64,000 nt of DNA from an uncultured Victivallales bacterium. GTDB taxonomy: Bacteria > Verrucomicrobiota > Kiritimatiellia > UBA8416 > CAYOBW01. Made by a program: the position numbers and the translations under genes. The notes under the pieces were generated by a model. The model was not told where the DNA came from and did no database searches. It saw only the letters and a list, made by a program, of their open reading frames with translations. Location of the stretch: NCBI GenBank assembly GCA_964402115.1, contig CAYOBW010000006.1:3303-67302 (forward strand), read 5' to 3'. Within the stretch, counting starts at the first letter, position 1. Each line of letters begins with the position of its first letter. This document shows, in pieces, positions 1 to 64,000 of this stretch.

Positions 1-1
1 G

Positions 2-157
2 TTCGCTGCCTGTGTGGCCGCCGCGAAAGCCTTTGCCGGCGCGTACAAAGCCCAGCTTGACCGCTGGCAGCAGGCTGACGCGATCGACAAGGATATCGTG
101 AAAAAACTGCAGGCCGACTACCGCCAGGCTGTCGCGGACCTGCCGGCTGCGAAGTGA
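2..157 (+). CDS. 3' end of an unidentified CDS entering from upstream (partial)
   Basis: Frame 2 is open from the window edge to TGA at 155-157 (FAACVAAAKAFAGAYKAQLDRWQQADAIDKDIVKKLQADYRQAVADLPAAK*). It is too short for the ORF track and no family was recognised. Confidence 0.3.
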   Translation, partial: FAACVAAAKAFAGAYKAQLDRWQQADAIDKDIVKKLQADYRQAVADLPAAK

Positions 158-173
158 GGCCGCCGGCGGCTGC

Positions 174-1565
174 TCAGCGCGATTCGGCGGCTGCGTCGGC
201 AGCCAGGTAAAGGCGGGTCTGGGACACCACGATGCCGCTCAACCCGATCAGCCCGATCAGGTTGGGAATCGCCATCAGGGCGTTCATCACATCGGAGAAG
301 TTCCAGACCAGCTCGAGCTTGGCCACGGATCCGGCTGCGACGGCGACCACCCAGAGCCAGCGGTAAGGCAGAACGGCTCGCAGGCCCCAGAGGTACTCGA
401 CGCACTTCTCGCCGTAGTAGGCCCAGCCGAGGATCGTGGAGTAGGCGAACAGGACGATTCCGGCGGTAACGACGAAACCGCCTCCCCGGCCGGGCAGGCC
501 GATTTGAAAAGCCGCGCGGGTGATGCTGGTCACGTCGCCCCCCTGGCGCCAAACACCGGTCACAATCAGCACGAGGCCGGTCAGCGTGCAAATGACGATG
601 GTATCGATGAACGTGCCCGTCATTGAGACCAACGCCTGTGCCGCGGGTTGGTTGGTCCGGGCCGCGGCCGCCGCGATGGGGGCGCTGCCGAGGCCGGACT
701 CATTGGAGAAGAGTCCGCGCGACACGCCCTTCTGCACCGCCAGCAGCCAGGTGGACCCGAGGAAGCCGCCCATCGCGGCCGTTCCGGTGAAGGCGTCGTG
801 CAACACGAGGGCCAGCGCGCCGGGCACGGCCGGCGCATGGCGCAGCAGGATCAGCACGCAGCCCCCGATATAGACGAGCGCCATGATGGGCACCAGCCAG
901 GCCGAGGTCCGGCCGATGCGCCGGATGCCGCCGAGGATCACCAGGGCGGTCAGCACGGCCATGACCGCGCCGCTGGCGGGCAGGGGGATGGCAAGGCTTT
1001 CGCGCAGGCAGGAGGCCACGGCATTGGCCTGGACCATGTTGCCGATGCCGAACGCGGCGCAGGCGCCGAAGAAGGCAAAAGCCACGCCGAGCCATTTTTG
1101 CTTCAGGCCGCGCTCGAGGTAGTACATGGGGCCGCCGCACATCTCTCCCTTTGCGTCCTGGACGCGGTAGGTGACCGCCAGGATGGCTTCGGCGTACTTC
1201 GTAGCCATGCCGAAGAGGGCGGTCACCCACATCCAGAAGAGCGCGCCGGGGCCGCCGACCGTGACGGCGGTGGCCACGCCGATGATGTTGCCGGTGCCGA
1301 CGGTTGCCGCCAGGGCGGTCATCAGCGCCTGGAAGTGGCTGATATCGCCGGGTTGGGAGGGATCGCGGCTGGGGCGGAAGGCGAGCGCCAGGGCGTGGGG
1401 CAGGCGCCACACCTGCAGCCCGCGCAGGCGGATCGTCAGCAGGACCCCGGTCCCGACCAGCAGCACAAGCATGGGCACGCCCCACACGCAGGCGCTGGCT
1501 GTCGCCAGCCAGCCATTCAGGAGGGACGGCCATGTTCCGGGCGAAACGAGGACGGTTGCGTTCAT
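174..1565 (-). CDS. sodium:alanine (AGCS family) symporter
   Basis: Polytopic membrane protein with AGCS-like stretches ([41 protein letters not shown]). Start placed at MNATV (ATG 1563-1565) rather than the ORF-track start at 1661. Confidence 0.85.
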
Positions 1566-1753
1566 GGCCGCGGGAAGATAAAGCAATGGAATCCGGTGTG
1601 CAAGGCGGGATTGGCGATGCCATCGGAGTGGGACAATATAACACATTCTTTGCAATTCCATGACAACCCCCCTGGCGGGCTTCTGCTATATTCATAACCG
1701 GATGAAGGGCTAGCGGCTGGCTCGTGCGGCCAGGCAAGAGGAAGGGAAAGGCT

Positions 1754-4700
1754 ATGAACCGACAGATTGAGCGACAGGCGGTTCGTTTTGCGGTGGCGGC
1801 TGCAGCCGGCTTGTGGCTGGCGCAGGTCCGTGCGGACATTACCAACCGGTGGGATTTCGGCAATCCCGCCGACTACGAAGTCTCGAACCCCGTCGATATC
1901 GAGGTCGCGAACGGCGTTGCCAAGCTCAAGCTGCAGGCCGACCGCAAGATCGATTCCGAAATCGGCACGTACTATACGAACGGCACGGAGCGGAGCCAGG
2001 TAAGCATTGGCTCGGACGTCAGCATCGTGCGTGCGCTGCCGTACAACAACCCCGCGATCTTCACGTCGCGCGTGCTCGATCACGGCGGCGGCGCCAACCT
2101 GTGGGAGCGTTTCCAGGCTAAGTGCCAGCCGAAGGCCGGCCTGAACGCCGGCGGCGAGATCCCGAAGAACATGAACGGGCTTGTCTGCCTGATGCACCTC
2201 AACAACACCTATCTCGACGTTGTCTCGAACAGCAACGGCGTGCCCGCCGCGACCGTGAAGTTCGTCGCGGACGCCCGCCTGGGTTCGCGCGCCGCCGATT
2301 TCCGCGTTGCAGCCGATACGATCCAAACGCCGACCTATCAACTGCTGAACGACGGCGACCAATTCACAATCAGTTTCTGGATGAAACCGCGCGAGCAGAA
2401 GGCGCAGGGTTTCGTGTCTTCCTACGGCACATGGTACATCGGCGTTCACAACTATGTGGGTGACGTGAGGAAGCTGAGCTTGATGGTCCATAACACGGCT
2501 GTGGCCAGCACGAGCATCTATCCCTTGAACGAGTGGACGCACGTGGCCGCCACGTGGCGCTCCTCGGACGGACTGGGCAAGATCTTCATCAATGGCAAGC
2601 TCGATGCGTCGGGGATCATCCAGAAGGGGACCCGTCTCTCGCAGACGGACTACTTCCACATTTCAGGTACGCGCCTCGGTTACCGGGCTAATGCCACGAT
2701 CGACGAGGTGGCGATTTTCAGCCGCTGTTTGACGGACAGCGAGGCGGCGACGTTGTACCTGATGCCGAGGTCGGCGCTTTTCCAGGTGCGTTCGTCCGAC
2801 AGTCTCGACACGCTGGGAAGCAAAACGTTCTGCGGGCCAGACGGGACGCTGAACTCCTTCTACACCGGCAACTACGACGTGCTAGGGTCGCTGGGCGATT
2901 TCAAGATCTGGGATCGCTACGCCCAGTACAAGGCCTATCTCTATGGACCGGCCTACCCCTCGGCGGATGACCCCTTTCTGGATGCGGTGGGGCTGACGGG
3001 TAACTTCAGCACGTTCATCGACAACACGGAGGGCGATTTCAAGGGCGGGCAATTCACGGACAGCGTGGCCATGAACCCGACCGGCCGGGATTCCCCCTAC
3101 CTGGGCCTCGCCAAGACCCCGAACGGCGGCTACCAGCGTGCAGGCCAGTTCACGTCGGCCGTCATCGAGACCGGTAAGCCGGAAGTCTGGTACAAGCTGG
3201 CGTGGGGTGTGCAGGAGGAGGTGGATGCCTCTCTCGACGGCAACATCGTCGGCTGCTACCACATGAACGGCGGCTTTGCGGATGCCAGTCCGAAAGGAAA
3301 CAACGGCGCCGGATCGGGCGTGGACTACACCGCCAACGCCAAGCTGGGTTCGCGCAGCGCCGTTTTCAATGGCACGTCGTCTTACGCCGACATTGGCGGG
3401 ACGATCGTGTCCGGCAGCGTGAAGAGCGTTGAGTTCTGGATCAAGGACGAGTACCTGGACGATGGCATTCTGCAGCTCTGTAACGACACCACCAACCATA
3501 TCTACCTGGCGATCGAAGGCGGCATGATTGTCGCGAAAGGCGTGCCGAACCGCGAGTACACGGCCTACGTCAACGGCAGCGCAACTTCGCGCCGGCTGCT
3601 GGCGGGGTGGAACCATGTGGCGGTGGTCTCGTCCGTTGCGATGCCCAGCCGGAAGCCCGTCATTGGTCGGGCCAATGGCGATTACCTCGACGGGATGCTG
3701 GACGAGCTTGTGCTCTACTCGCGGGCCCTGGACGCAGCCGAGGTGAACGCACACTACATGGCGCAGATGCGGCAGGTGGCCGGCCGGGCACGGCTGCAGG
3801 TTCGTTCGGGCGACGCGCTGCCGCTAACCGGCGCCTTCATCGGGCCCGACGGTTCGGCGCTCTCCTACTTCGATGTGGCGCAGCACAGTGGCGCCATCAT
3901 GCACGGCAGCATTTTCAACAAGAGCTATCTCCAGTACCGGGTCATCCTGGACGGCGATGGCGATGCGACGCCGGTCGTGAGGTTCGTCCGGGTGGACAAC
4001 GTGACGGGGCAGGTGATCTTCAAACACCAGTCGCACGTCGATTTCGATACGGGTGATTTTGACGGTGGCAAGCTCAAATGGGTGGGCGATGAGATCAAAC
4101 TGCAGAACGTGTCGTTGATGCCAGGCCTCGTGAATCTCAAGTCCCCGACGGCCGGTTTGGCCGGGTTGTGGCACTTGGACGAGGCGGAGTGGCTGCCCGG
4201 CGCCACCGTCAAGGATTCGGCCAGCGGCAACGACGGCAGCCCGCAGAACGGCACGGCTCCCAGCATGTTTGCGAAAGTGGGCACGTACTGCGGGAAGTTC
4301 GACGGCGCGGATGACTACATCATTGTACCCGGCACGCAGTTGGACGGCGATTTCACCGTCAGTGCCTGGTTCAAGTCGGCCAGCTCGATGCGCGCCGGCC
4401 TGGTTTGCCGCACCGACACCCGGTACACGCTGGAGCTCAACAGCGACGGCTTGGGCGGTGCGCTGGCCGGTGCGGTGGCGTTCACCGTCTACAACGGTTC
4501 CACGCGCCGCGTGGCCGTCAGCAGCGTGCGCAATATGAACGACGGCAACTGGCACCACGTCGCCGCCGTGCGCAACGGGGATGCGATTTACCTTTACGTG
4601 GACGGCACGCCGTGCGCCTCGACTGCGCTGGCGACGGGGTTTGGCAGCTTGATCATGGGCGATACCTGGCTGGGGGCGGCCCCCGGCACAACGGTTGGCT

Positions 4701-7700
4701 ACCTGAACGGCTATCTGGACGAAGTCGCCCTGCACACGCGGGCGCTTTCCGATGCTGACATAGACGGCCTGATGGCGGTTGGCGACAACCAGGCGACCGT
4801 CGCCACCTACCTGGGTCGCACGCTGGATGCCGGGCAGCCGGCCATCTGGGAGGCCATAGACTGGCGCGAAGGATCTCCTTACGGCGACGCGCTGAACGCC
4901 TCGCAGAGCGATGTGGTGGGCCTCTGGCACATGGACGAAACAAGCGGAACGCGCGTTGACGATGCGACAGCTGGCTTGAACCACGGCACCATCAATGGCG
5001 TCGTCGGACGGACTACCGGGCGGTTCGGCCGTGGGTTGAACTTTGACGGCGGCGGCGGCTACGTGGGAGTCCCTGCCAACGTCCTCCTGGAGCCGAATAC
5101 GGTGACCGTAAAAGCCTGGTTCAAACCCGCTGCCGTGAACAGTCGCACGCTTGTCGACAAGCGCAGCGGCGGCCGCGGCTACGCGCTGGCCACCGATGCG
5201 GACGGAAAACCGTATTTCTGGCTGGCCGGCACCACGTGCAAGGCTCCCGGCGGTCTGCAGCGAGGCTTCTGGTACGACATCGTCGGCACCTACGACGGAA
5301 GCAAGGTGCGGCTCTTCGTCAACGGTTTCCCTGTCGCCACCCAGCCGTTGAGTGGCGGTAACACGAGCGGGGGGGGGCTGCGCATCGGTTTGGCCAATGA
5401 CGGCACCGGCGCGGCGGCCGGCGTGATAGACGAGGTGGCTGTCTTCAATCGGGCGCTAGGCGCCGAGGATGTCATGGATCAAGCCAAGGCCGGCTTTGCG
5501 GACCTGCGCTTCCAGGTGCGCGTGGCCAATGACACGAACACGCTGCTGCGGACACCTTTCTACGGACCGAACACGAACAGCGCCAGCTACTTCACCCTGA
5601 CGAGTGAATCCATGGTCGGGCGGATTCCGCTCGGACGCTACTTCCAATACAAGGCCTACCTGTCGACCACCAGCGCTCGTACGGACCTGCGTCTGCAGGG
5701 GTTGGTGGTGAACCAGTCGCACTACCCGACGCAGTACCCGTGGGTCATGCCGGCCGCCGGCAAAGGGATGCCCTTCGTCGGGCGCGTTCTGAAGTTCAGC
5801 CATGTCATGGCGACCAACACGGACGCCTCCGTGCGGTACCAGCTCAGCGGCGACGATGGCGCGAACTGGTACTGGTGGAATGGCATGCAGTGGGCGGGGG
5901 TCCCTGTTTCCTCCAACCTCTGGCCGTACGCCAACACGTGGGATGTCGTGAACACGCACATCGGGTCAGTATACGACGAGCTGTATCCGAAAGTGGGTGG
6001 CACGTTCCGGTTCAAGGCGTTTCTGTCCTCCCCCGGCGACCTGCAGGTGGCCATCAACGAGGTGAAGGCCGTGAAGGCCGAGGGCGCGGTGATCGTCGTG
6101 GCGCCCAACGGCAAGGAGACCGGGGACAAGGCCTGGGTCGTGGGCGTGCCCTACGATATCCGCTGGCTGACGTCCGGGCGCGTCAGCAAGAACCTGGCGA
6201 TAGACCTCTACCGCAAGAGCGGCGCGGAGTTCGTCAAGCGTCTAGCCAGCGGTGTCAGCGTCGGAGCGACGAACTTCTATCGCACCGTGATCTCGGACGA
6301 TGCGCGCGCGGACTACCGCATACGCCTGCGGGATCTGAACGACGTTGCCGTGGACGATTGGTCGGACGGCGATTTCCAGCTGGTGCACAATCTGCACCTC
6401 AGCGCCCCAGACGGCGGGGAGCACTGGTACCTGAACACCAACAACATCGTGCGGTGGGAGTCGCCCGGCCCCGCCGTTTCGGCCCTGGGACCCAATGTGC
6501 TCCTCTGGTTCAGCGCGGATGCGGGCGCCACCTGGGTGCAGGTGGCAAGCGTTACAACCAACATGATCGGTTACAACGCGTTCAATTGGCAGGCGTCTTT
6601 GCAGGACGCGCGGCTCGTTTCGGAAACGGCCAAGATGGCCGTTTCGACGCCGACCACGGACCCGCTCGACCCGCTGACCTATCGCGTCGACTACTCCGAC
6701 ACAACCTTCACGAACGCGGGCATCGTGGTCACCTATCCCTCGACCGGCGATGGCGTGAAGATGGGCAACACGATTACCATCCGGTGGAAAGCCGCTGGCG
6801 CGGGCACGGCGGGCGCGAACATCGACTTCTTCAATGGGCAGAGTTGGACCAATGTGGCTCAGAACGTGCTGTGCTTGCCGGGAACGAATTCGTATACGAC
6901 GCAATTGACAGCCAAGAATCCGACCCAGAGTGCCAAAGTTCGCGTCACGGCGGTCAGCGATCCCCGTGTGACCGGCACGTCGCTGGAGTTTACGCTGGCC
7001 GATATCAACGTCGTAGCGCCGCTCGGCGGCACTGTGGCCCGCGACCGCTGGCAGATCGGCTCCGACAAGGTCATCAAATGGACCGCCGGCGGAGCGGGTG
7101 GCAAGGTGAACGTAGAGTACGCGGCGGACCCGGCGCACACGAACTGGCAACCGATCGTCATGGACTACACGAACGTCAACAGCTCCGGCACGGGTATCTA
7201 CACGAACTCCGCGCCGCCTTGGCGTCTGCTGGGGCCTCCCACCTCCAACGCCGTGGTCCGCGTCAAATCCGTCAGCCAGGAGGATCTGTACGATATCACG
7301 GAACCGTTCGACATCTCCGGCGTGCAAGTGACGCAACCGAACGGCGGTGAGATCTGGGAGTTCACGGCTACGAACACACTGATGTGGCTGCACCAGGCCG
7401 CCGGTTCGGCGGTGGGCCTGAGCATTGCCTATGAAAACAACCCGGCAAGCAACGAATTCGAGACAATCGCCAGCCAGTACTTCATCTTCGGCGGTCGCTT
7501 CACGCTGCTGCCGAGCAATGTGCGCCGGCCCTCGAACTTCGCCTGGATCAAGATCACCGCGCTGGACCCTCCGGACGCCGAGATCCTGCCCATGTTCGAT
7601 GTGTCGGACAAGCGGTTCGCCATTCACGGCATGTCCATGGTCTACCCGACGAACCGGGCCGTGTACACCATGGGCACCATCGTCACGGATGGCCTGCAAT

Positions 7701-10700
7701 GGTACTCGGCGGGCGCCGATGATTCCAGTGCGGATGTCTATTACGCCCCGGACGGGGTTCGGTTTGACCCCGCGCCCCTGTCCACCGTGCTGAATTCGGA
7801 CGATGGCCCCGGCGCCGGGCTCAACAAGCAGAACTTCACCGTGCCCCGGAGCCTGGTGCCATCCACCCGCGCCCGGATGAAGGTTGCAGCCGGGCCTTAC
7901 CAGAGCATCTCGCCTGAGTTCACCCTGCGCGGGGTGCGCTTCACGCGACCTGCCCGCGGCGAAATGTTCGACATTGGCGCGCGCAACGTGGTTGTGCAGT
8001 GGGTCGCCGCCGGCATCTCGCCGTCCGCGTATGCATCCAACTCGCTGTCGGTTGCGGGGCAGAAGGGTCCCTTCCTGTCTGCCGGGTTGCCGTCGAATGC
8101 CTTTGTGCCTGGCTTTGCCATGTTCTGGGACATCGATAAGAATCTCGATCCGTCGACGAACGCGGTCATACGCATGACCGTCACCACTCCCGCCGTGGAT
8201 ACGGATGTCGTCATGTACTCGGATCCCTTCACGCTGCGCGGGCTGAAGGTGAAGTCGCCGGCTACCGGCGACGTTTGGCCCCTGGGTACGACGCGCGACA
8301 TCAAGTTCCTGGCGGCGGGCATGGGTTCCGGCGCGCGCGCCAACCTCTATTATGCCGCGGACGGGCGCACGTTCGACCGTGTCAAGCCGATTGCCCTCAA
8401 TCTGTCTGTCGGCACGGGCACGAACACTTACAGCTGGCTCATCGAGTCCAGCGCCGACTTGACCCGCTTGCCATCAACGAACGCCACCGTCATGGTCGTG
8501 TCCGGCGCTTACACGAACGTCTCGACGCGGTTCACGGTGAAGGGGATCAAAGTAACGTCCCCCAACGGCAGCGACATCTGGGCCGTCTCGGATGTAACCA
8601 ACCGCATCCGGTGGACAAGCATAGGCACGGCTGACTCCTACACCATCGCCTTCCACAAATGGAATGACACCAACATCGTGGAGAGCACCACGCTGGCGAC
8701 GGGCGTGAGGGGGAACTTCTACGACTGGCTCATGCCGGCCAGCTCGGTGGGCAAACCCGTCAGCATCACCGTGACGGGCAGCGGGTTCACGGGCAACTCG
8801 GAGCGGTTCGAAATCGTACCGCAGCCCTCGATCCGCATCATCAGTCCGGCCGCCGGCGATTTCTGGAAGGTGGGCGAGACGAATACGATCCGGTGGAGCA
8901 AGGGCGGCCAGATGGACAACGCATTTGTCGTGCGCTACGCCACCGATCCGTTTGCCGTGACCAACGAGTTGATTCGAGGCGCCTGCGATTTCGCCGACGG
9001 TGTCTACAGCCTGAACTGGGTCGTGCCCTTCCAGCTGGGACGGACCCGCCTGATCATCACGAACCAGACGGAAGCACTGGTCAAGGACACGTTCGAGGGT
9101 TTTGATATCGCCGCGAAGTTCGATATCCAACCGTTTACAAAAGACATATACGCCTTGGAAACCGTTGGTGTGGAATGGATTACCAGAGGCGATGTGCAGG
9201 CGGTCGATCTTTACTACTCGACGGACTTCGACCGCAGTCCGGCCAGCTGGGTCAAGATCAATACGGAAGGGCCCTATTCGGAGAACGTCGGACACAACCG
9301 CCCCGCCACGCCTTATCCCTGGACGGCGGCCAATGCCAAGTCCGATTCCGTCTGGCTGCGCATTCAGGATCACGACTACCCGACACAGCGCTTCAATGCC
9401 TCCCTCAAGGGTCCCTTCGACGATTACGGACCTTTCCAGATCCACTACTATAACGTGACCTGGTGGGTGTTCGACGATTTCGAGCGCGCTTTGCACGGAA
9501 CGTCGAACCACCTTGGACAGCTCAGCGTTACCGACAACTCCGGTTGGTCGGCTTCGGGGCTCAATTCGCCCGTCACGCACGAGTATCCTTACGGACGGTG
9601 GAACACGGTCTGGTATCGCGAGTTCTTCAGCGACAAGGTCGTGTTCAACTGGGCGTCGGATCACAATATGACCAACATCGTCTTCCTGGAGCGCTCGAAG
9701 GCGTCGCCCGACTACCGCGTGCTCTCGGCCTTCACGTTCGAACCTGTGACAACCAACTTCACCGTCCAGTCGTGGATCGAGCGCGGCGGCACCATCCTGG
9801 GTACGCCGGAGACCTGCAAGGTCGAAATCTACGACAGCGCAGGCAAGAAGATCGAGTCCATGGAGTCGAACACGCCCGTGAACGGTGTGTTCTGGCAGCG
9901 GTGGGATGTCGCTGCGACGGGGCAGCGCGAAGGGAAGGTCTTCGACGAGAAGGACGTCTTCTTTGCGCGAGTCGAGATCCGCTTCTCCGGCGTCTGGTAC
10001 TCTTCGGGTGTTACCTTCACCCTGCGCGTTTCAGCGAGCAAAGCCACCATGGCCAAGCTGGAGAGCAGCACCGATCGGCTGCTGGAGCAACTGGGCGCGG
10101 TCGGCACGAACCTGAACGATGCCATCGTCGGCATCCGGGGGGTGCGCAGCGCCGTCGAAGGAGGGATGTCGAACCTGTCCACGCAGATTCGCTCCGTCCA
10201 GTCCGGCCTCAGCAATTCGGTTCTGCCAGCCCTCTCGGCGCTGACCAACGATGTCACGGGCGTGATCAAGCCCGCGATCACGAACATGCAGGCCAAGTTG
10301 ACGAATATGGAGGAGACGGTCGAGGGCAACCTGGCGCGCATCCTGACGCGTCCGGTGACGGTTGTCAAAGACAAGCCGATCACGATCCTGTACAAGAGCC
10401 GCCGCAACTACACGGCCAGCGAGGTGCGTATCGCGGTCGAGCCCGTGGGCTACAGCGGCCAGATGACCGAAGTGGTCGGCGGCATGGGCATCTACGAGCA
10501 TGAACTGCCCATGAACTGGAACGTCGGCACGTATACCATTGCCTGCACGGATCCTCGCGCCACGGACCGCCTGATCATCGAGGTCGTGGACCAGGCGAGT
10601 CTCACCACCGTGCCGTCCATGCTGGTGGCGCTCAGCAATCGCATGGATGCGGTGTTCATGCACCTCACCAACATCACGGCCATGGTGGATAGCGTCGGCA

Positions 10701-12541
10701 GTATCGAGCCCTTCATGCGTTCCGTCACCGGCGACCTTGGCCGGATCGAATACGCGGTTACCAACACCCTGGCCGGCATGCAGGGGTTGAAGGATCTGGC
10801 TGACAACATCGCGAATCTCACCAACGCCGTCAACAGCGTGCGGAGCATCACGAACGTGGCGGACATGGTCATCAGTCTCACCAACGCCCTGCGGGGTGTG
10901 GACTGGAGCGACGTGCGGGCTATCCGCGGGGACGTCGAGAAGTTGACCAACACGATCGACACCATCAATGAACTGCCGAACCTGGTCTCGCAACTCGCGC
11001 AGATCACCAACTCCATAGCGCAGCTGCGCGGGGTCACGAATATCAGCAGCCAGTTGACTGAGCTCACGAACCGGCTGTTCGGCGTGCAATGGAACGACAT
11101 TACCCGGTTGCGGCAGGACGTGACCTTCGCCACGAACGCGTTGAAGGGGCTCAGCGGCCTGGATCAGATTTCGACGAAACTGACCGCGGTCACCAACTCG
11201 CTGCGCGATCTCGATTGGGAGGACGTGCTGACCATTCAGAAAGACCTCAAGGGCATGACGAACCTGGTCACGGCCGTCAAGCAGCTGAGCGGCCTGAACG
11301 AGAACGTGTCGAACGTCGTACGTTCCATAGGCAACCTGAGCTCCCTGACGAACTTGCAGGCGAGTGTCGACCAGTTGAACGGCCTGACCAACCGGCTGTC
11401 CGGCATCGATTGGAACGACATCGGACTGCTGCGCAACGACATGATTGCCACGACCAATGCGCTCGGCAGGTTGACGGACCTGAAGGACGTTGCCAGCCAG
11501 ATCGGCAAGGTGACGAACATGATCACGCAGTTGAACTTCCTGACGAACACGCTGGCCAAGGTGGATTGGGGAGACATCGACCGCCTCATGGCGGACGTGA
11601 CCGCGGCCACGAATGCGCTTTACGAAATGCGCGACCTCGCCTCCGTGGGAGACAAGGTGGGTGTTCTGACGAACATCCTGCCGAAGCTCTCGGCCCTGAC
11701 CAATCAGCTGGCCAATGTCAACTGGAACGACATACTGGCCATTCAGACCACCGTCAATCAGATGACGAACACGCTGAAGGGGTTGGGAGCCATGGGAGAC
11801 ATCGCCAAGAGTGTGGACCAACTCACCAACGTGATGCCGCAGTTGACAACCCTTTCTGAGCAGATTGGCAATGTCAATCTGGGTGGTATGGCCGGAGGCG
11901 TGTCCGTGGTGTCCAACCTGCTGAGCGGGTTCAACTGGCGCACGATGATCACCTCGACGGTGGCCAGCTCGAACATGTGGTCCTCGCTGGAGCAGCGCTT
12001 GGGCAGCGCATCGGACAGCGACTCCACGGCGACGTTCTTCGGCCGTCTGGCCCGGGTAGACACGCAGCTCCGCGGGCTGGACGGGAACGTCAGCAGCGCC
12101 CGGCGCAAAGCCCAGACGGCCAGCACAGCTGCCAACGGGGCCAAGAACGGCATTCGGAAGGTCAGGGAGGCTGTGGACAAGGGCGACCTGGAGGGAGCGT
12201 TGAGCACGTTACGGTCCGTGCGGTCGGAACTGGACTCCGCCACAGCCCGGCTGCACGCGATTCCCGACCTTGTGCCGGCCAGGGAGTTGCGGGGTAACAT
12301 CGATGAGATCATCCAGCGCATCGAGGAGATGGCCCTCCAAAGCGGCATCCAGGGCAATATCCTCACGGATCTCAAGTCAGGCATGGCTGGCGGTCCAGGG
12401 GGGAGTGTCGCAAAAGACACCGTCGAGAGCCTCAACAAGAACATGCAAGAGGTCAAGTCCACGCTCGATTTCATGCAGAAAGTCGTGGATGAGATGCAGC
12501 ATGAGCCGCTTGTCGAATCCACCTTGCTGGGCGGTGAATAG
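1754..12541 (+). CDS. giant secreted surface/fibre protein: signal peptide, 4 LamG-like modules, about 11 Ig-like modules, long C-terminal coiled-coil repeat region
   Basis: One uninterrupted 10.8-kb ORF. Start set at MNRQIERQAVRFAVAAAAGLWLAQVRA (signal-peptide-like). Four LamG_3-type end motifs are present (IDEVAIFSRCL, LDELVLYSRAL, LDEVALHTRAL, IDEVAVFNRAL). About 11 modules of roughly 100 aa begin with V-x-x-P-x-x-G-[DE]-x-W ... I-[RK]-W...G (for example VTSPNGSDIWAVSDVTNRIRW, IISPAAGDFWKVGETNTIRW). The last ~830 aa are Leu/Thr/Asn-rich heptad-like repeats. No C-terminal TM segment or sorting signal was seen. Confidence 0.9.
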   Translation: MNRQIERQAVRFAVAAAAGLWLAQVRADITNRWDFGNPADYEVSNPVDIEVANGVAKLKLQADRKIDSEIGTYYTNGTERSQVSIGSDVSIVRALPYNNPAIFTSRVLDHGGGANLWERFQAKCQPKAGLNAGGEIPKNMNGLVCLMHLNNTYLDVVSNSNGVPAATVKFVADARLGSRAADFRVAADTIQTPTYQLLNDGDQFTISFWMKPREQKAQGFVSSYGTWYIGVHNYVGDVRKLSLMVHNTAVASTSIYPLNEWTHVAATWRSSDGLGKIFINGKLDASGIIQKGTRLSQTDYFHISGTRLGYRANATIDEVAIFSRCLTDSEAATLYLMPRSALFQVRSSDSLDTLGSKTFCGPDGTLNSFYTGNYDVLGSLGDFKIWDRYAQYKAYLYGPAYPSADDPFLDAVGLTGNFSTFIDNTEGDFKGGQFTDSVAMNPTGRDSPYLGLAKTPNGGYQRAGQFTSAVIETGKPEVWYKLAWGVQEEVDASLDGNIVGCYHMNGGFADASPKGNNGAGSGVDYTANAKLGSRSAVFNGTSSYADIGGTIVSGSVKSVEFWIKDEYLDDGILQLCNDTTNHIYLAIEGGMIVAKGVPNREYTAYVNGSATSRRLLAGWNHVAVVSSVAMPSRKPVIGRANGDYLDGMLDELVLYSRALDAAEVNAHYMAQMRQVAGRARLQVRSGDALPLTGAFIGPDGSALSYFDVAQHSGAIMHGSIFNKSYLQYRVILDGDGDATPVVRFVRVDNVTGQVIFKHQSHVDFDTGDFDGGKLKWVGDEIKLQNVSLMPGLVNLKSPTAGLAGLWHLDEAEWLPGATVKDSASGNDGSPQNGTAPSMFAKVGTYCGKFDGADDYIIVPGTQLDGDFTVSAWFKSASSMRAGLVCRTDTRYTLELNSDGLGGALAGAVAFTVYNGSTRRVAVSSVRNMNDGNWHHVAAVRNGDAIYLYVDGTPCASTALATGFGSLIMGDTWLGAAPGTTVGYLNGYLDEVALHTRALSDADIDGLMAVGDNQATVATYLGRTLDAGQPAIWEAIDWREGSPYGDALNASQSDVVGLWHMDETSGTRVDDATAGLNHGTINGVVGRTTGRFGRGLNFDGGGGYVGVPANVLLEPNTVTVKAWFKPAAVNSRTLVDKRSGGRGYALATDADGKPYFWLAGTTCKAPGGLQRGFWYDIVGTYDGSKVRLFVNGFPVATQPLSGGNTSGGGLRIGLANDGTGAAAGVIDEVAVFNRALGAEDVMDQAKAGFADLRFQVRVANDTNTLLRTPFYGPNTNSASYFTLTSESMVGRIPLGRYFQYKAYLSTTSARTDLRLQGLVVNQSHYPTQYPWVMPAAGKGMPFVGRVLKFSHVMATNTDASVRYQLSGDDGANWYWWNGMQWAGVPVSSNLWPYANTWDVVNTHIGSVYDELYPKVGGTFRFKAFLSSPGDLQVAINEVKAVKAEGAVIVVAPNGKETGDKAWVVGVPYDIRWLTSGRVSKNLAIDLYRKSGAEFVKRLASGVSVGATNFYRTVISDDARADYRIRLRDLNDVAVDDWSDGDFQLVHNLHLSAPDGGEHWYLNTNNIVRWESPGPAVSALGPNVLLWFSADAGATWVQVASVTTNMIGYNAFNWQASLQDARLVSETAKMAVSTPTTDPLDPLTYRVDYSDTTFTNAGIVVTYPSTGDGVKMGNTITIRWKAAGAGTAGANIDFFNGQSWTNVAQNVLCLPGTNSYTTQLTAKNPTQSAKVRVTAVSDPRVTGTSLEFTLADINVVAPLGGTVARDRWQIGSDKVIKWTAGGAGGKVNVEYAADPAHTNWQPIVMDYTNVNSSGTGIYTNSAPPWRLLGPPTSNAVVRVKSVSQEDLYDITEPFDISGVQVTQPNGGEIWEFTATNTLMWLHQAAGSAVGLSIAYENNPASNEFETIASQYFIFGGRFTLLPSNVRRPSNFAWIKITALDPPDAEILPMFDVSDKRFAIHGMSMVYPTNRAVYTMGTIVTDGLQWYSAGADDSSADVYYAPDGVRFDPAPLSTVLNSDDGPGAGLNKQNFTVPRSLVPSTRARMKVAAGPYQSISPEFTLRGVRFTRPARGEMFDIGARNVVVQWVAAGISPSAYASNSLSVAGQKGPFLSAGLPSNAFVPGFAMFWDIDKNLDPSTNAVIRMTVTTPAVDTDVVMYSDPFTLRGLKVKSPATGDVWPLGTTRDIKFLAAGMGSGARANLYYAADGRTFDRVKPIALNLSVGTGTNTYSWLIESSADLTRLPSTNATVMVVSGAYTNVSTRFTVKGIKVTSPNGSDIWAVSDVTNRIRWTSIGTADSYTIAFHKWNDTNIVESTTLATGVRGNFYDWLMPASSVGKPVSITVTGSGFTGNSERFEIVPQPSIRIISPAAGDFWKVGETNTIRWSKGGQMDNAFVVRYATDPFAVTNELIRGACDFADGVYSLNWVVPFQLGRTRLIITNQTEALVKDTFEGFDIAAKFDIQPFTKDIYALETVGVEWITRGDVQAVDLYYSTDFDRSPASWVKINTEGPYSENVGHNRPATPYPWTAANAKSDSVWLRIQDHDYPTQRFNASLKGPFDDYGPFQIHYYNVTWWVFDDFERALHGTSNHLGQLSVTDNSGWSASGLNSPVTHEYPYGRWNTVWYREFFSDKVVFNWASDHNMTNIVFLERSKASPDYRVLSAFTFEPVTTNFTVQSWIERGGTILGTPETCKVEIYDSAGKKIESMESNTPVNGVFWQRWDVAATGQREGKVFDEKDVFFARVEIRFSGVWYSSGVTFTLRVSASKATMAKLESSTDRLLEQLGAVGTNLNDAIVGIRGVRSAVEGGMSNLSTQIRSVQSGLSNSVLPALSALTNDVTGVIKPAITNMQAKLTNMEETVEGNLARILTRPVTVVKDKPITILYKSRRNYTASEVRIAVEPVGYSGQMTEVVGGMGIYEHELPMNWNVGTYTIACTDPRATDRLIIEVVDQASLTTVPSMLVALSNRMDAVFMHLTNITAMVDSVGSIEPFMRSVTGDLGRIEYAVTNTLAGMQGLKDLADNIANLTNAVNSVRSITNVADMVISLTNALRGVDWSDVRAIRGDVEKLTNTIDTINELPNLVSQLAQITNSIAQLRGVTNISSQLTELTNRLFGVQWNDITRLRQDVTFATNALKGLSGLDQISTKLTAVTNSLRDLDWEDVLTIQKDLKGMTNLVTAVKQLSGLNENVSNVVRSIGNLSSLTNLQASVDQLNGLTNRLSGIDWNDIGLLRNDMIATTNALGRLTDLKDVASQIGKVTNMITQLNFLTNTLAKVDWGDIDRLMADVTAATNALYEMRDLASVGDKVGVLTNILPKLSALTNQLANVNWNDILAIQTTVNQMTNTLKGLGAMGDIAKSVDQLTNVMPQLTTLSEQIGNVNLGGMAGGVSVVSNLLSGFNWRTMITSTVASSNMWSSLEQRLGSASDSDSTATFFGRLARVDTQLRGLDGNVSSARRKAQTASTAANGAKNGIRKVREAVDKGDLEGALSTLRSVRSELDSATARLHAIPDLVPARELRGNIDEIIQRIEEMALQSGIQGNILTDLKSGMAGGPGGSVAKDTVESLNKNMQEVKSTLDFMQKVVDEMQHEPLVESTLLGGE
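10664..11950 (+). repeat. in-frame tandem protein repeats inside the giant gene (periodic [LVIAM]-T-N and W-x-D units)
   Basis: More than 20 xTN tripeptides spaced about 12-22 residues apart (HLTNI, NLTNA, SLTNA, KLTNT, ELTNR, GLTNR, FLTNT, ALTNQ, QLTNV and others). Seven W-containing units are present (VDWSDV, VQWNDI, LDWEDV, IDWNDI, VDWGDI, VNWNDI, FNWRTM). Confidence 0.8.
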
Positions 12542-12639
12542 CGGCCCTTGTCACTTGCGCAGACCTTGTGCTTGCGTCTGAGTTAGCGGTTTTTCGGTTT
12601 GCCAGACACAGGGGTTGCTGATAACGTTCGAGCATTGTC

Positions 12640-13962
12640 ATGCATAAGACGCCAGTCAGGTTTACCGTGGCGGTCAAGGGCGCCGTTTTCGTTCTTGCCT
12701 TTGGCCTGTTCGGCTCGACGCTTCGGGCTGCCGACACGATTGTGCTGCAGATTCGAGCGGGCAACCCCCAAACCAACACGCAGCCTGTCCTGATAAAAGC
12801 CAATCTGCCGCAACGGATTACAACAAACGATATCGTCAGCCTGGGCGGGTTGGAGTTGGGGTACGACGTCAAGAGCAGTACCTATTACGTGCACAAGCAA
12901 GTGGATTTGGCGCCTAGGGAGATACAGGTCTACCGTGTCGAGATCAAGGACATCTGGGAGATTCCCGAGGCGACGCTCGCGGACATGCTGAAGCACAGTG
13001 ACGCCCTCGTCGCCAAGCTGAAGGGCACGGAGTACCTGCCCTCAGCCGAGGGGTTGCGCAAGCAAATCAGCGACGTGATCTTGGGCATCCGGACGCTGCA
13101 AGGGGGTACAGCTGTACGCTCCGGCGATGAGGCGATTCAGCACGTTCGCGCGTTTGAGGCCAACCTGCGCGACTTGGACTTGGTCAGGAAGTTCGTGGGT
13201 CGCTTGGAGAACCTCGTGCTGGGAAGCGGTCAGGATGTGGACAAGCTGATTGGCGGGTACAGCACGACCGAACCGCCACGGCGGCGCGATGCCCCTCGGC
13301 CTGACGACGACCGCTACCAGACGGCGTTGGTGCGAATTACGGTACAGAACACGTCGCCGACCCTGCCGCGCAAGATTCCCGTCAAGCGGGACCTGCCGCC
13401 CGAAATTCATCCAGAAGACGTGCTAGACCCCGGCGACCTGGAAGTAGTGTCTGACATAAAAAGCGGTCAGTGCTATGTTTACAAGGAAAACGTTGAGATT
13501 CCTCCCGGTGCTTCGGTAACGTTCGAGGTCAAGATCCGTGACAAGTGGAACATCAACAAGCCGCGCTTCAAAGTCCTGCGCGAGGCTGGTCAGGACTTGC
13601 TCAAACTCGTGGCGGCCGAGGGCACGTACAAGGTCGTGGCGCAAACTCTGGAGGGACTGCTTAAGGAGTTGGGCGAGGTCGAGAAGACCCCCTCGCCGGA
13701 GACTCTGGATGATCGTTATGTGGCCTTCTTTCGGCAGCAATCCGAGCGCTTGGATCTCATCGAGCAGAAGCTGAACCGGGTCGAAACCGCGCTCAGGCCG
13801 ATGAAGCCAAAGAAGTACGGATTCGTGATCCAGCCGCCCAGCATGAGGACAACTTGGCTGATCATCTACGTCATTCTGATATTCCTGGCGGTTACCAGCC
13901 TGCTGTTCTTCCTGCGGTGGTACGGGCGCGCCAAGTCTGAGCGATTCGATGCGGAGCAGTAG
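12640..13962 (+). CDS. membrane-anchored exported protein of unknown function with an internal duplication
   Basis: N-terminal signal-like segment (AVFVLAFGLFGSTLRAAD) and a C-terminal TM segment (TWLIIYVILIFLAVTSLLFFL) with a short basic tail. Residues ~33-135 and ~228-335 align to each other (..LP..I...D....LE...D.KS..YV.K.....P......VEI.D.W.I..). No family was recognised. Confidence 0.75.
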   Translation: MHKTPVRFTVAVKGAVFVLAFGLFGSTLRAADTIVLQIRAGNPQTNTQPVLIKANLPQRITTNDIVSLGGLELGYDVKSSTYYVHKQVDLAPREIQVYRVEIKDIWEIPEATLADMLKHSDALVAKLKGTEYLPSAEGLRKQISDVILGIRTLQGGTAVRSGDEAIQHVRAFEANLRDLDLVRKFVGRLENLVLGSGQDVDKLIGGYSTTEPPRRRDAPRPDDDRYQTALVRITVQNTSPTLPRKIPVKRDLPPEIHPEDVLDPGDLEVVSDIKSGQCYVYKENVEIPPGASVTFEVKIRDKWNINKPRFKVLREAGQDLLKLVAAEGTYKVVAQTLEGLLKELGEVEKTPSPETLDDRYVAFFRQQSERLDLIEQKLNRVETALRPMKPKKYGFVIQPPSMRTTWLIIYVILIFLAVTSLLFFLRWYGRAKSERFDAEQ

Positions 13963-14046
13963 TCCGGCGCAGACGGGTGCATCTTAAGCAAGCAGGGACA
14001 GCACTGATGCAAATGGGTGGCAAAGCATGGCCGGGGGGAGCATTCG

Positions 14047-15510
14047 ATGGCACTGAAGGTTGACCTGCTGAAACTGAAGGAATCTGGCACCGTTGCGGAA
14101 GTGCGTCAGGACGTGGTCAGCGTAACCGGTTTACAGAACTGCATGAACGGCCAATTGGTTCGGCTGGGCAAGTCCTCTCAGGGTGTGATCGTCGGCTTCG
14201 ATCCCGGCTACGTGCTGGTTCTGCAGGTCAAACATGGCGAGCCCATCAAGCCTGGCGACCGGGTGGAAACCACGATCGACCAATTCAAGGTTCCTGTCGG
14301 CGAGCGTTTCATCGGGCGTCGGCTCAACGCGCTGGCCGAACCGTTCGACGGGTTGGGACCCATTCGTGAAAGCGCGGAGTATCCGATTTTCGGGCAGGCG
14401 CCCTCCGTGTTGGAGCGGGTGCCGCTGGCGGACGTCCTGCAGACAGGCACGAAGATCGTGGACATGACGCTGCCGATCGGCAAAGGGCAGCGCATGCTGA
14501 TCATCGGTGACCGGATGACAGGCAAGACCACGCTGGGCATCGATGCGATCATCAACCAGCGCGGCAAGAACGTCATCTGCATCTACTGTTGCATCGGGAA
14601 GTCGGAAGTCTCGATCAGTCGCGTGGCGGAGCTGTTCGATCGGGAGCACGTCTGGGACTACGGCATGATCGTGGCTGCCACGGCCTCGGACCCTATGGGG
14701 CAGCAGTATCTGTGCCCGTACATCGCCACCAGCCTGGGCGAGTACTTCATGTACGACAAACATGCGGATGTGCTGGTGGTGTTCGACGACTTCACCAAGC
14801 ACGCCTGGGCGTATCGGCAGATTTCGCTGCTGTTGGAGCGGGCGCCCGGACGGGACGCCTATCCCGGTGACATTTTCTACATCCACTCGCAGCTCGTCGA
14901 GCGGGCCGGGAAGCTGCGCCCGGAGCGGGGCGGCGGGTCGATGACGCATATGCCGATCGTCGAAACGCTGCAGGGCGACGTAGCCGGTTACATCCCCTCG
15001 AACATCATTTCGATGACGGATGGGCAGATCTACTTCAACGCCTCCCTTTTTGGCGAAGGGTTCAAGCCCGCCATCGATATGGGGCTGTCCGTTTCCCGTA
15101 TCGGCAGCAAGGTCCAGTGGCCCGCCATGAAGGGGCCGACGGGGATGCTGAAGCTGGACTTCGTGCGCTACAAGGAACTGGAGCGGTTGACGCGTATCAA
15201 GGCGGGCGTTTCGACGGAGGTGGAAGCGCGCCTGCGCAAAGGCAAAGTTTTGGAGGAAGTGCTCAAGCAGGACCAGAACTTGCCCGTTCCGATGGAAGAT
15301 CAGGTCATCAGCCTTTTCGCACTGCAGCACGGCAACCTGGGCGAGTGCGAACCGGTGGACGTGCGCCCCCGCCTGGATCGCATTCTCAAGTTCATCAGGT
15401 CCAAAGCGCCGGAGTTGGTCCAGGAGTTAGTGGACAGCCGAACCATGACGGACAAGATCAAGGAGGGCCTGCATGAGCAGCTCGCCCGGTTCGCCAATAC
15501 CGCTGTTTAA
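14047..15510 (+). CDS. atpA: F-type ATPase alpha-subunit-like protein, paralog 1
   Basis: Walker A GDRMTGKT, PGRDAYPGDIFYIHSQLVERA, ITDGQI-type MTDGQIYF, and LSVSRIG with the conserved Arg. It has IGKS where catalytic beta has GER, so it is non-catalytic alpha type. Start placed at MALKV (the ORF opens at 14017). Confidence 0.9.
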   Translation: MALKVDLLKLKESGTVAEVRQDVVSVTGLQNCMNGQLVRLGKSSQGVIVGFDPGYVLVLQVKHGEPIKPGDRVETTIDQFKVPVGERFIGRRLNALAEPFDGLGPIRESAEYPIFGQAPSVLERVPLADVLQTGTKIVDMTLPIGKGQRMLIIGDRMTGKTTLGIDAIINQRGKNVICIYCCIGKSEVSISRVAELFDREHVWDYGMIVAATASDPMGQQYLCPYIATSLGEYFMYDKHADVLVVFDDFTKHAWAYRQISLLLERAPGRDAYPGDIFYIHSQLVERAGKLRPERGGGSMTHMPIVETLQGDVAGYIPSNIISMTDGQIYFNASLFGEGFKPAIDMGLSVSRIGSKVQWPAMKGPTGMLKLDFVRYKELERLTRIKAGVSTEVEARLRKGKVLEEVLKQDQNLPVPMEDQVISLFALQHGNLGECEPVDVRPRLDRILKFIRSKAPELVQELVDSRTMTDKIKEGLHEQLARFANTAV

Positions 15511-16978
15511 GATCAAGTACGAAGAACGCGGCACGATCAAGGACATCAAGGAGATCATCGTTCGGATCGACGGGTTGCCCGGATGTCTGAACGGTGAGAT
15601 TGTGGACTTGGGCGATGGGGTTCGCGGGATCGTGATGGGATTCACGGCCACCGACGTGCTGGCGCTCGTGCTGGGCGACCCAGCGCGTCTGCGGATGGGG
15701 CGCGGGGTCAAGGGGTCTGGCGAGCCGTTTCAGATTCCGGTCGGCCATGCTTTCCTCGGGCGCATGGTGTCGGCCATGGGTGAGCCGTGCGATCAGGGCC
15801 GCCCCATCGAGCCCTCCGCGCATCTGCCCGTCTTTCGCGATTCCCCGCCGATCACGGCGCGCGCGCCGCTGGAGTCATTCCTGTGCTCCGGCACGAAAGT
15901 GATCGACATGCTCATACCGCTGGCCAAGGGGCAGCGGGAACTCATCCTGGGAGACAGGATTACCGGCAAGACCGCGATTGCGCTGGACGCCGTTCTCAGC
16001 CAGAAGGGGCGGCAGTGCATCTGCATCTACTGCTGCATCGGGAAATCCATTTCCAGCGTTGGCAAGCTCATGTCCGTCCTGCACAGTAACGGGGCGCTGG
16101 AGTACTCCGTGGTCATGATTGCGGCCGACAATGCGCCCGTCGGCGAGCAGTACCTGGCCCCTTTCGCGGCTGCTTCCATGGGGGAGTTCTTCGCCAGCAA
16201 AGGGCGCGATGTGTTGATCGTGTTCGATGATCTTACGAAACATGCCTGGGCCTACCGGCAGCTGTCGTTGCTGCTTGAGCGTCCGCCGGGGCGGGAAGCC
16301 TACCCGGGCGACATCTTTTACGTGCAGACACAGCTCATGGAGCGGGCTGGCCGTTTCGGGGACCGCCACGGCGGGGGCTCGATCTCCTACCTTGCCATCG
16401 CCGAGACCCTGCAGGGGGATCTGACCGGCTATATCCCGTCGAATCTGGCGTCCATGTGCGATGGACAGATCGTGCTGAGCAGTTCCATCTTCTCCGAGGG
16501 GTTTCGTCCGGCGATTGACATCGGCCTCTCCCTGTCGATCGTGGGCGGCAAGGCGCAGCCCCCACTGCTGCGCGCGCTCACGGGTAACATGCGGGCCGAC
16601 TTCGCCCGTTACGAAGAGGTTCAGAATCTGCGCAAGTTGTCGTCCGGGTTGTCGGGGGAGGCTGAACGCGTTATCCGGCACGGCGAGGCCATCCAGACGG
16701 TTCTGCAGCAGGGGCAGAATCGGCCAGTGTCTCTTGCGGAAGAAGTGGTCTTGCTGTATGCTCTCGAAACGGGCGTGATTGTCGGGCTTTCGCCGCATAT
16801 GCGCAAGCGCTTCTGCGATGACATTTTCGCCTTTGTGTTGCGCAAGAACGGTGAACTGGCGCTGCAGTTGGAGAGGGCGACGGCTTTAACCGACGACCAG
16901 CGCCGGGTGCTTGACGAGCTGATGAGAAAGTGCCTGTCAGGGCTGGGATCTGAGATGCAAGGCGCGGAGCACGCTTGA
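15473..16978 (+). CDS. F-type ATPase alpha-subunit-like protein, paralog 2 (Arg-finger position is Ile)
   Basis: Walker A GDRITGKT and PGREAYPGDIFYVQTQLMERA, collinear with paralog 1. It reads LSLSIVGG where alpha subunits have SVSRVG. It overlaps the end of paralog 1 by 38 nt. Confidence 0.9.
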   Translation: MSSSPGSPIPLFKIKYEERGTIKDIKEIIVRIDGLPGCLNGEIVDLGDGVRGIVMGFTATDVLALVLGDPARLRMGRGVKGSGEPFQIPVGHAFLGRMVSAMGEPCDQGRPIEPSAHLPVFRDSPPITARAPLESFLCSGTKVIDMLIPLAKGQRELILGDRITGKTAIALDAVLSQKGRQCICIYCCIGKSISSVGKLMSVLHSNGALEYSVVMIAADNAPVGEQYLAPFAAASMGEFFASKGRDVLIVFDDLTKHAWAYRQLSLLLERPPGREAYPGDIFYVQTQLMERAGRFGDRHGGGSISYLAIAETLQGDLTGYIPSNLASMCDGQIVLSSSIFSEGFRPAIDIGLSLSIVGGKAQPPLLRALTGNMRADFARYEEVQNLRKLSSGLSGEAERVIRHGEAIQTVLQQGQNRPVSLAEEVVLLYALETGVIVGLSPHMRKRFCDDIFAFVLRKNGELALQLERATALTDDQRRVLDELMRKCLSGLGSEMQGAEHA

Positions 16979-17223
16979 AAGTAACCATACTCAGTCCGCG
17001 GAAAGTCATCTTTGAAGGAGAGGCCAAAAGCGTTTTCGTTCCGGGGGACGAGGCTGAATTCGAGTTGCTGGACTACCACGCGCCCATTCTGAGCCTCCTG
17101 GTGCCGGGCATGATAACGCTGGACTGGGAACGACAGATTCCCGTCGAAAGAGGGATCGTCAAGTGCGAGAACAACGAGTGCGTGATTCTGGTGGAGGAAT
17201 CATTACCGCACCGGGAGCGTTAG
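16975..17223 (+). CDS. atpC: F-type ATPase epsilon subunit, beta-sandwich domain only (82 aa)
   Basis: VTILSPRKVIFEGEAKSVFVPGDEAEFELLDYHAPILSLLVPGMITL matches the epsilon N-terminal domain pattern (..G..GILPGHAPL...L.PG). The TTG start overlaps the alpha' TGA stop (TTGA). There is no C-terminal helical hairpin. Confidence 0.75.
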   Translation: MKVTILSPRKVIFEGEAKSVFVPGDEAEFELLDYHAPILSLLVPGMITLDWERQIPVERGIVKCENNECVILVEESLPHRER

Positions 17224-17239
17224 TGGGCCCCGGCGGGGA

Positions 17240-17491
17240 GTGTGCGACGGTGAGATGCTCAGAGGGGGAACGTCGTTGAGGAGTTTCTTCATATTCCTGG
17301 TCATGTTCGTGACCATTATTGGGCCTTCCGGGGTCATCGCGGCGATCGGCTTCGCCAGCATACGCGCCCTCGGGCGGAATCCCTCTGCCGCAGGCAAGAT
17401 TCTTCAGGCGATGATTGTAGCCCTCGTCTTTGCCGAGGCTATCGCTGTGATTGCCTTACTGATTCTTTTCCAGTTGTTTGGCAGATCGTAG
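17240..17491 (+). CDS. atpE: F-type ATPase c subunit (proteolipid)
   Basis: Two-helix hairpin with a polar loop (ALGRNPSAAGK, compare ARQPE) and a carboxylate in helix 2 (VFAEAIAVIALLILF). The start is uncertain: GTG 17240, ATG 17255, or TTG 17276 preceded by GAGGGGGA. Confidence 0.75.
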   Translation: MCDGEMLRGGTSLRSFFIFLVMFVTIIGPSGVIAAIGFASIRALGRNPSAAGKILQAMIVALVFAEAIAVIALLILFQLFGRS

Positions 17492-17588
17492 GCGGTTGCG
17501 GGACGGGTTGACGGCGAGGGGCAGCCTGTGCCGTTGGTAACAGTGGGGTGAAACCAGGCGGATAGAGCCAGAACCGGGAAACGAGCTT

Positions 17589-18335
17589 ATGGGCGAAATT
17601 CTTAAATTGTTGGTGCCGATCATTGCGGCGCACGTCGTGGTGCTGGGCGTTCTGATTCTCGTCATCAAGCGGTTGCTTGTGAGCGATACGCGCAAGGCCG
17701 AGGCGCGCATCAAGCAGGTCGAGGTTGAGCTCCGGAAGAAGGAAGAGGCTGTTCGGCGTGAGATCGAGGAGCACGAGAAGGAACTCACGCGGCGCAAGAC
17801 CGACATGGAGGAGGAACTGCAGCGTCGTCGCGATGACAGCGAGCGGGAAGCCGTCCGGCTGCGCGAACAGGTTGTGTCCGAAGCCAAGCGCGACGGGGAC
17901 CGCATCATCACGGCGGCCAAGAAGAACGAACAGCGCATGCGCGAGCAACTGGAGCAAGGCGTTGCCGAGAGAGCCGTCGAGTTCGGCGGCGAGGTCTTCC
18001 GCATGGTTATGAGCGAGCAGGCCACCGCGCAATTGAACCGCCAGTTGGTGGGGGAAGTGCTGGACGAACTTGAACAAATCGATGCGGGCAGCATTTCGGT
18101 GGACGGGACCGAGGCGGAAATCAGCTCCAGTCGACCGCTGGATGCGGATCAGCGCGAACGCCTGCGGGGGTTCATCGTCGATAAACTGCATGTGCACGCC
18201 CAGTTCAAGGAGCTTGTGGTCCCTGAAATGATCGCGGGCCTGAAACTCAAACTCGGCAGCTTGGAAATCGACGCGAGTCTGCTGAACCGCTATCGCGAAG
18301 CGATTCTGGAAGTCAAGAAAACGGCCGGCTTGTAA
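17589..18335 (+). CDS. atpF: F-type ATPase peripheral-stalk protein, b-like N-terminus fused to a delta/OSCP-like C-terminus
   Basis: N-terminal TM segment (LLVPIIAAHVVVLGVLILVI) followed by a long charged coiled coil (KKEEAVRREIEEHEKELTRRKTDMEEELQRRRDD). The C-terminus (PEMIAGLKLKLGSLEIDASLLNRY) resembles the delta-subunit end (..liGG..v..g....D.S). Confidence 0.65.
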   Translation: MGEILKLLVPIIAAHVVVLGVLILVIKRLLVSDTRKAEARIKQVEVELRKKEEAVRREIEEHEKELTRRKTDMEEELQRRRDDSEREAVRLREQVVSEAKRDGDRIITAAKKNEQRMREQLEQGVAERAVEFGGEVFRMVMSEQATAQLNRQLVGEVLDELEQIDAGSISVDGTEAEISSSRPLDADQRERLRGFIVDKLHVHAQFKELVVPEMIAGLKLKLGSLEIDASLLNRYREAILEVKKTAGL

Positions 18336-18416
18336 TCCTTCGCTTTCGGCCGACGCCTCCCGTGTGCTGGTTGAAACACAGGGTTTGGAGTTGGCGACAG
18401 GCGTGGAGGGAAGTGC

Positions 18417-19310
18417 ATGCAGCTTAACAGGTTGCGTCGTGATCTTCGCTTTAACAAGGAGTTGCTCTCCCTAGTGGAGACGTTGAAGAACGTCGCTGGA
18501 TCCCAGTACCACCTGATGGAGAGGGAAAAGGAGCGGTTCGATCGGTTCATGCATGCCTTCGCGGGTTTCTTCCGCGTGATCAACCTGGTGGATGTCGTCA
18601 ATCCGCTTGTGCGGCAGGCGTCCGAGACGACAGGCGTCGTCATCGTCACGTCAGACTCTGGTTTCATGGGCGGGCTCAATCAGAGCGTCATACGGTCAGG
18701 CTTGGAGGCGGCGAGCCCGTTCATGCCGGGGAAAGTGGCTTTCGTGGTGGTTGGCGAGAAGGGGTCGGGACTTGTCAATGACATGAAGATCCCGTTCAAG
18801 TTCTTTCAGGGGATAGCCCAGGACACGATTCTCGATCAGGCCGGCGTGATTCGCGATTACCTCGTGGGCGAGGTCCTTGCAGGTCGCATGGGTCGGGTCC
18901 TCGTGGCGCGTCCGCGCGCCCTGTCGTTTTCAGCTCAGACCATTGACGTCATTCAACTGCTGCCCTGCGGGGATTTGTTCGACAAGGATGCCGAGAGCGA
19001 AGTGTCGAGGCTGCTGGGGCGTACGCGGCTCGTGTCCGATGCACGGCGTGTGATCGTCGAATCGTCATTCGACGGCATCGTATCGTATCTCGCATCGGTC
19101 TGGGTTACCGCCAAGCTGTACGAAGTGTTCGAGGACAGCAAGCTGGCTGAATTCTCGGCGCGCGCCATGCATCTCGAGGGCAGTTGTCAGAAGGTCGAAA
19201 AGCAGCACAAGAAATTGCGGCAGATTACGTTCAAAGCCTCGCATGAACGCATTGACAAGGGCATGCGCGAGAGTTTCGCCGCCACGAAAGCCAACAAGAA
19301 GAAGCAGTAA
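18417..19310 (+). CDS. atpG: F-type ATPase gamma subunit
   Basis: Gamma-like N-terminal helix (LRRDLRFNKELLSLVETLKNVAGSQY), a central TSDSGFMGGLN motif (compare TSDRGLCGG), and a C-terminal helix (EFSARAMHLEGSCQKVEKQHKKLRQITFKASHERIDKGM). GGAGGGA ribosome-binding site upstream. Confidence 0.8.
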   Translation: MQLNRLRRDLRFNKELLSLVETLKNVAGSQYHLMEREKERFDRFMHAFAGFFRVINLVDVVNPLVRQASETTGVVIVTSDSGFMGGLNQSVIRSGLEAASPFMPGKVAFVVVGEKGSGLVNDMKIPFKFFQGIAQDTILDQAGVIRDYLVGEVLAGRMGRVLVARPRALSFSAQTIDVIQLLPCGDLFDKDAESEVSRLLGRTRLVSDARRVIVESSFDGIVSYLASVWVTAKLYEVFEDSKLAEFSARAMHLEGSCQKVEKQHKKLRQITFKASHERIDKGMRESFAATKANKKKQ

Positions 19311-20741
<1,431 letters not shown>

Positions 20742-20805
20742 ACCGTTCGGCCTGGCGCCTCCTGCACCGGCGGGCTTTCTGGAATGCACGGGGGTGAGAG
20801 ATCGC

Positions 20806-22440
20806 ATGCGACGCTTGGAAGACCTGCTCATGGAGAAAGGGTTCGTGTCCGCCGACTCGCTTGAGAGAGCTTCGGAGCTGGCGCGGCAGACCTATCAGCC
20901 TCTACCCAAAGTGCTCCTGGACAATGGGTTGATAAGCGAGGAGCGTCTTCTTCAGACCCAGGCGGAACAACACGGCCTGTCCTACCGCTTGCTGAGTGAT
21001 GTGCAGGTGGACGCCTCCGTGATACGCGCCGTGCCCGCCAAACTGGCGGCGCATTACGCCATCATGCCGCTACGACTTGAGCGGGGGGTCCTGACGGTGG
21101 CCGTCTCCAATCCCCTCGATATGGCTGCCGTCGAGGATATCGAGACCAATCTGGGCCACAGCGTGGAACGTGTGCTGGCCAGTCGCAGCGACATCCTCAA
21201 GGTCCTGCGGCGTTACTACGGCGTGGGAGCCGACACGGTGGAACGTATTCTGGCGGTGTCGCCGGACCGGACCGAAGTCGAGGATCAGGAGGAATCCCAC
21301 GATCTCGAGAAGCTCGCCGAGGACGCGTCCGTGGTGCGGTTGGTCAACCAACTGCTGCAGGAAGCCATCACGGAGCGGGCCACGGACATTCACTTCGAAG
21401 TCAACCGCGAGGAGGTCATCGCCCGACGGCGCATCGATGGCGTGCTCTACGACACCAGTCTGCCCCGGAATATGCGGGGACTCTTCCCCGCCATCGTCTC
21501 GCGGGTCAAGCTGATGTCCGGGTTGGACATTGTCGAGCGCCGGCTGCCGCAGGATGGTCGCGCGCGCGTGCGGGTGGGACGCGACGACTACGATCTGCGT
21601 ATCTCCATCGTGCCAGCCATTCATGGCGAGGACGTCGTGATTCGCATTCTGCCGTCCACGATGCTGTTCGATTTGGCGCAGCTCGGGTTTTACGAGGCGC
21701 ATCGCCATGCCTTGGAGGAACTGCTGGCGCAGCCCCATGGGATTCTTTTTGTCACGGGGCCGACCGGCAGCGGCAAGAGCACGACGCTCTACGCGTGTTT
21801 GAGCCGTTTGAACACCCGTGACCGGAAGATCATCACGATCGAAGACCCGGTCGAATACGAGCTGAAGGGCATCACCCAGACCCAGATCAACCCCGTGATC
21901 GGCCTGACTTTTGCCCGGGCTCTGCGCAGCATGCTCCGGCATGATCCGGACGTCATGATGGTGGGTGAGGTACGGGACCGCGAAACGGCGGAAATCGCCA
22001 TCCAGACAGCCATGACCGGCCACCTGGTGCTCAGCACGCTGCATACCAACGATGCGGCAAGCGGAGCGGTCCGGCTGATTGACATGGGGATCGATCCGTA
22101 CCTGATCACCTCCACGGTGCGCGTTTTCATGGCGCAGCGCCTGGTGCGTGTTCTGTGCCCCGCCTGCAAGGAGAAGATCGAGCAGGAGGGGAACGTGGTC
22201 TACCGCGCGCGCGGATGCCGGCAGTGCAATGCGTCGGGGTTCCGCGGCCGGCTGGCCATCGCCGAGATCCTGCCGCTCACCGGGGAGATTCAAGCGCTCA
22301 TTCTCGACCGCAGTTCAGCGCGGGCTATTCGCGAGCGCGCCAGTCAGCTCGGGGCGCGGACGCTGGCCCAGGACGGGTGGGAGAAAGTGGCGGCCGGCGC
22401 GACAACCGCCGAGGAAATCCTGCGTGTCACCACGCTCTAG
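20806..22440 (+). CDS. gspE: GspE/PilB-family secretion ATPase with an MshEN-like N-terminal domain
   Basis: Walker A GPTGSGKST, the Asp box and His box region (MMVGEVRD, LVLSTLHTNDA), and a tetracysteine motif (CPACKE...GCRQCNASGFRGR). The N-terminus is RLEDLLMEKGFVSADSLERASELARQ. Confidence 0.9.
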   Translation: MRRLEDLLMEKGFVSADSLERASELARQTYQPLPKVLLDNGLISEERLLQTQAEQHGLSYRLLSDVQVDASVIRAVPAKLAAHYAIMPLRLERGVLTVAVSNPLDMAAVEDIETNLGHSVERVLASRSDILKVLRRYYGVGADTVERILAVSPDRTEVEDQEESHDLEKLAEDASVVRLVNQLLQEAITERATDIHFEVNREEVIARRRIDGVLYDTSLPRNMRGLFPAIVSRVKLMSGLDIVERRLPQDGRARVRVGRDDYDLRISIVPAIHGEDVVIRILPSTMLFDLAQLGFYEAHRHALEELLAQPHGILFVTGPTGSGKSTTLYACLSRLNTRDRKIITIEDPVEYELKGITQTQINPVIGLTFARALRSMLRHDPDVMMVGEVRDRETAEIAIQTAMTGHLVLSTLHTNDAASGAVRLIDMGIDPYLITSTVRVFMAQRLVRVLCPACKEKIEQEGNVVYRARGCRQCNASGFRGRLAIAEILPLTGEIQALILDRSSARAIRERASQLGARTLAQDGWEKVAAGATTAEEILRVTTL

Positions 22441-22479
22441 CCCAACTCCGTTCGTGGTGACGTCAGGCGGCAAAGAGAC

Positions 22480-23697
22480 ATGCATACGTACGCGTACAAA
22501 GCCAAGAACGGGCCGGGACAAACGGTCGACGGGACCTTGGACGCGCCGTCGGACAAGGCCGCCGTGGCGGCGTTGGACGCCATGGGGTACAGCCCCATCT
22601 GGGTGCGGCAGACCGGCGAGGCCGGCTCGCAGGCGGGGCGGCGGCGGGGCCGGGTGCGCCGCCGCGTGCGGCCGGCCGATGTCACCCTTTTCACCGGGCA
22701 GCTGGCCACATTACTCCGCTCGGGCGTGCCCATCCTGCGCACCTTGCGCACCATCGGCGAGCAGGCTGAGAACCCCGCGCTGGGGGGCGTGGTGCGCGAT
22801 CTTGAGCAAACGATTCGCGACGGCAGCATGCTTTCCGCGGCCTTGGCCAAGCACCCCCGCCTTTTCGACGAGCTGTACATCAGCATGGTGCGGGCCGGTG
22901 AATCCGGCGGCGTTCTCGATGCCGTTCTGGCCCGGATGACCGAGGTGCGCGAAGAGGAGGAGGAGACGCGCCGGCGGGTTCAGGCGGCACTCGCCTACCC
23001 CCTCCTGATCTTCGTCGTGGGCGTGGCGACCGTGTTTGTCCTATTGACCTTCTTCCTGCCGAAGGTGCTGGACCTGTTCGACAGCTACGACAAGTTGCCG
23101 CTGCCGACCCGCCTGCTGATCGGCGCGAGTTCCTTCCTCGACCTCAACTGGCACTGGCTGCTTCTCGGGGTGGGGCTGTGCGGGTTGCTGTTCCAGCGCC
23201 TGCGGGCATCGGCGGGTGGCCGGCTGGCGCTGGATCGGTTCAAGTTGCGGTTGCCGCTGGTCGGTCGCATGCTCCAGGAGCTTGACGTGGCCCGCTTCGC
23301 GCGGACGCTGGCGGTTCTGCTCGATGCGGGCGTCGCCATCGATCGCGCCTTGACGCTGGCGCGCGAGACCCTGCGCAACGCCGTCCTGCGGATGGAAATG
23401 GAGAGTGTGCGCGACCAGACCATTCGACAGGGATCCCCGTTGTCGGCGGGCCTGCGGCGTGCCGAGCACTTCCCGCTCTTCGCCTCGAACATGGCCGCTG
23501 TGGGTGAAGAAGGCGGCAAACTCGATGAGGCGCTGCTGGAAATTGCGCGGTACTACGAGAAGAGCGTGGCGCAGCGCCTGCGTCTGGCCACGACCCTGCT
23601 TGAGCCGCTGTTGATCCTGGTGGTGGGAGCGCTCGTGGGCTTCATCGTCAGCGCCATGCTGTTGCCCATCTTCGAACTGGGCACGACGCTGCGCTGA
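22480..23697 (+). CDS. gspF: GspF/PilC-family platform protein
   Basis: About 400 aa with duplicated GspF domains (LATLLRSGVPILRTLRTI and LAVLLDAGVAIDRALTLA), three TM segments, and a C-terminal LLPIFEL motif. Confidence 0.9.
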   Translation: MHTYAYKAKNGPGQTVDGTLDAPSDKAAVAALDAMGYSPIWVRQTGEAGSQAGRRRGRVRRRVRPADVTLFTGQLATLLRSGVPILRTLRTIGEQAENPALGGVVRDLEQTIRDGSMLSAALAKHPRLFDELYISMVRAGESGGVLDAVLARMTEVREEEEETRRRVQAALAYPLLIFVVGVATVFVLLTFFLPKVLDLFDSYDKLPLPTRLLIGASSFLDLNWHWLLLGVGLCGLLFQRLRASAGGRLALDRFKLRLPLVGRMLQELDVARFARTLAVLLDAGVAIDRALTLARETLRNAVLRMEMESVRDQTIRQGSPLSAGLRRAEHFPLFASNMAAVGEEGGKLDEALLEIARYYEKSVAQRLRLATTLLEPLLILVVGALVGFIVSAMLLPIFELGTTLR

Positions 23698-23712
23698 GTG
23701 CGGCCCGCGGGC

Positions 23713-24546
23713 ATGGCTTACCGGAAGGAGTGTCACGTGCGCGGCGTTGCGGCGAATGCTGGTGTCCCCCTGCTGGCCATGCTGGTGTTGCTGCGGGGGG
23801 CGGCGTTGGCCGGGACGGCGGCCTGGCGGAGCGTCAAGAGCTTGCATTTTGTGGTCTATCATCAGGACGTGCCGGCCGTGGCCGCGCGCGTGGTGGAGCA
23901 GGCGGAGCAGTTCTATGCCCGCTTGGCCGACGGGTTGGACATGGCTCGCCACCGGGATTTCTGGACCTGGGAGCGCCGGGTCACAATTCGCGTCTACGGT
24001 ACGCGTGCCGCCTTCACGTCCGCCACCGGCGCCCCCGTCTGGGCGTCCGGCAAGGCGGACTACGCCGCCCGGACGATCAGCACCTGCGCCGAAAGCGTCG
24101 ACTTCAAGTCCGATCTGCTGCCGCACGAGATTGCGCACCTTGCGTTTCGCGATTTTGCCGGCTTCAAGGGCGCCATTCCGCTGTGGCTGGACGAGGGGGT
24201 CGCGGAGTGGGCGGCGCAAGGGTGCGACGGGCGTGTCGCGCGGCTGGCGGCTGGACTGCTGGCAACGGGGCGGCTGTCTGCCGTTGAAAGCCTGACGGCG
24301 ACGGACGTCCGCGGAGTGGCTGACCCGTCGTCCGCGCGCGCCTTCTACATTCAAGCGGCTTCCCTGGTGAGTTTCCTGATCCAGTCGCAGGGGGCCGGTT
24401 CGTTCCGGCGCTTTTGCGGCCACTTGCGCGACGGCAAACCCCTGGACGATGCTTTGCGGTTTACTTATCCCGATTCGCTGCGTAGTATCGAGGCTCTGGA
24501 TAAGGCATGGCGCGCGCGGCTGCGGGAGGAACTGGGACATGAGTAG
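23713..24546 (+). CDS. exported HExxH metallopeptidase-like protein (peptidase MA-like) embedded in the secretion operon
   Basis: Hydrophobic N-terminus (VPLLAMLVLLRGAALAG), HEIAHL motif, and a downstream LDEGVAEW that may supply the third ligand Glu. A GTG at 23698 immediately follows the gspF TGA, and the 3' end overlaps the gspG start by 8 nt. Confidence 0.65.
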   Translation: MAYRKECHVRGVAANAGVPLLAMLVLLRGAALAGTAAWRSVKSLHFVVYHQDVPAVAARVVEQAEQFYARLADGLDMARHRDFWTWERRVTIRVYGTRAAFTSATGAPVWASGKADYAARTISTCAESVDFKSDLLPHEIAHLAFRDFAGFKGAIPLWLDEGVAEWAAQGCDGRVARLAAGLLATGRLSAVESLTATDVRGVADPSSARAFYIQAASLVSFLIQSQGAGSFRRFCGHLRDGKPLDDALRFTYPDSLRSIEALDKAWRARLREELGHE

Positions 24547-24946
24547 TCAACGGTCGGGGTTCACGCTGATAGAGTTGATGGTCGTTGTCATTATCATTGC
24601 CGCGCTGGCTGGCATGGTTCTGCCCAAGGTGTTGCCCGCATCCGATGAGGCCAAGGCGAAAATCGCGCAAGGCAGCATAGCCGGGATCGAGACCGGCCTG
24701 GATCTGTATCGCCTGCACAACGACCGCTATCCGGGACAGGACGAGGGGCTCAACGCTTTGTTGGTGCGCACGGCTTCGGCGCGCAACTGGAATGGTCCCT
24801 ACCTCAAGAAGAAACCCATGGATCCATGGAAACGGCCCTTTCAGTATCGTTACCCCGGCGTGCGCAATGCTTCCGGTCCGGACGTGTGGGCGCTTGGTCC
24901 GGATGGGCAGAACGGGACCGAAGATGATGTCTGGGCCGAGGAGTAG
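24539..24946 (+). CDS. gspG: major pseudopilin GspG
   Basis: Prepilin leader and cleavage motif MSSQRSG/FTLIELMVVV. The body is GspG-like (AKIAQGSIAGIETGLDLYRLHNDRYP...GLNAL...WNGPYL...DPWKRPFQYRYPG...D). Confidence 0.9.
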   Translation: MSSQRSGFTLIELMVVVIIIAALAGMVLPKVLPASDEAKAKIAQGSIAGIETGLDLYRLHNDRYPGQDEGLNALLVRTASARNWNGPYLKKKPMDPWKRPFQYRYPGVRNASGPDVWALGPDGQNGTEDDVWAEE

Positions 24947-25013
24947 TACGTGTTCCGGCAAGGAGCGGCCTGGCTGCGGGACACCTGACACAGGGGCGAC
25001 GCCCCTGTCGTGT

Positions 25014-25442
25014 GTGGCTTCAAGAGGCGGTCGTGACGCCGGCGCGAGCCGTGGCTTCACGCTGATTGAAGTCCTGGTCTCCCTGTTCATCCTTTCGATC
25101 GGATTGGTGGCCGTGCTGCGCGCCCTCGACACCTCGGTCATCGCTGTCGGAGAGGCTCGGGATGCCGTTGTCGCCGCTTCCGACATGCAAACCCGCCTGG
25201 CGGGGGCCGTGGACGCAGCCCGCGAGGGTGAAAGCCGGCTACTGGGATGTGCGGGTGACTGGCGGCTGTCCGGCGGGTTGGTGGGGGTGCTGGCGGTTGA
25301 AAAGATGCGTCTCCAGTCGGGCGCTCCGGACACGGCAGGTGGACTCTATGCCGTTACGGTGACGGTAGGCCGGGATGGCCGTGCGCGTCACCGTGCCGCC
25401 ACCCTTGTGCGCGTAGCTTCCGAAGAACCGAAACAGCCCTGA
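25014..25442 (+). CDS. minor pseudopilin (GspI/GspH-like)
   Basis: Class III signal ...ASRG/FTLIEVLVSLFILSIGLVAVL. The GTG start at 25014 was chosen as the first plausible start after the gspG stop, so the start is uncertain. Confidence 0.7.
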   Translation: MASRGGRDAGASRGFTLIEVLVSLFILSIGLVAVLRALDTSVIAVGEARDAVVAASDMQTRLAGAVDAAREGESRLLGCAGDWRLSGGLVGVLAVEKMRLQSGAPDTAGGLYAVTVTVGRDGRARHRAATLVRVASEEPKQP

Positions 25443-25462
25443 CGGCAGGAGCGATAGGCGGC

Positions 25463-26053
25463 GTGAAACGCGGCTTCACCTTGATCGAGTTGCTTGTCTC
25501 TACCGCCTTGCTTACGGCGATCATGGTTGCCGTGGGAGCGTGCCTGGCCGCCGGTTTGCGGGTGCTGGATGGCACGCGCGAGTTTGGCGCCACGGAGGCG
25601 AAGGCCCAGGCAGGGCTGATACTGCTCGGACGCGACCTGATGAACACGTTCCCTTTCCGCGGAGCGGTCTTCAAGGGTAGCGCAGACCAGGTTAGCATGG
25701 CGGGGATGGTATTGCCCGCATCCGGGGAGTCCGGCAAGGCTGAGGTTCGCGAGGTATCCTATCGTTTCGACCCCCGCCACAGAACGATCCGTCGCAGTGT
25801 GCGGGGCGGGGTGCATACACCGCTTGACGCCGATCCGTCCGACGAGGCCATTATCGAGCATGCTCGCGAATTCACGGTGCTCTACCGTTCGGCAAGGATT
25901 CCCCGCGGTGGAGAGCCCCCCTGGCAGGAGCAGTGGAACAACGCTTCGAATTTGCCGGAGCAGGTCAAGGTTGAGCTGTTGGTCGAGACGCGTCACGGTC
26001 CGGTTCCCTATGTTCGGTCGTTCCGTCTCGCCGCGGCTGCGCCTCCTCAGTGA
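25463..26053 (+). CDS. minor pseudopilin (GspJ-like)
   Basis: MKRG/FTLIELLVSTALLTAIMVAVG prepilin motif with a GTG start and a size of about 195 aa. Confidence 0.75.
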   Translation: MKRGFTLIELLVSTALLTAIMVAVGACLAAGLRVLDGTREFGATEAKAQAGLILLGRDLMNTFPFRGAVFKGSADQVSMAGMVLPASGESGKAEVREVSYRFDPRHRTIRRSVRGGVHTPLDADPSDEAIIEHAREFTVLYRSARIPRGGEPPWQEQWNNASNLPEQVKVELLVETRHGPVPYVRSFRLAAAAPPQ

Positions 26054-26059
26054 GGCAGG

Positions 26060-27067
26060 ATGGATGGTTTCGTGCGCGGAAGACGTGCCAGCGTGCTCAT
26101 TGTGTGCCTTTGGGCGTTGTTCCTGCTGGGAGCGCTGACGCTGGCCGTTGGCGCACATGTGTCAGCCGGTCTTCGTATGGCACATGCTCTGTCTCAGCAG
26201 GTCCGGGCGTACTACCTCGCCCAGGGGGCGATTGCCTGGTCCGTGGAGGCGATTCGCGCGAACACGAATGCCTGGGACGGGTGCAGCCCGACAGCCTGGA
26301 ACAACAGCACGGCACTCTTCGGCACGAACGCCTGCCTTGAGACGGGAGCATTTGCGGTCGAATGCGCAGTCCCGCTTTCGCCTGAGCGGTCGGTTCGACT
26401 GGCGGGGGTCATCGGCGCGGAGCGGAAACTGCATCTGAACAAGATGCCCGTGGCCACGCTGGAGGCCCTTCTGCACGATGTCGGTCGCCTTGACGCGGTG
26501 CGGGCCAAGCGCCTGGCTGCTGTCCTGCAAGGCTGGAGATCGGGAGGGGAACAAGAGTTGACACAACGCAAGGAGGATGGCTACTATCCCGTCGTAAGTG
26601 GATCGGGAGCCGCACATACGGGACCCTTTGCGTCGGTTCAGGAGTTGCTGCTCGTGCCTGGATTTGACGGCGACCTGTTTGCGCGTGTTGAGCAGTACGT
26701 AACGGTCATTGGCAATGGCAAGGTTAACGTTAACGTGGCGTCCGAAACCGTGATGCAGGTGGTTGCCATGTCGCGCGGGATCGATGCAATCTCTGCGCGG
26801 CGCGTGGCGCAGGAGATTAGTCAGGCGCGGCCCCGGAAGAGCCTCGACGATTTCCAGGCGGTACTGAGCGAGCGCAGTCGGGCGCCGTTTTCGGCCATGC
26901 GCAACCTTGTGACCGTGCGCTCGACTGTATTTGAGGGAACAGCGCTGGGAATCATCCACGATTCCCGGACGAGAAGGCAGGCGCGTGAGGGCGACGAGGC
27001 GCCGCGAAGTCGCATAGATTTCGCGGTTGATGCGGACGGAACGGTACGGTATTGGCATGAGTACTAA
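26060..27067 (+). CDS. gspK: GspK-like minor pseudopilin
   Basis: N-terminus RRASVLIVCLWALFLLGALTL without Glu at +5. GspK hallmark stretches are present (KLHLNKM..ATLEALL, FASVQELLLVPGF, GKVNVNVAS). Confidence 0.8.
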   Translation: MDGFVRGRRASVLIVCLWALFLLGALTLAVGAHVSAGLRMAHALSQQVRAYYLAQGAIAWSVEAIRANTNAWDGCSPTAWNNSTALFGTNACLETGAFAVECAVPLSPERSVRLAGVIGAERKLHLNKMPVATLEALLHDVGRLDAVRAKRLAAVLQGWRSGGEQELTQRKEDGYYPVVSGSGAAHTGPFASVQELLLVPGFDGDLFARVEQYVTVIGNGKVNVNVASETVMQVVAMSRGIDAISARRVAQEISQARPRKSLDDFQAVLSERSRAPFSAMRNLVTVRSTVFEGTALGIIHDSRTRRQAREGDEAPRSRIDFAVDADGTVRYWHEY

Positions 27068-28508
27068 ATCAGCTCCGGGTGACGGGAAGCCTGTGGTTGT
27101 GGTCGAAATCGGCAACGACTGGCTGAAGATCCTGCATGCACGAGCGGACCGTCGTGGGCTGATAGCCGAGCATCTCTTCCTTGAAAGAATCGTCCCGGGA
27201 GACCTGGAACTGCCAGGGCGTATAGCCGCCCTTTTCGAGAAGCACCGCCTGCCCAAGAACAACGTGGTCGCCTGCCTGCCTCGGCAGGTTGTGAATGTCA
27301 GGTTGCTCGATCTGCCGTCCACGGACCGCGATGAAATCGCCGACATGGTCGAGTTGCAGTCCGCACGGCAAACGCCGTATACGAAAGACGAGATTGTTTT
27401 CGACTATCGTGTACTGAGCACGGCCCGTGAAGGCTACACGAAGGTCATGCTGGCGATCGTCCAGCGCAACGTGCTGCGCGAGCGTTTCCTGCTGCTGGAG
27501 GAAGCCGGCCTGTCACCCGTGCGCATGACCGTAACGTCCGAGGGGTTGCTCAACTGGTTCAATCTCTGCGCGGCTGTCCCGGCCGATCAGGGCGCTGCGA
27601 TCCTCGACGTGGACTCGTTCTACAGCGACTTCGCGGTGATTGCAGCCCGGCAGCTCGTCTTTACCCGTAGCATGCTCATGGGGGCGAACGAACTCATTGG
27701 CGGTGACCCGGCTGCGCTCCAAAGGCTGGTGGGCGAGGTCAAACGTTCTCTGGACATGTTCCGCAGCGAGCACGGGCGGGCGGAAATGGGCAAGTTGATC
27801 GTGACCGGAGCAGGCCTGCATGTGACCGCTCTGGCGGGCGCCCTGCGCGCGGCGCTGGACCTGCCCGTGGAGAACGCTGACGTTCGGGGGAACATGACGC
27901 GGCAGCCGAAGGGGGCGGTGCTGGACGATCCGGCGAACCTCTCCGCGTCCCTCACCTCGATCGTGGGCATGGCGCTGGCGCCTCAGGAGTTGTCGTTCAA
28001 TCTGGTGCCCGAGACGGTTCGCTTCCGAAGAAATCTGCTGGAGCGTGCGCGGCGGATGTCGTGGCTGACGATCCTGGTGATGGGTTTCATGCTGTCCCTG
28101 TCTACGTATGCCTGCGTGCGCTACGGCCTCGCGTGGTCCGCATTGAGGACGCGTCAGCACGGCATTGCAGCCACCGAGAAGCAAGCGCAGGCGGTGCGCT
28201 GGATGCAGGGCATCGTCAAGGTCATCCGCGAACGCGAACGGAACGAAGCCAGCGTTCTGCGGCAGCTGGATGTCATTCACGCGGCTACGCCGCGCGGCAT
28301 TTACCTGGACCAACTCGATCTCGATGTCTCCAAACGGCAGGCCACCATGGAGGGGGCTGGGCAGTCCATCAAGGAGATTCGCGACTTCGCCGCCAGCTTG
28401 GAGAATGGTCCCTTTTTCAAGAACGTCAAGGATGGCGGTTACCAGTTGGATCCGGCAAAGGGCATGTACAAGTTCCGCATGGTTTGCGCCTTGGAGGTTC
28501 CGGAATGA
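27057..28508 (+). CDS. gspL: GspL-like assembly protein (PilM actin-like domain fused to a PilN-like TM and periplasmic part)
   Basis: N-terminal PilM-like region (VVVEIGNDWLKILHA ... ILDVDSFYSDFAVI ... LIVTGAGL), a mid-protein TM segment (WLTILVMGFMLSLSTYACV), and a C-terminal PilN-like domain. Overlaps the gspK end by 11 nt. Confidence 0.75.
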   Translation: MSTKSAPGDGKPVVVVEIGNDWLKILHARADRRGLIAEHLFLERIVPGDLELPGRIAALFEKHRLPKNNVVACLPRQVVNVRLLDLPSTDRDEIADMVELQSARQTPYTKDEIVFDYRVLSTAREGYTKVMLAIVQRNVLRERFLLLEEAGLSPVRMTVTSEGLLNWFNLCAAVPADQGAAILDVDSFYSDFAVIAARQLVFTRSMLMGANELIGGDPAALQRLVGEVKRSLDMFRSEHGRAEMGKLIVTGAGLHVTALAGALRAALDLPVENADVRGNMTRQPKGAVLDDPANLSASLTSIVGMALAPQELSFNLVPETVRFRRNLLERARRMSWLTILVMGFMLSLSTYACVRYGLAWSALRTRQHGIAATEKQAQAVRWMQGIVKVIRERERNEASVLRQLDVIHAATPRGIYLDQLDLDVSKRQATMEGAGQSIKEIRDFAASLENGPFFKNVKDGGYQLDPAKGMYKFRMVCALEVPE

Positions 28509-29074
28509 TCACCGCCAAACTCGACAAGCTCAGCGGACGCGAGCAGGCGCTCATTGCGGCGGCTGCCCTCAGTGTGCTCGGCTATCTCATGGATCTTTTC
28601 GTTGTCGGGCGCGTGGCGGGTGCGCTCAAGACTGTGTCTCAGGAGATTGAGCAGGCCGATCTGCGGCTCGATGTCAACAAGCGGGTTCTGCTGATGGAGC
28701 GGGACGCCAAAGACGAGTTCGAGAAAGAAAAGGGTAAGTTCACAGTAGCCGGCGCGGCCGCCCGCGCAAGCGAGGAGACCAGGGGACAAATTCACGACCT
28801 TGCCGTACGTACAGGCGTCGTGGTGGTCTCCAGCGAGCAGAGGGAACCCGTCAAGGGTGAATTTGCGGACGAGTATGCCGTTGAGATCAAGCAGTTCAAA
28901 GCGGATATCGACAAGTTGATCGATTTCCTTTACGAATTGCAGGCAGCACCCGGTATGCTGCGGGTCGTGAGATTGACGGTCAGCCCCCCTCCTCGGGGAG
29001 AAGGTGGGCTGGAGGGGGCCATGCTCATAACCAAGCGCATGGTACCAGGTGATAGGGCTCCGATTGCCCCGTAA
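28505..29074 (+). CDS. GspM/PilO-like assembly protein
   Basis: ATGA overlap with the upstream stop. It has an N-terminal TM segment (ALIAAAALSVLGYLMDLFVV), a coiled coil, then a ferredoxin-like end (YAVEIKQFKADIDKLIDFLYELQAAPGMLRVVRLTV). Confidence 0.7.
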   Translation: MITAKLDKLSGREQALIAAAALSVLGYLMDLFVVGRVAGALKTVSQEIEQADLRLDVNKRVLLMERDAKDEFEKEKGKFTVAGAAARASEETRGQIHDLAVRTGVVVVSSEQREPVKGEFADEYAVEIKQFKADIDKLIDFLYELQAAPGMLRVVRLTVSPPPRGEGGLEGAMLITKRMVPGDRAPIAP

Positions 29075-29107
29075 CGACAAAGATGGGTTAATCTGGCGAC
29101 AAAACCT

Positions 29108-30343
29108 ATGTCAGAGCGCGATCACAACCTGCAAGACAACGGATCATACACCACCGGTGCTGTGTTGACACGGCATACCGAGGCGGTGCCGGCGGCCATG
29201 GGCCCCGTGATCACCATGGAGTTGGTACAGCGCTACGTCGAGTCCGAACGCAATCGTCACCGGCGTATCCTGCTTTGGACGAGCGCCCTTTCTGTCTTTG
29301 TCATCCTCCTCGTGCTCGTGCTGTTCGTCTCGATCGGCATTTTTGTCCTGTCGAACGCACGGCGTGCTGCCGAAATCGCCGAGGGCGTGGAAGACCGGAC
29401 TGAGGCCGTGGCCACGGAAGTCACTGGCGTCTCCAGCAAGGTCGGGGAATTGGTGTCGACTCAGCAACACGTTAAGCAGAAACTGGAGGCCGATGATACC
29501 CAGCGTAAGGAGGATCGCGTTATGCTGCAAAGCGACCTGCGCCGCTTCAGCCAGTGGGTATCGACGTCGCAGAGTCGCGATGAGGAGGCTTTCAAAGCCA
29601 TGGAGTATCGGTTGCGGCAGATGGAGTCAAGCCTTGCCACGCGGGACCGCGAACTCGTCGCACTGCAGGAGCGATACACAGCCCTCCAAACTGCCACGGT
29701 GAGCCTCGGTCGCGCTGCCGCGCCAACAAATCTTGAGCTTGCGGTCACGGCTCCCAGCCTGCCATCCGCGAGCCAGAGTACCGGCACCAACCTGCTTCCG
29801 ATTACGGTACCCACTGTGCCCGCGCCCGCACAAGACCGGGAAACCAACACCGTGTCTTTCCCGAATGGCGACCGCTACGAAGGCGAATTCGAAGACGGGC
29901 TGTTCAACGGTTACGGCGTGTACGCCTTCGGGAATGGCGATCGCTACGAAGGCTACTTCGAGCAGGACGTCATGCACGGCAAGGGTGCCATGGTCTACGC
30001 CAATGGGAATCGCTACACGGGTGAATGGCGCATGGGCAAGCGTAACGGCATCGGCGAACTGCGCTTGGCCAATGGCGATGTCTACACGGGAACATTCGCT
30101 GATGACCAGCGAACCGGTCAGGGTACGTATGCGTTCAAAGGCGGCGCTCGCTATGTTGGGGAGTTCCTGAACGGCGTTCGGCATGGTAACGGCTGTTACC
30201 GCTACCCCGCGGGCGACGAATACAGAGGATATTTCAAGGATGGCAAGCGCGATGGCGCCGGTGTATGCACTTTCGCTAACGGTCAGCAGGTAAAGGGTTT
30301 ATGGAAAGACGATCAGTTGGCTGAACGCGTTGAAGGTGAGTGA
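29108..30343 (+). CDS. membrane-anchored coiled-coil protein with C-terminal MORN repeats
   Basis: TM segment (ILLWTSALSVFVILLVLVLFVSIGIFVL), a coiled coil, a Pro/Ser linker, then about 7 MORN units (YEGEFEDGLFNGYGVY, YEGYFEQDVMHGKGAM, YTGEWRMGKRNGIGEL, YTGTFADDQRTGQGTY, YVGEFLNGVRHGNGCY, YRGYFKDGKRDGAGVC). Confidence 0.85.
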   Translation: MSERDHNLQDNGSYTTGAVLTRHTEAVPAAMGPVITMELVQRYVESERNRHRRILLWTSALSVFVILLVLVLFVSIGIFVLSNARRAAEIAEGVEDRTEAVATEVTGVSSKVGELVSTQQHVKQKLEADDTQRKEDRVMLQSDLRRFSQWVSTSQSRDEEAFKAMEYRLRQMESSLATRDRELVALQERYTALQTATVSLGRAAAPTNLELAVTAPSLPSASQSTGTNLLPITVPTVPAPAQDRETNTVSFPNGDRYEGEFEDGLFNGYGVYAFGNGDRYEGYFEQDVMHGKGAMVYANGNRYTGEWRMGKRNGIGELRLANGDVYTGTFADDQRTGQGTYAFKGGARYVGEFLNGVRHGNGCYRYPAGDEYRGYFKDGKRDGAGVCTFANGQQVKGLWKDDQLAERVEGE

Positions 30344-30368
30344 TTGGCAACGTACACGGTTTTTCATG

Positions 30369-30398
30369 TTGACGTCGAATGGTGTTTTGGCTGAGAAT
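30369..30398 (+). promoter_or_regulatory. candidate sigma70-type promoter
   Basis: TTGACG (30369-30374), an 18-nt spacer, then GAGAAT (30393-30398), within an AT-richer gap. AGGAG ribosome-binding site before ATG 30425. This is a pattern match only. Confidence 0.25.
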
Positions 30399-30424
30399 AG
30401 GGCACGTAAATAGGAGTAAGCACT

Positions 30425-32566
30425 ATGACAAACGCACAAAAGCTTCATGAATCCTCGCGCGGGTTAGTCTTCATGGCGGCACTGGTTGCGGCAGGGGCGC
30501 TGGTGCTTCCCTCGCGGGCGGCAAACAGTCTGCCATGGACGGACGACTTCGAGACGGGATACATCGAGAACACGCCCCTGAACGGAGGAGCAAAGGGCTG
30601 GACCGCGTCCGACACGGGCGTGAAAGCGCAGTCCGGCGTCAAGCACCTAGGGGCCTTTGCGGCCTTTATCCCCAGCGAGGCGGGAGTCACCAACCTCTTC
30701 TCCGGAGCACCGCAAAAGGTGTGGATCGACATGTACGTGCGGCCCACCCTTCAGTCGCTGTACGCGCCTGGAGACCCCACTGTCGATGCGACAGCTACCG
30801 CCTTCTTCTTCTTCCAATCAAACGGATTCGCGCGCGTGCGCAACGGTAGTCTCTGGGAGAACAAGACGGGGAATCCCGTTAACGGTAGCCAGTTCTACCG
30901 CGTGACTGTTTTCGAAAACCACACGACTGACAAGTGGGCTCTCTTCATCAACGGGGTGATGGTGGCTGACCAGTTGGTCTTCGCCAACCCCGGTGCCGGC
31001 TTTACCTCGCTGGCCGTGCGCAATGGCGCCTACCTGGACAACGTCTTCGTCAGCACCTACTTCCCACAGGCAGGCGATCTGAACGGAGTACTGAGCACCG
31101 ACGACGCGGATGCCGACAGTTCGGCAGACGTCTGGGAACTCCACTACTTCGGCAACAAGCTTACCTACGGCGCCGGGGCAGACCCTGATGGAGACGGTCG
31201 CTTCAATGAAGAAGAGTGGGCAACCTCGACAGATCCGACCTCGGCTAGCTCGGTCGCGTGGACGATCCCCTATCTGCAGACGTTCGAAACGGCCGTCCAA
31301 GGGATTTCGAGCTCTTGGCACGGCATCACCAAGTCTGGAGCCGGGCAAGCGAGCATCGTTGCCTCAACCGAAATGCAGGGCTCCCGCGTGCTGAACATCA
31401 GCACCGCGACAGTCAGCTTTGCGCTGTCGACACTCAACGCAAACAATACGAACGTCTGGTGCCAGATCTACGCGAAGCCGGGCGTCTATTACGATGGCGG
31501 CGGTTCGCCGACCCTCGGTGCTGATACGGTTTGCGGTTTCTACGTCCGCCGCTCCGATGGTGCCCTGATGGTCTACAGCAACACGATCTGGCAGCAGGCC
31601 ACCCTACTGCCCACAGTCCCAACCAACAAGTGGCTGGGGTTTGCCGTTCACTTGGACTATTCACCCAATCCTACAACCGGTCGGAAATGGGAGCTATATG
31701 TCTCTACCAATGGCACTTATGGCGCATTGATGAAGCGCGTACATACTGGTTCACTCGCATTCAACAGCAGTGCCGTCAACACAAGCTTCTCAGGAATCCA
31801 GATCGAAACCGAGCTGCCAGCCTATCTGGACGCGCTCGCCGTGTCTCCTGGATTTGACGGTACGGCAGATTCCTTAGACGCCAACCTCGTTGTACATGAG
31901 CGCTTTGCCAATGCGACGAAGTATATCTCGCGCCCGCCGTATGCTTACTCGGATGCCGACTCCAAACTGAACGGCCTTGTGGGAACGCACTTGAAGCGCG
32001 GTCTGAAAACCGGAGGCAATGCCGCTCCCTTGCCATTAGCTGACAACCTTAAGGTGCTAACTGATGAATGGCAGTCGTACTACGTGAATACGCTGTCGAC
32101 TTGGAACGTCGCGACGGTCGGCTCGGCGCCGACGTCGGAAATGGTCATCACAAACACAGCAGGACTTTCCCTGGCTCGCCGCCCGGGTACCGACTTCGTC
32201 GTGTTCTATCCTCACACGAACACGGACACCAATCAGGCCTTCTCGGGCAACATTCATGGTTCAGGCACCGTGAACGGCTGGAACGTGTTGTCTCTACCGC
32301 CCAGCTTCCGTCCACGTCTCGTGAACGGAGCTCCCGATGGCGGCCCAGGATTCCCCGGCGGAACGAACTACACGGATTATGTTCAAGCGGCGGCTGGTGA
32401 TGAGATCCGCATTTTCGAGGGTGGGCGCCGGCTCTACTTCAACGTCCTCAGCAAGAAATGGATGGAGAAGGGATCGGTGGCGGATGCAACCCTTCATCCC
32501 GGCATAGGTTTCCTCCTGCGTCGCAAGGATGGAACGGATGTTACATGGGCGCCGACAGACAATTAA
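30425..32566 (+). CDS. secreted protein of unknown function with two related modules and an Asp-rich thrombospondin-type-3-like motif
   Basis: Signal peptide (LVFMAALVAAGALVLPSRAA). Related module starts LPWTDDFETGY and WTIPYLQTFETAV. Motif DDADADSSADVWELHYFG...DPDGDGRFNEEEWATSTDP. Confidence 0.8.
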   Translation: MTNAQKLHESSRGLVFMAALVAAGALVLPSRAANSLPWTDDFETGYIENTPLNGGAKGWTASDTGVKAQSGVKHLGAFAAFIPSEAGVTNLFSGAPQKVWIDMYVRPTLQSLYAPGDPTVDATATAFFFFQSNGFARVRNGSLWENKTGNPVNGSQFYRVTVFENHTTDKWALFINGVMVADQLVFANPGAGFTSLAVRNGAYLDNVFVSTYFPQAGDLNGVLSTDDADADSSADVWELHYFGNKLTYGAGADPDGDGRFNEEEWATSTDPTSASSVAWTIPYLQTFETAVQGISSSWHGITKSGAGQASIVASTEMQGSRVLNISTATVSFALSTLNANNTNVWCQIYAKPGVYYDGGGSPTLGADTVCGFYVRRSDGALMVYSNTIWQQATLLPTVPTNKWLGFAVHLDYSPNPTTGRKWELYVSTNGTYGALMKRVHTGSLAFNSSAVNTSFSGIQIETELPAYLDALAVSPGFDGTADSLDANLVVHERFANATKYISRPPYAYSDADSKLNGLVGTHLKRGLKTGGNAAPLPLADNLKVLTDEWQSYYVNTLSTWNVATVGSAPTSEMVITNTAGLSLARRPGTDFVVFYPHTNTDTNQAFSGNIHGSGTVNGWNVLSLPPSFRPRLVNGAPDGGPGFPGGTNYTDYVQAAAGDEIRIFEGGRRLYFNVLSKKWMEKGSVADATLHPGIGFLLRRKDGTDVTWAPTDN

Positions 32567-32591
32567 CCTTTGAACGAAAAGAGGTGACGTC

Positions 32592-33566
32592 ATGAAGCAA
32601 GTCGTTAGGAAAGTTGCAGTAGGAATGGCGACGGTGGCGTTGGCGTGCGGATCAACGATGGCCGCCAAGCCTGGCGTGTATGCCAGACCGATTCTGCCTG
32701 GGATCGTAGATGGCAGCCCCGTCTTCATCTCCGGCAGCGGGGGTGACCTAACGGTCAACTTCGATGCGGTTCCCACCGTATCGATCCCGCCGTCCGACAC
32801 CGGCACGTGCGGTGCCGAAGTCAAAACATCGTTCGGCAATTTGGCGGGCGACTATGATGCCGGGAAGGTTCAGGGGATCATTTTCAAGATCCGCCGCAAC
32901 GTGGGTTCTGGCCCTGTTCGCGTCGGTCTTACCGTGACATCGAGGGACGTCGGCATGTGGCGCTTCGAGCGCGTGCTGGTGCCGGACGCGACGGGGACGT
33001 GGGTGACCAACACGGTGTCCATTGACAGACGTGCGGGATGGATGATGGAAGTGCCACCGGGGTACACGGAAGAGCAGAAGGACGACCTCTGGAAGCAAAC
33101 CCTACGCTCCGTTTGCAGCGTTTCAGTTATGGTCACGCGACGAGGGTACGAGGCGGAAAGCTACAGTGTCGATGACTTGGTGCTCTTTGGGGACGGGTTC
33201 ATGACCAAGGAAGCCAAGCTGACCGCGAGCCTGATGGACGCATTCGGCGTGCAGAGCACCGCAGACTTGGCACCGGGTCAGTTGATGGCGGACTCCGACC
33301 GGGATGGCGTAAGCGACGTCGATGCCGTGCAGGCTGGCAAGGATCCCGGCTTGGCGGTATCAATTCTGGATGTGACCGCTGTTGGCGTGCGCTTGGAGTG
33401 GCCGTGTGTCGCCAAGAAGACATATACACTCTACCGTTCGGAAACGATGAGTGGGGAGTTTCTCCCCATCGCCGTTGTGCCTGCATCCGAGAGTGGTTAC
33501 ATGACGTACATGGATGCTGAAGCGACCGGGGCGGGGCCGTTCTTCTACAAAGTAAAGAAGCAGTAA
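32592..33566 (+). CDS. secreted protein of unknown function (Asp-rich motif plus Fn3-like C-terminus)
   Basis: Signal peptide (VAVGMATVALACGSTMAA), DSDRDGVSDVDAVQAGKDP, then VTAVGVRLEWPCVAKKTYTLYRSETMSG. AGAGGTGA ribosome-binding site. Confidence 0.75.
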   Translation: MKQVVRKVAVGMATVALACGSTMAAKPGVYARPILPGIVDGSPVFISGSGGDLTVNFDAVPTVSIPPSDTGTCGAEVKTSFGNLAGDYDAGKVQGIIFKIRRNVGSGPVRVGLTVTSRDVGMWRFERVLVPDATGTWVTNTVSIDRRAGWMMEVPPGYTEEQKDDLWKQTLRSVCSVSVMVTRRGYEAESYSVDDLVLFGDGFMTKEAKLTASLMDAFGVQSTADLAPGQLMADSDRDGVSDVDAVQAGKDPGLAVSILDVTAVGVRLEWPCVAKKTYTLYRSETMSGEFLPIAVVPASESGYMTYMDAEATGAGPFFYKVKKQ

Positions 33567-33602
33567 CCGAGTGTCTGCTGCGAGGATGGAAGGAGAAAGC
33601 AA

Positions 33603-34313
33603 ATGAATAAGTTCATTGTGGGAATCTCGACCTTGGCCTGGGTGGCCATCTGTAGTCAGGCTGGTATCATTGTTACGGAAGACTTTGATTCGTATTCCAG
33701 TTTTGCGGCGACCCCGTCCTTTGATTCGAACGCAACATGGGGACCGGGTACCGTTCCGGGGTGGGGTGGAGGAAGCACGTTCACATCCACGGATGGGGAT
33801 GCGCTGGGCATGTACTTCGTAGGGGCGCAGCTCGGTTCTGGCTTCGAAGGAAATTGGAATGGCCTTTTACCGGTAAAGACCATCTCATCCTATTTCTATG
33901 CGAATTCCGGGTCGCCGAGTGGTAAGCCAAATTCCCTGGAAATGTATTTCATAGGAATGGGAGAAAAATGGTACTACCCCTTGGCGCCAGTGGGTGGGTG
34001 GGGTTACTATTCGGTTAGCGTTGGGGAGTACTACGTAGGCCCGGGAAATTGGTACAATTTTGATGGCCGGACCCCAACGCAATTCCTTGCTGACATGGGC
34101 AATGTTACCGAGGTTGGCTTCTATCTGACCTACGATCCCGGCTACAATGATCAAATTTACGCCATGGATGACTTGACGCTCTTGGATGACTTCAACGTTC
34201 CGGAGCCGGGAACCATGATGTTCCTCGGGGCTGCGTTTGTTTCGCTAGGGCTGACGTTCCGCCGGCGCCTTGGAGAGAGCTTGGCGATGGTCAAGACAGC
34301 GATTAAGGGTTAG
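33603..34313 (+). CDS. PEP-CTERM sorting-domain protein
   Basis: Signal peptide plus the C-terminal motif VPEPGTMMFLGAAFVSLGLTFRRRLG (PEP, TM segment, Arg cluster). The DNA is visibly less GC-rich than the neighbouring genes. Confidence 0.85.
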   Translation: MNKFIVGISTLAWVAICSQAGIIVTEDFDSYSSFAATPSFDSNATWGPGTVPGWGGGSTFTSTDGDALGMYFVGAQLGSGFEGNWNGLLPVKTISSYFYANSGSPSGKPNSLEMYFIGMGEKWYYPLAPVGGWGYYSVSVGEYYVGPGNWYNFDGRTPTQFLADMGNVTEVGFYLTYDPGYNDQIYAMDDLTLLDDFNVPEPGTMMFLGAAFVSLGLTFRRRLGESLAMVKTAIKG

Positions 34314-34334
34314 GAAATCTGGCTAGGCATCTGA

Positions 34335-34371
34335 GGGGGGCAATCTTCAAGATTGCCCCCCTTCGCTTTTC
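34335..34371 (+). terminator. rho-independent terminator closing the long + strand block
   Basis: GGGGGGCAATC (34335-34345), loop TTCAA, GATTGCCCCCC (34351-34361), followed by TTCGCTTTTCT. Confidence 0.8.
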
Positions 34372-34416
34372 TGACAGGTCGCATCGTTCGAATGGCAGCC
34401 TGCGGTACTCAACTAC

Positions 34417-35460
34417 ATGGCTAACTCAATTCATTTTTGTGCGCTTCGAATCGAAGTCCCTGTCTTTCTGGCGCCCATGGCCGGCTATACCGATTCCGCG
34501 ATGCGGACGCTTGCGCTGGAACACGGTGCTGGACTGGCTTTCACGGAGGTCACAAACGCTGAGGGCTTGGTCCGTGGGTCGCGGCAGACCTTGCACTTGC
34601 TGGAAACATCTCCTTCTGAGCGCCCCGTCTATGCGCATTTGTATGGATGCTCGCCGGCAATCATGGGTGACGCCGCTCGGTTGGTGTACGAACTGGGGCG
34701 CTTCGAGGGCATCGATGTGAATGCCGGCTGTCCAGTTCGCAAGATCGTCAACAAGGGCTCAGGCGTAGCCCTGATGCGGTCCCCAGCGTTGATTGAGAAG
34801 ATCGTCAGGGCCGTTTGTTCGGCCTCGCCACTGCCCGTGACGCTCAAGACCAGGCTGGGGTTACGACCTGACGCGATGCTGGCTGAGGACGTTTTGCTGG
34901 CGGCCCAGGCAGGCGGAGCTGCAGCCGTGACCGTTCACGCCCGATTCGCCTCCGACCAGCATAAGGGTCCACCAGCGCTTGATGTGCTTGCTCGGCTCAA
35001 AAGCGTTCTGTCCATACCTGTCATCGGTAACGGAGGCGTTGAGTCGGCTGATGGCGTACTGGCTATGATGCGTGAGACAAATGTGGACGGGGTCATGATT
35101 GGCCGCGGTGCTGTTGGCAACCCCTGGGTATTCTCGTCCATCAGGGCACGACTGTGCGGAGGCACTCCGGTTGTTCGTACGCCTGAGACGCTTCGCGAAG
35201 TCATAGCGACACACCTGAAGCGCTTGACGGATTTGAAGTGCAAGGAGCGAAAAGTGCGGCGGCGCTGCAGGCTTCCCGACGAGGAAGCCGCAGTGCTCGC
35301 CTTTCGGCCTCACCTCGTCCAGTACCTGAAGGGTTTTCGCCGCTGGGTGGATGTTCGGCGGGACTTGACGCGGATTCGCACACCTGCCGATGTATTCACG
35401 GCTGTCGATCTGGTATTGGCTCGCAACGCAGGCGACGCGGCAGCGCGCGAGCTGTGTTGA
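34417..35460 (+). CDS. tRNA-dihydrouridine synthase
   Basis: Dus family motifs LAPMAGYTDSAMR, IDVNAGCPVRKIV, and IGNGGV...VDGVMIGRGA.GNPW.F. Confidence 0.85.
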   Translation: MANSIHFCALRIEVPVFLAPMAGYTDSAMRTLALEHGAGLAFTEVTNAEGLVRGSRQTLHLLETSPSERPVYAHLYGCSPAIMGDAARLVYELGRFEGIDVNAGCPVRKIVNKGSGVALMRSPALIEKIVRAVCSASPLPVTLKTRLGLRPDAMLAEDVLLAAQAGGAAAVTVHARFASDQHKGPPALDVLARLKSVLSIPVIGNGGVESADGVLAMMRETNVDGVMIGRGAVGNPWVFSSIRARLCGGTPVVRTPETLREVIATHLKRLTDLKCKERKVRRRCRLPDEEAAVLAFRPHLVQYLKGFRRWVDVRRDLTRIRTPADVFTAVDLVLARNAGDAAARELC

Positions 35461-35550
35461 TCTGCATGGCTTGGATGGCGCGAGGCCGAACCTGGGCGCG
35501 GATTGGTGAGTGGCGCCGAACGAAGGTACGCGCTCTTCACAATAGGGCGA

Positions 35551-36426
35551 TCAGGCTCTATTTCGGTTGCGTGCAGCCTGTGCGTGTCTGTCAGGATGCT
35601 CGGGCTGACAGCGAGGGCAGATATGGGTGCTCCGCTGGGCTACGAGGATACGTGTGATTGGGGTTGCGCAAGTTGGGCAGGGCTCGCCCGTTCGACGGAA
35701 CACCTGCAACGCGTCCTGGTTGCGGCCGCGCCGGCCGGCGACGCTGTAAAAATTCGCACGGCCTCCTCCGAGTGACGTGCCCTGGGAACTGATGCCTCGC
35801 CGTAGTACCGTGCGGATCGCCATATGCAGGCGGGCGATATCGTCAGGCGTCAGTGACGAGACGCTGCGTCGAGGGTGCAGCCGGGCCGCGAACAAGGCTT
35901 CGTCGGCGTAGATGTTGCCGACGCCAGCCACGACGCTTTGATCGAGCAGCGCAGGCTTCAGCCGACCTGACCTCCCGACAAAGCACTGCTGAAGCGCGGC
36001 AGGTGTGAAGGACCTGGCAAGGGGCTCCGGTCCCAGTCGCCCGACGATTGAGTTTGGATTGTCCGTAACCGTCCAGCGGCCAAACTTGCGCACGTCTCGA
36101 AATCGTAGCTCCCGCCCGTCGTCCAGCGCGAGTGAAACGCGGTCGTGCTTATCCAATGGTGCGCCAGCCGGCTCAAAGCGCAGATTACCGGTCATGCGAA
36201 GGTGGACGAACAGATTCAACCCGCCGGACAGGCTCAAGACAATGTACTTGGCTCGCCGCGAGATTTCTTCGACGCGTTGGTTCTTGAGCCGGATCGCGAA
36301 GGCTTGAGGAGTAATCCCCGAAAGTGTTCGGGGCCACATAATTGAAACATGCAAGATGCGACGCGCCGGTAAGCCGGCTGCTCGCAGCCCGCGCACAACG
36401 GTTTCTACCTCGGGTAATTCCGGCAC
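35551..36426 (-). CDS. mutM: formamidopyrimidine-DNA glycosylase
   Basis: N-terminal MPELPEVETV, H2TH region (LLDQSVVAGVGNIYADEALF), and a C-terminal zinc finger (CPTC...CPRC). Confidence 0.9.
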   Translation of the reverse strand: MPELPEVETVVRGLRAAGLPARRILHVSIMWPRTLSGITPQAFAIRLKNQRVEEISRRAKYIVLSLSGGLNLFVHLRMTGNLRFEPAGAPLDKHDRVSLALDDGRELRFRDVRKFGRWTVTDNPNSIVGRLGPEPLARSFTPAALQQCFVGRSGRLKPALLDQSVVAGVGNIYADEALFAARLHPRRSVSSLTPDDIARLHMAIRTVLRRGISSQGTSLGGGRANFYSVAGRRGRNQDALQVFRRTGEPCPTCATPITRILVAQRSTHICPRCQPEHPDRHAQAARNRNRA

Positions 36427-36465
36427 TACGAACCTCCTTGCTTGGTCGACGCTGCCCGTGCTTGC

Positions 36466-37350
36466 TCACAATGCGACCGGGAACGGTCCTGACGCCAGAC
36501 GATCGAGCCCGCCCGACGCCAGCAACACATCCAGCGCGGCGACCAGCCTCGGTTGATCCTTCGGCAGTCTCCCCTCCAACGGCACCAGGTTCGATGTGTG
36601 ATTGGCACGGAACACGGTGTGGCACAGTGCGAGGTTGGCAAGCAATAGGCGAAGTTCAGCCACAGCGGCATGCTCTGTCAGCATGGTGAAGCGTCCCGCG
36701 CGCCATGCCCCATGCAAGGCGGTGCCCGGAACCGGGATGACGCGCAGGACGGAGACGAGCCGCGGTTGCATGGCGTTCAGTGCTCGTGCGGTTGCGGCCG
36801 CGTGGTCGGCGCTTGCCGCGAACCCCGCCAACCCAGTCAGAACCATGACAGACATGCGCAAGCCGCAAGCCTGTGCCTGCTTACCTGCTGCCACCATCTC
36901 AGCGGCCGTTTCACGTTTCTTTACGTTCCTCAGCACGCTGTCAGCACCGCTCTCCAGTCCCATGTAAAGCGTGTGTAGCTTCAGGGTGCGTAGGATGGCA
37001 AGTTCGGACGCCGTGCGGGCGAGAATAGACGCCCCGTTGGCATAGATGCTCACCCGCGTCAGCCGCGGAAGACAGGCATTGAGGCAATCGAGGATGTCGC
37101 GCAGTTGTTCAAATGGCAAGGCCAACGCATCGCCGTCGGCCAGGAATACACGTTCGGTTTCCGGGGCTTGCGCTGCTGCGGCAGAGATCCGGCCGAGAAC
37201 CTCTGCCAGTGGAACAGCTTGGTAGCACACGCCCTTGTACATGCCGCAGAAGGTGCAGTTGTTCCAAGGACAACCCTCAGCAACGCGCAGGATAAGACTT
37301 GCTGCCTCTGCCGGTGGACGGAAGAGCGCGTTCTCGCGTCGCCTGGTCAT
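36466..37350 (-). CDS. radical SAM domain protein
   Basis: Cys cluster EGCPWNNCTFCGMY near the N-terminus (spacing C-x4-C-x2-C as read), then a TIM-barrel-like pattern (FLADGDAL, YMGLESG). Subfamily not recognised. Confidence 0.6.
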   Translation of the reverse strand: MTRRRENALFRPPAEAASLILRVAEGCPWNNCTFCGMYKGVCYQAVPLAEVLGRISAAAAQAPETERVFLADGDALALPFEQLRDILDCLNACLPRLTRVSIYANGASILARTASELAILRTLKLHTLYMGLESGADSVLRNVKKRETAAEMVAAGKQAQACGLRMSVMVLTGLAGFAASADHAAATARALNAMQPRLVSVLRVIPVPGTALHGAWRAGRFTMLTEHAAVAELRLLLANLALCHTVFRANHTSNLVPLEGRLPKDQPRLVAALDVLLASGGLDRLASGPFPVAL

Positions 37351-37937
37351 TCCGTTCCGCCGCCGCGGCCGTTGTAGATGATACCCCCTCTTCCTGCGTA
37401 ATCCTGCAGGACCGAGGTGGCTTCGTCGCGGCAGATGTCGACATGCACCTCGATGCCGCGCGACATCAGGGCTCTTGCCCAGTCCGGCGGCTTTGATCCC
37501 TCGTCCATGCCGATGGCGCGGGCATCCTCATCGCGCGCCCCGCACGCTACGCCGCGCACTCCTGACCAAGGTATGGCCCCCAGGCACATGGCGCAGGGCT
37601 CCGTGCTGGTCAGGAGCTCCATGGCCGGCAGTCCCGCCGCTCCCAAGTCGTGGGTGCCGCATACCCGCTGCGCCACGCCCAGCGCGACGATCTCGGCATG
37701 GGCGATCGAACAGCAGCCGGGTACGACCAGATTGACGCCGGGCGCCACAAGCCTGCCAGTGTCCCGCTCGAAAACGGCCGCGCCAAAAGGACCGCCTGTA
37801 CCGTGGCGGACATTCCGACGCGCCAGTTCGATGACGAGGCGCATCCGGCTTTCACGGTCCCGTCTGCAGTGCGCCAGTTCCGCCAGGCAGGCATCCATCC
37901 ACGACGGCAGGGCCAGGACGACGGAAGGATACTGCAT
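37347..37937 (-). CDS. CMP/dCMP-type zinc deaminase (tRNA adenosine or guanine deaminase-like)
   Basis: HAEIVAL and PCAMCLGAI zinc-binding motifs. Start set at MQYPSV (ATG 37935-37937), just downstream of the preceding stop, rather than the ORF-track start at 38147. Confidence 0.75.
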   Translation of the reverse strand: MQYPSVVLALPSWMDACLAELAHCRRDRESRMRLVIELARRNVRHGTGGPFGAAVFERDTGRLVAPGVNLVVPGCCSIAHAEIVALGVAQRVCGTHDLGAAGLPAMELLTSTEPCAMCLGAIPWSGVRGVACGARDEDARAIGMDEGSKPPDWARALMSRGIEVHVDICRDEATSVLQDYAGRGGIIYNGRGGGTE

Positions 37938-37951
37938 GCAGAACACCTCGG

Positions 37952-38743
37952 CTAGGTCCGTTCCTGCAGGTAGCTGACCTGCACGTCTTTGTTGAGCGGG
38001 ATGACCCAGCGTTCGTAGATGGCGACAACGCATTCCGGATCCAACGAGTGCACCCCCTCGGTGCTGTTCAAATCGGCAGCGTACATGCGGGCTTTGCGGC
38101 GGACGCGCGACAATACCTGTTTCTCCATGGATGTGTCGGTAATACATACCCGCAGCGCGTTCGTGTCTCGGGCATCGATGAGGGGCTGGAACCGTGCGGG
38201 GTCCGCGCGGTACTTGCTCTCTGCCACGAACTTACCATAGTGCACGCGCTTGGAAAGCGCTTGCAGGCAGTTCACGTCGCACACGGCACTTGACCCATAC
38301 TGTCCATCGTCGCCATCGCGACAAATGTAGGGGACGATCTCGCGTTCGTATGCGGCGAGCAAGCGGTCGTTGATGTTGACCGCTGTGGGGCGCAGCGGAT
38401 TCTCGTCGTAACGCAGGGCCGGCAAAATCGGGGGAGGCAGATCGCCGAAGAACGGGTGCTCGTCGGGACTCGTGTAGCGCCTCACGTGCGCATGGATTTC
38501 TTCGGTCGCCTTCAAAAGGTACCTGACAATGCTGAGGCGTTCCTGTCCGGCGTCCAGCTTCTCCGCTTCATAAACGACCGAATTCGAGCAGTACTGCGCC
38601 CGTTCGATGAGTCCGAAGATGATCGTCTCCTCCAAGCGGGCCAATACATTCCGCACGTTTTCGAGTCGCAGCTGTTCGTTCACGGCTTCACTCTCAGATC
38701 CCGCAGCGCAAAGAGCCGGGCAGACCCGGCAGCGAGTCCCCAC
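37952..38743 (-). CDS. chorismate mutase, eukaryotic (ARO7-like) AroQ type
   Basis: About 260 aa. Contains NVRNVLARLEETIIFGLIERAQ, RYTSPDEHPFF, INDRLLAAYEREIVP, and LSKRVHYGKFVAESKY, which match my recollection of the long yeast/plant CM family rather than the ~90-aa bacterial AroQ. Start uncertain. Confidence 0.65.
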   Translation of the reverse strand: MGTRCRVCPALCAAGSESEAVNEQLRLENVRNVLARLEETIIFGLIERAQYCSNSVVYEAEKLDAGQERLSIVRYLLKATEEIHAHVRRYTSPDEHPFFGDLPPPILPALRYDENPLRPTAVNINDRLLAAYEREIVPYICRDGDDGQYGSSAVCDVNCLQALSKRVHYGKFVAESKYRADPARFQPLIDARDTNALRVCITDTSMEKQVLSRVRRKARMYAADLNSTEGVHSLDPECVVAIYERWVIPLNKDVQVSYLQERT

Positions 38744-38861
38744 GGCCGCAGCATAACCAGTGGCAGGTCAGATGGTCAAAGGCAATAGCACCAGATGCCG
38801 CTCCTGCTTATAGGCAAGAAAAGCATCTGCCTGCGCAAGCCGAATGTCGGTAAGCTGACAA

Positions 38862-38889
38862 GGAACCCGGCGTCTCGGCGCCGGGTTCC
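38862..38889 (-). terminator. GC-rich hairpin downstream of the DUF2934 gene
   Basis: GGAACCCGGCG (38862-38872), loop TCTCGG, CGCCGGGTTCC (38879-38889), giving an 11-bp stem. The flanking T-tract on the minus strand is weak. Confidence 0.45.
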
Positions 38890-38910
38890 CTTATCCTCAA
38901 GACGGTCGCC

Positions 38911-39213
38911 TCAACCCGCTTTGCTGAGCACTTGCTTCTCCGCTGTCACCCAGTAGTGATGCGGGCTGCCCCTGAAGCCGTCCTTCTCAGCCAGAAAGTA
39001 GGCGGTCTCCTCGATCTTCTTGAGCAGGCTCTTGCCGGTCTCCTTGGGCTCCGCTTTCGGAGCAGGCGTAGGGACGGCAGAGGTCTGCGGCTTGATGCTG
39101 TTCGCAATGACCGACGCCTGGGGGGCCGGCTTAGCCGTCCGCTTTGTCGTCGCTTGCGGTGTCTTGGCACTGGTGCTCGTCTTCGTTGCCACGGGTGTCT
39201 TCTTCGTTGCCAT
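38911..39213 (-). CDS. DUF2934-like small protein with a Thr/Ala/Pro/Lys-rich N-terminus
   Basis: The C-terminal IEETAYFLAEKDGFRGSPHHYWVTAEKQV matches the DUF2934 pattern (I...AY......G...G....dW..AE). GGAGG-like site (AACAGGAGGTTAAC) upstream. Confidence 0.65.
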   Translation of the reverse strand: MATKKTPVATKTSTSAKTPQATTKRTAKPAPQASVIANSIKPQTSAVPTPAPKAEPKETGKSLLKKIEETAYFLAEKDGFRGSPHHYWVTAEKQVLSKAG

Positions 39214-39495
39214 GGTGTTAACCTCCTGTTGTTGTTATCACTCGTCGGCTCTCCGCGGGGGGCACCACGTGCTCGCCGTTGCGGGAAGCCGCATCTTCGC
39301 CACCGCGCTCCTGTCAACCCGCAACCCCTGCGGGAATGGCAGCGCGATAAATCCAACCCATTGAAAATCAGGCGCCGATAAGCTCTACATCGCGCGTCAG
39401 CCCCCGAAGGGCTCCTGCACCGGCTTGTGACGCGTCGATCCGGCCTAAAGGGCTCTCCCGGATAACGAAGGGCGGTTACTGTGCCACAATCGCCG

Positions 39496-39524
39496 TTGAG
39501 TCGTCAAGGGACATTTGCTATCCT
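39496..39524 (+). promoter_or_regulatory. candidate sigma70-type promoter for the DHH gene
   Basis: TTGAGT (39496-39501), a 17-nt spacer, then TATCCT (39519-39524). Pattern match only. Confidence 0.25.
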
Positions 39525-39546
39525 GACCCGATTGGCAGGAAGGACG

Positions 39547-40677
39547 ATGACAACACCGCGAATGAGAAGATCACGGGCGAAGCTCGCCCGCATGCGGACG
39601 GTATGGGCGGGAAAACCCTCCTTGCTGATCGTTCTGCAGGACTTTCCCGATCCGGATGCGATCGCCGCAGCCGCGTCTTTGCGCGAGTTGGCCTATGCGG
39701 ATGGCATTGCGACCTGCTCCATCGGTTGCTCCGGATTCGTGGGTCGTGCCGAGAACCGCGCCTTGGTGGGCTACCTGGGACTGCGTCTGCATCCCCTGGC
39801 GGAATTGGATCTCTCGGCATTTTCAGTGCTGGCCATGGTGGACACGCAACCGGAGACCGGCAACAACTCCCTCCAGGCCGGGGTTGTACCCCAGATCGTT
39901 ATCGATCACCACCCCATGCGCAAGGCTACGCGGCGCGTGGATTTCTACGATATCCGCAGTCGATATGGCGCCACAGCAACTATTCTGTTTGAGTATCTCA
40001 AGGCCGCGGATCTCAAGCCGGACATTCAATTAGCCACGGCGCTGGCCTACGGCATCCGGTCGGACACGAATGACCTCGGCCGGGAAACCTCGGATGCCGA
40101 CATCGAGGCCTTTCTGGAGTTGTATCCGCTATCCAACAAGCGCAAACTCGGACGCATTGAAACCGAACGCCTGCCGCGGGACTACTTTGCCATTCTGGCT
40201 GCGGCGTTGCGCAATGCGGCGACGTACGGTCGGTGTATCGTGTCCGCGCTCGGAACCATCAACAACCCCGACATGATCGGAGAAGTGGCGGATCTCTTGC
40301 TGCGCAACGAGGAGAGCGCGTGGGCGCTTTGTCACGGGCACTACCAGGACGAGTTGCTGGTTTCGCTGCGCACGTCCGAGCCTGGAGCCAATGCCGGCAA
40401 GGTCATGCACCGGATCGTAGGGCGCGACGGCAGCGGCGGTGGGCATAACGCCATGGCTGGCGGACAGATTCCCCTCAAGCTGCGCCCATCTGCCAGCATG
40501 CATCGCCTTGAACGGACGTTGGTGCGCCGTTTCCTGCGCGTAGTGGGTGAATCGTCGGCTGAGGGCGTCTGGCTCGTGCCCTCGCCTGGCCGCAAGCGTG
40601 GCGCGCCGCGCATCCGACGCAGTCGGAAGGCGCGGGCGTCATGGACACTCGACGCCCAGCGGAACGAGTCCCTGTAG
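39547..40677 (+). CDS. DHH/DHHA1 family phosphoesterase (NrnA-like)
   Basis: Motifs DFPDPDAIAAAASL, MVDTQP, VIDHHP, and GGGHNAMAGG. Start at MTTPRM after AGGAAGGA. Confidence 0.8.
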   Translation: MTTPRMRRSRAKLARMRTVWAGKPSLLIVLQDFPDPDAIAAAASLRELAYADGIATCSIGCSGFVGRAENRALVGYLGLRLHPLAELDLSAFSVLAMVDTQPETGNNSLQAGVVPQIVIDHHPMRKATRRVDFYDIRSRYGATATILFEYLKAADLKPDIQLATALAYGIRSDTNDLGRETSDADIEAFLELYPLSNKRKLGRIETERLPRDYFAILAAALRNAATYGRCIVSALGTINNPDMIGEVADLLLRNEESAWALCHGHYQDELLVSLRTSEPGANAGKVMHRIVGRDGSGGGHNAMAGGQIPLKLRPSASMHRLERTLVRRFLRVVGESSAEGVWLVPSPGRKRGAPRIRRSRKARASWTLDAQRNESL

Positions 40678-40780
40678 TCATGCACGGGCCATGACAGCGA
40701 GAGGCGCGCGGAAACTGGCTTGTAAGCAGGCGCGAACGTTGCGCGAGACGCGTGACGTGGCGCGCCAGGAGGCGTGGACC

Positions 40781-40948
40781 ATGGGTGACAGGAAGACGTT
40801 GTGCAGTTGGAAGCGTGGCAAGTACGAGGAAAAGCTCGACAAGCTGTCGGCCTTGGTCCGCAACCCCCGCTATGTGTGCGTGCGTTGTGGTCGGGCAGCC
40901 GCAGATAAAGACCAACTCTGTAAACCGGCTCGTCTCGAGAACGGCTAG
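40781..40948 (+). CDS. small (55 aa) Cys-containing hypothetical protein
   Basis: AGGAGG 8 nt upstream of the ATG. Sequence MGDRKTLCSWKRGKYEEKLDKLSALVRNPRYVCVRCGRAAADKDQLCKP, with C-x2-C plus two other Cys residues. No family recalled. Confidence 0.4.
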   Translation: MGDRKTLCSWKRGKYEEKLDKLSALVRNPRYVCVRCGRAAADKDQLCKPARLENG

Positions 40949-40978
40949 GAGGAGACCGCCTGACACCAGGACCGGAGG

Positions 40979-42004
40979 ATGCAAATGCCCCCGCAGACAG
41001 AGCGCTTGATCTTGCCGCGCGCGGACGATTTTCACGTGCATCTGCGACAGGGTGACATGCTTCGCATGCTCGCTCCGCTGGTGGCCGTCGGGGGGGTTGG
41101 GCGCTGTCTGGTCATGCCCAATACCCAGCCTCCGCTTGCACTGCCCGCCGCTGCCCTGGCCTATCGCGATACCCTCAGGCAGGCGGCGCCTGGCACCGAT
41201 TTTCTGCTGTCACTCTACCTTACGCCGGAGTTGACGCCTGCGCGGGTGCAGGAGGCTGCCGCCGCGGGCATCACGGCTGTGAAGTGCTACCCGCGCGGTG
41301 TCACCACGCATTCCGATCAGGGCGTCGAAGATCTTGGGCGCTATGCGGACGTTTTCGCCGCCATGGCGGACCTTCGCCTGGTGTTGTCATTGCACGGCGA
41401 AATGCCGGCAAACCCGGCCCGCGACATCTGCGCCTTGAATGCGGAAGCTGCCTTTCTGGGTGAGCTTGAGCGTTTGCATCGTACATTTCCCCGCCTGCGC
41501 ATCGTCCTGGAGCATGTGACCACAGCGGAAGGGGTCGCCTGCGTGCGAGCCTTAGGCCCCACCGTGGCGGCGACCATCACGGCTCATCACTTGGATTTGA
41601 CCGTGGATGATTGGGCGGGTCGCAATCACAACTTCTGCAAGCCGGTTGCCAAGTACCCGCACGACCGCGAAGCGCTTCGGGCGGTCGTTGGCGAAGGTCA
41701 CTCCCGGTTCTTCCTGGGTTCTGATTCGGCGCCTCACACGCGCGACCGCAAGGAGTGCGCCTGCGGCTGTGCCGGGGTGTTCACCGCGCCGCTGCTTCTG
41801 CCGTACCTGGCGGACACCTTCGACCGCCTGGGCTGCCTGGATCGTCTTCCGGATTTCATCGGACGCTTCGGGCACGAGTTCTACGAACTCCCGCCGCTGA
41901 ATGGTTCCACGATCCTCCAGCGGCGCGACACCCGGGTGCCCGAAGTGTTCGGCTCGGTGGTGCCATATCGTGCCGGCGAGACGCTGCGCTGGGGCGTGGT
42001 CTGA
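40979..42004 (+). CDS. pyrC: dihydroorotase (homodimeric, E. coli PyrC type)
   Basis: RADDFHVHLRQGDML (compare E. coli RPDDWHLHLRDGDML), a size of about 340 aa, and FLGSDSAPH. Confidence 0.85.
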   Translation: MQMPPQTERLILPRADDFHVHLRQGDMLRMLAPLVAVGGVGRCLVMPNTQPPLALPAAALAYRDTLRQAAPGTDFLLSLYLTPELTPARVQEAAAAGITAVKCYPRGVTTHSDQGVEDLGRYADVFAAMADLRLVLSLHGEMPANPARDICALNAEAAFLGELERLHRTFPRLRIVLEHVTTAEGVACVRALGPTVAATITAHHLDLTVDDWAGRNHNFCKPVAKYPHDREALRAVVGEGHSRFFLGSDSAPHTRDRKECACGCAGVFTAPLLLPYLADTFDRLGCLDRLPDFIGRFGHEFYELPPLNGSTILQRRDTRVPEVFGSVVPYRAGETLRWGVV

Positions 42005-42008
42005 CCCC

Positions 42009-42653
42009 TCAGTGGTCGACGAGGTTGGATGGTTGCCGCCGACCCTCCTGCAGAATCAGTCCCCCCAGAATGCGCGCGCGCCCTCCGCCGGTTGTCACGT
42101 CCGCCCACTCGTCGCGCGTATGCCACTCCACGGCGCCGTTCAGACGCAGCACATTACCACCCTTGCCGGCATGATTCAGCCCGAACGACTGCGCGTCGCC
42201 ATTCCAGATCAACTCCTTGCCGTTCTTGTCGGACAGGAGCAGCGCCAGGCCGTTCGTGAAGGCCTCCGACAACCTGCCGGAGACGAGGCAGTTGCCGGCC
42301 GTTCAGCCATACGACCGTTCGTGCGTGGCCATGTTGTAGCTGCACGACAGGCTGGACAAGGGGTCTCCTCCCGGTGCGCGCGGTAGCCGTCCGGCGCTGG
42401 GACAGACGAACGTCTGCGGCGGTAGCGTGCCCAGCAATTCCCCGAGCTTCAGCGGGAATTCGCCGCCGTGGTCGGCGGCGTGACTGTGGATAGCCAGGCC
42501 AATCTGGCGGATGTTCTGCGCGCAGGAGGCCCGTCGTGCGCGTTCCCGTGCCGCACTGACGGCCGGTAAGAGCAAGCCGGCCAGCAGGCTGACGATCATA
42601 ATCACGGCCAGTAGTTCAATCAGAGTGAAGGCCGTAGGCAGGTGTTTGCTCAT
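42009..42653 (-). pseudogene. DUF1559 / H-X9-DG prepilin-like protein interrupted by an in-frame TGA
   Basis: The N-terminal part (42303-42653) has [47 protein letters not shown]. The C-terminal part (42009-42272) is in the same frame and has HAGKGGNVLRLNGAVEW. A single TGA at 42303-42305 separates them. The start ATG overlaps the upstream gene's stop (ATGA). Confidence 0.55.
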
Positions 42654-44812
42654 GGCGCGCTCCTCCTTCCGTCAACGCGGGCAGCTTCTTTCGTGGCGGT
42701 TTCCGGTACGTTCCAGTCAACGACCACATCGTTCACCAGCAGGCGCGGTCCGTCGCGGCGCGTGTGCCCGCCAGCGGGTGTGCGCACCGTCACGGCGGCG
42801 GTCTTGCCGGCCAGCGAGAGAGGGGCCGTTCCATGGATGTCACGCACAAGGAAGCGGTGGGTTACGGCGTCGTACAGGTCCACCGGTTGATCGCCAACCG
42901 CCACGCTGACCTTGCGCTGCGTCGCGTGGGGATTGTAGTAAAGGTGCGTCGGATAGGCGGGCGCATGGAAGAAATCCGTCGCCAGGCAATCCACCTGCAA
43001 GATGCCCTCCTGGTCCGTTGTCGTTACGCAACCACCCAGCCAGCCGACGTGAGAAGATCCGTACAACGCAAGGTTCATGGGCCCCCACTGCCAGCCCACG
43101 GGATCACCCGTGGCAAACGGCCGCGTGGCAGTGTCAACCACGTGTACGCGTAAGCGGTTGATCTGCAGGCGCGCGTGCACGCCTGCAGGTGTGGTTGGGG
43201 TATCGATGGAGGCTCTCACGTACACGACGTTGTTGGTGCCGGTTAGCAGCTGGCCGTGAGCCTGCTCCTGGCCAGTAGCTGGCAGCGTGAACAGCGGCAG
43301 CCAAGGTCCCTCCACGCTGCAGCCTTGGGACAACAGGCAACTCGTGGCGTCGGGTGCGCCCGGCACGATGCGTCCTTGAAGCCAGATCGTGCGACGGTTT
43401 CCCGGCGACAAGGGTATCTCCCAGACGTGCTCCAAACGCTCCCTGTCGCCAACCGTGGCCGACTCCAACTCCTCCCGCGCGTGATCGATTCCGCCCAGGC
43501 TCTGCCAGGAACCAGTCACGATGCGTCCCGGCGTGGTGCGAACGTCGCGGGTCGGCGCGTCGTAGCGCAGTGCCATGTGCCGCAGTCCCTCGTAGGCCAG
43601 GCAGGACTCCGGGTCATGTTGGTCAGCCCACGTGCGGTGATCCTGGTGGTTGGCGGGCAGGGCGGCGGCGTAGAACAGTCGCGCGGCATTGGTCAGATTG
43701 AGCAGCCACTTGCCCAGGTCGCTGGCGTAACTGGAATCGTAGCGGGCCAGCGGGGCGAGTGTGCCGGCCCACTGGAACGTGTTCATGGAAAAGGCATAGC
43801 CATCTGTATCGGTGACGCTGCCAACCAAACCATGGCAGTCATAGTCGCCGAACCGCATTGCCAACACGCCCCAATGGGGGCGGGCTTGGGGCCGGTCGCG
43901 CGGCTCAAAACACCAGTTGAGCAGTTTCGGTAGATCGTACCGGCTGCCTGTCTCGGCATTCATGCGCACTGCTGCCATGGCGCCATAGGGTAACAGCACC
44001 TCGTACAAGGGGTTTGCCTCGGCGGGCCGTCGCTCGAGAGCGCCCAGAGCCCACTTCGCCGCTTGAAGCATGCGCGGGTCGCGGAAGCGCTGCCAGGCCA
44101 TGAACTCCAGCCAGGCGATACCTGCGGCGCCCTCGGGTTCGATCCGATCGCCATGATCGTTCGGTGTCAGGGTCTGGCAGTTGAACCCCGTGTGGTTGAA
44201 ATCGGGCCACGCGGGCGGATTCGTGGCCGCGCCCAGGGCCACGCAGGCCGCCTGCCAGCGCAGGGCCGCAGCGCGGAGCAACTCGTCGCGGGCCGGGTTA
44301 TGCGGGTAGAGCGCGCCCAGTTGAAACGCCAGCACGTTGGGCAGTACGTCGTACCAGAACGAGCCCCCCGTGCCGCCGCGCACGCTGTTGGCGTAGACCC
44401 CGTGCGAGGAACTGAAGAAATTCGTGCTCAGCCTAACCCAGTCCTGGCCGCGGTACTGGCGCATATCCAGCCCGACCAGGCTCCCGCTGACAAGTGCCGC
44501 CAGGAACTGAATGGCTTCGGTGTCTCCTCTGGCGCCCACGTACGAGGGCATGCGCAACAGGGTTCGTTGATCGTCCTGCCAACTGAGCAGCGGGAGATGT
44601 GTGCCGCACTTGCCCGTGTCAAAAGCCAAACCCATGTAGTCGAGAGTGACCTTGTGCCAGTCGCGCACCGACAGGGGTTGCGGCAGGTCGGGCATGAGCG
44701 CCACACGAGCGATACGACCGCGGGGCAGACCCGTGTCGCTCGCGCTCGCAGACGCCCCGACGAGTGTCAGGGCCAACAGACAACCCAACGAACCTGCGCA
44801 CCGGGATTGCAT
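42650..44812 (-). CDS. secreted protein of unknown function (possibly an alpha/alpha-barrel glycoside hydrolase or lyase-like protein)
   Basis: Start set at [24 protein letters not shown] (signal peptide), not the ORF-track start at 45136. About 720 aa, with no motif confidently recognised. Confidence 0.7.
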
Positions 44813-44862
44813 GACGCGGAGATCGCCTTTTCGCCTGCCAGCCGTCGGGTATGTGCAGGCTG

Positions 44863-46404
44863 CTATGGGGTCTTGAAGTCCGGCGTGGGTACGCAAACCA
44901 GGCGCAACCCCGTCCATTCGGCATCCACGAACCACCAGATGCTCTTGGGTTCGTTGGGGTAGTTCATATTCCAGGCCGGCACTTCCACGAGGCGGCACAC
45001 ATAGCCGAGCTGCTTGCGCGTGCTGGTGTAGTTGCCGCCAAGGACGACCCGCTCTTCGCCCGTGCCTGTCACCCACTCGCAAACGTTGCCAGCCATGTCG
45101 TGCAGGCCAAGCGTGTTGGGGGCCTTCGATCCGCACTTGCGCGGCTTGTACTTACCGTCGAAGTCGTCGAAGGAGTTGCCCTCGAACGTTGCCACTTGCG
45201 CCGCAGCATCGTCCGAGACCGGTGGTTCGGTCAAGCTGCCACCCCCCAGAACCCAGGCGTGTTTCCATTCGGCTTCCGTCGGCAGGCGGTACTTGTGTCC
45301 GGTTTGCTTGCCCAGCCACTTGCAGTACAACTCCGCGCTCAGGCGTGACATGCTCAGCGCCGGATAGCCGCTGGTGCCGTAGCCGCGCGTGACGTCGATG
45401 TACGACATGCTCGGTCGCAGCTTCTTGGCGCGCAGCACGCCGTGCTGTTCCTTCTCCTTCACGTCCTCGCAGGTCATCCATGGCATGAATTCATCCCACG
45501 TCACCTCGCGCTTGCCCAGGTAGAAGGGCTTGATGCCAGCGGCTGGATCGCCCGGCATTAGCACCATGTCGAATTTCACCTGTGTCGCCGCGATGATTTC
45601 AGCAAAGGCGGGCGGCAGTTTGCTCGCATCCACCGCGCCGCTGACCTCCTGCTCGTCTGTGTCTACGTCCGCCATGCTGGCTGCCGCCTTCCCGTCGGCA
45701 AGCGCCTCGACCTTGACCTTGATGGCAACCTCGTGGGAGATGTTGTCATCTGTCAGCAGGCCGAAACCGATGCTGTCGACGAAGTTCGCGTTGAATGCCT
45801 TACGGTCGAGACTGAACGCGCTCTTCAGCGTCAGGCGGTCTGCCTTGGCGTCCAGGATGGCCGGGAAGGAAATCGATTTCTCGATGCCATTCAGCTTGAA
45901 GTTACCCTCTATGCTGTGCGTGGCATTCGAGAAAGTGCTTCCGGTTGCACCAAGGGGCTTGATTGACGTGCTGGTGAACGTGGCCTTGGGATGCTGGTTG
46001 ACCAGGAAGAAACCCCGCTTGAGCAGTGCGTCGGTCAGGATGTCGTGCTCGGACCAGACTGAAGCCATGTCGATTTCGACCGAAATCTGCTTCAGTGTGC
46101 CATCCGCCCCAACCACCGCCTGACCGGTGAGCCGGCTGTTGAAATCGCCGCTCCAGCCGCCCTGCACGCTTAGCGTCTTGCCCGCAAGCGTCTTCGCGCA
46201 GGAGAAGTCTATGACCGTGTTCGTGCTGTTGAGCAGAAAAGCTCGATCATCCGTAGCCTTTTGCACGGCGATCACCTGGCGGGCCGCACCCGCGCCGGCT
46301 TTGTCCAGCTTCTTGGCCTCCTCCTCCGTGCTGGGAATGAGCAGCACAGCCACAACGCCCACTACGATCAACGCCACAGCCACCCACAGCAGTTTCTTCT
46401 TCAT
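44863..46404 (-). CDS. membrane-anchored YceI-like domain fused to an FGE-sulfatase (SUMF1) domain
   Basis: N-terminal TM segment (LLWVAVALIVVGVVAVLLI), a YceI-like segment (IDMASVWSEHDILTDALLKRGFFLVNQHPKATFTSTSI), and a C-terminal FGE-domain pattern (YRLPTEAEW...HDMAGNVCEWV...GLRLVC). The paired catalytic Cys motif of true FGE was not seen. Confidence 0.7.
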   Translation of the reverse strand: MKKKLLWVAVALIVVGVVAVLLIPSTEEEAKKLDKAGAGAARQVIAVQKATDDRAFLLNSTNTVIDFSCAKTLAGKTLSVQGGWSGDFNSRLTGQAVVGADGTLKQISVEIDMASVWSEHDILTDALLKRGFFLVNQHPKATFTSTSIKPLGATGSTFSNATHSIEGNFKLNGIEKSISFPAILDAKADRLTLKSAFSLDRKAFNANFVDSIGFGLLTDDNISHEVAIKVKVEALADGKAAASMADVDTDEQEVSGAVDASKLPPAFAEIIAATQVKFDMVLMPGDPAAGIKPFYLGKREVTWDEFMPWMTCEDVKEKEQHGVLRAKKLRPSMSYIDVTRGYGTSGYPALSMSRLSAELYCKWLGKQTGHKYRLPTEAEWKHAWVLGGGSLTEPPVSDDAAAQVATFEGNSFDDFDGKYKPRKCGSKAPNTLGLHDMAGNVCEWVTGTGEERVVLGGNYTSTRKQLGYVCRLVEVPAWNMNYPNEPKSIWWFVDAEWTGLRLVCVPTPDFKTP

Positions 46405-46496
46405 ATGCCTTCCCTTTTCTGCCCGCGGAGATGCGTCTTGCATGCACGGCGGGTACGGCTAACATCTCGACAAGCGCATATGGGTAAGCGAGACCG

Positions 46497-47468
46497 ATGA
46501 AAAAATCCATGCTCAAATGCATTTATTTCTGCCTGGTGCTCACGGCGGTTCGTGCGCGTGCCGTGGAAGAGGGTCTGGTACGGGTGGAAGTGCGACAGCT
46601 GCAGCTGGGTGTCATGGCGGTGCTGACGGTCTATGCTCCCGACGAGCAGGCGGGGCGGCGAGCCTGCGCTCTCGCCTTCGACCGCGTGCGGGCGCTGTCC
46701 GCCGTTTGCTCGACTCTCGATCCCGACAGCGAGGTAAGCGCCTTGCAGGCACGGGCCGGCGTCGGTCCTGTGCCGGTGAGCGCGGAGTTGTTTGCGGTTC
46801 TGAGTCTGGCCCACACGCTGGCCGCACAGACCGACGGGCGCCTTGACCCCACTGTCGGGCCGCTTGTGCGGCTCTGGCGCCGGGCTCGATTGGATCGGGC
46901 ACTGCCCGATCCGGCTGCGCTCGCCACGGCTGGCCGCCTGACGGGCTACCGCCACATGCAATTCGATGCCGCCGCCGGGACGGTTGCGCTCGCTTTGCCT
47001 GGCATGCGTCTGGATCTGGGCGCCTTTGCCAAGGGTTTGGCCGGCGACCTTGCGTTGGCCGTCCTGCGCTCCAACGGCCTGCACCGCGCCATGATCGAAG
47101 CCGGCGGGGATATGGTTTTTGGCGCCGCTCCCCCGGGCCGCCCCGGTTGGCCAGTTGCCACCCCGCACCCGGGGCTCCCGGTTCTCGAACTGGCTGACAC
47201 CGCCCTGTCCGTGTCGGGCGATACGGTTCAGTATGTGGAAGTGGCGGGGCGTAGGTACAGCCACGTGGTGGACCCCGCCACCGGCATAGGGTTGACGAAC
47301 CGCCTCATGTGCGTCGTGCAGGCCCCTTGCGGCGCGTTGTCCGATCCTCTGGCGACAGCGGGCACCTTGATGCCGGAACCGGCTTTTCGCGCCCTGCTGG
47401 CGCGCCACCATCCCACCGCCCGGACGTGGGTCTTTCCCTCTCCAGAACCACCGGCTACGACACCTTGA
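46497..47468 (+). CDS. apbE: FAD:protein FMN transferase (ApbE family)
   Basis: Lipoprotein/signal-like N-terminus and ApbE patterns (TLDPDSEVSAL, LDLGAFAKGLAGD, IEAGGD, SVSGD...YSHVVDPATG). Confidence 0.8.
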   Translation: MKKSMLKCIYFCLVLTAVRARAVEEGLVRVEVRQLQLGVMAVLTVYAPDEQAGRRACALAFDRVRALSAVCSTLDPDSEVSALQARAGVGPVPVSAELFAVLSLAHTLAAQTDGRLDPTVGPLVRLWRRARLDRALPDPAALATAGRLTGYRHMQFDAAAGTVALALPGMRLDLGAFAKGLAGDLALAVLRSNGLHRAMIEAGGDMVFGAAPPGRPGWPVATPHPGLPVLELADTALSVSGDTVQYVEVAGRRYSHVVDPATGIGLTNRLMCVVQAPCGALSDPLATAGTLMPEPAFRALLARHHPTARTWVFPSPEPPATTP

Positions 47469-47473
47469 CGGGA

Positions 47474-47514
47474 AACGAAACGGGGAAGGCTGCCAGAGCC
47501 TTCCCCGTTTCGTT
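47474..47514. terminator. bidirectional hairpin terminator between convergent genes
   Basis: 17-bp perfect stem AACGAAACGGGGAAGGC (47474-47490), loop TGCCAGA, GCCTTCCCCGTTTCGTT (47498-47514). Lies between the apbE stop and the oxidoreductase stop. Confidence 0.8.
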
Positions 47515-47536
47515 CTATCGTCGCCTGGTACGACGT

Positions 47537-48823
47537 TTACCCGCGGCCGGGAATGGGCGCCTTTTCGTCGGCCGGCGCCTTGACCGTGCCTTTCTCGAAG
47601 TCTTGCCACGAGGGGCTGGCAGCCTGGTTGTACAGCGGCGAGTCCTTGTTGACCAGCAGGTCGTCCAGCTTGATCAATTCGCCCGTGTAGGCGGCCATGC
47701 GGCCCATGATGGCGCAGGCGGTCGATTCGGCCACGTTCTTCGCCTCGTTCAGGGCTTCGCTCTTCATAATGCTGTTGAGCAAATCCACGTGTTCCTGCAC
47801 ATAGGGCCCCTCGAACTCCTCGAAGTCCGGCACGTCGACTTTCTTGCTGCTTGTGATACGCCCGCCGCCCCACAAGTTGCCTTCACTGCCGTTGAGGAAT
47901 TCGCTCACCCGGCCGTAGGTGCCGTTGATCTGCCGGCACATGCTGTGAATGTGCACCCCGTCGCCGTAGTCGAAGTCGATGCTGAAGTTGTCGAACTGGT
48001 TGCCCGTCAGGCGGCGTGCACGACCGCCAAAGCCGATCGCCGCGATCGGCGTCCGGCCAATGTACCAGTTGGCGACGTCGATGTTGTGGACATGCTGTTC
48101 GACGATATGGTCGCCGCTGACTTCCATGAAGCTCGTCCAGTTGCGGACCATGTACTCCGCGTCGCTCCAATTCTGCTCGCGCGTCTTGTACCACAGCGCG
48201 CCGCCGCACCAGTAAATAGCCCCTCCGCAGATCTTGCCGATGACACCCTGCTTGACGGCCTCGTAGCCCTTGCGGTAGGCGTTCTGGTGGCGGCGTTGCG
48301 TGCCGGCCACGACCGACAGTTTCTTGGTCTTGGCGTCTTCGCCTGCGGCGATAACCATGCGGATGCCGAGGGGGTCGACGGCAACCGGCTTCTCCATGAA
48401 CACATGCTTGCCCGCCGCAATGGAGGCGGCGAAGTGCGGCGGCCGGAAGGCCGGCGGCGTAGCCATCAGGATGATGTCCGCGTCGGAGGCGCACACCTGC
48501 TTGTACGCGTCGAACCCGCCGAAGCACTTGTCCTCGGCCAGGCCGTACTTCTTGCCAGTACCGACGGCCTTATCCTTGAAGGCATCAGCTGCCGCAACCA
48601 GTTTCATCTCGATGCCCAGGTAGTCGCACGCGTGCTTGTGGTTGTCCAGGGCGCCGCTGCCGCGGCCGCCGCAACCGATGAGACCCACCTTGACGCTCTT
48701 CCCCGCCCACGGCTTGGCCGCGGCCTGGGCCCGGACCACGTAGGGCGCGGCTGTGAGGATGGCACCGGCCACAGTGGCGGTGCCCAGGAAATCCCTGCGA
48801 GTGAGTTGCGACTGACTGGTCAT
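47537..48823 (-). CDS. Gfo/Idh/MocA family oxidoreductase with a twin-arginine signal
   Basis: TAT motif TRRDFLGTATVAGAILTAAPYVVRA and a Rossmann motif VGLIGCGGRG. Typical Gfo/Idh/MocA length and pattern (EKP). Confidence 0.85.
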   Translation of the reverse strand: MTSQSQLTRRDFLGTATVAGAILTAAPYVVRAQAAAKPWAGKSVKVGLIGCGGRGSGALDNHKHACDYLGIEMKLVAAADAFKDKAVGTGKKYGLAEDKCFGGFDAYKQVCASDADIILMATPPAFRPPHFAASIAAGKHVFMEKPVAVDPLGIRMVIAAGEDAKTKKLSVVAGTQRRHQNAYRKGYEAVKQGVIGKICGGAIYWCGGALWYKTREQNWSDAEYMVRNWTSFMEVSGDHIVEQHVHNIDVANWYIGRTPIAAIGFGGRARRLTGNQFDNFSIDFDYGDGVHIHSMCRQINGTYGRVSEFLNGSEGNLWGGGRITSSKKVDVPDFEEFEGPYVQEHVDLLNSIMKSEALNEAKNVAESTACAIMGRMAAYTGELIKLDDLLVNKDSPLYNQAASPSWQDFEKGTVKAPADEKAPIPGRG

Positions 48824-48980
48824 GGATGCTCCTCCCTATGCGTTTATTGCCTCGTACTGAACTCCCCGCTCCGGTTGTTGGACGGGGGGATCCGAACACC
48901 ATCCGAATCGTCGCGTTATGTAGCCTCCGCACGCTTCTGTCAAGGGCCGATTCGGCTTTTCCTTATTACGTGCGGTTCGC

Positions 48981-49018
48981 CGAAAACGAACGGGCCGGTC
49001 ACTCGCATGACCGGCCCG
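48981..49018 (-). terminator. rho-independent terminator after the coiled-coil gene
   Basis: CGGGCCGGTCA (48991-49001), loop CTCGCA, TGACCGGCCCG (49008-49018). On the minus strand it is followed by TTCGTTTTCGG. Confidence 0.7.
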
Positions 49019-49042
49019 CATATTCGCCTATGTCCGCTGCGC

Positions 49043-50155
49043 TTAGTAGACGATGAGATCGCCTTCCTGAATGTCCGTCTGCTGCCAGCCGGTCAACACA
49101 TCCGCGACGCCCACGTTCTCGTTGTCGCGGAGGTGGTCCAGTTTGACCTTCGTCACGAAGACATCCTTGCCGTCAACCTTGCGGTTGATGATGAGGTCAA
49201 CCTTCGGCAGCGACCCCTTGCGACGTTCGGCTTCTTTCCGCATCTGCTCGATGAAGGCGTCGCTGAAGCGCAGGACCACGAAGTTCCAGTCCTTGTTGAC
49301 CGAGACCACCTGACCCACCGTGCCGCGCGCCAGATTGGGGAAGTACTGTGCCACGCCGCCCGGCACGGTGCCCTCCATCAACTCGGCGATGCGCTTCTCC
49401 AGAACCTTGATCTCGTTCTTCTGGTCTTCGATCTTCTCGTTGCGCTCCGTGATCGTCTGTTTCTGCTCGGCGATCGTGTCGTTGAGGCGGCGGATTTCGC
49501 CATCCAGTTCCTCGATCTTCGTTTCGAGCGTCTTGATCTTCTCTTCCAGTTGGACGATGGCTCGGTCGCGTTCGGTGATCGTGAACAAAGCCTCGCGCAG
49601 GCTCTTCTTCTTCCCGTTCAACTCGGTGATCGTATCCACCAGCTCCTCGCGGAGCTTGCGGAGTTGGTGACGGGTTTCGTTCAGGCGATTGAGCTGGTCT
49701 TCCGATTTCTTAAGGATCTCGTCCAGCACCTCCTGCATGGTGCCTTCGCCCTTAATGATCTTCATCCCGGTGGCGAGATCGACGGCCGGCTTCTGCGTCA
49801 CGGGATCGAGCTTGTAATACTGCTTGAGCTGATCCTTGCGCTTGGCCACGTCGAGCGTGGGCTGATCGGCGAGTTCGAGTTGATGCTGATAGGTCTCCCA
49901 GAACGCGGACTTCTTGGGGGTCTCGTTCGGCTCGGCCGTGGTCTCGTCCACGTCGCGCGCGACATAGTCCGGCTTGGTGTCCACCTTGGCCCCTTCAACC
50001 TCGAGGGTAGGGCCGAGAGATATCAGGGTTTGCTCCAGCTTCTGGGTGCGCCCCTTCAACACCTCGCGCTTGCCGAACAACAGGATGCCCAGCGTAAGTG
50101 CACCAATCGAAAGAATCGTTAGAATGATAACCAAAACACGCAGGAACTTGCCCAT
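49043..50155 (-). CDS. membrane-anchored coiled-coil protein of unknown function
   Basis: N-terminal TM segment (VLVIILTILSIGALTLGILLF), a long Lys/Glu-rich coiled coil (LEEKIKTLETKIEELDGEIRRLNDTIAEQKQTITERNEKIEDQKNEIKVLEKRIAEL), and a small C-terminal beta-rich domain. Confidence 0.75.
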   Translation of the reverse strand: MGKFLRVLVIILTILSIGALTLGILLFGKREVLKGRTQKLEQTLISLGPTLEVEGAKVDTKPDYVARDVDETTAEPNETPKKSAFWETYQHQLELADQPTLDVAKRKDQLKQYYKLDPVTQKPAVDLATGMKIIKGEGTMQEVLDEILKKSEDQLNRLNETRHQLRKLREELVDTITELNGKKKSLREALFTITERDRAIVQLEEKIKTLETKIEELDGEIRRLNDTIAEQKQTITERNEKIEDQKNEIKVLEKRIAELMEGTVPGGVAQYFPNLARGTVGQVVSVNKDWNFVVLRFSDAFIEQMRKEAERRKGSLPKVDLIINRKVDGKDVFVTKVKLDHLRDNENVGVADVLTGWQQTDIQEGDLIVY

Positions 50156-50445
50156 AGTTCGTACCTCAGAAGACCCCTTTTGACGTTCGTCAAACCACCG
50201 TCAGCGTGGACAGGACTATGTCGGAAACGCAGGGGGATGTCAAAAGGAAACTTGGCTGAATTCGGACGGCTTATCCGCTGGCGGGCTCAAGGGGTCGGAA
50301 AGTCCCCCGAGAAGGCGTGCCGCAGGTTGCCGAAGATGTGCCGCTTGGTCTTCGCCGTCCCGGTCTGCGGCTCCAAGAAGCGAGCGGCGGGAAACGTCTA
50401 TAGTGGTGTCAGCTTACATCGCATGCAGACAGACGCAAAAAGCGG

Positions 50446-50475
50446 TTGACCCGTTGCCGGTCACTTCAGTATAGG
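50446..50475 (+). promoter_or_regulatory. candidate sigma70-type promoter immediately upstream of the TPR gene
   Basis: TTGACC (50446-50451), an 18-nt spacer, then TATAGG (50470-50475). The ATG at 50485 lies only about 10 nt downstream, so the mRNA would have little or no leader. Pattern match only. Confidence 0.25.
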
Positions 50476-50484
50476 TATGCCGCC

Positions 50485-53400
50485 ATGAACAGACGCAGAT
50501 TCCCTTCGCTGTTTTGTCACGCAGTCGCACTAGCGCTGATCGCTGTTTTCGGCTGCTGGCGCACCTCCGCGCACGCGCAGGGCGTCAGTGGCGAACTGCC
50601 CGAGAAAGCGCGCATCGAGATCGAGTACATCAAGGAACTTCAGGAACTGGGCCTGCCGGACTATGCGGACATCGTCATCGCCAAGGTCGAGGCGGAGTTC
50701 GGCAAGGAGGTCAAGTACGCGATCGAAGTCCTGAAGATGAGCGGCTTGCTCCAACTTGGGAAATTCGAGGAGGTCAAGAAAGTCATCGCCTCCAAGCCGG
50801 ACCAGAACGGCGAACTCGTTTGGGCGCTGAAACTCGCGCTGGCGGACGGGCACTACGCGTGGGGGCAATATAAGGAAGCGCAGGAGCTCTACAACGCGTT
50901 CTTTGCCGCTTTCCCGAATGGGCCGCCAGCCGCCCTCAAGCGGTTCTATATAGATGCCGCGTTCAAGTACGCCCAGATGTTGCTGCTCATGGGGAACCCC
51001 GCGGGGGCGCTCACGGCTTTCGACAACGTGTTGAAGGCCAAGCCAGCCAAGAATGTGGCTCGGCAGATCCAAGGCGAAACGGCCGAGTTGCTTGTGAAAC
51101 TGGCCGAAGACTCGCAGGGCGCCGAACGCAAGCAGTACATGGAGCGGGCCGAGAAACTCTGCACAGAGATCCTCTGGGTACAGGATCTCTGGTTTGGCAA
51201 GGCCATCGTCTACCTGGCCCACATCAAGCAGCTGCGGGGCGATATCAAGGGGGCGAAAGCGCTTATCGACGAGTACACGCCGCAACTGAGGCAGATAGAC
51301 GAATCCCTCAAGCAACAGTCCGAGGAGACCGGCGATGACCTGACGCGTCTCAATCCCATGGCCGAGTGTCGCTACCTGATCGCCGTCATGATGGACGAGG
51401 AAGCGGTCCGCTTACTTAAGGAAGGCAAGAAACAGGAGGCGCTGGACCTTTGGATCGGTGAGAAACTCGCCTCCGGAGAGCGCGCCACGGGCGCGTACCA
51501 GCACTTCATCAATGTCTTCATCCGGTACCCGGCCACCAAGTGGGCGCCGGACGCCGGCGTGCGCGGCAGTCGTATTGAGGAATCGCTGGCGAAGGACTTC
51601 GGCGTCAAGATCGAGAAGAAGGTCACGCCCAAGATGATGGCGGACGTCGAACGCTACCAGTTCCAGTCCGCCCGCGTGCTCTACAACCAGAAGAACTGGC
51701 AGGAGGCAGCGGATTCGTATGTGACCGTCCTGAATCTCTTCGGGCAATCCACCGCCGCCATCTCGGCGCTGGGTGACCTGGCTCACTGCTACCTGGAGTT
51801 AAAGGAAGAGCTTTATGCGGAAATGGTTGTGCGGTTCATTGGCGAGCGTTTCGGACGACGGCGGGAGTTGATGGGCGATGCGGGCAACCAGATGCTCCGA
51901 CTGGCCGACGAAGCGGCAGACGATTTCAATCTCCCGCTCCTGCGTGACCGTATTCACAACGCCTACTTCGATCTGGTGAAGGGTCACTCCCGCGCGCCGG
52001 ACCTGCTGTACCGTTTCGGCGAGAAGAAAGTCGAGGCGGGCGATCTGCCGGCGGCTCGCAGCTACTTCGATCGCATCATCAAGAACTATACCAACGCGCT
52101 GGTCTACCTGCCGGCACACAGCATGTTGGCGGCGACTTGGGAGAAGGCCAACGACCAGACCAACGCGCTGGCGGTTCTGGAGCAGTACCTTCAGAAACTG
52201 GAGAAGACCACCAACCCCGGCGCCCCCGGCATCCTCACGCGCCTACGTATTGCGGGCACGCATAAAGCCTTTGGCGGCAATGATATGCTGCAAAATGCGA
52301 TCAAGGTCTACAGCGAGGTCGTGCAGCTGGTCAAGTCGGATGACAAGCGCTACTTCAAGAACCAGGAGGAGCGGGCACACAATCGTGTCAACATGGAAGC
52401 CGCGATCTTCTTCAAGGCGCTGTGCCTCACGATGTTGACCGAACCAGCCGATCAGGCCAACGCTTTCAAGGAGAAGGCCATCGGCGATTATCGCATGCTC
52501 CTGCAGGAGTTTCCCAAGTCCCAGTATGCCGCCGCAGCGTTGAGCCGGGTTGGCGTGTTGTGGACCCTGCTCGGAAATGCGCAGGAGGCCGAGAAGGCGC
52601 TGCGCGAGCTGGAGGAGAAGTATCCCGACACGGAAGAGGCCAAGAACTCCAAGTTCATGCTGGCCAAGAGTTTGCTGGAGCTCAAGAAGCGCGATCAGGC
52701 GATTGCCGTCTTCAAGGAGATGTTTGGCGCCGGCAGTGGGAAGTTTTCGGGTAGTCAGATGCTGACGGCCGGCCGTGAACTTCTGATCGCCAACGAGTAC
52801 GAGATCGCCATGCAGGCGTTTGACCAGGCCCTCGTCAAGGCGAATGGCGTTCGCAATGTCGAAGAGCCGGCCCTGCTGGGCAAGGGCAAGTGCCTCACGG
52901 AACTGAAGCGCTATGCCGAAGGGGGTAAGATCCTGACGCAGATGCTGGCCAAGTTCGAGAAGTCCGGATACACCGTGGAAGCCTGCCTGAATCTCAGCCG
53001 CTGTACCGCTGAACTTGCCAGCGAGGAGAAGGATGCGGCCAAGCGGCGCGCCATGTTCGACGACTCGGTCAAGGCAATGCAGCGCGTCCTCAAGTACGAC
53101 TCCACGCCGGCTCGTCGGACAGAAGTGGCCGTCGCCGTCGGCAAGATCAATGAACGCAAGGCCAAGGCCGAGGCCGCCAACAATCAAACCGATGCCGGCA
53201 AGGCCAAGGCGCGTGAGTACCTGAACGACGCCATTGCATCCTATCTGACCATGCTGCAGATGACCGACGCCAACGCCCCGGGCGTGACGCCGCACCTGCA
53301 GGATGCCTATGCCGCATGTGTTCCGTTGCTGCTGGAGACGGTCGACCAGGGTAAGGAGCGGGTCGAGATGGCGATCGAGGAGTGCGACGCCTACATCCAG

Positions 53401-53607
53401 CGTTACCCTGAAGGCAAGTACATTACGGAAATCAGGCGGTGGCGCAGTCAGGCCATGATCAAGGCCACCCAGCTGGGGATAGTCGGAGCCGGTCAGGTCA
53501 AGGAGAAGGAAGCGGCGCCAGCCGCCGGGACGGCGCCCGTGGCGACGCCTGCGCCGGCCGTGGCGCCTGCAGCCGCGGGAACCAATCCCCCCGCGGCCAA
53601 GCCTTGA
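50485..53607 (+). CDS. large exported TPR-repeat protein (~1040 aa)
   Basis: Signal-like N-terminus (FCHAVALALIAVFGCWRTSAHA), many TPR-like helical pairs (for example GHYAWGQYKEAQELYNAFF, AGDLPAARSYFDRIIKNY), and a Pro/Ala-rich tail. Confidence 0.8.
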   Translation: MNRRRFPSLFCHAVALALIAVFGCWRTSAHAQGVSGELPEKARIEIEYIKELQELGLPDYADIVIAKVEAEFGKEVKYAIEVLKMSGLLQLGKFEEVKKVIASKPDQNGELVWALKLALADGHYAWGQYKEAQELYNAFFAAFPNGPPAALKRFYIDAAFKYAQMLLLMGNPAGALTAFDNVLKAKPAKNVARQIQGETAELLVKLAEDSQGAERKQYMERAEKLCTEILWVQDLWFGKAIVYLAHIKQLRGDIKGAKALIDEYTPQLRQIDESLKQQSEETGDDLTRLNPMAECRYLIAVMMDEEAVRLLKEGKKQEALDLWIGEKLASGERATGAYQHFINVFIRYPATKWAPDAGVRGSRIEESLAKDFGVKIEKKVTPKMMADVERYQFQSARVLYNQKNWQEAADSYVTVLNLFGQSTAAISALGDLAHCYLELKEELYAEMVVRFIGERFGRRRELMGDAGNQMLRLADEAADDFNLPLLRDRIHNAYFDLVKGHSRAPDLLYRFGEKKVEAGDLPAARSYFDRIIKNYTNALVYLPAHSMLAATWEKANDQTNALAVLEQYLQKLEKTTNPGAPGILTRLRIAGTHKAFGGNDMLQNAIKVYSEVVQLVKSDDKRYFKNQEERAHNRVNMEAAIFFKALCLTMLTEPADQANAFKEKAIGDYRMLLQEFPKSQYAAAALSRVGVLWTLLGNAQEAEKALRELEEKYPDTEEAKNSKFMLAKSLLELKKRDQAIAVFKEMFGAGSGKFSGSQMLTAGRELLIANEYEIAMQAFDQALVKANGVRNVEEPALLGKGKCLTELKRYAEGGKILTQMLAKFEKSGYTVEACLNLSRCTAELASEEKDAAKRRAMFDDSVKAMQRVLKYDSTPARRTEVAVAVGKINERKAKAEAANNQTDAGKAKAREYLNDAIASYLTMLQMTDANAPGVTPHLQDAYAACVPLLLETVDQGKERVEMAIEECDAYIQRYPEGKYITEIRRWRSQAMIKATQLGIVGAGQVKEKEAAPAAGTAPVATPAPAVAPAAAGTNPPAAKP

Positions 53608-53661
53608 CCCGTCACGTGTGACATGCGATATAGCAACCGATTGCGAAAGAGAGGCTATGGA

Positions 53662-54480
53662 ATGACGACGACACAAAGCAGACAAGTCAGGGGCATGATC
53701 CGCGCGGCCTGTTGGGTGCTCTTCATGGCTGCCACGGTGGCGCAGGCCGCCGTTGAAGGCGCTATCTTCAAGACGGGCGACGAGCAGCGTCCGATAGAAG
53801 GCTCGATCCGTTGGCGGGCAGCCAGTAAGGAGTATGCCGTAACGACAAAGGATAACAGCGTCATGCTCAGCATTCCGCTGGATGAAGTCGGCGGTATGCG
53901 CATCAAGCGTCCCGCCAATCTCGACGGCCTGATCAACCAGGTTCGGCAGGGGCAGTTCTCCCCCGCCATCCCCGGGCTTGAGGCCATTGTCGAGGAATAC
54001 ACGATGCTGCAGTACGATATGGACGCTGGCGCGGCGCTGGCGCGCGCCTACATGGGCAACAAGGACCCAAAGAAGGCCGCGGCTACTTGCGAGAAGGTGT
54101 TGGCCGACAAGCCGGAGCAGACAATCAGCCGTGAACTCGTGGACGCCTATTGGGATGCCTTGCTCGATACCGAACAATATGCCCGGCTGCGCGAGCAGCT
54201 CTCGAAGGCGATCGAGACGGGCAACCGGGAAGTTGCCGCCCAGGCCCACAACAAGCGGGGCGACATTGATTTCAAGCGGGGCGACCCGAAGACGGCGCTT
54301 ATGGACGGCTACCTGCGCACGGTGACGCTATTCCGCGACGTCAAAGCCGTGCAGCCCGAGGCGCTCTACAAGGCGTATCTCTGTTTCGACAAGCTGGGGC
54401 AGAACAGCCACAAGGACAAGATGCGCAAGCGGCTGATGCAGGAATTCGCGAGCAGCCCGCAGGCGCAGCAGGTGCGCTAG
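53662..54480 (+). CDS. exported TPR-like protein
   Basis: Signal peptide (AACWVLFMAATVAQAA) and C-terminal TPR-like helices (AAQAHNKRGDIDFKRGDPKTALMDGYLR). Start set at MTTTQS. Confidence 0.7.
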   Translation: MTTTQSRQVRGMIRAACWVLFMAATVAQAAVEGAIFKTGDEQRPIEGSIRWRAASKEYAVTTKDNSVMLSIPLDEVGGMRIKRPANLDGLINQVRQGQFSPAIPGLEAIVEEYTMLQYDMDAGAALARAYMGNKDPKKAAATCEKVLADKPEQTISRELVDAYWDALLDTEQYARLREQLSKAIETGNREVAAQAHNKRGDIDFKRGDPKTALMDGYLRTVTLFRDVKAVQPEALYKAYLCFDKLGQNSHKDKMRKRLMQEFASSPQAQQVR

Positions 54481-54631
54481 GCCCCGAGTTCGCGGGGAGC
54501 GGTTTCCGATGTCGTGATGGGAGCAGAGCGGGAGACCGCTCCGGGGGGGGGATGGACCGGTCCCGACCGGTCGGGTTTACAGGTTAAGTGGGGCAGCTCA
54601 GATCCGTGAGGACAAAAGGAGAAGGTGACGC

Positions 54632-55423
54632 ATGAAGAGGATGATGAGGGTGGCGGTATTGGTCGGTACGTTGGCCTTGTGCACGCCTGCGATGCGTGTT
54701 TCGGCCCAGGATGCAGCCCCGGCGGCTGATGCCGGCGCGCTGGTAACGGCAGCCGGAGGCGACGCTGCCGAAACCAAGCCGGCCGCCAACATGGGTCTGT
54801 GGGCCGTTATCATGAGTTCCGGCGCCCTCGGCGTGCTCCTGTGGATCGGTTTGTTCGGCGCGGGCGCCGCGGGCATCTACTTCGTGGTGGACTGTTCCAT
54901 CACCATCCGCACGAAGCGCATCATGCCGCAGTCGCTGATTGACAACGTCAACCAGGCGATGACCGAGGGCGACGTGCTCAAGGCCCTCAAGTCCTGCGAG
55001 AACGAGCCGGGGCCGCTGGCGAACGTGCTGACCGCCGGCTTCAGCCACGTGGAAGAAGGCTTCGATATCATCCAGGAATCCATCGCCACGGCCGCCAATC
55101 TCGAGACGGAGAAGCTGATGCAGAAGATCACCTGGCTGTCTGTCTGCGCCAACCTGGCGCCGATGCTGGGGTTGCTCGGAACCGTGCAGGGCATGATCTA
55201 CTGCTTCGCCAACCTCGGCAGCGGAGCCCCCGACGTCGCGGTGCTGGCCGTCAACATCGCCCAGGCCCTGTACACGACCGCCGCCGGTCTGCTGACCGCC
55301 GTGCCGTGCGTGACCGTTTACTACGTTTTCCGGAATGCGGCGAACAGGATCGTCCTGCGCATGGAAGCCATGACCATGGAACTGATCAAGGACCTGCGCA
55401 ATGTCGAGGTCGTGACCGAGTAA
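54632..55423 (+). CDS. exbB: MotA/TolQ/ExbB family proton channel
   Basis: N-terminal signal extension, three TM segments, and the signature LAPMLGLLGTVQGMI...IAQALYTTAAGLLTAVP. Confidence 0.9.
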   Translation: MKRMMRVAVLVGTLALCTPAMRVSAQDAAPAADAGALVTAAGGDAAETKPAANMGLWAVIMSSGALGVLLWIGLFGAGAAGIYFVVDCSITIRTKRIMPQSLIDNVNQAMTEGDVLKALKSCENEPGPLANVLTAGFSHVEEGFDIIQESIATAANLETEKLMQKITWLSVCANLAPMLGLLGTVQGMIYCFANLGSGAPDVAVLAVNIAQALYTTAAGLLTAVPCVTVYYVFRNAANRIVLRMEAMTMELIKDLRNVEVVTE

Positions 55424-55456
55424 TGTGCGCTTGCGAACAGGAAAGGGGGACACGAT

Positions 55457-55885
55457 ATGGCTAAGCGCGATTGCCCTCCCTGTGAGATCGACATGACGCC
55501 GATGATCGACGTCACGTTCCAGCTCATCATCTTCTTCATCGTCACGTTCAAGATCAACGAGAGTTTCAAGCAGGATATCGAGTTGGAGGATGCCAAGCAC
55601 GGCATGCTGCTCAAGGAAACCCGTGGCGCCATGATCGTGGAGGTTGACCGCAAAGGGGCGATTTCCATGTACAACTGCGGCATGTCGGAAGCCTACTTCA
55701 AGCATATCGTGACGCAACGGTTCAAGAACTCGGGGGATTTCCCCGTCATGATCCGTGCGGACAAGCGCACGAAGCACTCTGACGTGCGCAAAGTGATGGA
55801 TATCTGCTCCAGCATCGGCATCTGGAAGATCAACTTCCTCGGCATCCAGGAGTCGAAGGAATCGAAAGCACAGAGAAGCAAGTAA
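55457..55885 (+). CDS. exbD: ExbD/TolR family protein, copy 1
   Basis: IDMTPMIDVTFQLIIFFIV plus a periplasmic domain (VMIRADKRTKHSDVRKVMDIC). Confidence 0.9.
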   Translation: MAKRDCPPCEIDMTPMIDVTFQLIIFFIVTFKINESFKQDIELEDAKHGMLLKETRGAMIVEVDRKGAISMYNCGMSEAYFKHIVTQRFKNSGDFPVMIRADKRTKHSDVRKVMDICSSIGIWKINFLGIQESKESKAQRSK

Positions 55886-55919
55886 TCATCGACAACTTGT
55901 TCTCGGGGGGGACGTCGCC

Positions 55920-56339
55920 ATGGCCACAGCCAAACGCAAGATGATGGTCGAGGGAGTCAAGCTGGAGATGACGCCGATGATCGACGTCGTCTTCCAGTTG
56001 CTGATCTTCTTCCTGGTGACGCTGAAACAGGAGGACATTCTGGGGCGGTTGGAGATCTCCCGGCCGGCACCGGGCGCCAGCAAGCCCGAGGAACAGGTCA
56101 AACTGTTCGAGGTTATTGTCTACGACAATCGTGAACTGGGCGGCGAAGGGGTTGCCCTTCAGGGGCGGCAGATATCCTTCCGGGAGCTGGACCGGCAGGT
56201 GGCCCGGCTCTCCTCCGTCAGCAAGAGCGTCTCCGTCATCATCAAGTGTCACGGCAAGTCGCCACACTCCAACCTGATGAAGGTGCTGGATGTGTGTGCC
56301 AAGTACGACCTCAAGAACCTCGCCGTGTTCAGCTTGTAA
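55920..56339 (+). CDS. exbD: ExbD/TolR family protein, copy 2
   Basis: EMTPMIDVVFQLLIFFLVTLK plus VIIKCHGKSPHSNLMKVLDVC. Confidence 0.9.
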   Translation: MATAKRKMMVEGVKLEMTPMIDVVFQLLIFFLVTLKQEDILGRLEISRPAPGASKPEEQVKLFEVIVYDNRELGGEGVALQGRQISFRELDRQVARLSSVSKSVSVIIKCHGKSPHSNLMKVLDVCAKYDLKNLAVFSL

Positions 56340-56435
56340 AAAGCTTGGGCCTAAGACGCGGCGCGGCCCGGACGTTATAGCGAGTGACAGGGCGCAGTGG
56401 GCGCCCGCGGATGATCGTAACGGGAGCATGAAGAC

Positions 56436-58073
56436 ATGAGCGACGATCTGGTTCAACCCCCGGTGGAAGGTGTGCCGACCGGTCCCCAGGACATGGACGA
56501 GCTGAAGGCGCATTTTCACGACATGATGGAGCTCTTTGACGAGCTCTCCTTCAAAGAGAAATGGCAGCGCGTTTTCGCGGGGTTGAAACAGCCTATGGAC
56601 ACGGGCGAGCACAAGTGGGCTCGCCTGCAGATGATTCGCCTGTCGGCGCCCATTTCGGCCGTGGTCGTGCCGGCCCTCCTGTTGCTCATCATGGCTCTGG
56701 TGCCGGCGGGGAGCGGACCCGCGCGCAATGTGACCGTACAGATCGTGGACCCGGAAAAGATCGAGGAACTCGACAAGATCGAGGAGATCAAGCAGGACAT
56801 ACCCGAACCCGAGACAGAAATCACGTACGACGCCGAGGTGACCGTGGATCAGCCGGTCGTCAACGCGCCACCGACGGACTTCAGTCCGCAGCCGACCCCC
56901 GTCGATGCCGTGGCGATCGTGAAGAGCCCCGTCATCATGCGCGGCATCTACGGGAGTCGCACACCCGGCATGCGCGGCTCGTTGATGGGCCGGCACGGCG
57001 CCCCTGCCGGCACGGAGGAGGCGGTTCTCCGCGCCCTGCGCTGGCTGAAGAAGTACCAGGAATACGACGGGAAGTGGATGGCGGGCGCGGGTGGCGGCGT
57101 CAACTACTCCTCGGGCGTGCCCGCCGCCATGACCGGACTCGGACTGCTGACCTTCCTGGCCCATGGCGAGACGCCGACCTCCGAGGAGTTCGGCGAAACC
57201 GTCGAGAAAGCGATCCGTTGGCTGGCGACGAACCAGAAGGGGAACGGGCATTTCGAGGGAGCTGACGCACACGAGTACGGGCACCCGATTGCGGCTTACG
57301 CGCTCTGCGAAGCGTATGGCATGACGAAGATACCCATGCTGAAAAACGTGGCCGAGAAGGCCATCGATGTGATCATCGAGGGACAGCAGGCGGGCGGAGG
57401 CTGGAACTACAACTGCAGCAAGCCCAATCCCAAGCGCAACGACACATCCTACTCTGCCTGGTGCGGGCAGGCGCTCAAGGCCGCCAAGATGGCCGGCCTG
57501 CAGAACAAGGACCTGAAGAAGAGCATTGAAGACGGTGTGCGCGGCTACAAGGAGAACGCCGCCCAGTACGGCGGCTTCGGCTACACGGATAAAGGTTCCA
57601 CGCGATTGACCGGCGCCGGCGTTCTCTGCATGCAGCTGCTTGGCCACCAGAAGGACTCCGAGGTCCAGAGCGGCATGGGCTGGATGCGCGAGCACTCCAC
57701 CTGCAAATGGGACAAGGGCGGCAACCAGGGCGCCCGGCCGATCTACTACTGGTACTACGAAACCCAGGCATTCTTTCACCACGGTGGCGAGGACTGGAAG
57801 AAATGGAACCGGCTGTTCGCCACCGAACTGTGTCGCAACCAGAAGGTCGTGCCCAAGGCCATCGCCGGCCCGAAGGGCAGCATGGTGGATATCGGCTACT
57901 GGGAGTCGCTGACGGCCGACGAGAACTACGGCTTTACCTACAACACGACGCTGTGCGCGCTGATGCTGCAGGTCTACTACCGCTTCCTGCCGACGTACCA
58001 GACGATCAAGGAAGATGACGCGCCTGTGCTCGAGGATAAGACAGGCGACATCAAGATCGACATCAAGGCTTGA
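56436..58073 (+). CDS. TonB-like-architecture protein: N-terminal anchor, Pro-rich linker, prenyltransferase/squalene-oxidase-repeat (alpha/alpha toroid) domain
   Basis: Conserved N-terminal segment (HKWARLQMIRL), TM segment (SAVVVPALLLLIMALVP), linker (PEPETEITYDAEVTVDQPVVNAPPTDFSPQPTPVD), and a repeat-domain pattern (AVLRALRWLKKYQEYDGKW, IRWLATNQKGNGHF, QQAGGGWNY, YYWYYETQAFF). Confidence 0.75.
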   Translation: MSDDLVQPPVEGVPTGPQDMDELKAHFHDMMELFDELSFKEKWQRVFAGLKQPMDTGEHKWARLQMIRLSAPISAVVVPALLLLIMALVPAGSGPARNVTVQIVDPEKIEELDKIEEIKQDIPEPETEITYDAEVTVDQPVVNAPPTDFSPQPTPVDAVAIVKSPVIMRGIYGSRTPGMRGSLMGRHGAPAGTEEAVLRALRWLKKYQEYDGKWMAGAGGGVNYSSGVPAAMTGLGLLTFLAHGETPTSEEFGETVEKAIRWLATNQKGNGHFEGADAHEYGHPIAAYALCEAYGMTKIPMLKNVAEKAIDVIIEGQQAGGGWNYNCSKPNPKRNDTSYSAWCGQALKAAKMAGLQNKDLKKSIEDGVRGYKENAAQYGGFGYTDKGSTRLTGAGVLCMQLLGHQKDSEVQSGMGWMREHSTCKWDKGGNQGARPIYYWYYETQAFFHHGGEDWKKWNRLFATELCRNQKVVPKAIAGPKGSMVDIGYWESLTADENYGFTYNTTLCALMLQVYYRFLPTYQTIKEDDAPVLEDKTGDIKIDIKA

Positions 58074-58093
58074 GCTGAACGTCGTCCTCTCGC

Positions 58094-58135
58094 AAAACCC
58101 CCGCGCCGCCGAGCGTCGCGGGGGTTTTGCTTTTG
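58094..58135 (+). terminator. rho-independent terminator
   Basis: AAAACCCCCGCG (58094-58105), an 11-nt loop, CGCGGGGGTTTT (58117-58128), then GCTTTTGTT. Confidence 0.8.
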
Positions 58136-58245
58136 TTCAGCCTCGCGCCCCCCTCCAGTCTCTAATAAACCGGGCCGACCGGGCGTTGCGTCATGTAAAG
58201 GGACCGACGCAGCGTGCGCCGGTCCGCCAGCCTGGAGGTGTGCCG

Positions 58246-58659
58246 ATGAAGCTGCTCAACCGCCGCACAGGGCGCCGCGCAACGGACCCGCGACTCGACA
58301 TGACGCCGATGATCGACGTCGTCTTCCAACTCCTGATCTTCTTCCTGGTGACGCTCAAGCAGGAGGACCTGTACGCCATGCTCGCGGCCGCCAGGCCGCA
58401 GGCGGGCGGCGGACCCGCGGTGGAGCTGGTCGAAATCGCGATCAGGGGCACGGCGGATGGCCGCGAAGCGCTGACGCTGCTCGGGCGGTCCGTCACGCTG
58501 GAGGAGCTCGACGCGCACCTGCGCGCGCTGGGGCGGATCAGCACGCGCGTGCCCGTCGTCATTCGGTGCGAGGGCGGTTCGCGCCACGGCTCGCTGATGC
58601 AGGTGCTGGATGCCTGCCGCGCCAATCGTTTCGAGCGCCTGTCCGTGTTCAGCCAGTAA
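58246..58659 (+). CDS. exbD: ExbD/TolR family protein, copy 3
   Basis: DMTPMIDVVFQLLIFFLVTLK and VVIRCEGGSRHGSLMQVLDAC. GGAGGTG ribosome-binding site. Start set at MKLLNRR, not the ORF-track start at 58015. Confidence 0.85.
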   Translation: MKLLNRRTGRRATDPRLDMTPMIDVVFQLLIFFLVTLKQEDLYAMLAAARPQAGGGPAVELVEIAIRGTADGREALTLLGRSVTLEELDAHLRALGRISTRVPVVIRCEGGSRHGSLMQVLDACRANRFERLSVFSQ

Positions 58660-58749
58660 GCCCGCCGCCCTAATAAAAACATATACGCAGGCGTGTACCC
58701 TGGTGAAGGCGGGGAACACAGGGAGGCCTTACTTGAAGGGGAGGCCGAC

Positions 58750-60381
58750 ATGCAGACGGACGCGCCGCACAACGAGCCGGCAACAACGGCGATCGACGAG
58801 TTGGAAGCGCACTTCCACACGCTGGACGAGCTGTTCGTGGAACCGGGCGTGATGGAGAAGTGGCGGCGCGTCTGGCTGGGGCTGCAGCGGCCCGCGGACA
58901 CGGGGGACCACAAGTGGGCGCGCCTGCAGGTGCAGCGGCTGGCGGCGCCGCTGCTGGCGGTTGCCGTGCCGCTTCTCTTGCTGCTGTTGCTTTGCCTTGT
59001 ACCAACTGAACGGGCAGCGCCTGTTGGCGGGTTCATGGATGTGACACGCGACGCCTCTTCGTTGCCCGAGCCGTTGGATCCGGTGGCTCCGCCCGAGCCC
59101 CTGCCCGTGCCGGAGCTGCCGGATGTGACCACGGCGGGGGCAGACGTTCCTGCGGGGGATATCGGTGGTACGGCGTCCGATCCCACGCCGCTGCCGGCGC
59201 AAGCCCCGCGGGGGCCGATTCTGGGGGGCAGCACGACGATTCGCAGCCTGCCCAGGCTGCGGGGGCCCTACAGCAGCCGCCCGGGTCCCGATGGCCCGGG
59301 CCCTGTGGGCGCGGGCGGGGACGACGCCGTGCTGCGCGCCCTGCGCTGGCTCAAGCTGCACCAGGAACCGGACGGCTGCTGGCGCAGCGGCTCCGGCGGC
59401 GGGGAAGCCTACGGCGGCGGAGTGCCGGCGGCGATGACGGCGTTTGCGGTGCTCGCGTACCTGGGGCATGGGGAGACCCCGGTCTCCGCGGAGTTTGGCG
59501 GGACGGTTGAACAGGCGCTGCGGTGGCTGGTCGTGCATCAGCAGCCCGACGGGCGGTTCGAGGGTAGCGACCCTCACGCCTACGCGCAGCCGATTGCGGC
59601 CTATGCACTGTGCGAGGCGTTCACGATGACCCGCATTCCGCTGCTGAAGGATGCAGCCGGGCGGGCTGTGCAGGTGCTTCTGGATGGCCAGCAGGCCAGC
59701 GGAGGGTGGACCTACAACTGCGCTCGCCCTGCTGACCCCCGCAACGACCTTTCGTATGGCGGCTGGTGTGTCCAGGCGCTGAAGGCCGCCCTGATGGCGG
59801 GATTGGATCGGTCCGGCGTGGACGATGCGCTGAAGCGAGCCGTCCGCGGCGTGCAGGCCAATGCCTCACCGGCGGGCGGCTTCGGGTACACGGCGCCCGG
59901 GGAGGGGCGGCTCACGGGCGTAGGTGTCCTGTGCCTGCAGATACTGGGCCAGGGACGCGACCCGACCGTGCGCAACGGCCTGCGCTGGCTGCGCGGTCAT
60001 GCGGCCTGCCGCTGGGAGCCACAGCCTGGCCGGCCGCTTTACTACTGGTACTACGAGACCCAGGCGTTCTTCCAGGAGGGCGGGGAGGCGTGGAAGCAGT
60101 GGGACCGGCAGTTCGCCGCGCAGCTGTGCCGGAACCAGCAGGTGCTGCCGGACGCCCTGCCCGGACCGCGGGGACGGGCCGTGGCAGTGGGCTACTGGGA
60201 AACGATCGGCGCCGACGAGTCCTACGGCCGCGTATACAACACCGCGCTCTGCGCGTTGATGCTCGAAGTCTACTACCGCATCCTGCCCAGCTACAAGGAT
60301 ACGCAGGAAGCCCAGGATCCGGATTGGCACCGCCGCCGCGACCTGCCTGTCACGTTCAGCGTGGGCAGTGTGGATGCCTGA
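58750..60381 (+). CDS. paralog of the 56436-58073 protein (anchor, Pro-rich linker, prenyltransferase-repeat domain)
   Basis: Collinear with the upstream paralog: HKWARLQVQRL, AVAVPLLLLLLLCLVP, PEPLDPVAPPEPLPVPELPDV, AVLRALRWLKLHQEPDGCW, QQASGGWTY, YYWYYETQAFF, LCALMLEVYYR. Confidence 0.75.
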   Translation: MQTDAPHNEPATTAIDELEAHFHTLDELFVEPGVMEKWRRVWLGLQRPADTGDHKWARLQVQRLAAPLLAVAVPLLLLLLLCLVPTERAAPVGGFMDVTRDASSLPEPLDPVAPPEPLPVPELPDVTTAGADVPAGDIGGTASDPTPLPAQAPRGPILGGSTTIRSLPRLRGPYSSRPGPDGPGPVGAGGDDAVLRALRWLKLHQEPDGCWRSGSGGGEAYGGGVPAAMTAFAVLAYLGHGETPVSAEFGGTVEQALRWLVVHQQPDGRFEGSDPHAYAQPIAAYALCEAFTMTRIPLLKDAAGRAVQVLLDGQQASGGWTYNCARPADPRNDLSYGGWCVQALKAALMAGLDRSGVDDALKRAVRGVQANASPAGGFGYTAPGEGRLTGVGVLCLQILGQGRDPTVRNGLRWLRGHAACRWEPQPGRPLYYWYYETQAFFQEGGEAWKQWDRQFAAQLCRNQQVLPDALPGPRGRAVAVGYWETIGADESYGRVYNTALCALMLEVYYRILPSYKDTQEAQDPDWHRRRDLPVTFSVGSVDA

Positions 60382-60389
60382 GGCGGCGG

Positions 60390-61001
60390 CTACTTCGCGG
60401 CCGGAGCGGGCTTGAGAATCACGCCCTTGACGATCCAGATGAAGATTGCCAGCATGAAGAAGCCGCCGGGCGCCATGATCATGATGGCCCAGTTCTCCCA
60501 CCAGGCGCCGAGTACGGTATGTCCCCAGATCGTTCCGGCGCCAAGGAGTTCGCGGAAGAAGGCGATAATCAGCAGCACGTACGCGTAACCCACGCCCGAC
60601 GTGACACCGTCCACCAGGGAAGGCCAGGGCGGATTCGTCAGGGCGTAGGCTTCCGCCCGGCCCATGACGATGCAGTTCGTGATAATCAGTCCGACGTACG
60701 GCCCGAGCTGGCGCGAGATGTCGGGCGCCGTGGCGCGCAGGACGATGTCCACCACGATCACGTAGCAGGCGATGATCAGCACCTCGACCATCATCCGCAC
60801 GCGGCCCGGAATCCACCGGCGCAGGAGGGATACGGTCCAGCTCGACAGGCCCGTGGCGAAAATGAGTCCCAGGCACATGACCAGCGTATTCTTGAGCACG
60901 TTGGTTACGGCCAGGGTCGAGCAGATGCCCAGGATCTGCGCGAACACAGGGTTGTTGGCCCCCAGGTTGCTCAGCGTGATCTTCTTGACGGAGTCTGCCA
61001 T
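60390..61001 (-). CDS. NqrD/RnfE family membrane subunit
   Basis: NNPVFAQILGICSTLAVT, VGLIITNCIVMGRAEAYA, PSLVDGVTSGVGYAYVLLIIAFFRELLGAG. From memory this is closer to Vibrio NqrD than to E. coli RsxE. Confidence 0.85.
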   Translation of the reverse strand: MADSVKKITLSNLGANNPVFAQILGICSTLAVTNVLKNTLVMCLGLIFATGLSSWTVSLLRRWIPGRVRMMVEVLIIACYVIVVDIVLRATAPDISRQLGPYVGLIITNCIVMGRAEAYALTNPPWPSLVDGVTSGVGYAYVLLIIAFFRELLGAGTIWGHTVLGAWWENWAIMIMAPGGFFMLAIFIWIVKGVILKPAPAAK

Positions 61002-61008
61002 GGTCGTG

Positions 61009-61638
61009 TCACTTTCCCCCTGCGGCGATCAGTCCCGGCGCGTCTTTGAGAGTCTGGTTCAGCATGTCGCGCACGCCCTTGGTCGTGATCGTGGCGCCGG
61101 TGATGCCATCGAACTCGGTGGCGGCGGTGGAACGGGTGCCCTCCTTGACGAATGCGAAGGGGCCGGTCTTGCCCTTGAACTGTTCCTGGAACCAGGGCTC
61201 GACGATGCGGGCCCCGAGCCCCGGCGTTTCCTGTTGTTCCACGAACGCGACGCCGGTGCAGGCGGCCAGTTTCGCATCCAGCCCGACGACGGCCGTGATG
61301 CGGCCCCAAAGCCCGATGCCGGCTCGCAGGAAGGCGAAGCCGCGCGGCTGGCCGTTCTCCGCATCCTTGATGATCCAGTAACCCTGCCCAGCGGCAACCC
61401 GATTCGTGTCCACGGTGGCGGCGAATCGGGTCAGGACCTCCGCCCGCCCGGCTGGCACCGCCTGACCGCCGGCGGCCAGCACGGCCCGCATCATGAAGAG
61501 CGCCTCGTTCTGGCGGACCGTCTCCTTCGTCAACTGATGCAGGGCCGCCATGATGGAAATGGAAACAAGGGTGACGGCGAACATGAAGAACACGGTCCAG
61601 AGTCGCTCCTTGAGGGGGGACTTGCGGGTTGCGCTCAT
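61009..61638 (-). CDS. NqrC/RnfG family FMN-binding subunit
   Basis: N-terminal TM segment, GLWGRITAVVGLD, QQETPGLGARI, and the flavinylation motif FDGITGATITTKGV. Confidence 0.8.
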   Translation of the reverse strand: MSATRKSPLKERLWTVFFMFAVTLVSISIMAALHQLTKETVRQNEALFMMRAVLAAGGQAVPAGRAEVLTRFAATVDTNRVAAGQGYWIIKDAENGQPRGFAFLRAGIGLWGRITAVVGLDAKLAACTGVAFVEQQETPGLGARIVEPWFQEQFKGKTGPFAFVKEGTRSTAATEFDGITGATITTKGVRDMLNQTLKDAPGLIAAGGK

Positions 61639-62630
61639 GCCTCAGCCGCCTCCGGCGCCGCCCGCTTCTTCTCGATTTCCCGGATGACGTGGTCCGTGAT
61701 GGGGGCGAACAGGTTGGCCAGCAGGATGGCGAACATCGTCCCCGCCGGCCAGGAGGAGTACTTGCCGATCAGCGCCGACATGATCCCGATGAAGGCCCCA
61801 TACCACCAGCGCCCCGCGTTGGTCATGCAGGCGGACACGGGGTCGGTTGCGAAGAAAAGAAAACCGAAGAGCGTGCTGGCGGAGAGCAGGGCGGGCAGGG
61901 GCGCTGCCCCCTGGGACGTCTTCCAGATCACGGCCTGGGCCAGCAGGAAGCCCGCCGTCGCCGCCGCCACGATGCGGTAGTTGGCCGTCTGCTTCCAGAG
62001 GAGATAGGCCCCCCCCAGCAGGGCCAGCAGGGCGCTGGTGCCGCCCAGGATGCCCGGCACCCGGCCCACCAGCAACTGCAGCAGCGTGTACGAACCGGTG
62101 TGCAGCCTGTTGAGGTCCAGCCCCGGCGTGGCTTGCGTGACGGCGTCAGCCGCATAGGCCGCCAGTCCGCCCAGCGTTCCGGGCACGGGGTCCACCCAGG
62201 AGCCCGTCATGGCGGCGCCGAAGCTGACGTAGATGAACGCCCGGCCGGTCAGCGCGGGGTTGAATACGTTCTTGCCGAAGCCGCCGAAGACCATCTTCCC
62301 GAACAGCATGCCGAAGCCGATGCCCACGACGGCCATCCAGAACGGCAGGGTGGGCGGAAGGGACAGGGCGAACAGCGTGCCAGTGACGAATACGGCTGAC
62401 GAGACCGGCTGCTTCCACTGGCGCGTGAAGGCGTATTCGACGCCGTAAGCCGCGGCATTCACGAGCAGCAGCATGAGCAGGGCGCGCCAGCCGTAGAAGT
62501 AGACGGCGGCCACGATGGTGGGGACCAGCGCGAAGAGCACGCGCTGCATGGGCGCTTGCCAGTTGATCCACTTCGGCTTCGCCGGCGCCTTGGCCGGCGC
62601 CTTCGCGGATGCTTGGGTTGGTGCGGCCAT
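61635..62630 (-). CDS. NqrB/RnfD family membrane subunit
   Basis: FGGFGKNVFNPALTGRAF, flavinylation-type DAVTQATPGLD, FFATDPVSA, LANLFAPITDHV. Start set at MAAPTQ (ATG 62628-62630, GGAGA upstream). The length (~331 aa) is RnfD-like. Confidence 0.85.
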   Translation of the reverse strand: MAAPTQASAKAPAKAPAKPKWINWQAPMQRVLFALVPTIVAAVYFYGWRALLMLLLVNAAAYGVEYAFTRQWKQPVSSAVFVTGTLFALSLPPTLPFWMAVVGIGFGMLFGKMVFGGFGKNVFNPALTGRAFIYVSFGAAMTGSWVDPVPGTLGGLAAYAADAVTQATPGLDLNRLHTGSYTLLQLLVGRVPGILGGTSALLALLGGAYLLWKQTANYRIVAAATAGFLLAQAVIWKTSQGAAPLPALLSASTLFGFLFFATDPVSACMTNAGRWWYGAFIGIMSALIGKYSSWPAGTMFAILLANLFAPITDHVIREIEKKRAAPEAAEA

Positions 62631-62701
62631 CCTGGTCTCCCGAAAAACAGCCGGCAACCTAGTCAAAATGAGACCAGTTTGCAATCATATAACCGCCGGC
62701 G

Positions 62702-63991
62702 TCAGAACGACTCCAGCACCTGCCAGGCGTACATGTAGGCGAGCCCGTCGGTCTGGTTCCAGACGTCGGCGACCAGCCGCGGGTCGCCGGTGACGGCCGG
62801 CCAGTCCGGGGCGGCGCGCTCCCACGGCACGCAGGCGCCCGGCGGCGTGCGCGTGGGCCGGCCGATGGCGGCGGGCGTGCCGGTGGCTGGGGGGCGGGCG
62901 GCGGGCGGCACGGAGTGGCCGCGCGGGTAGCCGCCGTGCTCCAGCGTCGCTTCCGTCAGGGCCTGCATGTTCTCGACCCGCGCGTCGTTCTGCACGATGG
63001 CGCTGGCGTCCATGATGTACGCGCCGTCGCGGGCCGCGATGGCGAGCACCTCGCGGCACTTGGCACGCACCTGCTCCGGCGTCCCGTAGGCGAGGAGGGC
63101 GTTCGGAATGCCGCCGGAGAGGCAGAACCGCCCGCCCAGCTTCGCAAAAACCTTCGCCGGGTTGCCCTGGTCCAGGTGATACACGATGCTGTGCGCCGGC
63201 AGCTGGGCGAAAGCGTCCAGGTGGTAATCCCAGTTGCCCTCCGCGTAGAAGAGCGTCTGCCGGCCGTGCCGCCACAGCTCTTCGATGATCGGCCGCAGGG
63301 TGGGCCAGAAGATGTTGCTGAAGTGCTCGGGTTTCACCATCGGTACGCAGCTGCGGTGCATCCAGAAACCGATGGGCACCGTGCCGGTCGGGTCGGAACT
63401 GCCCAGTGCCACGGCGAACAGGTGCGGGGCCAGCGCCTCGCACGCGGCGCGCACCTTGTGCGGCTGCGTCTCCAGGTCGTCGAGCAGGCCCAGGTAGCCG
63501 CGCAGCTTGTCCGCGAGGATGTCCATGGGCGCCTTCAGGATGCCGGCAATGGCGGAGACCGTGCCCGTCTCCTGCCGCATGCGCTGGACCTGGCCGCCGA
63601 TGGAGTTGAAGTACTGCATCATCGCCATGCCGCCCTTCAGCAGCGAGAGGTTGTGCGCGGCGGTTACCGGGGCGCCCGCCGGCGCCATGGGCGCGGCCAC
63701 GCGCGGCAGCCAGACGTCGAGCAAGAACGCTGTCGGGTCGTCGATCAGCCGGTCGTACTCGTCCGCGCGCATGAAGGCGCCGTCCTCGGGCGGCTCGCGA
63801 TACTGGAAGCCGACGTCAGGGGCGATGTGCAGGCCCGGTATGGCGTAGTACTTCAGCCCGATGGCCTGCGTCAGGCCGGTCCACACCCAGACCATGTTGC
63901 AGACCATCGCGTCCCAGTCGAAGTCCGCGGCGGTGCGCAGCACGGCTTCGTACGCCTGGTTGTAGTCGTGGGTGACCTGCTGGCAGGTCAT
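62702..63991 (-). CDS. uroporphyrinogen decarboxylase (URO-D)/MtaA-like family protein
   Basis: C-terminal half pattern FYAEGNWDYHLDAFAQL...LSGGIPNALLAYGTPEQVRAKCREVL...DGAYIMDASAIVQNDARVENMQAL resembles URO-D-like methyltransferases. The frame stays open to the window edge, so the true start may lie beyond 64000. Confidence 0.55.
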   Translation of the reverse strand: MTCQQVTHDYNQAYEAVLRTAADFDWDAMVCNMVWVWTGLTQAIGLKYYAIPGLHIAPDVGFQYREPPEDGAFMRADEYDRLIDDPTAFLLDVWLPRVAAPMAPAGAPVTAAHNLSLLKGGMAMMQYFNSIGGQVQRMRQETGTVSAIAGILKAPMDILADKLRGYLGLLDDLETQPHKVRAACEALAPHLFAVALGSSDPTGTVPIGFWMHRSCVPMVKPEHFSNIFWPTLRPIIEELWRHGRQTLFYAEGNWDYHLDAFAQLPAHSIVYHLDQGNPAKVFAKLGGRFCLSGGIPNALLAYGTPEQVRAKCREVLAIAARDGAYIMDASAIVQNDARVENMQALTEATLEHGGYPRGHSVPPAARPPATGTPAAIGRPTRTPPGACVPWERAAPDWPAVTGDPRLVADVWNQTDGLAYMYAWQVLESF

Positions 63992-64000
63992 CCCGGCGTA

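Follow-up and report, generated by a model that had tools for sequence, protein, structure and literature searches.

On balance, we lean towards the view that a co-directional block of genes in the window, by which we mean the whole analysed stretch of 64,000 nucleotides, encodes one conserved envelope module, in which an ATP-hydrolysing F1Fo-derived motor, a giant fibre held by a 440-aa membrane protein (p440) and a T2SS-like filament machine would be combined. Its carriers, as judged from their genes, are Kiritimatiellia/Lentisphaerae-type and Omnitrophota-type bacteria. The original prediction had tentatively united the gsp genes with the F-ATPase-like operon and the gene of the giant protein in one functional unit, and synteny as well as gene fusions now lend strong support to this idea.

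Organization of the locus

ORF listing together with Pfam/NCBIfam scans gave 22 consecutive genes on the plus strand between positions 1754 and 34313 (Table 1); the co-directional run described in the original prediction therefore stands, while its number of about 25 genes does not. Each gene junction named there proved exact when the sequence was re-read. The epsilon gene starts at a TTGA (16975) overlapping the second alpha gene, and at the gspF/peptidase junction a TGA is followed by a GTG (23695-23700). The ATG of GspG (24539) precedes the peptidase stop by 8 nt and that of the PilM-PilN fusion (27057) precedes the GspK stop by 11 nt, while the fusion gene is joined to the GspM-like gene by an ATGA at 28505. 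GspE begins 52-64 nt after the beta stop (64 nt to the ATG at 20806). The ORF of the giant protein is open from a GTG at 1724, and the ATG at 1754 is its likely start.

Terminator-like sites across the block were fewer than in shuffled sequence, and the sole strong site of the scan was the hairpin at the 3' end of the block. The fold z-score of this region (34314-34416) was -3.0, as compared with -1.1 to +1.8 for internal intergenic gaps. This agrees with the earlier claim that no convincing terminator precedes the end hairpin, which had been put at 34335-34371 and is placed by the scan at 34333-34363. An internal promoter between the MORN and 713-aa genes is possible, because a sigma-70-like site (30369-30398) is found in the unstructured gap that separates them.

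Table 1. Features of the gene block, with positions given in window coordinates.
Feature	Position	Strand	Remarks
Giant secreted protein, 3605 aa	1754..12541	+	Pfam Laminin_G_3 259 bits
p440, 440 aa, bitopic	12640..13962	+	Signal peptide, two periplasmic modules, C-terminal TM helix
F1 alpha'	14047..15510	+	P-loop and arginine finger (LSVSRIG) kept
Second alpha paralog	15473..16978	+	P-loop kept; without arginine finger (LSLSIVG)
Epsilon, 82 aa	16975..17223	+	N-terminal beta-sandwich only; Pfam ATP-synt_DE_N
c subunit	17240..17491 (probable start ATG 17255)	+	GRNP loop and ion-binding Glu
b-delta fusion (peripheral stalk)	17589..18335	+	N-terminal TM helix, coiled coil, C-terminal OSCP-like domain
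Gamma	18417..19310	+	Pfam ATP-synt 82.7 bits
Beta	19320..20741	+	TIGR01039 533 bits (cutoff 463)
GspE/PilB-type hexameric assembly ATPase	20806..22440	+	Pfam T2SSE 440 bits, N-terminal MshEN 72 bits
GspF/PilC platform protein	22480..23697	+	Pfam T2SSF 215 bits
MA-clan metallopeptidase, HEIAH motif, membrane-anchored or secreted	23698..24546	+	Pfam Peptidase_MA_2
GspG major pseudopilin, G/FTLIE prepilin motif	24539..24946	+	Pfam T2SSG 103 bits, N_methyl
Minor pseudopilin	24924..25442 (start uncertain: ATG 24924/24927 or GTG 25014)	+	Pfam N_methyl
Minor pseudopilin	25463..26053	+	Pfam N_methyl; homologs in related loci
GspK-like minor pseudopilin	26060..27067	+	Pfam T2SSK_1st
PilM-PilN fusion, GspL-like assembly platform protein	27057..28508	+	Pfam PilM_2 and PilN
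GspM/PilO-like bitopic protein	28505..29074	+	Weak T2SSM_b match; homologs annotated PilO or T2SSM
Membrane protein, coiled coil and MORN repeats	29108..30343	+	Pfam MORN 119 bits
Secreted 713-aa protein, two internally repeated lectin-like modules	30425..32566	+	No Pfam match
Secreted 324-aa protein	32592..33566	+	No Pfam match; syntenic homologs in L097-L099
PEP-CTERM protein	33603..34313	+	Pfam PEP-CTERM; syntenic homologs in L097-L099
Intrinsic-terminator-like hairpin and T tract	34333..34363	+	14-pair stem; 3' end of the block

Conservation of the linkage in related loci

Related loci (n = 101) were gathered from three independent seed genes, p440, gamma and GspL. Beta was followed by GspE in all 66 loci in which this could be tested (42/42 p440-seeded, 15/15 gamma-seeded and 9/9 GspL-seeded), and an ATPase gene came after p440 in 62 of 62 loci. 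GspE was followed by GspF in 36/38 p440-seeded, 11/11 gamma-seeded and 9/9 GspL-seeded loci. Similarly, for 128 GspL-like homologs, the ATPase was adjacent in each of the 9 contexts with enough upstream sequence. The linkage survives three different internal ATPase gene orders between lineages, and syntenic loci span at least two phylum-level lineages. The pattern is broken in L029 and L063, which stop after GspE, and in L040, which stops after b-delta.

The gene-neighbourhood check thus bears out that p440, ATPase and gsp genes co-occur in relatives, with giant homologs in part of the loci. Judged from gene order, the adjacency of ATPase and gsp genes is not coincidental, because synteny was found in 101 loci with three seeds despite reordering of the ATPase genes. 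The two ATPases may cooperate physically within one machine.

The ATPase genes

The features expected of an alpha3beta3 head are present, namely P-loops, the catalytic Glu of beta and the Arg finger of alpha, the last on alpha' only. Alpha' scored 504 bits with TIGR00962 (atpA; cutoff 484), and about 85 of its 87 orthologs likewise have the arginine finger. The second alpha is 44% identical to alpha' and its gene is missing from some lineages; none of about 66 orthologs has an Arg at the finger position. Beta, whose closest relative in the PDB is a canonical bacterial F1 beta, contains motifs that include the P-loop, GERIREG and DELSKAD; every ortholog keeps these motifs, the P-loop and GERIREG being invariant, and beta looks catalytically competent.

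Alpha' and beta exceed their equivalog cutoffs, whereas gamma, epsilon, c and b-delta score far below theirs. Epsilon lacks the C-terminal helical domain, only positions 2-80 of the 130 in the TIGR01216 profile being matched, and its homologs have 75-78 aa. Gamma is far from canonical (57.7 bits with TIGR01146, cutoff 194; best PDB gamma 35.6 bits) and is 60-69% conserved inside its own family, for which 510 matches were obtained. In b-delta, Pfam OSCP matches residues 174-234, and the NCBIfam b and delta models match below their cutoffs. The c subunit shows 75-89% identity across phyla, and its Glu in the window aligns with the carboxylate of chloroplast and bacterial c subunits. Of 68 loci, 63 keep this Glu and 5 have Met in its place, and four of these 5 belong to otherwise intact clusters. 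That 63 of 68 species keep it would be expected if ion binding continues to be important in the majority. The invariant beta motifs and the conservation of c and gamma are evidence for a functional ATPase motor.

With Pfam ATP-synt_A, no match was obtained in the cluster genes or in the other window ORFs scanned, and a gap able to hold a polytopic a subunit was found in none of 96 related loci; an a subunit might be encoded elsewhere in the genomes. A role as housekeeping ATP synthase is unlikely, given that the loci have no a subunit, that epsilon is truncated, that the c Glu can be replaced by Met and that the Arg finger is missing from the second alpha. For the cultured relative K. glycovorans, use of a V-type ATP synthase has been described (PMC5148204).

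Two class assignments were tried and are not supported by the HMM scores. With the NCBIfam alt_F1F0 models for N-ATPases, the window proteins gave 464/483 bits for alpha (cutoff 750), 489 for beta (752), 27 for gamma (282) and 47 for b (225), and the operon contains neither AtpQ or AtpR nor extra small membrane genes. With the models for Mycoplasma type 2/3 ATPases, scores of 378 and 407 were obtained for MMOB1660/1670 (cutoffs 600 and 850), of 283 for MSC_0619 (520) and of 383 for MSC_0618 (570). Window beta scored 331 bits against G1 beta (9io5) as compared with 469 bits against canonical F1 beta.

The filament machine and the downstream genes

The inner-membrane platform and pseudopilus set of a T2SS is present (E, F, G, minor pseudopilins, K, L-like and M-like). 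GspE and GspF remain below the NCBIfam equivalog cutoffs of both T2SS and T4P models, with GspF at 369 against a cutoff of 424 for TIGR02120. The metallopeptidase is found between GspF and GspG in most, not all, related loci. No secretin GspD, GspC or prepilin peptidase GspO was detected in the cluster or in the other window ORFs scanned, nor did secretin, GspC or prepilin peptidase turn up in 9 related loci over 10 kb downstream, so that their genes may lie elsewhere; PilT and PilP/PilQ are absent from the cluster and from related loci. Control of the machine by c-di-GMP is plausible because GspE carries an MshEN domain (36.6 with the NCBIfam c-di-GMP motif, cutoff 38) and a GGDEF domain is fused to p440 in some lineages (140 bits, three p440 orthologs).

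The MORN protein occupies the same position in L066, L091, L092 and L097-L099 and is absent from Omnitrophota-type loci. Syntenic homologs of the 713-aa protein occur in L097-L099, and L066 lacks this protein.

The giant protein and p440

The giant protein combines a Sec signal peptide and LamG and Ig-like domains with a C-terminus of about 500 aa of helical 'LTN..W.DI' repeats, and no TM segment was found in it. About half of the 65 genome loci have a full-length giant homolog immediately upstream of p440; such homologs are also found upstream of p440 in variant-B loci, hence in both lineages. For p440, neither Pfam nor NCBIfam gave a match. An AlphaFold2 model (mean pLDDT 84) shows two copies of a module made of a beta-sandwich and a 3-helix bundle, and Foldseek returned no PDB match with E below 0.07 for this model. 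The family is large and unnamed, with 929 cluster representatives. Eleven of its 36 invariant columns fall in the last 30 residues or so, and the motif of the C-terminal TM helix is kept in variant B. An Arg in this helix was considered as an a-subunit-like residue and rejected, as it is not conserved in variant B.

Four proteins (P0429, P0430, P0448 and P0453) are giant+p440 fusions, that is, single ORFs collinear with the separate genes of L081. Because it is fused to the giant protein in some lineages, p440 is probably the inner-membrane anchor of the giant fibre. It is also a probable membrane partner of the ATPase.

Proposed mechanism and alternatives

Gene content, linkage, the patterns of loss and substitution and the fusions are observations; as to which parts touch, which way energy flows and what the module does for the cell, we infer the following. 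The F1Fo-derived ATPase, with alpha/beta head, gamma-epsilon central stalk, c-ring and b-delta stalk retained, would run as an ATP-hydrolysing motor and not as an ion-coupled ATP synthase. The giant Sec-exported LamG/Ig fibre would be held in the inner membrane by p440, whose conserved C-terminal TM helix may lie against the membrane part of the ATPase, either the c-ring or the b-delta helix. The T2SS-like machine would assemble a pseudopilus, which in turn would export, extend or erect the fibre along with the secreted proteins encoded in the block. Most likely, a giant adhesin is thereby displayed at the surface and moved or put under tension at the expense of ATP, and the cell would use it to attach or to move on surfaces.

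A bolder version, which we regard as tentative and rather unlikely, makes the a-less F1Fo a trans-membrane mechanical transducer whose c-ring carries no ions. In this version, cytoplasmic ATP hydrolysis would turn the rotor of gamma, epsilon and c-ring, or rock it given the finger-less alpha, and torque would pass via the p440 TM helix to a periplasmic assembly and then to the giant surface fibre, which the GspE/F pseudopilus machine would build or guide.

That the complex is an ion pump, either exporting Na+/H+ in the manner of an N-ATPase or generating proton motive force locally, with its a subunit encoded elsewhere and without mechanical link, seems improbable to us. The Glu and GRNP loop of c in the window, the Glu in 63/68 loci and the complete central and peripheral stalks would fit such a pump, and a distant atpB would be compatible with the loci examined. 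However, the a subunit is absent from the 96 loci and from the scanned window ORFs, Glu-to-Met replacements occur in otherwise intact clusters, and scores with the NCBIfam N-ATPase models are far under cutoffs. A pump would also leave the strict co-linearity with p440 and GspE and the giant+p440 fusions unexplained.

The architecture of FliH combines b-like and delta-like parts. The b-delta fusion appears to mirror this, and one might think of the F1-like head as an ATPase that does not rotate but serves in export, unfolding or assembly, comparable to FliI-FliJ-FliH in type III secretion, with the c-ring as no more than a docking platform; at the membrane, it would then supply the giant protein or pseudopilins or act as their chaperone. 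FliI/SctN models match alpha and beta at about 170 bits, and the finger-less alpha suggests an asymmetric hexamer not optimised for rotation. Nevertheless, both alpha and beta score far higher with F-type than with T3SS models, and the rotor interface (gamma, epsilon and the GRNP loop of c) is strongly conserved. Also, the giant protein and p440 carry Sec signal peptides and would therefore have no need of a cytoplasmic export ATPase, and we consider this role decidedly improbable.

A chance juxtaposition, with a housekeeping F1Fo operon that happens to be flanked by an adhesin gene and a T2SS operon, would accord with alpha' and beta exceeding the NCBIfam atpA/atpD cutoffs and with beta being nearest to canonical F1 beta in the PDB, but it is hardly credible and, as far as gene order can tell, effectively refuted by the synteny (beta-GspE adjacency in 66/66 testable loci, from three seeds, across phyla and despite rearrangement), and the lack of an a subunit in 96 loci, the truncated epsilon, the Met of c in 5 species and the finger-less alpha also speak against it.

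Rotary F-ATPases are textbook ion-coupled energy converters. In the preferred reading of motor, fibre and filament machine as one module, an ATPase without ion channel that keeps its rotor and always stands beside a filament machine and a giant adhesin would be a new rotary use in diderms. If the ATPase acts as a mechanical transducer, diderm bacteria would have converted an F-ATPase into a machine that drives adhesion, gliding or prey capture. The module is widespread, to judge from the size of its p440 marker family alone, and it joins two features of Omnitrophota/PVC bacteria so far treated separately, giant ORFs and 'symbiotic' ATPase/pilus loci. Experimental handles are offered by the missing a subunit, the Glu-to-Met c, the finger-less alpha, the giant+p440 fusions and the GGDEF/MshEN link. 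The ATPase-pilus pairing itself is already known from Omnitrophota, and the function given here is a prediction from the genes.

Comparison with known systems

The original prediction knew of no described system with this combination, a claim that does not hold. In Omnitrophota, Seymour et al. (2023; Nat Microbiol, PMC10066038) had found type IV pilus clusters next to clusters for non-respiratory F-type ATPases, and they proposed that these loci act in attachment or motility. By its gene content, the window locus is a Kiritimatiellia/Lentisphaerae-type variant of the Omnitrophota ATPase/pilus locus. In the Omnitrophota loci as in the window, F-type ATPase and type IV filament genes lie within 10 kb, the ATPase cluster being next to a GspE/PilB-F-pilin-PilM/N/O cluster, and the Omnitrophota loci L067/L070, which stem from a MAG, whose GspL-like protein is labelled Candidatus Omnitrophota by NCBI and which have a giant ORF upstream, share every core gene with the window in conserved order (identities: p440 29%, c 60%, beta 62%, GspE 55%, GspL 32%). 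Unlike the Omnitrophota loci, the window has the order alpha', alpha, epsilon, c, b-delta, gamma, beta, a duplicated alpha without Arg finger, and a MORN protein and three secreted proteins downstream. Seymour et al. (2023) termed the pilus part T4aP and grouped alpha with Mycoplasma type 2/3 ATPases (PMC10066038), a grouping that the HMM scores do not support for the window. The main text of that study and the supplements consulted contain no mention of a missing a subunit, the p440 family, giant+p440 fusions or a Glu-to-Met change in c.

Homologs of alpha, beta, gamma, epsilon, c, b and delta are all present in the window, as in canonical F1Fo/N-ATPases. The window departs from canonical F1Fo in the lack of an a subunit, the truncated epsilon, the fusion of b with delta, the high divergence of gamma and c, and the extra finger-less alpha. 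The window resembles T2SS and type IVa pilus systems in having E, F, G, minor pseudopilins, K, L-like and M-like genes in the usual order, and it differs from them by the lack of GspD/PilQ, GspC/PilP, prepilin peptidase and PilT and by the metallopeptidase between GspF and GspG.

In Mycoplasma, the extracellular MIB-MIP system depends on a type 3 'F1-like X0' ATPase (Berlureau et al., 2026, PMC12994834). As in the window, an F1-like alpha/beta/gamma/epsilon head is encoded beside an extracytoplasmic system, and an X0 membrane protein (signal peptide, extracellular globular domains, C-terminal TM helices) is topologically p440-like; unlike the window, the X0 cluster has a 12-TM protein and no c, b-delta stalk or type IV filament genes. 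In Mycoplasma mobile, the F1-derived G1-ATPase of the gliding motor is thought to drive movement of giant surface 'leg' proteins (Toyonaga et al., 2025, PMC11864180). Although this motor belongs to a monoderm, forms a dimeric, chained cytoplasmic structure and has no c-ring, b-delta stalk or pilus machinery, it follows the same logic of motor and giant adhesin that we propose for the window.

Organization of the gene block

The ORF listing and profile scans revealed an unbroken run of 22 genes at 1754-34313, all on the + strand, which is flanked upstream by a Na+/alanine symporter gene on the - strand and downstream by a dihydrouridine synthase gene. The original prediction had suggested that this block may encode one envelope machine with two ATPase motors, and the gene order that it gave is borne out by these scans. 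The overlaps and stop/start junctions that it listed as signatures of coupling were all found in place, and a terminator scan agrees with its claim that no convincing terminator precedes the end of the block, the sole strong site being located at 34333-34363. According to the same scan, terminator-like sites in the window are rarer than in shuffled sequence. Folding z-scores for the internal intergenic gaps ranged from -1.1 to +1.8, no better than those of shuffles, whereas 34314-34416 had a z-score of -3.0. A sigma-70-like match (TTGACG, 18 nt, GAGAAT) at 30369-30398, in the unstructured and AT-richer sequence that separates the MORN gene from the 713-aa gene, may serve as an internal promoter for the three genes that close the block (713-aa, 324-aa and PEP-CTERM).

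Elsewhere in the window, a 1053-aa TPR protein, a smaller TPR protein and an ExbB/TolQ/MotA-family protein are encoded on the + strand at 50446-55423 and may constitute a Tol/Ton-like unit unrelated to the block. Two squalene-hopene-cyclase-C-like proteins are encoded at 56436-60381.

Genes of the block in their order, and p440 orthologs from related loci that carry a GGDEF domain
Feature	Coordinates	Strand	Remark
Giant LamG/Ig protein, 3605 aa	1754-12541	+	first gene of block
p440, 440 aa	12640-13962	+	second gene; matches no family
F-ATPase genes (7): alpha', alpha, epsilon, c, b-delta fusion, gamma, beta		+	alpha' 14047-15510; alpha 15473-16978
GspE, GspF, Peptidase_MA_2 protein		+	after beta
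GspG, two minor pseudopilins, GspK		+	after Peptidase_MA_2 gene
PilM-PilN fusion (GspL-like), then GspM/PilO-like protein		+	after GspK
MORN-repeat membrane protein		+	after GspM/PilO-like gene
Secreted 713-aa protein, secreted 324-aa protein, PEP-CTERM protein		+	last three genes
GGDEF-bearing p440 ortholog	L076:506-2362
GGDEF-bearing p440 ortholog	L077:5245-7131
GGDEF-bearing p440 ortholog	L085:5507-7387

Conservation of the gene linkage

The original prediction had proposed neighbourhood conservation as a check of its claim, and we studied it from three seed genes: p440, the GspL-like gene and gamma. For p440, an alignment of homologs was scanned against one genome per GTDB species, which gave 65 loci. 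The GspL-like protein has 128 homologs, extending at about 32% identity to Omnitrophota-labelled MAGs; ten contexts were fetched, nine of them with usable upstream DNA and one too short upstream. For gamma, an alignment of subunits from distant loci was scanned against JGI metagenomes and led to 27 loci. Window proteins were placed on all loci by tblastn, and junctions were counted only where the contig reaches far enough.

The linkage of p440, ATPase and gsp genes recurs. An ATPase gene follows p440 in 62/62 p440-seeded loci, the only set in which this junction was counted, and p440 is present upstream in all ten gamma-seeded loci with at least 7 kb available. The beta gene is followed by GspE in 42/42 p440-seeded, 15/15 gamma-seeded and 9/9 GspL-seeded loci, and GspE by GspF in 36/38, 11/11 and 9/9 loci, respectively. 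Some loci seemed at first to lack a GspE gene behind beta; this was an artefact of weak beta matches on alpha genes in contigs that break off early, and a recount gave zero exceptions. The true exceptions to the synteny are three related loci: in L029 and L063 the cluster stops after GspE and unrelated genes come next, and in L040 it stops after b-delta, with gamma, beta and the gsp genes missing there; this broken synteny could reflect split clusters, decay or misassembly. At L069:3434-5140, GspE is split into two ORFs of 355 and 212 aa, by a frameshift or a sequencing error.

The ATPase genes are ordered alpha'-alpha-epsilon-c-b-delta-gamma-beta in loci of the window type (Kiritimatiellia/Lentisphaerae), and epsilon-b-delta-c-alpha-gamma-beta or epsilon-c-b-delta-alpha(-alpha)-gamma-beta in other lineages. 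The p440-ATPase-GspE linkage is kept despite this lineage-specific reshuffling, and a linkage that outlasts such rearrangements points to selection for togetherness, not to recent common descent. At the distal end, homologs of the MORN, 713-aa, 324-aa and PEP-CTERM genes occur in conserved synteny in three of the four loci of the window type that reach that far; none of these genes was detected in the loci of the Omnitrophota type examined. In summary, comparative genomics strongly supports the proposal that the giant protein, the ATPase and the gsp genes belong to one functional unit, and the block would represent a single functional module.

p440 and the giant protein

The 166 homologs of p440 (40-63% identity) are all unnamed proteins from Kiritimatiellia, Lentisphaerae or 'Verrucomicrobia' MAGs, and searching 1.84 billion representatives with a profile gave a family of 929 members. 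The protein has a signal peptide, a TM helix at its C-terminus and, in the periplasm, a module that is present twice. In its AlphaFold2 model (mean pLDDT 84), a unit made up of a beta-sandwich and then a three-helix bundle occurs twice. When the model was compared with the PDB using Foldseek, nothing was obtained with an E value below 0.07, which gave no basis for assigning a fold. The most conserved segment is the TM helix, whose motif TTWxIIYxIxGF...FFFxLW is retained in the distant variant. The idea that the invariant Arg426 of p440 could be the counterpart of the a-subunit arginine was rejected, as this residue is found at the helix end facing the cytoplasm and the distant variant B has Leu in its place.

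In several family members, the whole p440 forms the C-terminus of a protein of 1200-2000 aa. One of these, P0429, is collinear with two separate genes of locus L081, matching the giant gene at 60% identity and p440 at 46%, and its N-terminal part is homologous to the giant protein of the window (E = 8e-57). The p440 profile detected no module in common with the window's giant protein; the fusions elsewhere are true gene fusions and not the result of a common domain. Also in Omnitrophota-type loci, giant ORFs homologous to that of the window are located upstream of p440. The window's giant protein possesses a Sec signal peptide and lacks a membrane anchor, and we infer that Sec would export the giant fibre and that p440 would hold it at the inner membrane. 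The C-terminal part of the giant protein (residues ~2950-3500; window ~10600-12200) is made of regular helical repeats in which the motif 'LTN...(I/V)(D/N)W.DI' recurs, and similar 'KTDTI.W..VTG' repeats are present in the fusion protein P0453.

Features of the ATPase

Subunits alpha' and beta exceed the NCBIfam equivalog cutoffs and have canonical bacterial F1 as nearest PDB relatives; gamma obtained 58 bits versus a cutoff of 194, and epsilon, c and b-delta are likewise far under their cutoffs. The P-loop and the catalytic GERIREG motif of beta are invariant, and the catalytic arginine finger is present in ~85/87 alpha' sequences as against 0/~66 for the second alpha paralog, which is missing entirely from some lineages. 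Epsilon (75-82 aa) comprises only the beta-sandwich and is devoid of the C-terminal domain that, in bacterial enzymes, inhibits ATP hydrolysis.

Profile scans gave no match to an a subunit among the cluster genes or other scanned window ORFs, and in 96 loci the stretch from p440 to GspE contains no gap able to house a polytopic protein. Large gaps within the ATPase block of L078 and L081 were considered as possible a-subunit genes and discarded on their contents. The insertion at L078:1976-5977 encodes a reverse transcriptase (YMDD motif), two small helical proteins resembling four-helix bundles and an FGE-sulfatase-like secreted protein, and that at L081:4209-5895, inside the ATPase block, encodes another FGE-sulfatase-like secreted protein. 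A YceI + FGE-sulfatase protein is encoded in the window at 44863-46443 (- strand).

No protein of the module is more conserved than the c subunit, which is 75-89% identical between loci in which the identity of the GspL proteins is 32%, and its GRNP loop is retained in 68/68 loci. In alignments, the Glu of the window's c subunit (FAEAIAVIA) falls on the ion-binding carboxylate of c-rings of solved structure. Five species (L011, L015, L018, L040 and L060) have Met instead (FAMAIA or FAMSIA); four of them have otherwise complete clusters, the fifth being L040. As a whole, these features are consistent with an F1 head that hydrolyses ATP to drive a conserved rotor and for which ion translocation has become dispensable. 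This ATPase is unlikely to be a housekeeping ATP synthase. The cultured relative Kiritimatiella glycovorans is said to rely on a V-type ATP synthase (PMC5148204).

The filament machine and a possible c-di-GMP link

With a GspG-type major pseudopilin and GspK, the filament gene set is T2SS-like; GspE and GspF score under both the T2SS and T4P equivalog cutoffs. An MA-clan metallopeptidase with an HEIAH motif is usually encoded between GspF and GspG. Genes for a secretin, GspC, a prepilin peptidase or PilT were not detected in the scanned window ORFs or in nine related loci. In two Omnitrophota-type loci (L067:12050-18501 and the contig of P0237), the PilO-like gene is directly followed by genes for a TolC-like OEP, an HlyD-like adaptor and an ABC transporter, which may provide a secretin-replacing outer-membrane route or be there by coincidence.

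In three p440 orthologs, the TM helix is followed by a cytoplasmic GGDEF (diguanylate cyclase) domain at the C-terminus (~140 bits), and the c-di-GMP motif in the MshEN N-domain of GspE scores 36.6, just under the cutoff of 38. The occurrence of these two domains suggests that the module may be controlled by c-di-GMP.

We favour a mechanism in which the rotary ATPase, without an a subunit, would act on a giant adhesin anchored by p440, with the T2SS-like pseudopilus machine working beside them.

Comparison with known systems

The original prediction that no described system has this combination was wrong, as the pairing of ATPase and pilus is already documented in Omnitrophota, where a non-respiratory F-type ATPase adjoins type-4a-pilus clusters in all classes, at a distance of ≤10 kb in 57/66 contigs (Seymour et al., 2023; PMC10066038). 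In the main text and the available supplements of that study, the missing a subunit, p440, the fusions and the substitutions are not mentioned (PMC10066038), and a literature search for Kiritimatiellota or Lentisphaerae found no report of the combination. The window harbors a new variant, probably of the Kiritimatiellia/Lentisphaerae type as judged from the labels of its nearest homologs, of a locus type noted before in Omnitrophota, and our analysis adds several previously unreported features.

The closest functional precedents are the F1-like ATPases of Mycoplasma. The extracellular MIB-MIP system requires the type 3 'F1-like X0' complex, one component of which has a layout much as in p440, combining a signal peptide with globular domains and C-terminal TM helices (PMC12994834). 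The other precedent is the G1-ATPase, the presumed driver of giant leg proteins (PMC11864180). The window subunits fall outside the Mycoplasma F1-like families by NCBIfam cutoffs and, unlike those ATPases, the window system retains a c-ring and a b-delta stalk.
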